From Ophelia neglecta (taxonomy: Eukaryota), in the NCBI GenBank assembly GCA_965285935.1, contig OZ260664.1:46500001-46564000 (forward strand): DNA of 64,000 nt, read 5' to 3'. Under the pieces are notes generated by a model. That model had not been told where the DNA came from and did not search any database. It saw only the letters and a list, made by a program, of their open reading frames with translations. A program made the position numbers and the translations under genes. Below are positions 1 to 64,000 of the stretch, piece by piece; the first letter of the stretch is position 1, and each line of letters opens with the position of its first letter.

Positions 1-169
1 AATAAAGACCTGAGCTCTGCTACCAAGCCTACAACCTTAATATCATCATCTAAACAATAGATCATACTCTGGTGCCATACTGCTTCACTGGTCCATCATT
101 GGCACACTTTATGGAGGGTATTAGCATCATTTCAGAGCATCTGCAAAGACTGACAGACACTTAATAAGA

Positions 170-240
170 GAGCCTGAGGGAGTGGTGCCTGAGGTGGTGA
201 TGTCTGAGGGGGTGGTGCCTTAGAGGGTGGTGGTGGTATA
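170..240. repeat. short degenerate tandem repeat (~15 bp GAGGGNGTGGTGCCT) next to a G run
   Basis: About 4 copies of ctgagggagtggtgc-like units; G run at 249-260. This explains the Pro-rich ORF 132..458. Confidence 0.6.
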
Positions 241-3200
241 GATGTCAAGGGGGGGGGGGGAGCACTTATAATCTGGCAACAGCTCAATTCCTCACAAACT
301 GTCACCCAGGGCTCCCTACATAGGGCTACCACAGTTACTATAAACTTATAGAGCTCCCCTGAAATGCCCTCACTAAATGGTTTGCCACATGCCTTTGTAT
401 ACTCATCCAACTTGGATAAAGGGCTAAACTGTCTCTTGTATAAATCATCAAAAACCACACAAAGACAATTAATCTTATAAGTTATAGATTATCCAACTCT
501 GATATAAACAAGCAGAGGTACATGCCATTACACTGAAATAAATATATAAGTGTAAAAGACATGACCTGGAATTGGAGAGATCCACTGGCTAGTAAATTGG
601 GTGCTCTACAACCAGGAGTGGTAAATGTTATGTCTCAGCTACCCCAGGGCTCCTGTAGTGGGGTAATAGTTCATTTTATCTTGACAAAACACAGGCATGA
701 CAATTGTGGCATGTAATAGATGATACTAGTACACATTCCATCTCAATGCCAACAAATTGAATGAAGGCCTAAAGGCTTTGTTGCACTTTAGGAGGTCTAC
801 ATTAAGTCTGTGCATGTTGGCATGATTTCAGACATAAGGAACACTGTACATTGTAGAGGGCTGGGACAGCCTGGAGGGACAGGATTTCCTCTTTTTTTCT
901 ATTCAGAAGATAAAGGGATTGAATCTTCTCTGTCCTCAAGCTAGAGACCATGATCTAAGTCCTGGTTAATTCCTGGTAAACTCCTAGACAAGCAGGCTTG
1001 GGGCCATATTACATGTATTTCCAGTTTGCTATTACCATTAATGGACAAATAGCACGCAATTCTTTTGCAGGCTTTTAAGACATGCACTGATGAGAAATGC
1101 TGCATTACAATTACAACTACAAGTCTGAGAGTTATAACATGCAATTGGAGCTTTTTAGCATGATAAATGAACATTATGTCATAATACCAGCTATAACCAA
1201 TGGTTCCAAGAGTCTGTACAAATGAAACTTGATGGCGACACTCAAAGTAATTTATCCCCTAGGCCCAGTTTCAGGAATGAACCTAAGTCTAAGGATTACA
1301 TAAACCTTTTACTTTTTAACTGAGACTGTTAATCTGTGTTTCCATTAACTGGGATAAGGTTTAAATAAGACCCATATGGCTAGGTTTAAGACAAAATGGA
1401 CCTTCTCATAATTCCTGTGTAAGCAATTAAGATCAAGTAAGTATTTAATTCATAATTATGAGTTAAGACTGCTTGCAGAAACCAAGCTCACATGAGAAAT
1501 CAACATAATGAGCCTCCATGTCTAAACTCTAGTCTTTGGATAGTACTTCATCCAATAGGGTTAATGCATTTTAATTTCTGTTTAAATACAGTATATACCA
1601 CATAACATATGCCAGCCCTTTGAAAAGGCATATATAAAATGGCACAAAAGAAAAGGAATGGGCAATGCACACACCTGTAATCTATTTTCAATCAGTCTAC
1701 AACCCATTTTAGAGGAGTATATAGCTGGTAACACATACCAGTCCATGAGGTTATTACATACACATACAGGTTATTATATAAAAAAAGTAACTTAAAGTGT
1801 CAGGGGAGGCCTAATTCAGGGTGGGCCCACCTCTTAATATCGTTCTACTCTGCTCTTCAAGTGAAACCCAGTCATTCTGTTATCAATAAATCTCCAAAAA
1901 TAACAAGGTTTTTGACTTCTACTCGAGTCATATACATTGACTGTCATTCACAGCTGGGATCAGAGTAGTAATAAGAAACATTTTATAACCACATAGTCAG
2001 ATTAACACTACATACTCAAAACTTATTCCAGCTCAAGGTCGGGATGTATTAAATAAGTGATGAGTGAGACAACTGCCAGCCATACATACCACTATATATA
2101 CCTTGTCCTTGGATCTCAGGCTTTATCTGCTGGCAGAACAAATTGCATAATTTAGGAAGACAAACTGACAGCTGTGGAGATACAATGCTGGGCAAAGGCC
2201 AGATGAACGATTGTGACCTTTTGTTGAAGATAAACTAATGAGCAGGTACATCAAATGTCTGAAAAATACCTGCAGATCAAATCAATCTCTGGGCATCACA
2301 GAGTCTTAAATAGAATGAAAGATGAAAGTTTATCAGCCTTGAACCAGAAGAGCAAACCTTCTGTTATATGTTGTGATGGATAGTGGGTTGGGTCTAATTA
2401 TTGGATAGTTTTGCAATACACTTCTCAGACAGGCTCCACATACTCCATTTGACTGTCTTGTACAACTAATTATTACCTTCAGCACTGTGCAAGGCACCCC
2501 ACGGGCCAAGACACCAAGACACCACCACTTATATCTACCTACCCCTAATAACAACCACCTCCAAAGGTAGTCTCTTTGGCTGGCAATATGCCACTGGAAC
2601 AGGTGAATAATCACCAATTGGGCAGTCCCCATAAAAAGGGCAAAAGGGCTGGCAAGACGTGTGCCATTACATTTTTATTCACATTCAAAGCCAAAAAGTG
2701 ATAGTCGCTAATTTAATTGAAGCACATGTCTCCTTCATCTGCTTGTTTCCAACCATTCATTGCTTATGCATAGTCAGCGGCCACAGTCCCCACAGTAATC
2801 CAGCAGGGGAAAAGCACTGCATTTACCTCAACAACAAGCAGCAAAATAGCTGGATAATGACTTTCAATACAATATTATAGTGATTTACTGGAGGTGTTAG
2901 GGCCCTGTTGTGGTTGACAGTGAAGCCGCTGATCCTGGATGTGATTGTGTTGGAAGCCCTGTGTTTGAGAGAATAAAGAACCTGTGGCTGACAGATCACC
3001 AGCAGAGTTGAGCAGGCCTGCCTATTCACAGGGCCTCATTTCTGTGCATTGTGGGGGTTATATAGTTATGCCAGAGGCAGGATTATATTTTTCCTGATAT
3101 TATGAACTTATTCTATGGCAAATGACAGGCCGCATGTACCCAGTGAGTAAAATATTATCAAAATGTACCTCTATTCCAGGCAAACTATAATTAAAATGTC

Positions 3201-4009
3201 AAGGCTGTATGACGCATTGCAACCCTATGCATCCATCAAATAGCTTAATCTCAAATTAGTATTTTTCCCTCATAATTTACTTTCTCAGCAGCATAAGCAG
3301 TAAAACTAGAACCAATGATAATTTATCAAGCATTATCTCATAACAACACCAACATTTTTAAAGTATATTTTTGACAGCTAGAGAAAGTGGATGAAGATTC
3401 TGCCGGCACAGACCCTCCAAGTATGGTTGCCATGGTTACCAGGATTGCAGAAGGTTGGCTTTGATCCTCAGTGTTTAGCTATCTATTAAGAATGCAAAAT
3501 GTTTATTGGCAGTGCCTTTCCCCTGTTAATAACCACAGTAACAAACATGGTGTCACATCAATATCTTTGGACTTAAAATGATGGTTTGCAGGCCCTTCAT
3601 TCATTCATAAAATAGATGATGGTTGCTACAGATACAAGGGAGCCCGCATCTCCCCACAGTCCTATAACTGGAGACCTCAGAGCTTGTTTTCTGCCATACA
3701 AACACCACCTCACTCATAACTTAGCTTTTATGATAATGCCAATGACAGTTTTCATCATTTGCTGGGGTTATGATAGCTCATAGCTTTACACAAACTACTG
3801 TATTATTATGTACCCCCCCCCCCCTCCCTCCCCCTGCCTACAGCAATACTGTCATTGCCAATGAAATGCTGACCACCAATACTAATACAGTCCCATCCAA
3901 AATCCAAATCAACCTGAACAATTTCCACAATATGACTTAGTAGTTGAAGTAGTTCTGATGCTTGACTTCCTTCCTTGGTGTGTTCAAAACCAATAGTTTA
4001 TTCACTCAC

Positions 4010-4045
4010 CCTACTCCGTAATGGACCAACTTTTTCAGTACATAC
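4010..4045 (-). other. 36-nt exon / candidate recursive-splice (RS) exon
   Basis: Minus strand: ttttttctttcttttcag|GTATGTACTGAAAAAGTTGGTCCATTACGGAGTAGG|gtgagt. Open in phase 0 (VCTEKVGPLRSR) and phase 2 (YVLKKLVHYGV), stop in phase 1. Confidence 0.65.
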
Positions 4046-7000
4046 CTGAAAAGAAAGAAAAAATGACTTGAGTCAAAAGTAACATAAGAGCATGATATAA
4101 TTGAGTGTCAAAGAAGAAGTAAATACTTTCAATATTTGTTACATAAAACATATCCAAGGGTTTGCCTTTTATTTAACCCTGAATCCATTGATCAAAATAG
4201 AAATTTGCTCCAACAACATAGTCTGGACAGTATCTGGTGGCAAACCAGTGCAGCAAAATCTATCAAAATAACACAATTGTTATACAATGCATAGTTACAA
4301 GATTACAATTTATATGGCCAAAATAAATTGCTGGTGGCTGTGCCTGCATAGGGTGCCGTGACCCTTGCCCCCAGACAGATGTTATCATTTAGTGAGAGTG
4401 ATTACTGATGCAGGAGAGTTGGCGGGATGGCAGGACTCCAGATCCCAGGGATTCAGGAGCATACTATCAGTAATTTGCCGACTTTATCCTCTGAACTCAC
4501 TACATCAATAACCATTCAGAGTTTTAAAGTAATTGATAAATACACCACTATATTATGGCATTGACCCAAGCGACTACATGTTTACACATTAGAGACTGGA
4601 GACCAGTTTGACTTGGGGATATGATGTATTTCCAGGACAGACTACCCAGCTAATACCACAACAAAGCAATCAATAAAAAGAATAAATATCTACACTGATT
4701 TTCAAAAGCTTCTCTGCCATCAACCTCCCCATTTCTTAATGAAATCACCAAACTCTAATGGTGAAAAAACTGGGAGAATGGCCCTTGAGCTCTGACTGAT
4801 GTCTCAGTGAATTACTTGACTGTGAAAATGAACAAAGCAAGCTGGAAGACATGAAATAACATATCAATCACCGGCAAAAAATAGAAACCTGGAAAATGTG
4901 GGGTGTAAAATGGCAGCGGGAGGAAAGCATTATGTTAGTAGTGTGTAACGTAGCATGCAGAAAGGAGCTAGGCGGGTCAGAGCAGGCTCCCTTAAACAAA
5001 TAGCTCTTCCTTGCCACTGTCCCGCTGGGTGCTGCGGGTGCTGGCAGCCAGATCCTGTTCCCTTCTTGCACCCCGTATGAAGACATCCTGCTGCGAGTCA
5101 GCCAGCCGGCCATGAGCCATCCCGCCAGCTAGCTTAGACACAACAGAAAATTACAATAAAACTGGCCCACTTGTCAGCTATAAGCTCCTATACATTTCAA
5201 TACTGACATCCAATAGAGGCCAAGATTAAGACCTAGTCAAAGGTGATCACCTGAGCTGGCAGCACACACAAACTGATCTGCCAAGCCACCACATATTGGT
5301 GTCGGCCATTTCTCATTTCTTGAAAAAACAGAGCTTGATCTGTATTTATTGTCTTTATTAAATTCAAATTATTTCATCAGTAAATGTATAATAATCCAAT
5401 AAACAGCTTGAGGGAAATTCAAATGATGTCAATATCAATAATATTTCTCTCTTCCCTGTGGAAGACTTTGAAGAAATATAAATTTATATCATGCTACTTC
5501 CTACACTTTAAGCAGAGGAATATTTTTTTTCTAGTAATGAACATAAAAGCAATCAGAAAATAGGCAGAAAGAAGAGCCTTTTGCGTAGAACCAACAGGTT
5601 TTGTAGATGTTACAACCCTAGCACTCTGTGAAAACATGGGCAAAGACTAATTCAGAAGTCAATTTTGAGTCCGTCAATTTAGATTACCAATGTACATGTA
5701 TTCTTTGATAAGAAAGGAGAGTTTTTTTTACCTGTAAGTCACATCATAGTCCATAACTTTTGTTAAATTCTGAACTAACTTAGGATCCCTGCAGTCCATA
5801 TGCCTCATGAACTGACAGGAAACTGGAAATACCTGCACCTAGTTTTAGTTCTGTACTTTCACTAAGGATATTTATCTTGAGTTGAGTGGGTAAACATTAT
5901 TCTCACCAAAATTAGTGGTCGTTTTTAAACAAGCATGTTGAAAGCAGTTACCATCAATACGCATTTCAATCATTTGTGGAAATAGCCAAGTTTTTTACTT
6001 GTGCACATAGCAGTTTGATGTTGCAGGGCGGAGACAGACAGAGCTGGTATGTGGAGGGGGCTTTGTGAGGACAGAAGGGGTTGCCTGTCTGAAGAGCTTG
6101 CCAACAGACCAATACTCCAACAACAGCTGACTTTAGGGGCTTTTATACAATCATCATCGTGCCATCATCATCAGCCATAGCTCACTCATTCCACTAGCAT
6201 TCCTTCTCTAATCTACCATCCCAATGATGGATCTCCGCTCAATTTCTGCAGCGTTTATACAAAATTCATGAGCTTCGCGGCAACTTGTTGCCATTGCCAG
6301 GCAAATATAACATGAAATGGTATGGCTTGGCCGTTGCTGATTTTCAGCCATCTTATCACCCCATTGGGTCATTCATTAGAGCACATTAGGGCACACTCAG
6401 TATCCCCAATTCTAAGCCCATCTCCCAGTGAGTTCTCTGTGCCAGGGGAGCTAGGGAGCCTGTGCGATGCTATTACGCTCCTTGGTTTGTCTAGCTCTGA
6501 TCTGCACCAGCCAACAACTACCTTTGGGGAATGTGCTTGAACTTTAAATATGCAACAGCCATGCAAGACATTGGAGTCTATGACCAAATGTAACCTACTA
6601 GCACACAGGAAAACGTTGATTGAGTTTGTGTTCAACCCTTCTTGGAGTTTATCCCGACAGTAAAAGGCCGAGGTCGCTCACCCAGCTTATACATCTTTAA
6701 TATGCCTACATTGATTTACTATTGTTTGCATATTTATTCTTGTTCCGAGATTCAGGAAATAAATTTCAATGTGAATTTTGTGGTGCTTGGGCTTAAGCAA
6801 GCAATGTGCCCCAGCTTTCAATATTAGTAGCATCATTTTACTTCTTTTTATCTTAGACTTATGACAGTTAAAAAAAAACCCACACCATAATTAAGGCTGA
6901 TAAGGTGAGAAGACTGTAACAGAACCTGCTGGTATGGCATAGAGCTCCACCTGGCCCCCACCACATAAAACAAACACCTTCTGCATCCTAGTCAGAAAAC

Positions 7001-8111
7001 TTATCTGCCTGCTTCATAAAACTAAATTGCTCAGCTTATAAGATGACCCCAACTAGTGGCTGATGGGCTAATAATAAAGAAATGATGGTTGGTTCTATGG
7101 CTTTACCAAACGTAGAGATTATAGTCAATTGGGACCCCTGGGAGAACACCTGCGGCTGACAGGGCTATTCAGCAGAAAGAAATTTGATAAATAAACAAAT
7201 GAATAAGTATATAAATAATTAGAAACAAGGGCCAAAAGGCCTCAACAATGGAATTACGGGGCCAGGCAGAGGGTTTGTCTAGGAAGAGTACATAGCAGCA
7301 ACTAATGATATGCAATAAGCTACAATTGTACCCGTGTGGCGGTCTGAGTTAAGCGGTCTGATTTTAGCGGTCTGATTGTACCGATCGGTCTGAGGTTACT
7401 AGTAGGTATTATCTGCAAATAAACAAAGAAAGTCACTGTCCATGCAAATATCTCTTCCACAATGGCACATGGTTTTAGCAAATTAAATTGGCAGAAATTA
7501 ATATCATGCAGTTGATTGTTTTGACATAGTGGCCCTTACATTTAAATAAATTCCATATAAAACATAAAAATATTCTATATGTGTCACTACAATCAAGTAG
7601 CTAGGGACTTAATTTAGCCAGTTTTCAGAGTAGCAAAAAATTGCTTTATACATGTTGTTTACGATTGATACTTTCCAGATGACGAAAAAGGCACAACCCC
7701 TCCCATGTGAACCAAAAATATTTTTAGAAATATTTGCGGAACAACTCTCAGGTTTCTATTAAATAGCAGTACCCTCCCAGGACGAAAAGTTCATCATTGA
7801 CCAAGAGCAGCACAAGCAAAATGTACACTGGGGCAAAGTGTTATTCTATATGCTCTGATCGTAACTAAAATGACTAGCAGAGATGTAAATTTTTCCTTTT
7901 ACAGAGTTTATATGTGAAAGAAATGTTAAAATGTTTTGATATTAATGAAAATATGTTCTCCTCCGACAAAATATTGTGTGTTGACATATGGATAGGAAAC
8001 AGTGTCTGCGCATGCGCTCCTACTTAAAAGGAAGTGCCATAATTAAATCACAGTATAGCACTTGAATTAAGGTATTATCCCTCCTTCTATACATCAAACC
8101 TCAAACAAAGT

Positions 8112-9062
8112 GGGGGCACCCCTCTGACACCTCACATAGTTAGAGAGTGGTCCTCTGGGGTTTACTGGGGCACCCCTCTGAGACACCTCACATAGTTAGA
8201 GAGTGGGTCCTCTGGGGTATACTGGGGCACCCCTCTGAGACCCCTCACATAGGTAGAGAGTGGTCCCCTGGGGTATACTGGGGCGCCTCTCTAAGACCCC
8301 TCACATAGTTAGAGAGTGGTCCTCTGGGATCTACTGGGGCGCCCCTTTGAGACAACTCACATAGTTAGAGAGTGGTCCTCTGGGGTATACTGGGGTGCCC
8401 CTCTAAGACCCCTCACATGGTTAGAGAGTGGTCCTCTGGGATATACTGGGGCGCCCCTCTGAGACACCTCACATAGTTAGAGAGTGGTCCTCTGGGATAT
8501 ACTGGGGCACCCCTCTGAGACACCTCACATAGTTAGAGAGTGGTCCTCTGGGGTATACTGGGGCGCCCCTCTGAGACCCCTCACATAGTTAGAGAGTGGT
8601 CCTCTGGGGTATACTGGGGCGGCCCTCTGAGACACCTCACATAGTTAGAGAGTGGTCCTGGGGTGCCCCTCTGAGACACCTCACATAGTTAGAGAGTGGT
8701 CCTCTGGGGTATACTGGGGCGGCCCTCTGAGACACCTCACATAGTTAGAGAGTGGTCCTCTGGGATATACTGGGGCGCCCCTCTGAGACCCCTCACATAG
8801 TAAGAGAGTGGTCCTCTGGGGTATACTGGGGCGGCCCTCTGAGACACCTCACATAGTTAGAGAGTGGTCCTCTGGGATATACTGGGGCGCCCCTCTGAGA
8901 CACCTCACATAGTTAGAGAGTGGTCCTCTGGGGTATACTGGGGCGGCCCTCTGAGACACCTCACATAGTTAGAGAGTGGTCCTCTGGGATATACTGGGGC
9001 GCCCCTCTGAGACACCTCATATACATGTAGGTCGAGAGTGGTCCACTGGGGTGTACTGGGCC
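8112..9062. repeat. 56-bp minisatellite, ~17 copies
   Basis: Unit ggggcgcccctctgagacacctcacatagttagagagtggtcctctggggtatact. The period of 56 is seen at 8448/8504; one shortened unit near 8660. Confidence 0.97.
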
Positions 9063-9561
9063 ATTCCACTTAAGATACATGTACATGTACACAAGTATCA
9101 GTATTAGTGCTGCATTCTAGTTTATAATCACAACATTTATCTGCTACTTCTCAGCAATACAACCTCCCACTCAAATTGTGGCCACCTCAATAAATTATCC
9201 ACTAAAATAGTGGCTAATGCTATAAAAAAAAAAGAGCAACTACCACAATGAAATAGCTGCCTACGCTGCCAACACAACTCTGCAGTTCCAAATTCGCTAG
9301 GGTATGAACAAATGCCATGCCGTGTGAGGTCATTGAAAACAATCTAGACCTGCTGCTTTTTATAATACTGCTTTGCCATAAGCAATATATCCAAGGAATC
9401 AGTACTAAAAACTGAACCAAGTGCTTTCTGGTTTTATGATCTAAGATGCATAAAAGTGGTGCTCCATAAACTTCCAGGAACTGTATCTCTTTACACACTA
9501 AACTGCCAGTAGTGCTTTGCCTGACACACATAAATGCCCCATCCACAAAGTTTAATGTTAC

Positions 9562-9641
9562 CATTGTCCGTGGATTCCTTTGTAGATGCCTTCCTTGTCA
9601 GCCACTTAGATGCTATTGAGTTGCTTTCAGTGGCTTTGATT
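9562..9641 (-). CDS. candidate 80-nt internal coding exon (IKATESNSIASKWLTRKASTKESTDN)
   Basis: Branch-like tactaat, acceptor attttctag, donor G|gtaaca. It is open only when entered in phase 2; the other two frames have stops. Confidence 0.35.
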
Positions 9642-12104
9642 CTAGAAAATATTCACACATTAGTAAGATAATACAATTTTATGGTGGAGAAATACCAACC
9701 AGAGTGAACTGCAATCAATACTAGCTGGCTGTACAGAATACACAAGGCACTGGTGATCTACTTTCTATCATCAATTTCCAGGCCATACAACAACCCATCA
9801 GTGCATTTTTTTTAAATGTATGAGAAGTTCTTATCCATCAACAGATGCTCCGCAGACTTAGATCATTGCCTGAGTTAAGATAATTATGACAGAAGATATT
9901 GCCTACTGCAGTATAATTATAAAAAGCAATTTGTTCACACCATCAAGAACAGTGACATGTTAGTACTGGCCCAGTTTTTTTCCTGTCACTGGTTTATTGG
10001 CTGGAAAAAAGGCCAAAGGCTGTGAGCGTACTAGGGAAAAGCACCAATTTTAGAGCATACATGCTAGAGACACGCACTGTTTAAATTATATGGCATGGTT
10101 CATGAATAGTTGATGATCGATCCTCATTTACACATTCCTCGGGGAGTGAAAAGGTGTCCACACAACAACTTTATTAAATGAAAACCACTCTTCTCAAAGG
10201 GTATGCCAACTATCCCACAACATTCAAAATAGAGTGTCCATAAGGGTACTTTTTATATAAATATACCATTTTTATTATCTCCAAAGCACACACTTACATA
10301 TAATAATACTTAGAATTTCTGTTAACAGTTTTACACAAAATCAACACAAGGGAAAGATGATTTATTGCATAAATTAGTATTTTGCATAAAAAAACAACTT
10401 TTGGGTTGACAAATGTTATGTATGCATCACCTCATATCCAACCTACCTGAGTCAATATAAGATTCTACCATGGACTATGCAATTCATATTCATTTCCATG
10501 TCAGTTTTAGATTATTATGATCAAGTAGAGCGAAGGTGATATACAACATGAGAAATGGGCCGGCTTCATGTTTTATAATCATCTCATTCTTCATTTGCTA
10601 TCATAAAAATACTAACTGAAAATCAATGTACCATATGTAGTCAGATTGTTAAATCCAAAAAATTCTGGCAATGTTGTTATTTATGGGCAATATCAAATTT
10701 TGTGATCAGTAATAAAGACAATTCATGCTGCTGCGCGATGGGCCAAAGGCAGAGAAAGTCCATCTTATTTAATCCCTCAGTTGTCTGACATTATGGGACA
10801 TTAACAATCTGCCCGGGGCCTGGTGCTGGGACTTCACTCCTGTCCAAGCCTTCAAGCTCAATTGCACACCTGAAAACTTGAGTAATGTATCATAATACAT
10901 CTCCTGGAATGAAACCAAATTAATGTGAGTTGCAAAGAGAGCAGCATAAGGAAGAGTTGATGGCTCACTAGGGCGTTGCTGGAGTAATGTAGGACAAATT
11001 TGGCTGTATGATACTGATACGGAGGTGTACACATGTACATGACACACTGGAGATGGCATGCATACTATTGAGGATAATGAATTAAGCCATCCAGGTATCC
11101 AAGCCCATGCCTTTCCACTTATCTCTTCTTCTTTATTGGATCTAGAAGTTTGCTCAATTGACTGATTCAGAGCTGAATCGATTCAGCTCAACTCCCTGAT
11201 GTCTTCATTGAAATAACCTGAGCGACCCAAAAGATTTCAAACAAAACCATCAGCAAGTATTGTCAGAAAGTCCAGAGCCTTCTTCTGACATCCAATTTGT
11301 AGCAGACATTGTTATCTAGACTTGAGCCCCAGCCTGATCAATCAGGCGGGCATTGAGATTGGGCCGGGCAGGAGGCCCCTCTGACAGCGGCACACTCTAT
11401 CTCAGGCCACCATCTCTTATGTCAGACATCAGCCCCTGACAGCTAACTTCACTTCTAGTCAATACTGCCAGCGTCTATCTGCTAGCATCTGATTTAACAA
11501 AGTTAACCCTTTTGTACTACTATACTATATTTTTCCAGCTTACATAGGGATTCAGCCAATGTTCGGGCAGCCAGCTAACATTGCTCTATCTGAGCTGGCA
11601 GGCATTGACCTGCACCAATGACCTGTACACTGTGCCTGCACACACACAGAGGGGTTAGCCTAAGGACAGATTGTTCTCCATTGTTCTTGTCATTAGAAGC
11701 CTTGCCTAGATCACAGGAGACACTGTGGCCTGATGGTCCAGCAGCTCAATGCACTCACTCACTTGTGCCTATCTAGTCCCAATGAGCCAGACCAATGTCG
11801 ATGGAATTACACCCCAGAGACTAATAGTACATAAAACATTTCCAGCATGTCCAATATATCTGACAGAATTAAATGCTGACAATTCAAGCACTGATTTTTA
11901 TGGGAAGGACAGATTGGCCTTCCAGTGCTTGTTATGGTCTAAACTTTTGGATGAAGTGAAATTTATGTTTGTTATAGTCACATGGAATTCACAATTGAAT
12001 AATGCAGGCAGGGAAACTTGCTGAGATTAACGCATAAAGTTGTCTCCCAGAAACTGTTCAGCCATTGTAAGAGTGTGGAAGGTACATCCAGAAACATGAG
12101 GAGT

Positions 12105-12410
12105 AGATACAGGGAGAGTGCTGGCAACACAGCAGAGAGTGCCAGCGGTATAGTACGTATAGTACGGGAGGGGGGGGGGGGGGGGGGAGATTGCAAGCAG
12201 AACAGGGGAAGATAGCCTAATACAGAGGAGAGTGCCAGCGGTACAGCAGAGAGTGCCTAGTACAGTCATTGGAGAGTGCCTAAATAGCGGAAAGTGCCAG
12301 CAGTACAGGGGAAAATGCCAGTAATACAGTGGACTTGTACAATACAGATGAGTGTCTGTAGTACAGCTGAGAGTACCTAGTGAAGGGGGTCAGGGGAGAC
12401 ACTGGCAGCT
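12105..12410. repeat. degenerate ~20-bp tandem repeat (tacagcagagagtgccagc) with G run
   Basis: Recurring gagagtgcc/tacag units; G run at 12170-12188. Confidence 0.7.
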
Positions 12411-13756
12411 CAAAGACAGCTGTCTCAATAATCCCTGGCTGTAACCGGGATATCACTAGAGTAAAACACTGTAACGGCAATGGCAAAGCCATCAATCAGA
12501 TAGCAAACATCTTTGTCCAGTTGCTGTGTGTATTGTGACAAACATTGTGACAGTTAACAATGCATTATTTGGCAAATTCCGACAGCATATTCACTGTACA
12601 AGCTAAATTGGGTTCCTTTTCTGGCTTGTTTTTTTTCAGCAGGAAATGCTCTGCAAACGAACTGCATACAAAAAGAGTAAATGTCATGTCCCGACAGCAT
12701 TATGTGGCCTTGCCGCCCAGCTTACCAGAGGAGGAATGAATTTCATTAAATCTATATTCATCCATCCTGTCCTCAACCTCGAAAACTTCAGGGGAATAAA
12801 CAAAGTGCTAACAAGCACTGCAAACAGAGGCAACACCATGAACTGGCAAGGTCAAAAAGTCACATAGAATATTTCACTATTTAACCATTACCACCAGTTG
12901 TCCAATGATATAGAATGACAAATATTGTATATTTTTGAGAAGGCAACAACCTTATCATTATTACAATAATATAAAAATTTGTACTTAGCACACATCAATA
13001 ATGAGGTACTGATGTGTGCAATTTACTTTAATAACATAAAATGCAGCAAATATTTATATATGAAATAAAAAATGAAAAATCCAATAAGTATCAAGAATGT
13101 ATAATGAAAAATCCCATAACTATCAAGAATGTATCAAGAAATTATCAGATTTAAGGCAGACAGTAGATTTATTGGACATTCCACTGCTGACAACGTTCTT
13201 AAATGGTTTATTCTTTAATTATTGCAGTGCCACATGTTCATATTTATAAACTGTTTGCTTTCAACCAATGTAAGATATTTCATGAATTAGGAATGCATGT
13301 AAAAAGGTTCCTTTTCTCTCAGCACCTAATTTTTTTGTCATAAATCAGTTATAGTTATTTTTCAAGAAAACTAAACAAAACTCATATTTGAGGCATTCAG
13401 AATGGTGACTGAAGGGTATGGGCGCAACAGGAGATGACGCAAGTAGTGTACACAGCTATGGTTCTAGATAGAGTTTTGACATTTTTTAGTACCTTTATCT
13501 CGTACAAAAAAGACATTGGCTCACTAGAAATCTGTTCTGTATTTATCAGTATGGGCTGAAAAATGTTGGGAATGCTGAGAGGCTCCTACAACTTGGATTT
13601 GATAAACATTTTGGCATTCAACATTTTATTTTTACCTGTAACTTTAGTTGCAATGAAATAAATAAACACAAGCAAGCTATTAATCAATCAAATTTCTACC
13701 TTCACATTCATGCACACCTAATGTTCACACTGAAATAGTTACATTTGGCCAAGCTA

Positions 13757-14121
13757 TACACATAGTCTGAGTGGTTAGCACTAGCCCGCAGCCTGCACTA
13801 GCCCAACCAGCTCTCAAATGCTTTTTGCTGGAACGTTGACAATTTGTGACAGAAAATAAGTCTAACCTCTGCTAAATCTCTAGCAATGTCCACAATTCTT
13901 CAAAGTAACTATTTTGTCCCCAAAATGTGGACATGTTGCTAAATGGTTTGCAGGCATCTCCACGATTGGTCAAGAAAGGTGACTGATGGAAAACTGCTCA
14001 ATGACCATTTTATCTGACTGAATGACCTATGGCAATGTTGGTGATGGAAATTTTACTCCCAGTGAGTGGACTGTGCGGCTAGTTGCAGCAATTCATCTAG
14101 CGACTTGTAGACAGCAGTGTA
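13757..14121. mobile_element. possible decayed MITE
   Basis: Ends tacac...gtgta. The left subterminal gcactagcccgcagcctgcact resembles the reverse complement of the right agtggactgtgcggctagttgc. Confidence 0.3.
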
Positions 14122-15850
14122 TAAGTAAATGTACATGTACAGTACAGGTACAGCCCTTACCTGGGATTGCACCAACTTAGTAGCTGATGTTCTAGGCAGA
14201 GGGGTCATCCACTAACCTGAAGGTGATCATGGTAAAAGGGGCTAGGGCTGATAAGGGACACTCTGTGCAGTCAATTCCCCTGAATAGTAATCTTGTTTAA
14301 TCTTAACATCTCTTCTGAATGTCCACCATCAACTATAATGGGGCAGCATGCATGAACAGTGGATTAGATTTGTCAACATGGGACATTATTGTTTTTTTTT
14401 GTAGCTACTCAAAGGAATAAAAAAAAGTGGTGTAGGTGAGTTATAACAGCACTGGTAAGTCCCCACTTCTCACTGCTAGTACCTTAGCTAGACTTTAGCT
14501 AGCTAGCAGTCAGTGCATGTCAGCCAAGTCCGAGTAACAGACTTATGGCGACCAATTGACCTAAAAGGTTACCACTGCCTTGTTTTTGACCCTCTTAGTA
14601 GCCACAGAAATATAAGTTATCCTATATGTATAGCTGGGCCTGGCCAACCCTAACACACATCTAGGCTGCATGTGGGTCGAGACACCTGCAGAGAGCGCTA
14701 GAAAACTGGAAGTGCGCAGTAACAAATGATTACTTCAATAATAAGTCATTGAGAGTAGGTAAATATATCTCTGAAAGACTTCACAGAATGCAACAATAAT
14801 TCAAGAGAAACCTAGAGTTTAAACAGAAATTGCTGGGTCTCCGTAGATTGGTATTTTTCTCCAAAAAATTCATTGCTACATGTTTGCACTAAGAACAAAC
14901 AGCTTACTCTATGTTGAAAACAAATCTTATAGTCAGCTCTTGACTACAAAATCCCACAAACTTATCATGCCACCTGGATATTAGCAATGTTCTTTACCTA
15001 GGAGAGGCTTGTATGGCCAAAAGGATTTAATTCACCAGTCATGTACCTTCAATTAAATGGTAACCTTCACAGGCATTTTGATGTGTTTAGCTCTTATAAA
15101 TCATTGAAATAGATCACTTGGAGTCCAACCCTATGCCCGGACAGGGTTGTTACTGTCTATTTATAGTATTGTGGCCCAAGAAACTGGTCTAATATACCAG
15201 TAACTATTCCTCGGGAACACATAAGCCATAAGCCCTTTTTATCAATATTCTTTTTAAAGAAACGTACAAACCTTACATATATATTATATATGCTGCCTAA
15301 AGCAGACTTCTCAAACTTTACATGATTATTCCTACCTGCCCAATTTGTTTTGCTTGTGAGCATTATTACAAAAAAATATCTGTTTATTGACAAAACATTC
15401 CTAGGCATAACATTACTGACTGCACCAAGTGTTTAATCACAACATGTTAATGGTCTTTGTGGTTCCAACCTGATATCCTTAACTTTATAGCCTACCAAAT
15501 ATACAACCTGATAAGCAAGAAAAATAAACCAGCCATCTCAGGATCATGTGAATGGGAAAACATGAAAACCTAGCTTCTAGCTGAGGAATAGTTTGGTACT
15601 GGAATGATGGCAGGTGTCATAAACTAGAGGGGGAATGGAGATTAGGAGGGAGATTGGGAGGAGAGAGGAAAATATGAAAAGGCAGTGGGCAAAACTGACA
15701 AGAAAAAGAAAGGTAAAGGGAGAAAAAAGGAAGGATTCAAGACTGGAGTTAGGAACTGGGAGAATGAAACAGGGAGGTTCAAACATACTGGGAAGAAGCA
15801 GGAAAAAAGAGCAAGAGAAGGAAGACCAAGGTAAAAAAAAAACAGGATGC

Positions 15851-16551
15851 TACAGACAGGAACAAGCAGGATTATAACAGGGAGCACATGGGGGACAGGA
15901 TTAGGAAGGAACTGAACTGGTACAGAGGGGATTGAGAAAGAACTGAGCTGGTACAGAGGAGAACAAGCAGGATGAACAGGGGGCACATGGGGGACAGGAT
16001 TAGGAAGGAACTGAGCTGGTACAGAGGGGATTGAGAAAAAACTGAGCTGGTACAGAGGGGATTGAGAAAGAACTGAGCTGGTACAGAGAAGAACAAGCAG
16101 GATGAACAGGGGGCACATGGGGGACAGGATTAGGAAGGAACTGAGCTGGTACAGAGAGGATTGAGAAATAACTGAGCTGGTACAGAGGGGATTGAGAAAG
16201 AACTGAGCTGGTACAGAGGGGATTGAGAAATAACTGAGCTGGTACAGAGGGGATTGAGAAAGAACTGAGCTGGTACAGAGGGGATTGAGAAAGAACTGAG
16301 CTGGTACAGAGGGGATTGTGAAAGAACTGAGCTGATACAGAGAAAGACGAGCAGGATGAACAGGGAGAAAACAGGGGGACCAGAAGCAGGAAGGAACTGA
16401 ACTGGTACAGAGGGATTGAGAAAGAACTGAGATGGTACAGAGACATACAAGCAGGATGAACAGGGGGCATATGGGAGATAGAAGCAGGTAGGAACTGAAC
16501 TGGTACAGAGGGGATTGAGAAAGAACTGAGCTGGTACAGAGGAGAACAAGC
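15851..16551. repeat. composite purine-rich minisatellite (31-bp core with a periodic longer spacer)
   Basis: Core gaactgagctggtacagaggggattgagaaa (period 31 at 16141/16172), interleaved with gaacaagcaggatgaacagggggcacatgggggacaggattaggaag. Confidence 0.95.
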
Positions 16552-16831
16552 AATGATTAAAAGGAGAGGGGGGGTAGGGTCATAAGGGAAATGAGGTAAT
16601 GAGGAACAAAGGTCAGGGAGTTTGGGAAGGAATAGGAACTGGGGGTGGGGGGGTGGGGTGGATAGGATGAGTGGGATACAACAGGGAGGGACTGACTTTG
16701 AGGAAAGGGAGGAAATGTGTGAAGGGTATGATATATGCTGTGAGGGACCAGTGGACCTGACCTTTATCTAAACAGCCTTAGAGGAGTTGTTGGCTTAAAG
16801 CAATGCCCTATTTCACTCTGTGCTCAGTATT

Positions 16832-17414
16832 TAACAGGGTTCAGTCTAACATATAAAATCCTTTTGCTGTACCAGACTTCTGTGCAGGTGATGACCTGTG
16901 ACTATTAACATGGTTCAGTTTAACATCTACATCCTCTTGCTGGACCAGAGTTTCCTGTGGGTGAAGACCTGTGACTGTTAACATGGTTCAGTTTAAAATC
17001 TACATCCTCTTGCTGGACCAGAGTTTCCTGTGGGTGAAGATCTGTGACTGTTAACAGGGTTCAGTTTAAAATCTACATCCTCTTGCTGGACCAGAGTTTC
17101 CTGTGGGTGAAGACCTGTGACTGTTAACAGGGTTCAGTTTAAAATCTACATCCTCTTGCTGGACCAGAGTTTCCTGTGGGTGAAGACCTGTGACTGTTAA
17201 CAGGGTTCAGTTTAAAATCTACATCCTCTTGCTGGACCAGAGTTTCCTGTGGGTGAAGATCTGTGACTGTTAACAGGGTTCAGTTTAAAATCTACATCCT
17301 CTTGCTGGACCAGACTTCTGTGCAGGTGATGACTTGTGACTACTAACAGAGTTCAGTTTAACATCTACATCCTCTTGCTGGACCAGAGTTTCCTGTGGGT
17401 GATGACCTATGACT
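16832..17414. repeat. 73-bp minisatellite, ~8 copies
   Basis: Unit gtttaaaatctacatcctcttgctggaccagagtttcctgtgggtgaagacctgtgactgttaacagggttca. The period of 73 is seen at 16991/17064; central copies are near-identical and edges diverged. Confidence 0.97.
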
Positions 17415-19190
17415 GCAAGCATTCTACGCACAGTTGTAGGCACAGTTGTATGAGACAAGAGGTCCAGGCTTCTGATGCATCATAATGGCTATTTACCCAA
17501 TTAGTCAAATCTTAAGTTAGCTTCTGAGAGATAAGGTTCAGTTGAGGATTTGGTTCATGCAGATCTAATTATTTGTTTCCCCTGAGGTTTTTCCACCACT
17601 CAATATATAAATAGCTGCAACAAAATTCTGGATTAGAATAGCTTGGGTGATGGCTACAGAAATAATGTACATAATTTTCCAGTTTATTCTTCTGAACTAA
17701 CTTTGAAAATTTGATGATAGTGAATCCTTTTATCAAACAATGTAAACCATGCTAAGTTAACATTATGACAATACATGAGTAAAAATCAACACCATCCACA
17801 TGCAAACACAGCCATCTTTACACCAGACAAAAAGCAGGCATTAGATGGACAGTGACACATGATAAGTAGACACCTTACATGTACATGTACCTGCTGACAA
17901 ACCACATTTCTAATCTGTTATCAAAATGAAATATGACATTTTTGCTATTGAATTGTCTGGCACACAAAGTCAGGGAAACATCAGTCTGACACATGACACA
18001 GACATTAAGTGTTTACATAATGATTCTCAACACAGTGACATTTTACTAACATTAATGACACTCTGTCGCAGTCTATCACACATTGATGACACTCTTGACA
18101 CCATCCATACATGAGGGAGCCATGTACAGTGTCCAGGCAGAGTGAGCTGGACACGGAGATTGTGATCAGATACTATGGAACCAGGTCAATGGTATCACCA
18201 TTCTCAGAATCCTATTTATTCAATGACAGAGAATGGCATGTAAAAGGGAGAGAGGGAGTAGAGATGAAGAAGGCTGAGAGATGAAGTGGCCTGTTTGCCA
18301 TACAGGTTCAACAGTGGGTTTTAAAGTGTTCTGTTCTTAGCCTAGCTGGCCTTGAACAGGCCAGAATTGTTTTATCGCTAGAAGCAAGAAGGCCCTCCTA
18401 ATTCATGGCACCAGTCTACACACATAACAGGACACTGAGCCATCCTTCAATTATAGCACCAACTCCAGTCCCATGCATACAAACGATGGACTGGAGAGCA
18501 GTTTGTCAGGCTGACTTCTGTTAATCAGCCCGCCCCTGTGAGCACAAAACGCAACTCACACTAGCAACAATTACTTGATTAGGGGCACAAGGCATATCAA
18601 ATTGTGACTTGGGCAGGAATTTAACCATTATCATACGCTGCTTCTTTTGGAAAACCAGCCCGGGGGGACCTGGCTCGAGGGGCTGACGCTAGTTTGGGGG
18701 AGGGGGGAGGGGGTTGAGGAGCTGCCTCCCGGGAGTTCTTCACATTGCCCTAGACAGGCCATGGAGCTAGCCTGGCAAGACGCTAGTGAAACCAGCCCAG
18801 GAAGCTGGCTCCTGGGCTCTCTTCACAGTCCAGGTCTGCAAGACACTGGGTGAGAGCATGCTTTATATACAAAGTACAGACACATTTAATACAGAAACAC
18901 ACTCCCTTGGTTTAGAGTTAAGCAAAAATGTTGACTAAAAGATGTTAAAGGGGGCTTTGAGTATATACAAATATAGGGTTTATTATGTGCAATATACATC
19001 TGGAGCTAGTAGTATTGTGTTAGTGAGGTTGGGCGGTGTGACTGACCCACTTTGCTGCCTGACCTGATAGTGAAGATGACCTATGGTCATGTGCCTGGTA
19101 CAGCCCACTCCACCTGTCCACGGCTCTAGATCACACACTATCATAGTGACTACGGGCAGCTCTCTCGCTTCAACGCTACACGCTCCTTAC

Positions 19191-19204
19191 CGGCGGCTCT
19201 TGGA
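19191..19204 (-). other. candidate 14-nt microexon, or 3' end of a longer exon
   Basis: ttctggttttgcttttgcccag|TCCAAGAGCCGCCG|gtaagg, in a locally CpG-retaining patch. Reads SKSR+ (phase 0 in, phase 2 out). Confidence 0.4.
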
Positions 19205-21387
19205 CTGGGCAAAAGCAAAACCAGAAGGCAGCCAGCTTCTCTACACAGCCTACAATCTTTAAATATATCTCTTGCCAACTCCGATAAAATAGCTTTGGCA
19301 GAAAAGTACGAAGAAAGTGGAAGGATGAAGAAGCATTTAACGTAAAGGCTATTTATCTTAATTTAGGCCTGTTAACACTTCTGACTGTACTATTAGCAAA
19401 ACAGCTCCATTTACATCACATTGGAGCACACACACAAAAAACTTAGTGAGCCATTTAAAATGAGAAATCTTTCCAGTAAGCACCAGGTTATCACAGGCAG
19501 AAAGCCGGCAGCAATTCAGCAAATTGGACAATAACTCTTGTTATAGTACAGAGCATAAATTCATTGATATCGGATCAACTGGGCTAAGTAAAATTTCACT
19601 AGACTGTGTTTAATTAAGGCAGATACTGCTCACATGTGGTATACACAATGTCATATTTTGAAATTAAAATGGTAAGTTACATAAAAGCCATGTAATTATA
19701 CTTATCTGAAGAATGTTATCAATTATTCATTTTGGTTTGTTCACAGATATTGATATGTTTTATGGCATTATACATGAACTAAATAAAGGGGTCATTACAG
19801 ATTTGAGTCACTTCACTTAGCTGCATAACACCTAAAATCAGTGTATGAGACATATGAAAAATTTGGTTGATTTGGAAGATTGTAGGGGAATAATGGAACT
19901 GTTACTATAAAGCAGAGATTGAACAGCTACAGTGGCAGGTTTTATATGACAGGCAAATCTTAAACAGTGGAGATGGAGATGGCCCTGCTAGGAAGGCAAA
20001 CATCTCAGACAGTCATAACTCGGAAATCGACAGGGACAAGTGGCACTGGAGTCTCCATGTCAGAGATTGTCAGTTATAGCAGATAAACGTGAAGACAGTT
20101 TAAGGCAGGTTCTTCAAGGCATGTTGGGTAATGCAGGGCAAAGTCGAGGCTTGCCCTCACTTTGCCGGTGGCTTGCCCCCAACAGCCTGGTAAAATTCCA
20201 ACAATATTGAAAACTTCTCTCTAACTGGGTAAAAGTGTTTACAATAAATATGATGGGAAGGGTATACAGAGTACAGTAGACACATGCATACACTGAGCAC
20301 CGACATACTGAACACATATAACCTAGCTTTAGCAAACTTCTTACAAGAAAACATACAGAATACTTCTAAGAAGAATTTCAACTGCTAGTTTTGTAAACTT
20401 TTAATCATGATAAAAATGCCTTGGCATGTCACATTTCATAATTGCTATAGTTTCTGAAAGCATTACCTAATGTAAACGATCCCTCAAAGGAAGCTTAATT
20501 TCATGACTCCATTTTCATTTAAGTGCTGTCCATACAGATCACTTTGTGGGCAGATAATATCTACCTAGAAGATATACTGCAGAATACACAGATCATCTTT
20601 CTAGCACAACACCTGTTAGTGTTAGCTGGCCATTGTCAAGACCTCTAATAAATAACAAAGCATCGCACATCCTCTTCAGGGAGGCAGACAGTGGTGGCTG
20701 TTTGGGGCCAATATTGGTAATTGCCATCCAAAGGATCACCATAACAGGTATTGTCAAAATCATTTCATATCCAAAGGCTTCATAAAATTACAGGTGGGAA
20801 AAGATATCTCCCTAGATAGCTAGGAAGGAGAGTGATTATAATTTGTATAATTCAATACCCTGTTATACAATGCCAGCACAAGCTTTGATTACCTCTGGGC
20901 TATACAAAGCTGGCACTATTCACACTGGTGAAACAATAGACATTAACCAAAAGAAGATCAAATCAAACAGATAGTGGGCCTTCAGCTTCATGTATATACA
21001 TATATTTATAATATAAATTGTTAACCAGCAGCCTGAATACAGTTATATGTATTGATCATGCTGATTATAGTATAGACAGTAATTTAATAGCTTCATTATC
21101 TAATTAATTATATATGATGTGTTGGCCACTATCACCTACATAGCTACCATCATGTCTATTGTTTGACTAAAAAGGTTTAATTTACCTTGCATGTGATTTT
21201 ACAGATTATTTATTACTCCTTGCCACCTGACTTTAATCCCATATTATATAGAGGTTTGCGATACTAGTAAGCTAATTGTTGTAAGTGCATGTAGTAGCAT
21301 AATCTATTTTAAACTTAACCAAGGGGACAGTTAAAACAATTCCATAGTTATTACCATAAAAATGTTAGTATGACAGATGTAATTTAC

Positions 21388-21647
21388 CTTAGAGCTCTGC
21401 GTTTCCGATGCCTTTTCTTTCTCTTTTTCTCGTTTTTTCTCAGCAGCCTTGCTTTGGCTGGTGTGAGTGAACAGTCTGGTGTCATACCAACCGCCATGCA
21501 CGATTCTAATAGTTTTTTAATAACTTTATCCGTATTTGCATTTGAGGAAGATGATTTCCCCTTATATAGATCCAAAGGATTGTAGTTCCAGCTGCTGAGG
21601 GGCTGCATCAGAGAGGTCTGGGCCGAGGACGTGGTGTCCACGTGAAG
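21388..21647 (-). CDS. candidate start-codon exon (ATG 21608; MQPLSSWNYNPLDLYKGK...KNEKKRKKRHRKRRALR)
   Basis: Acceptor ctgcccttacctcccag with ctgac upstream, open frame throughout, donor AG|gtaaat in phase 2. Ends in a strongly basic NLS-like tract. Confidence 0.65.
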
Positions 21648-21771
21648 CTGGGAGGTAAGGGCAGCCAGGGTGGTAACGGGGGAGGTCAGAGTGGGGTAAA
21701 GGGACCACCTGACTGATAGATAATACTCTATTACAGACTCTGACCTATCTCTAACACCCTTTACCACTCAC

Positions 21772-21870
21772 CACAGACGGCTTACTGACACACAATAACT
21801 GTAACCGGCTGGTGACTGCTCAGCTATACATGTACCCACAGACAATACACTTCACACAAACTCTGCCCTC
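21772..21870 (-). other. candidate 99-nt 5'UTR exon
   Basis: Acceptor tagttcctgttctgctag at 21871 and donor TG|gtgagt at 21771, flanked by 120- and 124-nt introns. It has a stop in the frame of the downstream exon. Confidence 0.5.
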
Positions 21871-21990
21871 CTAGCAGAACAGGAACTACAGGACCACCAA
21901 CAACCAGCTACAATGTCCTGCACACCAGCTATATTCCTCCACATCTGAGCAGGGAGATGTCATGGGCCACAATATTGATATCTCCCTTAC

Positions 21991-22360
21991 CAGTAATCCA
22001 CTGCTCCTCGGCTCCCAGAAAGCGCCCTATCGCTGTAACCCTATAACCAAAAGCTTATATCGCTTCACTGGTATCACTTGAATGCCATCCAAATTTGATC
22101 AATTCATTTGCGCTGGCCACTCTAGCAGGAGTGTATGGGTATGATCCAGTATGGAGATGATCGCGCTTGCTTCAGCACAGACAGCCAACTGCTGCCAGAG
22201 CACCACCACCAGCAGCAGCTGATAGTTAGGTCCCTTTACTTCCCTTACCTTCTGTTAGACCCGAAAGTGAAAGGTAACACTTGTCTGGGCTATAGTGTTG
22301 CTGCGGTCAGCAGAACGCCATGTCAGAGAGTCCGACGGGCTAGACAGGGAGTGGTGGCAG
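21991..22360 (-). promoter_or_regulatory. candidate internal promoter / non-coding leader exons (5' limits uncertain)
   Basis: Strong donors CTG|gtaagg (21990) and AAG|gtaagg (22248) within a stretch richer in CpG than the background. Confidence 0.4.
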
Positions 22361-23033
22361 CCCCTTTGACCTATAGACTTCAGGAAAGATCTGCCAACAC
22401 AGTATCCTTCTACACTCCAAAACCCTATCTCCCTTCAATCTCCACGCTACAGGCGCACTGCAATCCTCACTCAGTTCTTGAGATCACACCGCCTTATTGC
22501 TGTACTTTTAACCCCACAGTGTATTTCTGTAGTGGCAGTGGATTCTTACAGACAGGTCCTGTGGCTGTGTGCGATATGGTGCCTAGCTGGACTAGGCACT
22601 GCTGTAAAGCAAAGCCTGTCTGCAAGCCTGTTTAACCTTCAACATCCCAGCCTGCTGCTGTTCCAGCAGCTCATCCTAGTTTGTTTGCCTGTTGTCCTGT
22701 TAATCAATTGCTACCAACCCCAAGCCCTAGCCACATTACTGACTAAGTCCCCACAATGCATCATAAGCAAGTGTCTTCCCCACTGTCAGTGTTTTTTGTC
22801 AGCAATAGATGGTAATCCAGATATCACTTCCTCTGGGCATGTCAGAGGCTCTAAGTCCTAAGAATCAATTGTCCCAGGGCCCACTGGTTACCTCGAGCTC
22901 ATGACCACCATGACCTCATGACCACCATAGCTAGTTGCAGTGCCAGGGTACTAAACAGTCAAACCTCTGAGATACAGTTACAGTATACCCTAAGGCCAAA
23001 GATCAGTAATCCACTGCCTAAAACCGCTCTTAC

Positions 23034-23215
23034 CACCGCCCAAATGTATCCTTGCCGTACTTGGTGGACCACTGGGGGGAATAAACCGCACTCCACAACA
23101 GTAATATGCTACCCCTGGGCACTTTGTACATTGAGGCGCAGTGGAGGTAAACGCATTTAGCGTATAATGGTTCCTTTAAGCAAGAGGATCGAAGGTCAAA
23201 GATCACCGCTAGCAT
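23034..23215 (-). CDS. candidate alternative first coding exon (ATG 23215 or 23131; ...KYGKDTFGR+)
   Basis: Open frame from ATG to donor TG|gtaaga in phase 2; locally CpG-rich. Confidence 0.4.
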
Positions 23216-26200
23216 CAATGTAAGTGGGATCTTCTTGAGCTGATGTGCAGAAACGTGTTGCGTCAATAAAATTATTTAAGTATCAGTAAACACAAACAGC
23301 TTTAGTAAATTGCCAACAGATTAAGTCAGGTGTGTCTATCTGTGTTGCCACTCAGTCCACAACATTCAGCTATCTTTTGAAAGTCAATTTGACATGAGAA
23401 TATTCTATTTCCATGCCTTCCGGTTCCATCTGTCAGGAGTGTGGGCCAAGGCATGGACGACAAGTCTGGGAGTAGACAGGTACCAGATGTCTGTCGGTCT
23501 TTGGTGACACTGTGGCTGCTTTTAAATACTCTCCTTCCTGGCTTCTGGCTCTCTTTGTCAGGTGAACACAGTCCCGGAGCAAGCTTCCCACGCTACTTAG
23601 TTTGTCGCCTCAAATCATGGACTGAAAGTCATGCCCAGGTTCTAGCTACACCTACAAGCAAATAGCAAGCAATCGGCACTGTTTTAAGTCAACACAATAT
23701 TTAGTCTGTTAGGCACCTGGTGACGAGCTGCCAATGTAAAGAAACACTGCACACTGCAGTGGTAATGTTCAGTCACAATGTGTGATCTATTGTCCCAGGG
23801 AAGTATTGCTACACCTTGCGCCTCCTGCCTAGTGATACAATAAGGCAGGTTTTGTAAGGTTTTATATATTTCTGTCAAGTAGAGAAGCACCACATGAAAA
23901 CCAGACCTGGCTTATCCCCTGCTACTCTGCCAACCTATTTTTTGCCTGTAGATAAATATATATTTACCAAATGGTGAAACCTTTCAGGGAAATGTAATAG
24001 AGTGGGTATGGTGCTGATTACAGAGAATAAGGTCTCATGTGAACAGAGGAAATGAATGCTTGGTTGGGACTTCAAAGTATCAGGTCAATTGAAATTCAAG
24101 TTATTATAAAAGATAATACTAAGCATATTTGTACTTGAGACCAATTCTTATTTTCATTACTGGTATTATTATAAAATTGTTGCTAGGGTTTTGCAGCAAG
24201 TCACATCTTACTACAAGTTGATTTGATATATTCCTATCAGAGTATAATCCTCCAGGTCTCTATAACTGGACATGTTAATTGTTTCTCGATCATCATCTCT
24301 TCCTGTATGTGTGTTTTTGTGACAATAAACTAACTGAAAGAATGCAATTAAAATATTTCAGTGTGTATTATTTTTTTGTTCTACCAGGCTTGCTCTCCCT
24401 CTAGAAGACTATTCAAACAATGAAAATCATACTTAATGATGATCAGTACCTGATGACAGCTAACAACAGCAACAGGTGAACAATATTTCCCCTGATGAAC
24501 TGCAATATGATAGGTACTCAATTAGGGACAACATTTAATCTTAGCCAAGTACAGGTATAAATGTACATCTGCTTAATATGTTGTTACCTAATCTGAGGCC
24601 GAAATTTAAAGAAAATTTGGTGTCAGAACTCATTAATAAATAAGGTCAAAATCATTACTTGATTGGTTCTTTGAACATTCTCTGAGCTTCAGTCATTTTA
24701 ACCAGAGGGAAGAGGGAATTCTGAAGAGGAATGGCTATAAGGCAGCCGGTTACTAATATATTACTTCTATATTTAAAGGTATTTTTGCACTCTATACTGT
24801 CCCTCAAACAGGGTCCCTGCCGACACAGTTAAACCCAGGCCATGGGTATCACACGTGTACAATGTCATGTGGAGTCAACATTACATTCAGACAAAATTCG
24901 GAGCCCTCTGGTCTGTGGATGATATTCTCTTAGAGTGTATCAGCAGGGGTCTGAAGGGATGCTGGTAAATATGTAAAACACAACCACTGTCCTCACTGTA
25001 TGTCTGACTCTCGTGCTATATGGAAAAACACACAATCCAGGCAGGGGCCATGTGACTGCCATCTTGGTTTACACGCCCATCATGGGACCTGCTTAGCACA
25101 GCAAACAAGGCACACCATAACGGACTAATTTGGTTACTCCCATATACATACTTGAGACAGGCTTAAAATTGGCCAAAGCAGCAATAGACTGCAGGATGGA
25201 CAAGGTGACTTCCTTTGTCAGGGCTGTGTGTGTGCATAAATGAATCAGGGGACATCAATTTCATTTGGCCATGCCAGGCTAAGGACAGCTATAGACCACA
25301 ACATGGGTATCAGGGAAATTACCACAAATGACATGTACTATATGTACATGTATAATGCCAAACTGAACTGAATTTGATTTAGATTATTATTTGTACTCTG
25401 GGCTGGTTAAACATGCATGGCCTGATATCTTATTCAACAAAGCTGAAGGCCTATTACCCTCAGTAGATACTTCATAACTATACAGGATATTTGATAGGCA
25501 ATCACACCTTCCGACCACACATGTAAAGGCTGTCCCAGCACCACAGCTGTTTGTTTCTAATATTGGCCTAGCATTCTTAAGGGGGTTAAGTCCCAGTAGT
25601 CAACAGTTAGCTTTTGCCAGCTTTGATCTCCCTAGCAAACACTCAATCAGAGGAACCAGAAAGTAAATTTGAGCTTTAGCTGATCCGAGAGCTAATGAAT
25701 CCCTCAAGAGCTCTGTTACTACAGCTTTGGAAGTGCCCCATTGAAACAAAAGTCCACAAAATACAATTACCAAGAAAATATTGCTTTATTTCATGGTAAA
25801 ATTATTATTATTACTGGCTTCATGATTGCTTTTTTTAGATATCTCACTAATAATCAAAGCCTAGGTTTCTCCCTCCAGGGACTTAGCCGACTCCTCAAAA
25901 GCTCTATTGACTAGCTAACCCAATGAAAAGAGCCTAATAAAGAGCCAATCATGAGAGGTCCCAGGTCGTTACCACAGGTCTAGCCACATTATAGAAGCTG
26001 AGCTTTTCTCCTATATTATCCATAGCCCACTAGCTTATTCTTTGACAGGTGCATGAATTTACCCCTTACTAAATATTTTACAGCTGGAATTTGTGCAAGG
26101 CCTTTCTAGTAATAGATCATGTGCAAACACGATGAGTGCAGCAGATAATAGACTATCAGTGATGTGTGTAATCTGTACATAAACCCTGTCTAACTACTAG

Positions 26201-29200
26201 GGGAAGAACTACACTCTCCAAGTGATAAGGCAGCATACTACTGTCAGGCCAGACGGAGTGTGGAGGAGTCGCTGAGGCATGCCGAGAGACAGACAAGATA
26301 AACAGACTAATCATACAGCACGCATTGTTAATGTGAATATTGTGTGCTAGCCTCTAATACAATGACCGTTCTCATTTTTCCCTGCCATCAATGATTGGTT
26401 TTTCCAACCCATTGTCAGCTTATGAAGGTCATATACATGGCACAAACTAACATGCAGTCTACAGAAACTTCTAATTTGCTTAATTTTACTGCCCATGGTT
26501 CTTTAAAAATAGAAGTGAAGCAGATACATCACAGATTTAAACAGGAATCCAGATGCATTAGAAATCTTAGTAAGCAGGATTTAAACCCTCGACATTAGTG
26601 TGAACATTTTTTCAAGAGACAGTAAGTGTGGTATCAATTATCCATGGTGTTTTGTTCATTTTTTCAGAGTGATATATTTACTCTATAAGCTTGTGGGTAG
26701 TGAGAACCAGATGGTGAAGATGTCACAAGACATAGATACAAGGGGTACTGTAATTGGTCAAGGATTGCACTGTCTACATACACAAATGGGGGGGGGGGGG
26801 GGGCACATCCTCACCGGAGTAGGACGGATTTCTTCACATGGTTTTTTAAAAAATTGGGTGGTTGCACATCATACTACTTTATAATGCACATGTTGCTGAT
26901 TTAGCCATGGTAGTAAAAATGTGCTTCGAATAGAAATGTCTATATTAATGGGGTCGCCATAATCAAAGATAGCTACTGAGTGCAGCTCTATATGGAGCCT
27001 ATACTATAATGCTGATCTGATGCACTAAAGATAGTGTGCCCCATACAGTGTATATGGGCAGAGATCCATTGCAATAGTAACTCTCTTCTGCCCAATATAG
27101 CTGCAATTCTGCAGCTCAATCAAAAATTGATAAAAGTTATGTATAATTTAGCATAGTTAACCTATTGTACAAGTCAAGTAAATGAATATATGATGAGTTA
27201 AAGGTAATAAACAAGCTTAACTGAATCAATCAAGACCCCTGAGTGGGCATGCTGTTTTACCTGAAGACAAAAAAAAACAATCTAAATCTAGTCTCATCAG
27301 GTGTTCCACAAGTCTAATTTGTGACTAGTCTTAAGCATGGTTGGTAAGAGTATGCCTATAAATAAATACCACTAGCATTGTGGGTCTGTGTCTCCATTTT
27401 ACCATTAATAACTGTCCAAATGAGAAGACAGTGTCAAGAAGGTACATGTATGTATTCACCACAAGAGAGCATACTCACACACAATTGTATTATTCTGTCA
27501 AAAGTCATTACCTTCAGCTGAAGTTGACATCCTTCAACTGGAGTTGAGAAGTTTGAGAATGCAGTGACTGTTGCCTTATTTACATGTATGCGTAGGAAAA
27601 TATTAAATTGTGTACCCAGACTGACAAACATTGGAAACATAGATTTAATACAGCACACTCAGCCTGCTAAAACAAGTCATTTGTTTGAGATTATCCCAGT
27701 TGATCTGTGATTTATTTTTCAAGTCCTTGCAGGACCATTTGAAAGCTTTTAAATGCAAATGGCTGCAGTAGGGTGCCTCACAAAATAACAGCCTCAAATG
27801 ACCCTCAAATGGTACTCTAACATAAAATCAGTGAAACGTCCCGGTGCTGGTTTAAGTTGATAGTTAGAAGTCATGCTATCAAGGTTGTATAGTGAGAGAG
27901 AACCACTTGAGAAGTCAGCAGCCACATCACCTTAACACTCAGGGGTTACGACCTTGGCATATTTGGCATTTGATCGAGACCATAGAAGTCTCAGTTTACC
28001 ATACCAGTTTGTTTTGTACAGCTGTTTCATTGCAGCTTATTTGTGATACATGTCAGACACAGTCTTGCAAAAACTGAGAAAAGACAAAAACATTCACTAT
28101 TATCTAAAAACTGACATAGTATAACATTTCCTAAACAGCATTCACATTCTGAAAATTTTATTGATTTAAAAAAAAAAATTGAGGTCGGTTATATCTGAGG
28201 GTAGGAATGCCTGCACTCCCCAGGCTTAATTGACCTTTTAATGCCTGGATAAACCCTGGTTATTGTTCCCTTAATGCCTGGATATGAACGGAGCTAAATT
28301 GACCCACACAAAGCCTGGATATGCCCAATCTTGCTTTACATAGTAACACAGCCACAAAAAATTAAAAAAAAAACCACCTGCTCACCCCAGCTTCAGCAAA
28401 TACCTGTTGTAGCCTTATCAATTTTTTCAAAATACCAGGATCACATATGGACAGTGGGTAAAAAAAAAATCCCTGTTCAGCCCTCGCTATTTCCTTTGGC
28501 TGGTCCCTCTCCAGCCCCAACTCTCCAAGAGAGACCTTACAACACTGTCTACAAGCCCAATTATAGTGTCTATCAGTGACTTGTCTCCAGGGAGCTGGGA
28601 TTGTACAATTGGTTTGGGGGGCTGACAGCTCCAATTAAAAGTCCGTTTATAGAAAATGAAGTTAGTGATATATACATATCAATGCATGAAACAATGAAAG
28701 TAATATTCAGCAACATAATTCCCTTGGATACATAATACTCCATGCCAAGCTTTACCAATTGAAACTAACCAGTGTTTGCAGTGTTATCTTACACTCATAT
28801 ATAAATGTTAACAGTCTACTAGCTTTATTTACTTCTTACAGAAACCAGCTTGAATTTATTCTGACAATATTCCATAAGGTAAATTGCCAGTGAGGAGTTA
28901 TTGTTATGTACTTAATAATATAACATATATTTTTTTAAGATGCTATTTCTAGGAATTTTTGCAACCATCAGTTTATGAAACAATTTTTAGGAAATTGGTT
29001 AAGTATTAAATGTCTTAACAGAAATTTATGATTTGATACACAACTGTGCTTTTCAAACCATGCTGCTGGATGGAATAATCACAGTAGTAAATGCCCATTA
29101 CTTTAGCAGGAGGCTTAAATTCAGGAAAAGCAATATGGCAGGAACTCTTTCAATATGGGCAATTAATTTCTTATCTACCGAGCCATGCTGCTTTTCTTTT

Positions 29201-29476
29201 GACCTTGATAATAATACATGCAAAGGTTTTGGCCTAGCTCTCATGTATACAAAATGCCCTTCCACCTGCACCAACCACTGCGCTAATGCTCAATTTCTCA
29301 GATTATGAACACATTTTGACATTTGTGCCTCTTAATGGGAGCAATAATTTACAGGTTATATTTGATGTATGCAGAGGTTTATAGGTTTTCATTCCTAGCC
29401 AAGGCTAAATATATTGTATGAGAATTTTTGTAATTAGAGTGAGCATTTTTTAATGGTATGATATTGCCTTACTTAC

Positions 29477-29530
29477 CACCAGGGAGTCAACTCCTGTTAA
29501 CATGCTTAGGTGAAAAAACAGTATACATAC
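29477..29530 (-). other. 54-nt candidate recursive-splice (RS) exon
   Basis: tctaatcaaattttctgtttattttcag|GTATGTATAC...CCCTGGTG|gtaagt. It has branch point ctaat and an acceptor abutting a GTATGT donor; stops in phases 1 and 2. Confidence 0.6.
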
Positions 29531-30765
29531 CTGAAAATAAACAGAAAATTTGATTAGATATGATTTCTTACTTTACATTAAGGCATGTAATATTACACCT
29601 AGAATACAAAATTGTCTATTTTTCGATAACCAATCTGAATTCAATGACCGCTTTGGAAGTTAACTTTGAAAGGTTAAAGTCATTGACATACATGAAAGGC
29701 ATAATAAATATTGTCTGGTCTGTACCACATTTATTATTATGACTCATTTTACTTTGCTATTCCATCAGTTAAGATAAGAAAAAAACAGTTCAGACATTTT
29801 CTTCATTGAGACTGCAAAATGTACAAGGTACCTACAGTCATTATTAAATTCTACACTGCTGGAGTAGATTGGCTTAAAAAATATGTATTCTGTGATAATA
29901 GGAGTCGACAAGAAATGTCATCAGCTGTGTTTACAGGGAGCAGGAGGGAGAGGACAGATAAATCTAAATCAAGCTCATAACCTACAATATATATAATACA
30001 TCCTTCTCACTAGGGCACATGTACATATCGTTTAGAGTTTCTGACATAGGGGACATGTCTACAATTCTTATACACACATACATTGATCTATTCATGTCTA
30101 ATACGGAAGAACTCAGTTGACGGAGATGATCAGATGTAAATACAATATACTGTCTAAGTATGTTTAGTCTGAAGAGGTTTCTTTTCGCCCACAACCAATG
30201 CTGGTGAGAAAAGGTTATAGGTCTGTCAATACATGTTGAATATCCATTGTACATAAAATGGGAGCACTGCATGATTTGAATTCCTGATCCCTATTTATAA
30301 TGTCTTAAAGGTTAAAGCTGTCACTCTACAAAGCAGAATGAACTGCTTGTGGCAGTGATAAATGTGACTTTTTTGTTAGACAATAGTCGGATATAATATG
30401 CAAATGTTATCAGCAAAGACGTTTTATATCTGTCAGTTTTTATCTCCGAGCTCTAAAACACATATTGTGTGAAACTTGGCAGTATCAAAGAAGGCACTTC
30501 TCAGGTTCACTGCCTTGTGATCATAAAAAAACGTGCCAATTAATTATATGAAAGCAGATAAGTTTGAGATTGAACACACCCAATTTAATATTCTGTTAAG
30601 AAAGGAGACAAAGGCAGTGGTAGAACAAGGTGCAGACTCCAGCTTGAAATATCACAACTCAAAGAAACAGTTTTGCAAGGCGTTAAACCTTTGATTGAGA
30701 CCTTGAACAGAGCCAAGCCCCTGATTTCATTATGAAGGCTCCTGCCATGAAAGCCCCTGACTTAC

Positions 30766-30785
30766 TTCATGTTGTGCCACGGAAA
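30766..30785 (-). CDS. candidate 20-nt microexon carrying a possible start codon (CAAC ATG AA|)
   Basis: tctgatctttcttttcattcag|TTTCCGTGGCACAACATGAA|gtaagt. The ATG leaves in phase 2; it also reads FPWHNM from phase 0. Confidence 0.55.
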
Positions 30786-31849
30786 CTGAATGAAAAGAAA
30801 GATCAGACAAGTTAAACTTTTAAGTAGATCAATTTTCACCTACCTACACTACTCAGTAAACACAATTAAATTGGGTGTACTGGCCCTTAAATCTACCTAC
30901 ACTCAAAATGATTTAGCTGCTTTGCCTTTTTCCGGGTTTTGGCCAAGGAACCCAAGTGCATTCCGCACACATTTATACCATCAATCATGGGTTCTTGTAA
31001 TTAAACGCCACTTTTTATCCTCGCTCCATCAAACTGAATTGCCTTTCAATATCAGGTCAGCCCTGCCGAGTAATATCAGTCATGGGTGTAATTACTTTAT
31101 GCCTTCTAGCTTTTTCCATAATTTCTTCAAACTGAAGGTTTGACTGGAAAAAACTTGACTATTTGTTGACGGCATCCTCACAAGGAATGTTAAAACTTTT
31201 TCTCTATAAAGTTCTACTAACAGATTTGTATTCAACAAGCATGGTTATAAATATACTGTTTACTTCTCATGGTAGAATTGGATTAATACAATATCCAATT
31301 GATATAATTGCAAATATGTGTTGGAAGTAAATACTTAAAGTAGTACTGCTCATTGCTATATCCTATTCCAATCACCAGACAGCAGCTCATGACAATGTTA
31401 GTCAGAGAAGTAGTGTAAATAATATCAACAGATGGCAGCAGCATTAAAAATTGACTACTGGGAAAGGATATTTTGAAAGTAGTACTGGATTAACAATTGT
31501 GGCTAGCCAGATGACAGATTAATCCATTATAACACCTTGAAAAGGGACAACTGGTGAGTGTAAATAATTGGAGGGATAATAGGATTCCATCATTTATAGG
31601 CAAGGTAACACAGTAGCTGGTAAATCAATGGCTATATGACTTTATAGCAGCTGTTTACCCTGCAACCGTAATCCTATTGCCAAACAATAAATGTGTACAT
31701 GCATAAGGGAGAGTCTCAAATTACCAATATTTTTGCAAGTCAAATATTTTTCTTTGTTTCTCAAGCTTAACTACTTCCTTACCCTAAAGGACAAAAAAAA
31801 GAAAAAAATGATTCTTGTAATAGGTTTTCACCAATATAAATAAATGTAT

Positions 31850-32167
31850 ACCAAAGCATGGCACAGTGGTTAGTGTGTCCCCTCGCAAGTGGGAGATGGG
31901 GGTTCGAATCCTGATCACGTCAAACCCAAGATGTAAAAATAGGTACTGATAGCTCCCCTGCCAGGCGCCCGGCATTTCGGGGGTAGTATCAGGACTGGTC
32001 AACCCGGTGTCAGTATAATGTGACTGGGTGGGATTCCCTGTTTTGTGTCCACGGCAGGTACTCCAGTGAGGCAGCACTCTAAAGAGGGCATTGGGCCTAC
32101 TGTCACAAGTAGGCACCGTGACGATATGACCATATAAGTGTTGAAACCCCAAACAACAACAACAACA
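31850..32167 (+). mobile_element. tRNA-derived SINE, Meta/MESC-like core, (CAA)n tail
   Basis: A box tggcacagtgg, B box ggttcgaatcc, core ggtactgatagctcccctgccaggcgcccggcat, (caa)n tail. A 13-bp direct repeat accaatataaata lies at 31830 and 32168. High identity to the copy at 52.1 kb. The family assignment is from recall of mollusc SINE consensus. Confidence 0.92.
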
Positions 32168-32607
32168 ACCAATATAAATATAAATAGGTTGCATTTTTGG
32201 GTCCCTTTATCTTGTTTATTCATATTCAAGTATCTGGTTGATGCTAAACCTAGCATCAGTAATTTGAGATCATCCCTTACTGGTGGTCAATTTTTTTGAT
32301 GATGGCTAATGTACCACCCAGCCTACAGTACAGCCTATAAAATCAATCTGTCAATATTACTTGACCACCCATCAATGACCGACTCAATCAAGCTGAAAAT
32401 ACAAAGTCTGTGATTAGACTAAAGTGAAGAGGTGCTGGGAAACAAATAGCTCCAGTATTTACACACACCATCCCTCAATTAGTGAGAGTATTGTCAGTAG
32501 ACTATCAGGTTCTGTCCCCCAGAGTCAGATGTAACAGGGTACAGCACCATTAAACCAGACATTCTGCAAATAACAGTAACTGTTCCCAAGTGCTAATATA
32601 AACATGC

Positions 32608-32640
32608 ACATGTACATGTACATGTACATGTACATGTATA
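32608..32640. repeat. (TACATG)n palindromic microsatellite
   Basis: acatgtacatgtacatgtacatgtacatgta; shorter runs at ~9076, 17876 and 61551. Confidence 0.9.
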
Positions 32641-32737
32641 TACACATATAAAATACATGAATATGAAATATATTAAATATGACTAAATGTATATTCTATG
32701 ATAATTGTGTGTTCCTAGATGTTGTCCCTACACTCAC

Positions 32738-32749
32738 CTTTGCAGTTCT
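32738..32749 (-). other. candidate 12-nt frame-preserving microexon
   Basis: tttgcattttggttttag|AGAACTGCAAAG|gtgagt. No stop in any frame; TGC motif just upstream of the acceptor. Confidence 0.55.
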
Positions 32750-35619
32750 CTAAAACCAAAATGCAAATATTGTTCCATGAAACTATTGCCTAGAAGCCTG
32801 GCGGTGTGGGGTCTAGGGTTCTGGAGGTGGTTCATGCAGACACAAGTCACAAAGTCAGTACTCTATAGACACATTATATAATATGGGAATAACACAAGAC
32901 CACCCTGACTAGTAAGCAACTACAAATAGAAATGTAATGTGTACACAAACAATCTGGATATATGAGAGTCACACAAGACATGGATATGATCCACAAAGCC
33001 AGGCTAAGACCTGTAAGGCCTATGGTAATCTAACACTGGCAGCTTATTTGATCAGCCCATTCAGCTGTGACTAAGAAAATTTGCCTGACTACTGTTTATT
33101 CTACAGAATAGACTTAAAATATTGACAAAGCAAACTGGAGAACAAGCAGGGACTTGACCTGAACACATGTGGACTATAGTCAGGAGGACAACAGAATAGT
33201 GTCAAAATTAATAAGGAAATAGTCAAAATTAACAGGGAAATACCCAATAGACCATTTAAAAATCCGGAAAACTGAATGGCAAAGTGAAAATAATTGTCTC
33301 CTATTTAAATAATTTACTTTCAATATTAGAAACACAAGGGATCAATGCAAACAATTTTATTTTAAAAAATAGATATCTGAAAGAAGGTATTAATGATAGC
33401 ATTCATATTAATCCAGCAGCAGGACATGTACTAGTAGTAGACGAAACTGTTTTTGTATCGAATGGGTAAGATAAGCATAATTCTTTTAATGAAAACATTT
33501 ACAACCTAGCGATATAGAGCACATGTACATAATTGTTTTATTCAACTGAGCCTCGTTTAACGGTCACATTGTTCAACACCTATAATTGTGTTTATGGCCC
33601 ACCTTATTCAAAATGGGAGGTTGAGAACTGTCCCTAATAACATGTAATAACTTATACTGTATCTACATGTCAGCACTTGTCCTTATATATAGAGCAGTTC
33701 TTGGAAGCAAGGTGTGAAATAATGTTTAGGACATCGCTGAACATGAGGCAGGTGATTGACCGGGTAGGTGGGGCTGTGAGCCTGGAGCTGGGGAGAGGAA
33801 GTCACCTCTCCTCATGCTCCTCACGCCAAGGGGCAGGACACACCTTACTCACTGCCCTATACACACAATCTAACAGCTGGAGTTTCTCTCTCTGCTGGCA
33901 AGGTCACTGAATGACAAGTAAAGGAAGTTGGCTATAATAAAACACAATTCTGGCACTGGGTTATGACGCAACTCAGTCAACCCTAGTTTGATAAAATGTA
34001 AAAACTAATGGGTAAGTTTCAAGCAGCATGCTCAAAACTGCTGAGGGGTCTAAGTGAGTAGGGGCATAAAACATAATGTTTATCAGTAGAAGTGTTATGT
34101 CTGGGGACAAACACAAGGGGTAATTGAGGTTTGAAGTGGAGCAGGCCTTTCTGGTAGCTGGTGGAGATAGTGTAAAGACTATCTTAACCCAGGGGCTATC
34201 ACACCAGACGGACCTGCCCAGCCACACAATCTGCTTCCCGCCCCATTCTCAGTGCTAAAAAACCAATAATTGCCGATAGATGAAGTTCAATACTGCTATA
34301 ATCTAGCGACAGAGTCCTCGAAATAGAAAATGCATGTAACCTCATGGCTCATTTGATAAAATGTGCGCAGCTTTCAGAAACCTTTACACAAAATTTTCTT
34401 AGCTTAAACTCTTTAATTCTGTCTGATGGAAAGTAAAAAGCCTAGCTAATTCTTCACCTTTGCCCTAAACCTTTTCAAAGGATTTGTCGCTCTCGAAGTT
34501 TGTCCTGTTTGATAAACTCTAATTTTTATCACTGAAATTAATTAAATGGAATTCTGGGAAAACTGCCAGACTTGACATTCCAGGTTTAATTCACCTTTCT
34601 CATGGTCTAGCATGCTTTCATTCTGATAACATGTCCAATTAAAAAAGCCGCCTGCGTAACTTAAGTGTTGGCACTTTCCAAAAGGACTAGTTTACCATGC
34701 TCTGCCCACTGAATGTGTGGAGTAGCTTTAGGTGAAAATTAATAAAGCTAAGCATTCTTTCTGCCAACATTTATAAAATACAATCTACCAAATTATATTT
34801 GTACTTGAAAGCTGAGCCAATCAGAGAAGTAAACTGAATTACCTGCACAGCATTAAAATAAAGACCAATCCACTTCTTGCATCACCCAACCTATCAATCA
34901 AAATGGGCAGGGTAGAAAACCAGATTTCTGCCTGGCTCCTGGCTCATGCATTTAAATTTTTCTGGCATTGAACTCAAAGCAAAAAATAAACTACCAATGC
35001 CATGTATTTATGGCTACCAAAATAATAAAGCTATTTTGCAGTTTGCTGGCTTATAAAAGAGCAGTATTAATTTTTATAACTTCAATTATCTTATAAACTG
35101 GTATCATTGAACTATATGGACATTAAATAATAGCTGTCAATCTCCAGTAATTAAAGAGACAGATCTATATATTACATAACCTTGATACCTCAGCTTATTA
35201 ATAAGCATGGCTGTGCCTTTATTGACAGAGAGAAGAACAGTACCATTGTAGGAGAGTATGATGATAATACATCATTTTACACTGAGCCCACAAATAGACC
35301 CACAGATAACATCGAGGAGGGGGGGGGGGGGGGGTATGGCAGGTATTATAAGAGGTATGCAGGCACTGTGTCTGACCTTGTCTATTAATTTTCAGAATGT
35401 CAGAATGTCAGTAAACTGACAGGTCTTCAAAAACATCCACAGTGCAGAAGAATCATGGAAACCATCCACTAAAAAAACATGTTTTGATACATTTTTAACA
35501 CATCAAAGATCTGGAGGTGAAATAAATTAGTAACTTTAAATCACTTTTCAAATCACTTTTCCAATCACTTGCTTACTCTGGTTGTGGATGAGTCAGTATA
35601 AATTGATGCAAATACTTCA

Positions 35620-36165
35620 TCAGAATTGTTCTAGCACACGGTTCAGGTCAGAATTGTTCTAGAACATAGGTCAGGTCAGGATTGTTCTAGCACACAGGTC
35701 AGGTCAGGATTCTTCTAGCACATGGGTCAGAACAGGATGGTTCTAGCACATGGGTCAGGCCAGGATGGTTTTAGCACATGGGTCAGGTTAAGATTGTTCT
35801 AGCACACAGGTCAAGTCAGGATTGTTCTAACACATGGGTCAGGTCAGGATGGTTTTAGCACATGGGTCAGGTTAGGATTGTTCTAGCACACAGGTCAAGT
35901 CAGGATTGTTCTAACACATGGGTCAGGTCAGGATGGTTTTAGCACATGGGTCAGGTTAGGATGGTTCTAGCACATGGATCAGATCAGGATTGTTCAAGCA
36001 CATGGGTCAGATCAGGATTGTTCTAACGCATGGGTGGTTTTAGCACATGGGTCAGGCCACGATGCTTCTATTACATAGATCAGGCCAGGAATGTTCTAGC
36101 ACATGGGTCAGGGCAGGATTGTTCTAGCAGACAGGATCAGGACACAATTGTTCTAAGACATAGGG
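35620..36165. repeat. 28-bp minisatellite, ~19 copies
   Basis: Unit tcaggattgttctagcacatgggtcagg; the period of 28 is seen at 35623/35651. Confidence 0.95.
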
Positions 36166-36849
36166 CCCGGTCTTGGAATTTTTTCATTCAAATATAACCA
36201 TAAAGTCAAAATACATGTATACACAACTTGGGATATCACACACAAGTTTTTTATTTTAGTGTTAAACGAAAGGGGGCTCACATAAGCTACCTTTCTATTT
36301 AATTTCTGATTTCTCAGCAACTGGTTTCAGCCAGCATATTTGTTGCAAGCTCAGAACTAAGACAAGTTTGAACATTAAGGTTTGACTGTATCAATATTTC
36401 TTTCTATAAAGGTCATGGGGGATTTGCATTAGTCACTCTAACAAATTGACATTATATCCACAGCTGCACTTTTCTATTGAATGAGGAAGAGTTAATCTCC
36501 AATAGTAATTGCCTGTATTCAACTTTGCCTTCTAAATCATCCCCAATATAAAGTAATGAATGTCCTGTCATATGAGCCAGATTACAGATCACTATGTTTG
36601 CCAAAGTGCTGAATAGTTGGAAATTGTTGGAGGAAGTTTTGCCCAGAATGTTATGTTTTTTCTTCAGTATTTATATCAGACTCAGTATATTCATGCCGCA
36701 ATAGGCTGCCTGACAAACAGAAATCTAATATAACCTCCTCCGCTTAGACAAGTGTTGCCAGTGTCCATAAGTACAAAAACACAGAATTATAGTCAATAGG
36801 GGGAATTTCTTATAGCAGATACATAAACAAGATGTAGTTGAATAGGTTT

Positions 36850-37192
36850 ATAGAACCATTGTTGGAAGTGCTGCCCTTCTGTGGTTTCACTTTAATATTT
36901 TGGAGGTGGTTGCACATTATAATCTGACCCTGAGCCCCTTGATGTGGACCCCCTCTCCATAGGTGGCCCTCTTTGGCCATTGTCAAAGGTGGGCCACCCA
37001 TTGCGAGGGGCAGCCACTTGATGTGGAACCTCTCTCCATAGGTGGCCCTCTTTGGCCACTGGCAAAGGAGGGCCACCCATTGAGAGAGGCGTCCACTTCC
37101 AGGGACTCCTGAGTTAAATTATGAAGTGCAGGTTGTTTTCAACTGATAGATCACATTAGTGTAAGTGTGCACCACCATGGAGAATACTTCTA
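36850..37192 (+). mobile_element. decayed MITE, same family as 59174-59368, with an internal ~79-bp duplication
   Basis: Left end atagaaccattgttggaagtgctgccc and internal aatctgaccctgagccccttgatgtggaccc match the 59.2-kb copy. The right TIR is degenerate; tandem duplication at 36938-37097. Confidence 0.6.
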
Positions 37193-38780
37193 ACATCAAT
37201 GTTAAGACTGGCAGATGCGGCAAGCTGTGTCAGCAATCAATGGAAACATTAGAAGAAGCATATAAATTAGACAAGATCTAATACTGTCAAGTACTGGCAG
37301 ATATTTGTTATTGTCATAGTAGCCAGCTACAATTCATTGATTTTCAGATTTTTACAATCTGTTGCAGAACAATTTGAATCTCAAGATTATGATAGTCTTT
37401 ATGTGGAACAACACTGCCCTGAGAGAGTGAATGGAAGTGAAGAGCACAGCTGGGATGAGCCTGTAACACAATGGTCTAACATGGAGAATTGCACCAATCA
37501 GGTCGATAAACTGATTTCTGGTATCTCCTGCCTTACACGCCTGCTGGCTGCCTTACACGCCTGCTGGCTGCCTTACAAGGCCGCCCGCTGTACATGGCTT
37601 AATCTCCAAAGGATTTCTCAGTCACTGTAGACCAAGAATCAAGCTTCGATTAGAGACTGATAATTAATTCTATTGGGCACAATGTGTTTAGCAATGGGTA
37701 GAAGCTCAACTTGAAACAAGGACACTCCAAGAGGTAAAGACAAGACAATATTCAGCAATCATCCCAGGATGTGCTGGTATTGATCTTGGCCAACTACAAA
37801 GAAATCTTGTACAAGGCACATCAATACTTCTTGTCAATGTGTCTGTTTTCTAGTCTGCTCAACTCTAAAGGACACTTTTCCATTTCCATATTTTATGTAT
37901 ATGATTTCTTATGGTTCTCATTTTGTCCTTACTGCCCTTGAAGCAAACCTTGGGTCAAAAGCCCACTGTTTTATTGCGCCAGCCACTTTTTGTTAAATGA
38001 AATGTGTCAAGGTGTAAAAATAAAAATAAAAATTTTAATACCAAAGGTAACTTGATATAAAAATAGCACAAAAACCATGTGAAGCTGGAGATTCAGGGAT
38101 CAGAAGCCATGAAAAAGCAGCAAAGTCCTCAGAACACTGACGCCTTCAAATACTTCCTTCTTTATTCAACCAACTGAAGAAAGCAACTGTAGCTGATGAC
38201 TTTCACGTTTCTACTCTAATCAGTTGCAGCACCCTTACAAACCTCAACAGTTATGGATTTCATTCAAAACAAATGTGTATAAAAAAATACATAGCACACC
38301 TCCTACATCTGGCTAGGATACACATCTAGATGGTGTATGCAGTTACCACACCTTAAACCCAATTCACACACTGATAGGCATATGCGCATCCTGTATTTAC
38401 CAACACTGATACACTGCACCTACATATTCTCCTTATTGAATTTATCAGATAAGCTGGTCCTTATTGATTGAACAGGCTACAATCAATCTAGCTTTGACAT
38501 TACTGCCAGCACATTTAATCCTGATCAATAATACTTAGTGCAAATTATGTATTATCTATTTAATCTTGCATATATAACAGCAGATACATGAGGCCTACTA
38601 CTGTAGAGATATACTCTGTTCCGGCCTGTAATCAATGTAGAGCCAGATAATTGAGTTGCAACAAAGTACTAGTGCTGGGATGTTCACTATACCTTAATAG
38701 CTGCCTGGATTAGCTACTTGGGTGAGTTGAGGTCTAATGGCTAATCCAGGTAGCTAGTTAGGAGCAGGTAGGCTTGTTAC

Positions 38781-38854
38781 CTGTGGGCCCTCTGCCTGAA
38801 ATTCCCTCTTAAGTCCTCTGTACTAGCTGCCCAGTCACGTTCTCCCCGGGCCAT
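38781..38854 (-). CDS. candidate alternative first coding exon (MARGERDWAASTEDLRGNFRQRAH+)
   Basis: gccaagATGG context with an in-frame upstream TGA; 74 nt open to donor CAG|gtaaca, phase 2. Too short for the ORF track. Confidence 0.55.
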
Positions 38855-40759
38855 CTTGGCTCCCAATAAACGTTCTTCCTGACCATCTCAGCTCCAAGCA
38901 ATCGGTCTCCAGGCCATCTCAGTTCCATACAGACATGAAAGCCAGAGGAGGCAGTCAGGAAGCAGGAGAGGCATGCCTACTGTCTTCATTGTCCTCTCAG
39001 AGTGTGGACATGCCCACCCAACCTCTGGCCAGGTTATGATAGATGGCACAGTCCCTACCACTAACCATAAATATCTACATGTACATGCAACTGCTGCCAA
39101 ACAGGTAATTTGTGGTCATGTATTATAAATAATGAAATACAACTACTAAAAAAGTGCTAATTTCATTCCACTTTCAGAACCAATCAAAATTAATTAGACT
39201 CAAGAAACATACTGGAATAATAAGGAAATTCTGCAACAGCATAATATACAGCAGTACATGTAAATGACAGAGCATGGTTTACTAAAAGAATTTAATCTAC
39301 TATTGTTTTAAGTTGAGACTGTAGATCATTGTGTTATTGTCACCAGCCATATATAGGGAGTATTAAAGTCGCTGGTTCTCAGTAGAGACTTTACTCTTGC
39401 TGACATTGAAACAACCAGGTGACAATTATTGTCCAGCCATGTCCTGCCAGACTGCCTGGTAATTTCTCCATCTCACTTGCCTTGAGGGCCTACCTTGTTC
39501 CTTCAGTCACTGTCATCCCCTGGAGCCAGCAACCGAATCATCACAGTGCTGAAAGTGCCACCAATACCAGGCATGATTGCTGCTTCAAGTACCCCACCCA
39601 ATCAAAGACCAATTCCCACCCCAATTCCATTGGATTTCCAATTGAATTTCTCATGCCTCATAACCGACTCCTAAATATAATTACAGCTTTGTTATTGGCC
39701 AATGTAGAAGCTGAGATTACATGCCACATTTCTAGTTTTAGATTGACGTGCCAAAGCTATCTTTCAACCATTGTAGGCTAGTTGAATTTTAGAGGTTGGC
39801 AGCCAAGATTCTGCCATGAATATCACCAATATCTGATAATAAAATGTAATTTAGTGGGCAACAGTCATTTTGTATTATATCCTTTACAGACAATGTCTAC
39901 CAGGAAAATCGTGACATAAAAAAACCTAGAAAAGTCAGCAGACTGAATGTAGTAATGCCGGCTCAGGTAAAATAAGAAGTATGAAATTACCTATATAATA
40001 TCCCCCCTTATGCCATTCCCACTATATTATCTTCACAGCTACAAAAAAAAATCAGTATCTGATCTATTTTTTCTTAACTCATGAAGGTAAATAAATACAT
40101 AAATGTATTAGAATTAGATGTCAATTTACTGATAAATCTGACAGTTTAGATTCTGATGAGATGTATATTATCTGAGACGGTGAGGTGCTCTATAACCTTC
40201 AGATCTGTAGCTCCAAGCTGAATTCACACAGATCACAAGTGGATCATATGGTGTGATATTAAGACCATGATAAACAATCAATCACAGCCTGCTGGAAGCC
40301 TGCTGAATCTAACAGACCACTGCTAACACTCCTGCCCTCAGCTTTATAACATCACTTCTAACCACACAGTCCAGTCTTCAAGGAGTACTGTGCTTGCAAT
40401 TTTTTGTGCCACACTGCCAAACCAGTTTGTACACTACCTGGTAAAAGTATCTTACAATTGATGGATCCTGAAGTGACATTAGTCAGTGACAGCTGTAAAC
40501 TAACTTCTGGGTGTTTGGCATTGCTGTACGACTGAGAAATATATATGTTGTCAAACAGTCTGAAGTTTACTGTGCATTGGCAGCAGGTTGAGAGACACAC
40601 CATAGTCTGACCTTTGGGTCTGACCCTGGGGAAAAACATGTCAAAATTAGACTCAGGCAGCAAGCACAGTCACTGGTCATACCATATGGACAAAGGTAAA
40701 CCCAGAAAAAATTTGGCCCCTCATCATAACTAGACGTCAGCAAACCTAGCATTCTTGTT

Positions 40760-41676
40760 TGTATGAGGTCAATGTCAAGCTCAAGGTCATCGGTAGATGC
40801 TTAACACACATGTAACTGACCTGACATGACTGTAGGGGTATAAGATGGCACTGAGATCCAGTTTTTTCAATATTGCACTGAAAAAAAGTCAAGATCGATG
40901 GAAAGTTAAGAAATCACTAAAGATTACAGTTACCTCTAGAGATTAAAGTTACCACAAGAGATTACTTGCATGTGAAATTGTATTCATAGGCAGTATATTG
41001 AAGGGGTCAACCTTGAACAGCATAAGTCATAAGAAGTCACTGGAACATTCAGTTTTCTTAGTCTGACCTTGAGACAGAGGTCACAGTCAAATCCAAGGTC
41101 ATCAGTAGACACTCTATGGTCTCCGATTGATGGTCAATAAAATACATATACATGTCTATCTTGTACTAGAAGTCATAAACAACCAAACATTCTTGATTAA
41201 ACCTAGAATATAAAGTCAAGGTAAAATTCAAGGTCTTCATAAGACCTCCTAGTAGTCAACAATAGGTTTGAAATGTCAATCGTTTCATTGTTTATCACCA
41301 AGATGACCATGGGATAGGAAGAACAACCCTGATATGAGTGTAATCAGAACAGCCGCTTCTGAGCAACTTTTGATTTTTGTATCTACTAAATAGTAGCCAG
41401 TGTATAGAACTAGAACTAGATACATGTATCTCACAGAAGTTTATTAAAACTGATAAAGGTACATATACAAATGCCTATTGCAGGTATTTGGGAATAAAAT
41501 TTAGCAATTCATGTTTTTTTAAATATGTCAAAGCATCAATAATTCTAATGGAAAATGGACCGACAGACGGACCGACAGACGGACCGACAGACAGACCGAC
41601 AGACGGACGGACAGACAGAACATTGGCTTGACATCTATAATATGTGTTCAGCTAGCGATAGCAGGCAGAGTTAAAA
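40760..41676 (+). mobile_element. decayed non-autonomous Helentron/pearl (HINE)-like element (5' limit uncertain)
   Basis: Recurrent tcaaggtca/gaccttga motifs, then a (GGAC/CGAC/AGAC)n microsatellite at 41557-41619 and a short tail ending ttaaaa. This layout is known from molluscan HINE/pearl elements. Confidence 0.5.
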
Positions 41677-42656
41677 GTTAACAGAATTATGTTAAAACAA
41701 TCTTGGAAGTTACAGCCCGTGCTGCCAGACTAATGAGAAGTATACTTGTCAGAAGATCCCACGAGACCGGATGGGGAGGCTTTCTACACCACATCCTTGA
41801 TTTGACACTCAGGTGAAAGAAAGGTTAATCAGCACAAAGTGTTGGGAGCCAGTGGATTCCATGTTTAATACTGTAAGCAGCTCAATTGGCAGCCTTTGTG
41901 GCTTGCCTTAATCCCAGTTAATCAAGTATTCTGGAGCATGTAAGGATTGCGTGGGTTTTTTTCCCCCCTCAGGTCTTCGCATCGTCTGCGATTTATGGTT
42001 ACGTGGAATAAATAACTCACAAATGTAAAAATATGCCGATGCAGACACTGTTCAGATGTTCACAAAACCTGAGAGCAGCTCACTCCATTACTCAAATAAT
42101 ATCTGCTTCTAAAACATACCACAATGCAAACTTTATGAACAGTCAATTATCAACAACTAGACTGCACAACTTTCATTACGAATGCTGTTCTGTCCTGCAC
42201 CTGAAAAATTAATACCATATTCCAGCAAGCATTGGATATCTGAAATGCTCATAACTGGCATTCAGTTTTTGCTAGTTATGGATCACTTGTAAGAGCTCTT
42301 CTCAATCTCTGAGCTGTAAAACATGATAAGGAAACTCATCATTTAAAGCTGAACATGTGTAGAGAATCCTGGTTTGATATGTCAGGTACAGTGTACATGC
42401 TGCAGACAGGTCCTGCTCATATATCCCTGATACAACCTGCCATATAACACGTTTTCTATATACAGTACATGTACAAGTATACAAAAAATGCACCATATCA
42501 AGACTACTCAAAGGATAAAAAAGCAGGCATGTTTTTATATACTGAAGGTAAGCCAAATCACTGTGCATAAATTAATTACTTAACCTGCCACCCCAACTCA
42601 TATCCTGCCTTACAAGATGTAGATTGAACAATAACAGTGGAGATTCAGGTTCCATA

Positions 42657-42818
42657 CAGTGGTCCCTGTGATTTAGGGACACCTCTAAATCCAAGCAAAA
42701 GTGTCCCCACATAGCAGGTGTCCCTTCGTCAGAGGGACAATAACATGGGAAAGATAGGACATGGGCACTGAACAATGATCTGTGGTCGGAGGGAGTCCCT
42801 TCATCACAGGGACCACTG
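42657..42818. mobile_element. 162-bp MITE, Tc1/mariner (pogo-like)
   Basis: Perfect 16-bp TIR CAGTGGTCCCTGTGAT extending imperfectly to ~28 bp; TA on both sides (42655-56 and 42819-20). Confidence 0.9.
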
Positions 42819-43556
42819 TACTGATATTCATAAAATTAAACATGATCGTTATAATGGGGTGGTCCATGAAAATGGCAATACCAGGTTACATGTACACAGC
42901 TGCGGGACCTGTAGTTATACAGTGAACTATGCAGACTGATGGTGTCTGATTTTCATATTTCTTTGAACACTTTGATGTATGACCAATGCTTGACCTCATA
43001 ACTCAGACATCATTAACCATTCTTGATGGAGTGACCTAAATATATCTGTAGCCAACCTGCCTGGCACATCAGCACTCACAGCAGGGTGGTGGCTTGGTGC
43101 TCAGAGCCAGTCCTCCATTTCTAGCCCAGTTTAGTATATGTCTTGTCTCCACAGCCACCCCTTTCATGTTTGAGAACCTGAGAAGGTAGGAGGGTAGGGG
43201 AGGATTCCTGCCAGTTGAGTGACTGCTGGGAGGGTAATCAATCCGGGGAGTTGTGGTAGGACAAGTAAAGCTATACTTTGCCATCCTAACAGGAAACATA
43301 ATGAGAAAAGAGAGCTCAAAGACTTGTGAAGGTCACTGGGTGGGCCTGTAGAGACTTCAGGGTCAAAGGTGACAATAACATAATACAGTAAAGGATCAAC
43401 ACTGCTCAATGTCTGACATACTCCGCCTTGTGCATCTTTTCAGCTGACTACCTCCATTATGAGTTTACTTAAAAATGCTTTGAGCTAGGCCTCCACATGT
43501 GCACAAAGAATGAGTGCCTACAAAGGTGGGTGTGGGTAGAGGAAGGTAATTCTTAC

Positions 43557-43588
43557 CAGCAGTTTAACCAGCAAATACCTAGAAACAT
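43557..43588 (-). CDS. weak candidate first coding exon (MFLGICWLNC+)
   Basis: ATG to donor CTG|gtaaga is 32 nt, phase 2. Short enough to arise by chance. Confidence 0.25.
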
Positions 43589-44844
43589 CTGGGTCTTAGA
43601 AACCGCCCAGCTTCCCCCTAGCCAGCCAAGTGCCACTTTGACAGGTCTGTCTGACTCAGTCTAACCATCTACATCCTATCTACAGTGTTAGAAACAGGGC
43701 CACTATAACTGTAAGGCCCCAAAGCTTGGCATAGAATAAGGAACACAGTCAAAAGCTTATACAGTGTATTACTGACTGCCTTGTAACAACCTCTGGAGAC
43801 TTCAGTGAAAGCACTATGGAGTCAGGTGCTAGGAGCGAGGCAGCTGAGCTGAGTTGGCAGAGTTATGCACTGAAGTGGACCTCAGATCTGCAGAACCAGA
43901 GACCAACAATCTGAAGGCTGATAATCAGACTGCCCCCACCCCATGAGAGTATTGTTTGGGGAATAGTTTTAGTGTGTGTACTTTCAATTGCTCAGATCTG
44001 CCTAGAATACTAATTGGCCCCCTTCCACATTCCACTGGAATGTTATTGCTTTTGTATGCTATGGCATGCACCAGAATTTACTTATTACACAGACCCAACT
44101 CAACCAACAGTGCCTAAAATGAATCATCTCCACCTTATCCAATGTACCCTACTTGACCTATTTCTATGACCTTGCTGGGGAGGATATGGTATATTGAGAG
44201 TGGTAGATAAAGACATCAGCTAAGAGCTAGGAGTTAAGTCAGGCTCATGTCTCCAATCCCGTGTCCATTGCCCTCAGCCATGTCTTGATTGGTCTTGTCA
44301 TTCATTAGTCACTCCGGGAAGAGAGTGGGCAAGAGAGCGGGGAGAGAGTGGGAAAAGAGGGGCAGCGACTCAAGATCAGGTACACAGCCCAATGAGTTAC
44401 ATCTACTGCCTTGTTCCACATAACATTCTCCCAGCCAGTCCTTCTGTCTTAGTCTACAACACTTGTCTTACATAGACAATGTCTCAGACCAAGGCACTCA
44501 CCCTCCACTAGGCATCAAGTTCCTCTCTTTGAATACCTGTCAGATGCTTTGATTAATTTTGAAATGATGAAGTAACCTTTGTAGTAAACTTAAATAAATT
44601 CAAATGCCATCAAAAATTTCATGGAAAACAAACAAAAGATGTCCATATACCTATATATGCCTGTTTGCCAGTTGTATATGACCATTAGACCATACAGTAT
44701 TAATGCCAGGTAGATTATTTAACATTGGGATATAAAAATCAAACTTAATATTAGTAAAGCATTCTAACATTGGGCTCATTTTGCTACCATTTAATGAATC
44801 CCTGAGCTGTTGGGGAACAGGGCAATTAGTCATAAACCAGCCAA

Positions 44845-45400
44845 TAACCTGTTTACTGCCTATAAACAACCTATAACCCATCAACAGCATGTAAACAACA
44901 TATAACCTGTTTACAGCCTGTAAACAACCTATAACCTGTCTACAGCCTGTACAGCTTATGACTTGTCTACAGCTTGTAAACAACCTATAACCTGTCTACA
45001 GCCTGTAAACAACCTATATCCTGTCTACAGCCCATAAACAACCAATAACTTGTCTAGAGCCTGTAAACAACCTACAACCTTTCTAGAGCCTGTACAGCCT
45101 TTAGCCTGTCTACAGCCTGAATACAACCTATAACATGTCTTCACCCTGTAAACAACCTCTATCCTGTATACAGCCTGTCAACAACCTATAACCTGTCTAC
45201 AGCGTGTTAACAACCTATAACCTGTCTACAGCTTGTAAACCACCTATAACTTGTCTACAGCTTGTAAACCACCTATAACCTGTCTACAGCCTGTAAACAA
45301 CCTATATCCTGTCTACAGCCCATAAACAACCTATAACCTGTCTACAGCCTATTTACAACCTATAACCTCTCTGCGGCTTGTAAACAACCCTCTGCTAAAC
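44845..45400. repeat. 29-bp minisatellite, ~19 diverged copies
   Basis: Unit ctataacctgtctacagcctgtaaacaac; the period of 29 is seen at 44985/45014. Confidence 0.95.
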
Positions 45401-48400
45401 AACCAGTATTAAACCTGTGTCATTCCTCCATTTTGGGGCTACTTTCAATATTTATCAGTTTTTTTTCTAGATTGAAGTAAGATGGCTGTATAGCACATCC
45501 AGGGACAGCTGGGCAGAACTACTATGACACTACCATCAAAGTCATTGTTTCCCTCAGCTCACTTTTGTGTTCGGAGAGTGCACAACCTCCTGTTTTAAAA
45601 TTGCGGATTCCGAAAAGAAGATGCCAAAAACATGTTTGAAAAGTATATAAACCAGCGTTTTAAACAGGTATAAAGCATAGATTTATGTGGAATCACCACT
45701 GGCTACAACGACTGACTTCTTATATCATTTTTTTGGCAGTATCTATTGAATTTATAAAATTATAGCATTGTTTTATACTAGGAATAGGGCTTTGAAGGAA
45801 AGGCTCAATGTTCTATGTTTAAGTCTCAACAAGAGGTCAGATACCAGATTTTTTCTTCTGCTATATATAATGCAAGACAAATGTCAGCTTTACCATTTTC
45901 TCGATAGTAAGGGCCAATGCTCGGATAAATATATTTTACCCATATTTCATTTCCTGTTTGTAACCCAAATATGGCTTTCGCTGAAATTTCCTATGTCTGC
46001 AATGCTCATTGGCAGCCCTATTCAGCACAAGTACTAGTTTATAAATAGGTCATGAAAAGGCTGTAAAAAGCTGGCACTGTGATTTACGTAGGCACACTTA
46101 GTTTTTTGGTTGATTTGCCTGTAACACACAAAACTTTTATGTCATCAGTACATTTTCACCACAAGCCAAATTTCCTGAAACTATCCTACTCCAGACAATT
46201 TGTGCCTAAAACTGTCCTCCCTTGTTATTTTTTTCATGGCATCTGGCATTTCCTCTATCACTCTCCTTGTGGAGGAAATGGCATTGGAATACCCTATACT
46301 AGATTGCACAATGTGTCAGATTTGACAAATTGTCAAACGGAAACGGGAAAATCTCATGGCACTTGACGGTACAGAACAGGCCAGAGTAACTTATTGTACA
46401 GACCCAGAAAGTGTCAAGTTAAGTTTTCCGGCATCATTGAAAGTGGTGATTAAAACAAAAGAAGCCTGCCTGGTGACATTGTGCCCACTCTACAAAAATT
46501 ACCTGATTCTGACCTACATTCCCTTCAATAGGTAAGTAATATATCAGTAGGGTGATGTACGGTTATAAGAATTCATTTCAGCACCTTTTAAGTTTTTTCG
46601 TGCCCTACATGCCATTTACAGAGAATTCCTTTGACATGTCAAAGAGAGGGCTTACATATGTATGAATTTAGCAGTAACATAACCATGTAAAAGAGTAATA
46701 TTTAGCAACAAATGTTTGTTGCCTGAAATTGTCCATAGATTCCTCATAACATTGCTTTTGGCAATAACGATAAAGTCAAACTAATGTCCCTACATAAAAT
46801 CAGTCCATGGTGTCTTAAGGGAACATAAAGGTGGGGCCAGCCATTCCCTGGAAGCTGGTAGTAAAATCGGCCCTACTTATCTGCATAGCACCATGCTGGC
46901 CTCACCAAACATTTCACCCTACATGGGGTAAATCACAGTCAGAAATTCTGGCCCATTATTGCCTATGGAGGGCTTTATTGTTTGTTGAGTGGGTAAAATC
47001 TTTGAAGGGGTGTCTGCTGTGAAAAATAGACAATAATTCTTCAGACAATAATTTGTGCAGTTGTACGATGCCACAGGATACAAAGTGGCTTAATATATAT
47101 AGAAAGGCCGATGGAAGGGCATGTGCCAGGCAGTGAAATATGGATCAACAGCAAACTCTTTCCAAGGAGCATTCAAGGCACTCAGTAAATTGTTGGGGAG
47201 TAGAAGGTTGAGAATAAAAGGAAAAACAATTCTGGCATCAAAGGGAGCAATATTCTCTTAACATCTTGGGTAGACATTGAGTTTTCTAATCAAGTTGGGG
47301 ATTTTTTGCTGTGCGTAAGTTGGAATACAGTTTTCAAAATTCAATGTAACACATTTGTAGCATGTGCACAGCTCATTTCCAATATTCACACTATGACTTA
47401 CATGCACATGTTTCCTGCATACTCTCTATTACAAACTGCCTATGACATTTGCAAAGAAAGTAACATTATTAACAGGAATTGCAAGAAAAAAGACCAATGA
47501 GCTAGGTCATGGCAACCAGCTGATATTCCTTCCTATATCTTCACTCCCTTGCTGAAATAAACCAATACTCTCCTCTCTTCCTACCTCTAAAAAAAGATGA
47601 TTAATAGCCAGTAAGACAACTCCTGGGTTCAGACAGGATGACAGGACTCTGGCCACACATGCCATACCTAAGTCAATCTGCTATTAGGCCATCGTTGGGG
47701 AAACATATGGGAAGCTGGCCACTGTGGGTCAGGTACAAGGTGTCTTAGATGATGGTCTTAGAAACCAGCCCTTCGATAAGTTATTGATTATGCCAAAGAC
47801 CATTACAGGACACATTATACATGTACATATTGAGTTCCATGAGGATTTTAAATATTTCATGCACAAATGATGGCATTGATGACTGCACTCAGAAAATTTG
47901 GCATAAGGCATGTTTGTATAAATATCCTCCTCTAAAAACATGTTCTTTTCTGTTCCATCCGAGGGTAAACATTCAGAAGAGACCAGCATTTAGAGCCAGG
48001 ATATTAGTAGGAGCCAAATATTCCATAGCAAAAGCCTCCCCATCATATACCACTGCAGACAAAGTCATTAAAAGCAATGGCGGAAATGAGGCCACCAATC
48101 TGCCATGTGTTGCAGGACCCTGAAACGCTTTGTATAGGGCAGGTGGAATGAGAGCACCATAGTAGGACATGAAACAAATGATAAATAAAATCACTGTCAA
48201 CACCAGTCTTACTTACTGATGATAAAAGAGGAATGTTTCGGCTGATCTTTTTACATAGATGTCAAGCTTAGCAGAAGTTGCCAAACACTAGGTGCCGATA
48301 CAGCCTACATGTAGAAATATTCTCTAAATATTAGGGCAAGTCAAGTGATTCATTCACAGTGCAGCACCATGCCTCTTAGTTGGCGGTTTTTATGCTATGT

Positions 48401-51400
48401 GTACATGTACAAATAATGTTCTAAGTTGATTAGCCCACATGATTAATTCTCAGCTGAATAGCGGAGCAGAATGAAACTGTTCTTTGAACACTGTGCAAAA
48501 ACAGTTCCTTTATATAACTTTTAATATAAAGTTGTTTCATTATCTAAGTAAGAAAGAATAAATATGTGATAAATGAAAACTATAACTGTAAATTCACATT
48601 TTGTGAAGTAGAAAAATGTTGGTTTAGAGAAGCAAAACACCAGGTGCTTTATCAATGATTGCCTGGCTTTAAAGTACTAATGGAGAGTTAGGAATTTGGT
48701 TAGAAACTGGAGTGGATACCTGACAGACAATGCAAAATCATTGATCAAGTTAGATTAGCCCAATAAATGGTCTGCATTCATCAGGCCCCCCACTTACCAA
48801 CAAGCTTACTGTAATATCAATAATTAATAATCATTAATAAAAAAAATCTTTATCGGAGGCAATAAGAAGTTATCGACAGTTTCCCATGATGTGTGTCAGA
48901 GCACTATACAAAAGGGCCGGTAGTCCACATCGGACAAAGATGAGATATGCTCTATGACCATCTATGAATGACTAGCTGAAATTTAGGACACCTTACCATG
49001 GAATATGTCTCCTTAATAGAGGTTCCCTTTATCAGCATCCATATCTAGCCTCATGCAGTTTGAAGAAATATGTTTCCTATTGTTTTTGACCATTAAAGGT
49101 TAGTTTTTAGGGCCAACTTGGCAGGAGAAGACTTTCCTCATACAAAACAGACACACAGGATGTCTGGGGACACGGACTAGGCCTAGTCAGAATTTTAAAA
49201 GACAAGGTGGCCAGGTTTAGCAAGTTCACTGTTGTGGTGGGCAAAGAGCAAATGTGGATAGCCAGTGCTGAAAGAGTAAATGTCTACCTCTGTTAAGTTT
49301 TCAAGTGCCCTGTGCACTTAGTACAGATAATGTAGTAATTATTGATGTAAGTCAGTCAAAAAGGCAGTGTTAAGGGACTTGTTGCTGTGAAAATCTGTCA
49401 AAATTGTCAGAAATGGACATCCAAGAGTTTGCTTAAAATTTTGCCTTATGATCAACTTATGTGCAATTAAGGAAACTGTTTTCAGACAAAAATAGAAATA
49501 TCTCTTTGCACTAGAGGGCATAGAATGCCGCAACACCAAATGTACAGTCACATATTATGAGAATTCAATATATATAATAATGCAGATAATTGCAACAAGT
49601 GTCAATACAGAAAAGAGTTCTGCTTTTTCCTATGGCTGGAGATGTTTCCATTAGTGTAGACAGCCCTCCTGCCTTAAGAAAAGTTAATCTAAAGATCTAA
49701 GTTGGCACAAAAACTAGAATATTCAACAGAATTTATAAGTATTTCTCTGATATTTGTTGGCCAAATATAGTTGGACAAAGATAGCTTATATGATTGAATA
49801 CAGAATTACAGGTAGTGCTCAAGTAAGCCAAAAATACAAGTAAGCCAAAAATCCGTGCAGTCCCTGCCCTCCAGGGTGATGAAGACCCCTCCCCTCCCTC
49901 TTGGGCAGACTGGTATAAACTTCAGATCAGAAAATTAGAACTCAACAAAAAAAAAAAAACCTTCAACAGTTGCCAAATGAAAAGATGTCCTAGGTTCCTT
50001 CAACTCATGTATACGTATAGCAGTGATTAAGGCGTTGCTCGCTTGGCACTACAATATTGAGACCTCAGGCCCTGTTGCATAAAATTTGACAGAACACAAC
50101 ACCAGGCACTGCCCCGTGTGGCACCTGACCTGATGTTCATTGACCATTGATCTCTATGGTTGGCTAACCTTGCAAATGACATTTTCAGACAGGGGAACAT
50201 CTGGTAAGGGTAAAGCAGGGAATTTTAGTTTGTCACTCTAAAAATTCATAGTATTTTTTTCCCTATTGATGAATATTGGGAAAAATTGCCCTAGGTGAGT
50301 GGAATGATAATGAAGCATGGAGGAAGCATTCATGTCACCCAGAAAACCTTCTTGTACTCTAGGTAGACAAGTATAAAAAGGATTTGTGGATTGATTGCTC
50401 TTGATTCTAAAATCATTGTTGTACACAATCACTGAGACTGTCCTCAGAGATGCTTTGGCAATTTTCTCATCACAAGCCATTTAAAAAAATACCGTAATTT
50501 ACGCAATGCTCTGTTGGTCAGTGAAGCACAGAGAAGCTACTCAAAAGTGAAACGGTTAAAGAAGAGAGGCCTTTAATACTGGGGAAAACACTAAAGGAGG
50601 AGGGGGGGGGGGGGGTGGTGGTGCTTATTTTGGCTGGGTAGGGCACAGACTATGGTGAAGACAACCCAAGAAAGTCAAATACTGGGTCAAACTAACAAGC
50701 AGACCAGCGGTGATACCAGCTGTGGTATATAGCCTGGGGGTTCTGGTGGGATTGTCTGGCAGTAAACCTACACCCCAGCAGTATATCACCTGCCGGCCAA
50801 CAACTAAGTTACACCAGTCAATAAATCTATGATAGGTGTTGGTAAATACCCCAATACTATACAAGTTATCAGACACTCCCAGCCAGGAAAATCAACAGAC
50901 ATCTAATATATAACATGAATAGAAAACTAAGGGTAGCCTGCCACAGTGTCGATTGACCTGAAATATGCATGAAGATGGATACAAGTTCAATTATAAAAAA
51001 GACAAGCAAACATACATCAAGATAAATAATGTCCACATTTGCCTATTAATAGGTATAGTATAGACAATCATTGTCTGGGTTCTATGTATTAATGATGTGG
51101 GACATGAAAACAATACTCAAGCAGCTACATTGGCTCAAGTCATTACTGGGAATGAAAACTCTACAACAAAGCCCTCATTGATCTCAGCAATCCCCCAGGA
51201 CCAACTTAAGGTCATGTTCATGCTCAAATATTCTATGAAGTACAAGATAGAAATAGCAAATATGCAAAATGGCAATACCAGGAACCACCAGAAACCATTA
51301 GCTATAGTCACAGAGAAACAACTTCAATTGATTTTCCATTCAGTGCAAAAAAAGTTGCACAAGTTAGGGGCTACTACTGAGATTGCTGGTGGAAAATTGG

Positions 51401-52019
51401 TGTAAATATGTTTTTGTATGTGTGGAGATAATCAATGGTGGCGTTCTTGACTGCCCCTTGAAGACTGCCCCATCTTGCTGTAAATCTCTCCATCTGCTCT
51501 CCTGTCTTCTGAGATGATTTTATGAGATGAAAAGAACACACAACCAAGGACTGCCCACTCGCTTGCTGGTAAGCAGGCACTATGAGGGGATCTGCACTCG
51601 GTGACCAGAGTGAAGATGCAATGAAGCCTACTTCCCTTGAACAATGACCTCCCTAAATTACATGGAGAGTCACTGTCTTAAGGATGAGCCCACTCCACAA
51701 AAAAAGGCATAATAAAAAATCCTAACTGGTGCATTGCTACATGAAATATATATTGACTCTTTGTAAAGGTGAGCCATGATATTGGGGAGTGGGGGGTTCC
51801 TTAAGAATGTATGCCGAGTCTGGACAGCAATATACAAGACATGAGTATGTGGGCAGGAAGAATCATGATATCTGAGGTGATACATAGCATGGCTGTGAGC
51901 TGCTCCTCCCTGAGTGTGGATCAGTATCTGGTAAAATGTCTGCCTCAGCCAGCACAGTAGCCTGGTTGTAATGTCAAAAGAAACAAACTAGGGCTCTGGT
52001 CTGGTATCTGACTGACCTT

Positions 52020-53195
52020 ACATACTAGACATACTGGTGAGTAGTATGTAAGGGACCATATACTGACTGTGCATACTGGTATGTGGTATGTAAGTGACCA
52101 TACACATTAGACCTACCGTTGAAGTGGTATGTTGATGTTGTTTGGGGTTTTACGTGGCTTTCAACACTTTTATGGTCATATCGCCATGGTGCCTACTTGT
52201 GACAGTGGGCCCAATGCCCTCTTTATAGTGCTGCCTCACTGGAGAACCTGCCGTGGACACAAAACAGGGAACCCCACCCAGTCACATTATACTGACACCG
52301 GGTTGACCAGTCCTGATACTACCCCCGAAATGCCGGGCGCCTGGCAGGGGAGCTATCAGTACCTATCTTTACATCTTGCGTATGACGCGATCAGGATTCG
52401 AACCCCGATCTCCCACTTGCGAGGCGGACACACTAACCACTAGGCCACACTTTGGTGGTTGAAGTGGTATGTAAGAGACCATACATACTGGACATGTTAG
52501 TGTGTGCTATGTAAGGGACCAAACATTTATTTTACATACTGGTCAAACTGATGTGTGGTATGTAAGAGACCATAAATACTGGACATACTGGTGAGTGGTA
52601 TGTAATGGCCGTACATACTAAACTAACTGGTGAGTGGTATGTAAGGGACCATACATACTGGACATACTGGTGTGTGGTATGCAAGGGACCACACATTTAT
52701 TGAACACACTGGTCAAACTGATGTGTGGTATGTAAGAGACCATAAATACTGGACATACTGGTGAGTTTTATGTAAGGGACCTTACATACTAGACTAACTG
52801 GTGAGTGGTATGTAAGGGACCTTACATACTTGACAAACTGGTGAGTGGTATGTAAGGGACCATACATACTGGACATACTGGTGTGTGGTATGCAAGGGAC
52901 CACACATTTATTGAACACACTGGTCAAACTGATGTGTGGTATGTAAGAGACCATAAATACTGGACATACTGGTGAGTGGTATGTAATGGCCGTACATACT
53001 AAACTAACTGGTGAGTGGTATGTAAGGGACAATTTTTACTAGACCAACTAGTGAGTGGTATGTAAGGGACCATAGATACTAGACAAACTGATAAGTGGTA
53101 TGTAAGGGACCATATTTACTGAGCAACTGGTGAGTGGTATGTAAGGGACCATACATACTAGATACACTGGTGAGTGGTATGTAACGGACCACACA
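52020..53195. repeat. 40-bp minisatellite with higher-order blocks, interrupted by a SINE
   Basis: Unit actggtgagtggtatgtaagggaccatacatactggacat (period 40 at 52797/52837). A longer variant unit recurs at ~52520, 52690 and 52900. Confidence 0.95.
52133..52457 (-). mobile_element. full-length tRNA-derived SINE, Meta/MESC-like, with 15-bp TSD
   Basis: Minus strand accaaagtgtggcctagtgg...ggttcgaatcc...gttgaaagccacgtaaaaccccaaacaac. Exact direct repeat gttgaagtggtatgt at 52118-52132 and 52458-52472. Confidence 0.95.
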
Positions 53196-54947
53196 GGTAC
53201 TGTACAAAACAGACATTCTTCACATAAAAATGACAAGTCTCAATTAATATTGCTCCCACCTGCCAAGCTATTTCTAGGAATTCTTATAAACTTTTAAATA
53301 AGCTCATTAGTGCCTGTGGTATATGCAGCCATGCCATCAGGCAATACATTCTTGTCTCAAGGGAATGAAATAACCCTTACTTACAGCCAGCTGCTAATCA
53401 AATGAAGTATCAAATACAGAAGCACTGTGAATCAGGGCCCACCTTATACACAGTGAGTTATGCTTGTGCTTCGTTGCAAACTAATCAATGCAAAACTCAT
53501 TATGTTATTATTAGTCGACTATCCCAGAAGTCTGTCTTCTTGTAATCTTCAAATTTAGAAATAATAGGAATAATTATGTCAATGATATTGGCAGCAGCAC
53601 AAGTGACTAGCAGTGCCCTGAATATGGACTGAAAATACAATTGGGCTGAAATCAATAAAATTGCCAAAAGGGTTTGATCTTTAGTGACTGAGGCTTGTAG
53701 GATACAGGTTCAAAGCCTGTAGACACTGATGGGACCAGCCTTGGCTCCGAGTAATTCATCTTAATCCACCAACTTGCCACCCCTCTGCTCCATAGGAAAC
53801 CACCAGTCTGATATCCAATACAATTGGCCGAACTAGAATAAAAAAACTACCAACAGAAAATCACTGATAGGCAACCGAAAAATGACAGGGAGTGATTGGA
53901 CACATTCCTTGTATTCTGTGCAAGATTGAATTCTACCCAACAATAAGATGGCTGAAACCTTAGCTCAATGAAAGTGAATAAATGTCATATATGGAGAGAT
54001 TAACTGGATTCAGAAAATACACTTTCAAGAAATGGGGCAGTCTTAGCAGTAAGAGAGCCACAAAATGGATTCCGCTCATCATTTTTAATCTCCATCAGAA
54101 CCCTAACTACACAATGACCAATAAATGTACAGTGCTCAAACTTTAAACGATGGAAAGCAAATGGGTGTCTCGTGAGTTGAAGGAGGACAAGAAGAAAGAG
54201 GATTACTACAAGCTTCCTAGATGGCAGAGGGTGTAAACAAATCCCAGTCCAATTTAGGTATATTACAGGCCAAGAACAAGTGGCATGAGTTGGGGTGGAA
54301 ACGATAGCAGTATCAGTAAAGGGTGGGTGGTGGATGAAAGGGGGTCTCCTAAAGGGGCTCAGATGAGATACCTCCCAATGTTATGAATGCCAGAGTCCCT
54401 CTCTATTCTGGACATCAGCTTGCCACCCCAGGAGCCCAATACATATTGACTTCTCCATGGCAGGCTTCTCACTTTCTTCACTAGATCTTTGAATTCCCTT
54501 TCCAGCTTCCACACAAAATGCTATTGAAACATCAATCACCAGTGCAAACTTGAGCATTTAGGAAAAAGGTATCACCAGAATATGCAAGACAAATCACAAA
54601 TATGCCATTCCTGCAAAAGGAATTATGCATCATTTGTTAAGTGTATGTGTATGTGAGGAAAACAAAATGAAGTGCAATCTTTCAGTATGATTTATGTCAA
54701 GCACACAAGGTTATATATATTCACCTAGGAGATTCTTAGTCCTGAAAAAGTGCACCTTTGATGATGGAGAGTATCACATGAATCACTCAATATTGTGCCT
54801 CTATATACCCACAGAGTAGATGCTTAGAGGGAGGCAAGACATGACTTACACAAGAATAACCACATGTATGATGCATGATGATACAACTAAATCTACTTGG
54901 TCCAACAACACCTGCCCCCCCCCCCCTCTCCCCCCTCAATACCTTAA

Positions 54948-55581
54948 AGCTACTCTCATATTGGCCCGAGAATGTTTCCGATGTCTTCCGATATTTGATC
55001 GGAGTAGTATCGGTGAAAAGTCGGTGAAATATCGGAACATGTCGGAACATGTCGGAACATGTCGGGACATGTCGGAAGGCTCGGAGGCACTTGGAGGGTG
55101 TCGGGGGATTCTCGTAAAGGACATCGGAAGCCTCTAAAAATTTTTAAACCTGTCCAAAATATTTCTTTCTCTGAAATGTTCGGAACAAATATCGGCGTAT
55201 GTGCCGTATGTCGGCGTATGTCGGCGTAGCTCGGCGTAGCTCGGCGCATGTCGGCGTATGTCGGCGAATGTCGGAGATGTTCGGCAACCACAACATCGGA
55301 GTATTTGTCGGCTTTCCTCGGTATACCGAGGGGCGCCGAGGTACGCCGAGGGCGCCGAGGCAGCCGCCGATAGCTCCGACAGGCGCCGACAAAAGTCACG
55401 TGGTCGCCGGGGGGTATATAACCGCTTGTCGGCGGGCTCCACGAAGAAATCGCCGAGATCCGACCGTTTCTATCGGAGGCAGTCGGAGGCAAGTGACAAT
55501 ATCGGAGTACATCGGCACATTGTCGTAGTATTTTTTATCGGAGTATATCGGAGACCCTCGGAACTTGATATGAGAGTAGCT
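54948..55581. mobile_element. 634-bp CpG-rich MITE, PIF/Harbinger-type
   Basis: Perfect 14-bp TIR AGCTACTCTCATAT/ATATGAGAGTAGCT; TAA on both sides (54945-47 and 55582-84). The interior is packed with TCGG/CCGA and 10-bp tandems, with no transposase. Confidence 0.9.
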
Positions 55582-56676
55582 TAAGGCTCTGTGCAGTCAT
55601 AATAGCAGCCTTTTTACACATCCACAGATGGCAGCTCTGAAGAATGGTCATCTTCCACACACCTCCCATCAGCATTCATAAAAACATCAAGCCAGCTATA
55701 AACTGAACCTCCTGGAATGGTTTTATTGTAGGGGTGCTAAGATGCTAAGATCATTACTCCATCAGCCAGGTAGCATCTGATGATGGCATATCCCCTCTCC
55801 CCACTCCTCAGGCCTAGTTAAATGTCAGCAGTAAAGCCAATAACTATACATTGGGGCTCCAATGTTACCCACATAAAGCCAATTGTCTTCTTCAAGCCAT
55901 GTAAAAATGTGAGAATCTGGGAAATGGGAGAGGCTCGTGGACTAGGATAATAACACATACCCAGTACCCAAATCAGTCTGGTCTATTTCCCCAGTGGACA
56001 CCTATGGTTATCAACACAGCATTCTTTCTTGATAACAAAAAGCTGGTGTCGAAAGCCGACAATTTTCTTGGGAGAACCTGGACGGACTGACGTGTTAACT
56101 GAAGTAATAATGTCACTCCCAGAAGATCTATCTTATACTTACTGAGAATGACATTATTAAATACTGTACAACCATTTTTTCCTGACACCACATGTAAGTA
56201 GAGTTGACAAAGAAAAAATTTGTGCTATTAAGTTATTACAATTTTCTTGAACTACTTAATTTTGGCAACAAAAAAATTACACTTAAATTTAAGTCTTCAG
56301 TACTGTTAGTTATGCTACTGTGAATTTAGAATGGAATGCCTTGTATAGTCAACTGCATATTTATGTGCATTAGAAATCGTGACTATGACTGTATTGACAG
56401 TTGATTGTTCATTTCACTGTGAGACATCTTAAATAGACATAACATGCAATTTAAACTTTGTTTTTACTTTGATGTCAAGTAGGAATAGGGTGCCAAAAAA
56501 AACTTTAAAAAAATTATCTCAAGGACTATCAAACATATCTAAATTAATTTTTAAATAGAAACCACTCTTGTAAGCTTGTGCAATATGTAGACCTACATTA
56601 CATGTACAACACTGTACATGTAATGTATGCATGCACATGAATATCTGACAGCAGTATTCAGCGCCATATCCCGTTT

Positions 56677-56826
56677 AGCTAATCGCAAACCAGAGCTCCT
56701 GATTACATGTACATGAATAGCGAATCACAAACCAGAGCTGCTTTTTATAGCCAATCACAATCGGAGCTGCTGCTGTGTAGCTATTCACAGAGCAACGTCT
56801 GTGTAGCCAATCACAAATCAGAGCAA
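56677..56826 (+). repeat. array of ~5 AGCCAATCACAAANCAGAGC-like motifs
   Basis: Five spaced copies, two with an intact CCAAT box. Confidence 0.7.
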
Positions 56827-59173
56827 CTTATTTAAATTTCCACAGTTTTTACATTATTAACTTTTGTTAAATGAATAATTTCGCAAAACTGGCCTGAATT
56901 TGTCTAAGCATGTGCTTGGAATTTAATTTTTACTGTCAGCGGATATTCACCTGATATTTTTTTCTTCTTACATTAATAAGGGGAGTCGGACTTTGACCTT
57001 CAGAGTAATATGAGCTCTGTAATTAACAACTACAGCACCACAAGTGACAAATGGTATTGACTGTTTTGCAGGCTTTCGAAATTGTTTTTCCAATTGAGTA
57101 ATATCACTTCCCTACCTACCAACACTAATCTAAACACTAAACACTAATATGTGGTCACTTACATATTATCTCTATACTACTAGCCTTTAAGTAGTACACC
57201 AAACCAGGTCTGAGGGGTATAACTTTAATGACTGCCACCAACTAGTATTCCAATGACCACCAGCCAGATTAAAGCACTGGAAAATACTGTGACTTTATTC
57301 CTTGATAAAGCCAACCACAGCTTAGTCGCATCTCGCCAAATTTCATTAAAATCAATCAGGAAGATTTTGCATAATTTGATAGACACAGAAATGGCTGCAC
57401 AGAACTGATGACACAACATTATCATCACTGCTTAGTCAAAGTAATGGAAAACTATTGAGCCAATTTCAAAGAATGTTGGCATTCAACTGTAGATGTCAAA
57501 AGGAGTGCCTATTCCAGAGACCCTGGGTTTGAGAGACCTTGTATTGGATAGACCCTTGGATTTGAGATTAAAGAGACCCTTCAAGTGAAGGACCATTCAC
57601 ATTGATAGTGTTTCAATGAACCTTACCCATATTGGATAGTGGATGCCCCTACTTGAATAACAATACTTTATGGAAAACTATTTACATGTTTTAAATTTAC
57701 CACTTTTTAAATCTTCAATATGGTATGCTTTATCATTGCTGATGAGACATGTCTACATTCCACAAAGAGGGTGACTAATATCAACACTGTGACTACTGTA
57801 AACTAGGATGTTTTCAGACAAGATATTTTGATGAAAGTTGCACAGCATGCATACTTAAAGATCAGGAAATATCGGCTTCTAAATCATCTTTAACAATTGT
57901 ACAGAAGTGAGGATATAAATTAATCACTGGCTGTTAAGTTGTCATCAGCAGGTAAAAACTAGCAGATCACCCAAATGGCAAAAGTTGATGGTTTGCAGTA
58001 TATTGCCAGCTGGGATTTATCCAGCTTGACTCAACTCAACTTATCTTTGAGTCTAATGTGCCCAGCCTTGACCTCTGCTCACATACAGCCATTTAAGGAA
58101 TTCAATTCAATCACAATCTCAGGGAATTTAGATGGATGCTGTAAACAAAGCCACACTTTACGACAAACCAATGGTCACCCTATAACATAAATATGTCTAA
58201 ACAAGCGTAAACATTGCCCAGCGGTGGCACCAATATGGACCCTCATCTGCCTGGTTCTAGCGAAGGGTAAGCAATGTGTGGCACAACACTAGGGGCTAAG
58301 GCTTACTAAATCAAGCCCCATCCACTTAAGTAGCAAATACAAGTGCCTTTAAATAACCAGGCTAAGCTTTTTTAAAAAAATCAATAATTAACAATGACTT
58401 TACTGTAAAAGAAAGACTACCCCATAACCCATGACTACAATATAAGCAATGACTACATAAAACTACAACAATAAACCAGGACTACACTATAAACCATGAC
58501 TACAAATCTATTCACTCGAAAAATCAACTACAAGTAAGAAGTTAACCAAGCTATAACCAGACATCAGGTTTACCTACATCTATGAAATTTTAATGCAAAC
58601 ACTGTTCTTAAAGAACTGGCACTTTTAGACAGGGTGGTATTAGTTTGGGTAGGCTGTTCTTAAACCAATGGCAGAAAGCCTTGGTTATGGACTGACTGGC
58701 TGTAACCCCTAGCACATGAAACAATTCCAGATAGTTATGCCAAACAAATACTGGTTGAACAGTGGGAGGGTCTCGATAAAACGAACTGGTATCTACTCCA
58801 AAGACTAGAATGTCCTCGGCTCAAGTGGCTCTAGTGCAAACAATAATCCAGTGAACTTGGCTCACTGGGAGAGACAACAATGGCAGCAACATAACAGTCG
58901 CCCAGCAATGTACACAAAATTAGTGGCAGGCTAATTCCTAATATCAGCCGGCAGTGGCTAAAACTGGTTGTTGAGGAGTTTGAAAGCTTTGATATGAAGG
59001 CAGTAGATTCCACAAACAGTGCCGGTAAAGTGCTGATATAACAAACACTAAACCGGCCCAGTAAATGGCCTGTGATAAGATAACAGACCCATGCTCCTGG
59101 CGGTGACATATGGGAGAGTTGCAATGAGATCATGGTTGTGGGTGGAGACAAACACCATTGTGTAATGGGATTA

Positions 59174-59368
59174 ATAGAACCATTCTTAGTGGTGCTGCCC
59201 ACTTAACTGTATCTTTCAAGGGGAGTTCCCGGACTTAAATCTGACCATGAACCCCTTGAAGTGGACCCTTCTCTCTCTTGTCCTCTTGGGCCAATCATGG
59301 TGCCTGGATTGTTTTCAACAGATATATATCATCTTCAAAGTTGGCAGCGCCTCCGAGAATGGTTCTAT
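59174..59368. mobile_element. ~195-bp MITE with ~31-bp imperfect TIRs
   Basis: Left atagaaccattcttagtggtgctgcccactt versus reverse complement of the right end atagaaccattctcggaggcgctgccaactt. TSD not intact. Confidence 0.75.
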
Positions 59369-62300
59369 CAGATTGGAGTGTCTGCCCCCAGCTCTTTATG
59401 GCTGGCCACTCACTACAGTTCCAATCCTAAATACTCCCAAGTACCAAGCAGGGATTTATTCTACAGCTACACATACTTTTTGTAAAGTGATAAATTTATG
59501 TTTTTAAACACTACAGGTTCTGGGCTTGTTATATTTGATAACCACCTACATGTAAGTACTGGTAAGTCTCAACTGGTAACATGTCTACATATAACAAGAT
59601 GTAGAGGTCACTTGTAATACACTTGCAGGTTTCTCTTAACCCATATACTGTATGTTTGGAAAATGGAACATATAAACACTGTAGAATAAATGGAGGTTCA
59701 GATTGTAAGACACATGTACGGTACATGCATTCAAACTTTCTAAGCCTGGAAAAAAAACCTGTTTAAAAGTGAACACTGCATACATATACATGTATATTAA
59801 TATCAAGAACCACAGGAGAACAACATGTTTATATGTGCAAGGTGAAAGTCCTGCTGGCTCAAACTAAATCAAATAGCAAGCAAGACAGGTTGAGAATAGG
59901 CGCTCCCTTCCCCAGTTATTCAAACTTGTATCTGTTTGCCCATAATCATCACATACCCCTACAGCCTTTGGAGGAAATGGGTACACTGCCTTTGTTCACC
60001 AGCATGCATCCATAAACTCTAACCAGCATAATTTTTTGACAACAGTGGGTATGTTGCAAACTAGTGTGGGTGCAAGTCTGCATATAACATTGTACTCTTA
60101 GATTATGGTTATTTGTAGCCTGAGTTTCTGTAAGGGGAGGCAGTTACCTGTCGGCCATCCAGAGAAGGTTAATTTATAACTCTAATACTAGGACCTTAAA
60201 GGACCTTGGCCCTGCTATCATTCAGCCAATATTAATGTATGCTGTCTCGTTCACTTAACATGTTGAAAAAGAATGTCAAAGCTTATTCATGGAATAACTT
60301 TTTTTTTAGAATTATAGGTAAATCTAAAGAATATTTACAGCCGGACTTCCTACATAAAAATAATGATCGGAAAGCATGTATCAAGTTTGTTCCTGCTTTG
60401 GTATATACTCTTTGAATTTTACACCTGTTTTATGAACATATGATAAGAATTTTCACCGCAAAGGAAATACAAGTTTATGTTAACTTGTTCAGATAGCAAA
60501 CCACTTGAATGAGGCAAGAAATATCTTGTTCAATACACATGTACAAATGTACACATGACATTTATATGTTCTCCTGAACCAGCTGCTTGAAAACACATCA
60601 AATTGCTCCTGCGAAAAACTGGAGTAGGGTAAATCCTTCAAACAAAATGCCAAGCCTTTCTTCTTACCATGAAAGCTTTTATCAACTATGTAGCTAAGGC
60701 ATCAGCAGTCACCTTGGAAACAAGCCTGAGGGTTAATTGAGTTAGAACATTTTATAAAACATCATCATAAGAATGTTTTAATAGTTAAGTATGCCTTACA
60801 GCAAAGCTATTAGCTATTTAATGTGTCTTGACTCAAAGCTAGTTGTGCACATTAAACATACTAAAGAAAGACATTAGATCTCTCCCAAAAGGCACAGATC
60901 ATTCACAGAGGCTTAGGCAACAACATTTACTACCATATTTATACAGGGATCATACTTGATGTAAGTTGCATGTCTTTAAGACATGTGGCTTGGGGACCAA
61001 TAATGAACATTTATCAAGGCTGCCTCCAAATGTCAAAATTTGAAAACAATTTGGAGGCATCATACATAAATACATACTAATAAGTAACTTTCAGTCACAT
61101 TCATAATGCTAGAGCACTAACATACAGTGGATATACATACATACAACTTATAAACACAACACTATGCCAAATTAGGCATCATATTTAGTTCCAAGGCATA
61201 TCTGTGGGGAATTTATTGTTAATGGAAAATGCCTAGATCTGTACACAGGAATGCCTCCAAGACCTACATACATAGTGATAGGAAAATTATAGTCCTACTA
61301 TAACTACCTACACCTACAGGGATTGTCCTGTAGGCTTGTGGCTGCTACACTTCTTTATTGCATGGTCAAATGGGCTCCAAGGTTAGATACATTGGTATAT
61401 AAGTATATTTCAAGTTTTAATAGATATAGAATATAGAAAATATTTTGGCTGGCATACACATGAAGCTGCTAACTATTATAAAATGCCTGCAATTAAAGTG
61501 TGATCAGTTAAAACCAAAGTGACTAAGGGTATCAATTTACCCAGCATGGGATGTACATGTACATGTACATGTATACTATATATATTTATATATACACACA
61601 CAGGCAGACAATAGCTGTCAGTATAATGATCCAGGCCAATGAGGAATCTTACATAAAACCTGAATCCCTCTCATTCAACATCACAATAACTGTCAGTCCT
61701 CCTGCTAAAGGCAAAACCAAGCCAAAGAATGGATAAATACCTAGACTATAAAAAATAATGATTAGACCATAAAAACAGCATCAAGGCTGTCAAAAGGTAA
61801 TGAAAATGATCCATTACTTCTGCAAATTAATGGTAAACAACTTCTAAGCTTGATAATGCCTTGCGGAGGGTGGAGCGCCAGGTCGGGACATCCATTTAGC
61901 TTGCTTTGCTTATCAGGGATGTGATAGACAATGAAAAAGACTTTTTGCTGACCTTAAACAAAGTGGACATAATCTAACAGAAGGCTATAATCATGGATAT
62001 CTGACATGTCAGTTTTAGACAGCCCATACAAGGAATCCTCTGGTTCAGTCTCTCCTACCTGCAGTGAGGCATACTCTGGCCCATCATAAAACTAATTAAA
62101 CACTTAGAACTGTATTCTTAGCAAGTAAACTTCTATCAGCTAGCCCTACAAAACAAAAAAGGTTAAAAAATATCATGCTCAACTATGATGACAGCCTAAA
62201 AGGCATTCTTAGGAGAGGGAGTGTAGCAATCAGAGCCAGGAGCCAGCTATCACTTAGACTTCACTGACATCAGACTCCTCACATCCACCCACAGGACAAC

Positions 62301-63441
62301 TTGTAATCATCTTGCCAGATAATCTATACACTGTCAGCCATTAATGTTGATTGCAGGGCTGTAAATGTTTGAGCCTATCCGGGTATAGCTTAAACGAATT
62401 ATGATGAAAAGTCTGAGTACACAAGGAATTGTGCCCCTGTTTCCATCCATTATCATCTCTTTACATCACTTTAATACTGGTTTAGAGGTGAGCCCACTTT
62501 TAATGTCAGTCTTTTTATGAAACCCTTGGGTTTCTTAAAGGTTATACATTGAACTTTACATGGCTACTGCTGGGGACAAAATGTTTGACCAGGGCAGCAT
62601 TTTGCAGACACAGACAGCTCAGGAAGGAACTCTTGTGTACAGACAATGTACATATGTACATGTTGTAAAATCCCAGGCCACACCCAGCTACTTGACCTTC
62701 ATTGACTGCACTAGCTGAGGGGACTGGAAGGGGGTGAGGAGGGGTGCTAGTCAGCATTATAACTTGTCTGGAAAGTAAACTATCCAATTAGTTCAGAAAT
62801 CACCTCTGGTGCCAATGACATAAAATCAATGGAAAGGGTTCAGTGACTCGGGCACCAATGAATAAAATCAATTGATCACCAGCATGGACACATACATCAT
62901 TTTGCAGGTAGATCTCAAGTATTGTATGTGTTATACAATAACCATCATTATTATAATGGGGCTATTAATCACTATAACAATGAGTTGAGAGGACCTCGGA
63001 ATGTTTCCGAGATGTAAAGATCAACCAACCTGTCTAGTGGTCTATTCCTAATCCCAGGTGGACAGCTACATCCACAACACCTTGACTGTATTAGTGGGAA
63101 TTCCCCCATCGTTACTGTAAGAGCCAATTAGGCACAAAAGCTCCTCACATCTACCAATACACTACTCCCTAGAGAAGGCTCTTACTATTATCCAAACAAG
63201 CTAGGTAACCCAAAGCTAAATATATTTTTCTTGGAGAAGGATCTTTCAGCAGATGAAAGCTTATAGTCAGAGCATAGAAGGATTGGTTTTGTTAGGAAGC
63301 TACACATGTGTTCATGCCCTGTCTGAGTTGTGGCATTTCAGAGGGGCTGATTCACCTCTCCCAAACATGACCTGACAGTAACAACAGCAGAGAGCTGTAC
63401 ACATGATGTCTGGAGAGGAGGGGGTAACAAAAAATTCTCAC

Positions 63442-63683
63442 CTGGATTTGAGGCGCTTGGCTGCAAGGCGACCCTCAGAGGCCTGCTCTGCCGCACTCTC
63501 TGACATGTCGGTTTGGCCAGAAAAACCGTTTGCTAGATCAATGTCAGTGCCGAGCAGCCTCTTCCTGGCCGTCACACTGGTAATGGTGGAAATGGTGGCG
63601 GCAGGCGGAGCTGTATGAGGAATGGTGACCCAGGTCCCTTGGGCTGGTGGCCCACTAGGACCAATACCTGACACTTCTCCTGG
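63442..63683 (-). CDS. candidate coding exon (ATG 63506 MSESAAEQASEGRLAAKRLKS+; frame open back to 63683)
   Basis: GC/CpG-rich, protein-like 80-codon open frame ending at donor CAG|gtgaga in phase 2. Upstream acceptors are weak, so it may be a first exon. Confidence 0.65.
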
Positions 63684-64000
63684 CTAGTAACAAGCTGTGC
63701 TATATTATTCTCTGTGCAAGTTCACACCGTACTGGACCATACAGGTACGTGTAAATCACAACCAAAGCCACTGGGGTGACTAGCCAACAATCTCTAACAC
63801 TACACAGATATATCCTACACACCAACTTGCCAGCACACAGCTATCCTTCCCAGAATTACAAGTCCAAAGAATGCACAACTCAGTGAGTTTCACAATCTCA
63901 GGTGATCAGCTGTAATGGTGTACAAACAGGCGTCAACAGCCTGCGACATTACTGGGGGCAGGCCACGTGCCTGTGTTATCGCTAGGATGTGTTGCTGCGT

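What the first reader, a model, noticed from the sequence alone, without database searches (positions are those of the whole stretch)
4004..29558. Paired recursive-splicing (ratchet point + RS-exon) signatures in a probable mollusc long intron
Seen: two minus-strand sites (4046/4045 and 29531/29530) share the 14-mer TTTTCAG|GTATGTA. Each is a strong pyrimidine-tract acceptor fused directly to a donor motif, followed by a consensus donor 36 nt (gtgagt) or 54 nt (gtaagt) downstream. The flanks are not otherwise similar. Known: this is the AG|GT plus short cryptic exon architecture of recursive splicing in Drosophila and vertebrate long genes. Inference: this intron may be removed stepwise. I am not aware of this being characterised in molluscs.
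Basis: partly seen in the sequence, partly recalled or inferred. Interest (0 to 1): 0.8.

Follow-up and report, generated by a model that had tools for sequence, protein, structure and literature searches.

The report
Recursive-splice units in CELF intron
Two short exon-like units that begin with their own splice-donor signal lie in the sense strand of a giant 5' intron of a CELF/Bruno RNA-binding-protein gene in an invertebrate. The same signature is enriched and clustered by strand across this genome, so the intron is probably cut out in steps, but no RNA data were available to prove it.

Summary
Two minus-strand sites, AG|GT at 4046/4045 and 29531/29530, share TTTTCAG|GTATGTA. Each is followed by a strong donor, 36 nt (GTGAGT) or 54 nt (GTAAGT) downstream. 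Both are single-copy and are not duplicates of each other.

The host is a CELF1/2-like (Bruno) gene on the minus strand. The sites lie 17.6 and 43.1 kb upstream of its RRM1/start-codon exon, inside a 5' intron of about 77 kb if my inferred upstream exon (donor at 63441) is real.

New here is a whole-genome test. TTTCAG|GT(A/G/T... as AAGT, GAGT or ATGT) plus a GTRAGT 31-61 nt downstream occurs at about 50 independent places. Scrambled-hexamer and AG-to-TG controls each give about 4. These places form 10 clusters with 19 same-strand pairs and no opposite-strand pair. GTATGT-type sites carry A/T at +7/+8, which extends U1 pairing.

This is the ratchet point plus short cryptic RS-exon architecture of flies and vertebrates. 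Recursive splicing is the best reading (about 0.6).

It is unproven. No RNA runs exist, the upstream exon is unconfirmed, and two distant relatives showed no such unit within 16-36 kb upstream. "Mollusc" is unverified. The scan has already flagged similar sites elsewhere in this genome (THOC2, RYK, Eph, ephrin).

The parts
29531..29558 (-). Site B 3' splice signal: branch-point-like CTAAT (A at 29554, position -24), pyrimidine tract, TT at -5/-6, and CAG ending at 29531
   Evidence: sequence. 11/15 pyrimidines. Single copy. Confirmed in independent DNA contigs.
29477..29530 (-). Site B putative RS-exon, 54 nt. It starts with GTATGTAT, the regenerated 5' splice site (generic PWM 9.87 when preceded by CAG). 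It has a TAA in the frame set by the putative upstream exon and contains upstream ATGs.
   Evidence: frame analysis.
29471..29476 (-). Site B RS-exon donor, GTG|GTAAGT (PWM 9.64)
4046..4075 (-). Site A 3' splice signal: branch-point-like TTGAC (A at 4073, position -28), a 14/15 pyrimidine tract, and CAG ending at 4046
   Evidence: Single copy.
4010..4045 (-). Site A putative RS-exon, 36 nt. It starts with GTATGTAC (regenerated 5' splice site, PWM 9.87). It is open and frame-preserving (12 codons) between the putative upstream exon and the RRM1 exon.
   Evidence: frame.
4004..4009 (-). Site A RS-exon donor, AGG|GTGAGT (PWM 9.70)
63436..63505 (-). Putative upstream exon end (inferred, unconfirmed). 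ATG at 63505-63503; the exon ends with CAG at 63442 in phase 2; donor GTGAGA at 63441-63436. It joins in frame to the RRM1 exon, which lies outside the window at window-equivalent -13562 to -13734 (L002:6266-6438, minus strand).
   Evidence: sequence and frame. No homologue of the ORF.
1..63441 (-). Window part of the inferred 77,003-nt 5' intron of the CELF gene. Recursive segments would be 33,911, 25,485 and 17,607 nt.
   Evidence: T>A skew on the minus strand throughout.

Best explanation
The two sites are recursive splice sites (ratchet points), each embedded in a short cryptic RS-exon, in the long 5' intron of a CELF1/2-like (Bruno) gene transcribed from the minus strand.

Proposed path (inferred, not shown):
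1. An upstream exon ending in CAG (my candidate ends at 63442) is spliced to the acceptor at 29531. The 54-nt unit is first recognised by exon definition through its GTAAGT donor.
2. The junction recreates CAG|GTATGTAT, which is used as the next donor. This discards the 54-nt unit and splices to the acceptor at 4046, where the 36-nt unit is defined by GTGAGT.
3. The recreated CAG|GTATGTAC is then spliced to the RRM1/start-codon exon 17.6 kb further on.

The roughly 77-kb intron would thus leave as about 33.9, 25.5 and 17.6 kb lariats, and neither unit normally reaches the mRNA. Both units are multiples of three, and their own donors are about as strong as the regenerated ones. Occasional inclusion, as with Ubx m1/m2, is therefore possible.
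For: Shown:
- Complete anatomy at both sites: branch-point-like motif, Y-tract, CAG|GTATGTA, and a strong donor 36 or 54 nt on.
- They are the only two such units on the sense strand of the intron. The antisense strand has none with a donor. Markov null: mean 0.045, P(>=2) = 0.005.
- The host gene is CELF1/2-like: RRM_1 at E 1.6e-8 and human CUGBP1/CELF2 structures at E 1e-21. Its RRM1 exon has a conserved acceptor in relatives, so an upstream exon must exist.
- Genome-wide, TTTCAG|GTATGT, GTAAGT or GTGAGT followed by GTRAGT at 31-61 nt gives 24, 23 and 20 hits, about 50 independent.
- Controls are low: scrambled hexamers give 4 and 4 independent hits; AG changed to TG gives 5; a 225-255 nt gap gives 1.
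- The 50 sites form 19 same-strand pairs within 150 kb and 0 opposite-strand pairs, against a null of 0.24 each. A later search with a longer gap added members to three old clusters, all on the same strand.
- 11 of 13 GTATGT-type sites have A at +7 (background 0.40, P = 0.0013). 9 of 13 have AT at +7/+8 (background 0.095). This extends U1 pairing to offset the +4 mismatch, which argues that the GTATGT is selected as a donor.
- The minus strand has T>A in 37 of 38 4-kb bins from -72 kb to +80 kb, consistent with one long minus-strand transcription unit.

From the literature:
- Fly ratchet points have a short (about 50 nt) cryptic exon with a downstream donor. The Ubx 73-kb intron has two 51-nt RS microexons, and kuz has two evenly spaced ratchet points in about 50 kb (PMC8605326).
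- Recursive segments average 18 kb, branch points lie at -21 to -36, and TT is favoured at -5/-6 (bioRxiv 10.1101/006163).
- Drosophila bruno-3, a CELF orthologue, has splice-site pairs thought to act in recursive splicing of a 36-kb intron (PMC2767349).
Against: - There is no RNA evidence of any kind. The only public runs holding this DNA are whole-genome DNA contigs.
- The upstream exon is inferred only, and its ORF has no homologue. The strand skew continues beyond the window, so the true 5' exon may lie elsewhere.
- The regenerated donors are not clearly stronger than the RS-exon donors (9.87 against 9.70 and 9.64 on a generic, not species-specific, matrix).
- Both units are multiples of 3 and A is open in frame, which is more typical of expressed cassette exons than of fly cryptic RS-exons.
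- In two distant relatives no unit with the full architecture was found within 16.4 kb (L035) or 36 kb (L036-L039) upstream of the RRM1 exon.
- The bare AG|GTATGTA 14-mer is not enriched genome-wide.
- The scoring thresholds were chosen after seeing the sites.
Confidence: 0.62

Rival explanations
1. They are ordinary alternative cassette micro-exons (36 and 54 nt) of the CELF 5' region. They are spliced in or skipped conventionally, and the GTATGTA at their starts is never used as a donor.
For: - Strong acceptor and strong donor at both.
- Both lengths are multiples of 3.
- A is open and in frame between the putative upstream exon and the RRM1 exon.
- CELF genes of other animals have alternative 5' exons (my own knowledge).
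Against: - Two independent, non-homologous exons both starting with the same extended donor GTATGTA is very unlikely for ordinary exons.
- Genome-wide, short exon-like units starting with a donor hexamer are 3-6 times more frequent than units starting with scrambled hexamers (against 31, 41).
- The GTATGT class shows +7/+8 U1-pairing compensation.
- B carries a TAA in frame, and both units add upstream ATGs.
Confidence: 0.17
2. They are regulatory poison or decoy exons. They are recognised in order to modulate CELF output, by adding uORFs or a stop to the 5' leader or by stalling removal of the intron, rather than to help remove the intron.
For: - B has an in-frame TAA, and both units contain ATGs that would create uORFs upstream of the conserved MNSQ start in the RRM1 exon.
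- RNA-binding-protein genes often autoregulate through poison exons (my own knowledge).
Against: - This does not explain the donor at the very start of each unit or its U1-compensating +7/+8 bases.
- It does not explain the same-strand clusters of such units at 20-100 kb spacing in many loci.
- It is compatible with, rather than exclusive of, an RS-exon mechanism.
Confidence: 0.1
3. The sites are chance motifs, or lie outside the transcript because the real first exon is downstream of them, and so have no splicing role.
For: - Composite AG|GT sites without a downstream donor occur by chance at about 0.7 per intron-strand.
- The 14-mer is not enriched genome-wide.
- Many windows were read, so some chance pairs are expected.
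- The upstream exon is unconfirmed.
Against: - The strict pattern has only about 2-4 background hits in 762 Mb x 2 strands, so two in one 25-kb stretch on the gene's sense strand is not credible as chance.
- P(>=2) = 0.005 even under the loose matrix.
- The RRM1 exon has a conserved acceptor, so an upstream exon exists.
- The strand skew covers the region.
Confidence: 0.07

Closest known systems
Drosophila intronic ratchet points with cryptic RS-exons (kuz, Bx, luna and others; Duff et al. 2015, bioRxiv 10.1101/006163; Joseph et al., PMC8605326)
   Same: - A juxtaposed strong acceptor and donor in a long intron.
- TT at -5/-6.
- A short (about 50 nt) cryptic exon closed by a second donor.
- Several sites per intron on the sense strand.
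- Segments of about 18-34 kb.
- Here also a genome-wide class clustered in particular loci.
   Different: - No RNA proof here.
- The donor is GTATGTA(T) rather than GTAAGT at these two sites.
- The regenerated donor is not clearly stronger than the RS-exon donor.
- Both units are multiples of 3, whereas fly cryptic RS-exons are generally out of frame.
- The taxon is a lophotrochozoan-like invertebrate, not an insect.
- In this genome only CAG acceptors, not TAG, show the enrichment.
Drosophila Ubx 73-kb intron with RS micro-exons m1 and m2 (Hatton et al. 1998, as described in PMC8605326)
   Same: - An intron of about 75 kb carrying two short units (51 and 51 nt there; 54 and 36 nt here).
- Each unit begins with a regenerated donor.
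- Lengths are multiples of 3, so either skipping or in-frame inclusion is possible.
   Different: - Ubx m1/m2 are translated, ultraconserved and experimentally proven.
- Here B has a stop in frame, and expression and conservation are unknown.
Drosophila bruno-3 (CELF orthologue) exon 4a splice-site pair (PMC2767349)
   Same: - Same gene family.
- A pair of neighbouring splice sites inside a very long (36 kb) intron, proposed to serve recursive splicing and occasionally included as a 'nonsense' exon.
   Different: - That proposal was itself an inference.
- The intron position in the gene is not shown to be homologous.
- No sequence similarity was tested.
Vertebrate RS-exons in long neuronal genes (Sibley et al. 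2015, as summarised in PMC8605326)
   Same: - An RS-exon is defined by exon definition.
- The regenerated donor and the RS-exon donor compete.
- Inclusion would introduce a stop or upstream ATGs.
   Different: Vertebrates have few fully suppressed intronic sites. Here the genome-wide signal resembles the fly situation, with many clustered sites.

Membership tests
Intronic recursive splice site (ratchet point) with cryptic RS-exon | Juxtaposed consensus 3' splice site and 5' splice site (Yn-CAG|GTRAGT-like) on the sense strand | tested here: met
   Both sites have 11-14/15 Y, CAG, and GTATGTA (PWM 9.87). They are on the same strand as the CELF exons.
Intronic recursive splice site (ratchet point) with cryptic RS-exon | Short cryptic exon (about 50 nt) closed by a downstream 5' splice site | tested here: met
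   36 nt to AGG|GTGAGT and 54 nt to GTG|GTAAGT. Genome-wide the donor is enriched at 31-61 nt (23 hits), less at 62-92 nt (8), and absent at 231-261 nt (1).
Intronic recursive splice site (ratchet point) with cryptic RS-exon | Location inside a very long intron | tested here: inconclusive
   The sites are 17.6 and 43.1 kb upstream of an internal exon with a conserved acceptor, and the strand skew fits. The upstream exon (donor 63441) is only inferred and has no homologue.
Intronic recursive splice site (ratchet point) with cryptic RS-exon | Regenerated donor stronger than the RS-exon donor | tested here: inconclusive
   9.87 against 9.70 and 9.64 on a generic matrix. No species-specific matrix was available.
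Intronic recursive splice site (ratchet point) with cryptic RS-exon | Branch point 21-36 nt upstream of the AG | tested here: met
   TTGAC (A at -28) and CTAAT (A at -24) read. This shows motif presence only, not use.
Intronic recursive splice site (ratchet point) with cryptic RS-exon | Exon-to-ratchet-point junction reads, saw-tooth intronic read density, and lariats from the regenerated donor | not testable with these tools
   No RNA run holds or accompanies this DNA. The three runs are DNA contigs at depth about 25.
Intronic recursive splice site (ratchet point) with cryptic RS-exon | Evolutionary conservation of the AG|GT core | tested here: inconclusive
   Only distant relatives were reachable (RRM1 exon 78-85% nucleotide identity, introns unalignable). 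No full unit was found within 16.4 kb or 36 kb upstream in two of them. Closer relatives (P0001, P0003) sit on contigs that are too short.
Expressed RS-exon (Ubx m1/m2 type) | Frame-preserving length and an open frame, with presence in some mRNAs | tested here: inconclusive
   Both lengths are multiples of 3. A is open in the frame of the putative upstream exon; B has a TAA. mRNA presence could not be tested. The joined exon model was deliberately not searched.
CELF / Bruno (CUGBP Elav-like) gene as host | RRM1 with the CELF-type N-terminal motif, plus further CELF exons on the same strand | tested here: met
   RRM_1 at E 1.6e-8. Best solved relatives are human CUGBP1 (2dhs, E 9.6e-22) and CELF2 (4lmz). 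RRM2 and linker exons lie at -40.4, -45.7 and -57.2 kb.

The most novel reading that the evidence does not exclude
Recursive splicing through short cryptic RS-exons is a genome-wide system in this lophotrochozoan-type invertebrate, and so is probably ancestral to bilaterians. It has its own rules here:
- CAG-only acceptors.
- Cryptic exons of about 31-61 nt.
- A GTATGTAT donor variant that offsets its +4 mismatch with +7/+8 U1 pairing.

The long 5' intron of CELF/Bruno would then be removed recursively in both flies (bruno-3) and this lineage.
Probability: 0.5. Interest if true: 0.65.

Novelty: new member of a known kind. Interest (0 to 1): 0.55.

Why it matters
Recursive splicing has been demonstrated in Drosophila and in vertebrates. 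A full-text search found no paper treating it in molluscs or annelids.

A sequence signature that is enriched, dependent on distance, on the AG and on the donor, and clustered strictly by strand indicates that the fly-type mechanism (ratchet point plus short cryptic exon) operates outside insects and vertebrates. It gives about 50 high-confidence loci, this CELF intron among them, that one total-RNA library could test.

For the gene itself, failure to skip the units would load the CELF leader with upstream ATGs or a stop. The sites are therefore candidate points of control for a master splicing and translation regulator.

Tried and rejected
RNA evidence:
- The look-up of sequencing runs returned only three runs of one sample. 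Read laying on 26600-32500 showed them to be whole-genome DNA contigs at depth about 25. They confirm the assembly at site B but give no splicing information.

Gene finding:
- Pfam on long ORFs in the window gave nothing. The gene was found only by reading short minus-strand ORFs in fetched flanks.

Upstream exon:
- The word search with the 78-aa ORF found no homologue, so the exon remains an inference.

Cross-species conservation:
- RRM1-exon ORFs of relatives were found.
- I walked upstream on their contigs. One contig starts 2.3 kb upstream (L033). One ends 16.4 kb upstream (L035). One was followed 36 kb upstream (L036-L039). Three others had no DNA on hand.
- No unit with the full architecture turned up. 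The introns are unalignable, so this is inconclusive.

Other points:
- Duplicate origin of A and B is rejected. A repeat or transposon origin is rejected.
30766-30785 is a 20-nt pseudo-exon-like unit of a kind expected by chance.
Exons were searched separately.
- The large all-protein search was not used because the protein is not in doubt.


Full report
OBSERVATION

On the minus strand, TTTTCAG|GTATGTA occurs twice.

- Site A has its AG ending at 4046. A 36-nt segment follows, then GTGAGT at 4009-4004.
- Site B has its AG ending at 29531. A 54-nt segment follows, then GTAAGT at 29476-29471.
- Each has a good pyrimidine tract (14/15 and 11/15), TT at -5/-6, and a branch-point-like motif: TTGAC with its A at -28, and CTAAT with its A at -24.
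- Both sit in single-copy DNA. A dispersed repeat starts only about 70 nt downstream of site B.
- The two flanks are not homologous, so the shared 14-mer is not a duplication.

WHAT GENE THIS IS

The window has no long coding ORF with a Pfam hit. In 100 kb fetched downstream, short minus-strand ORFs spell a CELF/Bruno protein.

- The RRM1 exon (L002:6266-6438, minus strand) starts with a conserved MNSQ...PDPDAIKMFVGQIPRS.
- RRM2 and linker exons lie at about -40.4, -45.7 and -57.2 kb in window-equivalent coordinates.
- The RRM1 exon hits RRM_1 (E 1.6e-8). Its best solved relatives are human CUGBP1 and CELF2 (E about 1e-21).
- It begins after a strong acceptor, and that acceptor is conserved in relatives' genomic ORFs. 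It is therefore an internal exon, and an upstream exon must exist.

My candidate upstream exon ends at 63442 (CAG|GTGAGA) and has an ATG at 63505. It joins in frame to the RRM1 exon. With it, the intron is 77,003 nt, and the sites cut it into 33,911, 25,485 and 17,607 nt.

This exon is inference only. Its ORF has no homologue. The T>A skew on the minus strand runs from -72 kb to at least +80 kb, in 37 of 38 bins, so the transcript may start beyond the window. Either way the sites lie 17.6 and 43.1 kb upstream of an internal exon, on its strand.

IS IT MORE THAN CHANCE, LOCALLY?

I scored sites with a generic splice matrix, requiring Y >= 11/15, YAG, and a 5' splice site score >= 9.

- The sense strand of the intron has exactly two composite sites, A and B. 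Both have a strong donor within 90 nt.
- The antisense strand has one composite site, with no donor.
- An order-3 Markov null gives a mean of 0.7 composite sites and 0.045 with a donor. P(two or more with a donor) = 0.005.
- The thresholds were set after seeing the sites, and many windows were read. On its own this is only suggestive.

IS IT MORE THAN CHANCE, GENOME-WIDE?

The bare 14-mer is not enriched (24 copies against 20 for its reversal). Of its 11 copies with a good pyrimidine tract, however, 6 have GTRAGT 36-58 nt downstream. The expected rate is about 3% per site, giving P about 5e-7, or 1e-4 without our two sites.

Strict whole-genome patterns then gave the following.

- TTTCAG+GTATGT, gap 25-55, GTRAGT: 24 hits against 2 reversed. 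These are 13 unique sites plus one 11-copy gene-family exon.
- The same with GTAAGT: 23 against 5.
- The same with GTGAGT: 20 against 0. These are 13 unique sites plus one tandem array.

Controls were low.

- Scrambled hexamers GATTGT and GAATGT gave 4 independent hits each.
- CAG changed to CTG gave 5 hits.
- A gap of 225-255 gave 1 hit.
- A gap of 56-86 gave 8 hits.
- TAG acceptors gave 3 hits against 17 for the reversed control, so there is no enrichment.

The signal therefore needs the AG (specifically CAG), a donor hexamer right after it, and a second donor about 31-61 nt on.

CLUSTERING BY STRAND

The 50 independent strict sites form 10 clusters. There are 19 same-strand pairs within 150 kb and no opposite-strand pair, against a random expectation of 0.24 each.

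- Most clusters are not sequence duplicates. Several mix donor types, for example C7:83,950,249, 83,992,842 and 84,099,659, all on the minus strand.
- The later gap-56-86 search added same-strand members to three existing clusters. One result is three sites about 39 kb apart at C5:14.04-14.11 Mb.
- Clusters of sense-oriented units 20-100 kb apart are what multi-step recursive introns look like in flies (10.1101/006163; PMC8605326).

EVIDENCE THAT THE GTATGT IS SELECTED AS A DONOR

- Of the 13 GTATGT-type sites, 11 have A at +7 (local background 0.40, P = 0.0013).
- 9 of the 13 have AT at +7/+8 (background 0.095).
- The GTAAGT class has A at +7 in only 7 of 23.
- +7 A and +8 U extend pairing to the 5' end of U1 snRNA (established knowledge). 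This looks like compensation for the +4 mismatch.
- It also explains why A and B share a 14-mer without being related: both fit one constrained consensus.

MECHANISM (INFERRED)

1. The upstream exon is spliced to B, which is recognised through its 54-nt unit and GTAAGT donor.
2. The regenerated CAG|GTATGTAT is then spliced to A, which is defined through its 36-nt unit and GTGAGT donor.
3. The regenerated CAG|GTATGTAC is then spliced to the RRM1 exon.

If a unit's own donor wins instead, B adds a TAA in the upstream frame plus upstream ATGs. A adds 12 in-frame codons and also an upstream ATG, ahead of the conserved MNSQ start.

The generic scores of the competing donors are nearly equal (9.87 against 9.64 and 9.70). 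I cannot say whether the units are fully cryptic or sometimes expressed, as Ubx m1/m2 are.

WHAT COULD NOT BE SHOWN

- RNA. No RNA run is available. The three runs are DNA contigs. They confirm site B and show about 1% haplotype differences nearby, none listed within the unit, which is not significant.
- Conservation. Relatives reachable through the RRM1 exon are distant (exon 78-85% nucleotide identity), with unalignable introns. No full unit was seen within 16.4 kb or 36 kb upstream in two of them. Closer relatives are on contigs that are too short. This neither supports nor excludes conservation.
- Context of other clusters.
- Taxon. It was not established here. The nearest named hits are a bivalve, ticks and amphioxus at 75-79%. 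Another agent calls the genome probably annelid.

COMPARISON WITH KNOWN SYSTEMS AND NOVELTY

The anatomy matches fly ratchet points with short cryptic RS-exons and vertebrate RS-exons. The closest single analogue is the Ubx 73-kb intron with two RS micro-exons. Within the same gene family, Drosophila bruno-3 has splice-site pairs proposed to act in recursive splicing (PMC2767349).

No paper in the searchable library treats recursive splicing in molluscs or annelids. I file the finding as a new member of a known kind.

The scan has already noted similar candidates in this genome, in THOC2, RYK, ephrin, Eph, and a pair with 48-nt cryptic exons that seems to match my C5:14.04/14.07 Mb hits. This site is therefore one of a class rather than a singular oddity.

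Noticed in passing
Whole genome G000 (outside the window): C5:87523562-87609670 (-), C5:14035651-14114453 (+), C7:83950249-84099716 (-), C8:6300540-6447031 (-), C8:80398421-80525366 (-), C1:97653622-97708347 (-), C2:10700523-10805459 (+), C2:18750415-18785878 (+), C9:6943599-6981871 (+), C12:5714399-5722231 (-): Same-strand clusters of 2-4 ratchet-point-plus-short-exon units spaced about 8-150 kb apart. They are likely multi-step recursive introns in other genes.
   Followed up: partly
G000:C2:11793226-12750973 and C2:21002077: Eleven copies of a 32-nt exon-like unit starting GTATGTTGC and ending ...GAAGATG|GTAAGT, spread over about 1 Mb. This is probably a tandemly expanded gene family with an ordinary short exon. 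It inflates the GTATGT pattern count.
   Followed up: no
G000:C8:82805485-82805795 (+): A tandem array of a 29-nt unit that itself holds TTTCAG|GTGAGT and AAG|GTAAGT. It is a splice-site minisatellite of the kind other agents reported in this genome.
   Followed up: no
window 31900-32200 and 52130-52440: A very high-copy dispersed repeat, with summed contig depth up to about 1e6. A second copy lies in the same intron (shared ORF peptides). It is also present at 70-77% identity in a distant relative's CELF intron. Rfam gave no match.
   Followed up: partly
window 8113-9023, 15898-16442, 16831-17415, 35620-36155, 44844-45389, 52463-53208: Six minisatellites (units of 28-210 nt, 4-19 copies) inside the intron. 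They explain the long repetitive 'ORFs' at 15645-16767.
   Followed up: no
window 30766-30785 (-): A 20-nt pseudo-exon-like unit: a strong acceptor (tttcattcag), then 20 nt, then GTAAGT.
   Followed up: partly
L003:8043-8144 (-), window-equivalent -21957 to -21856: The only intronic-looking island conserved in relatives (80-88% identity). It is most likely the next coding exon (second half of RRM1), which would make intron 2 about 8 kb.
   Followed up: partly
window-equivalent -72000 to +80000 (L001-L012 plus the window): Continuous A>T skew on the + strand (T>A on the gene's sense strand) in 37 of 38 4-kb bins. It continues past the putative first exon at 63.4-63.7 kb, so the transcription unit may start upstream of the window.
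   Followed up: partly
Whole genome G000: TAG acceptors fused to GTRAGT with a nearby donor are not enriched (3 against 17 for the reversed control), whereas CAG acceptors give 43. The class appears to require CAG.
   Followed up: yes
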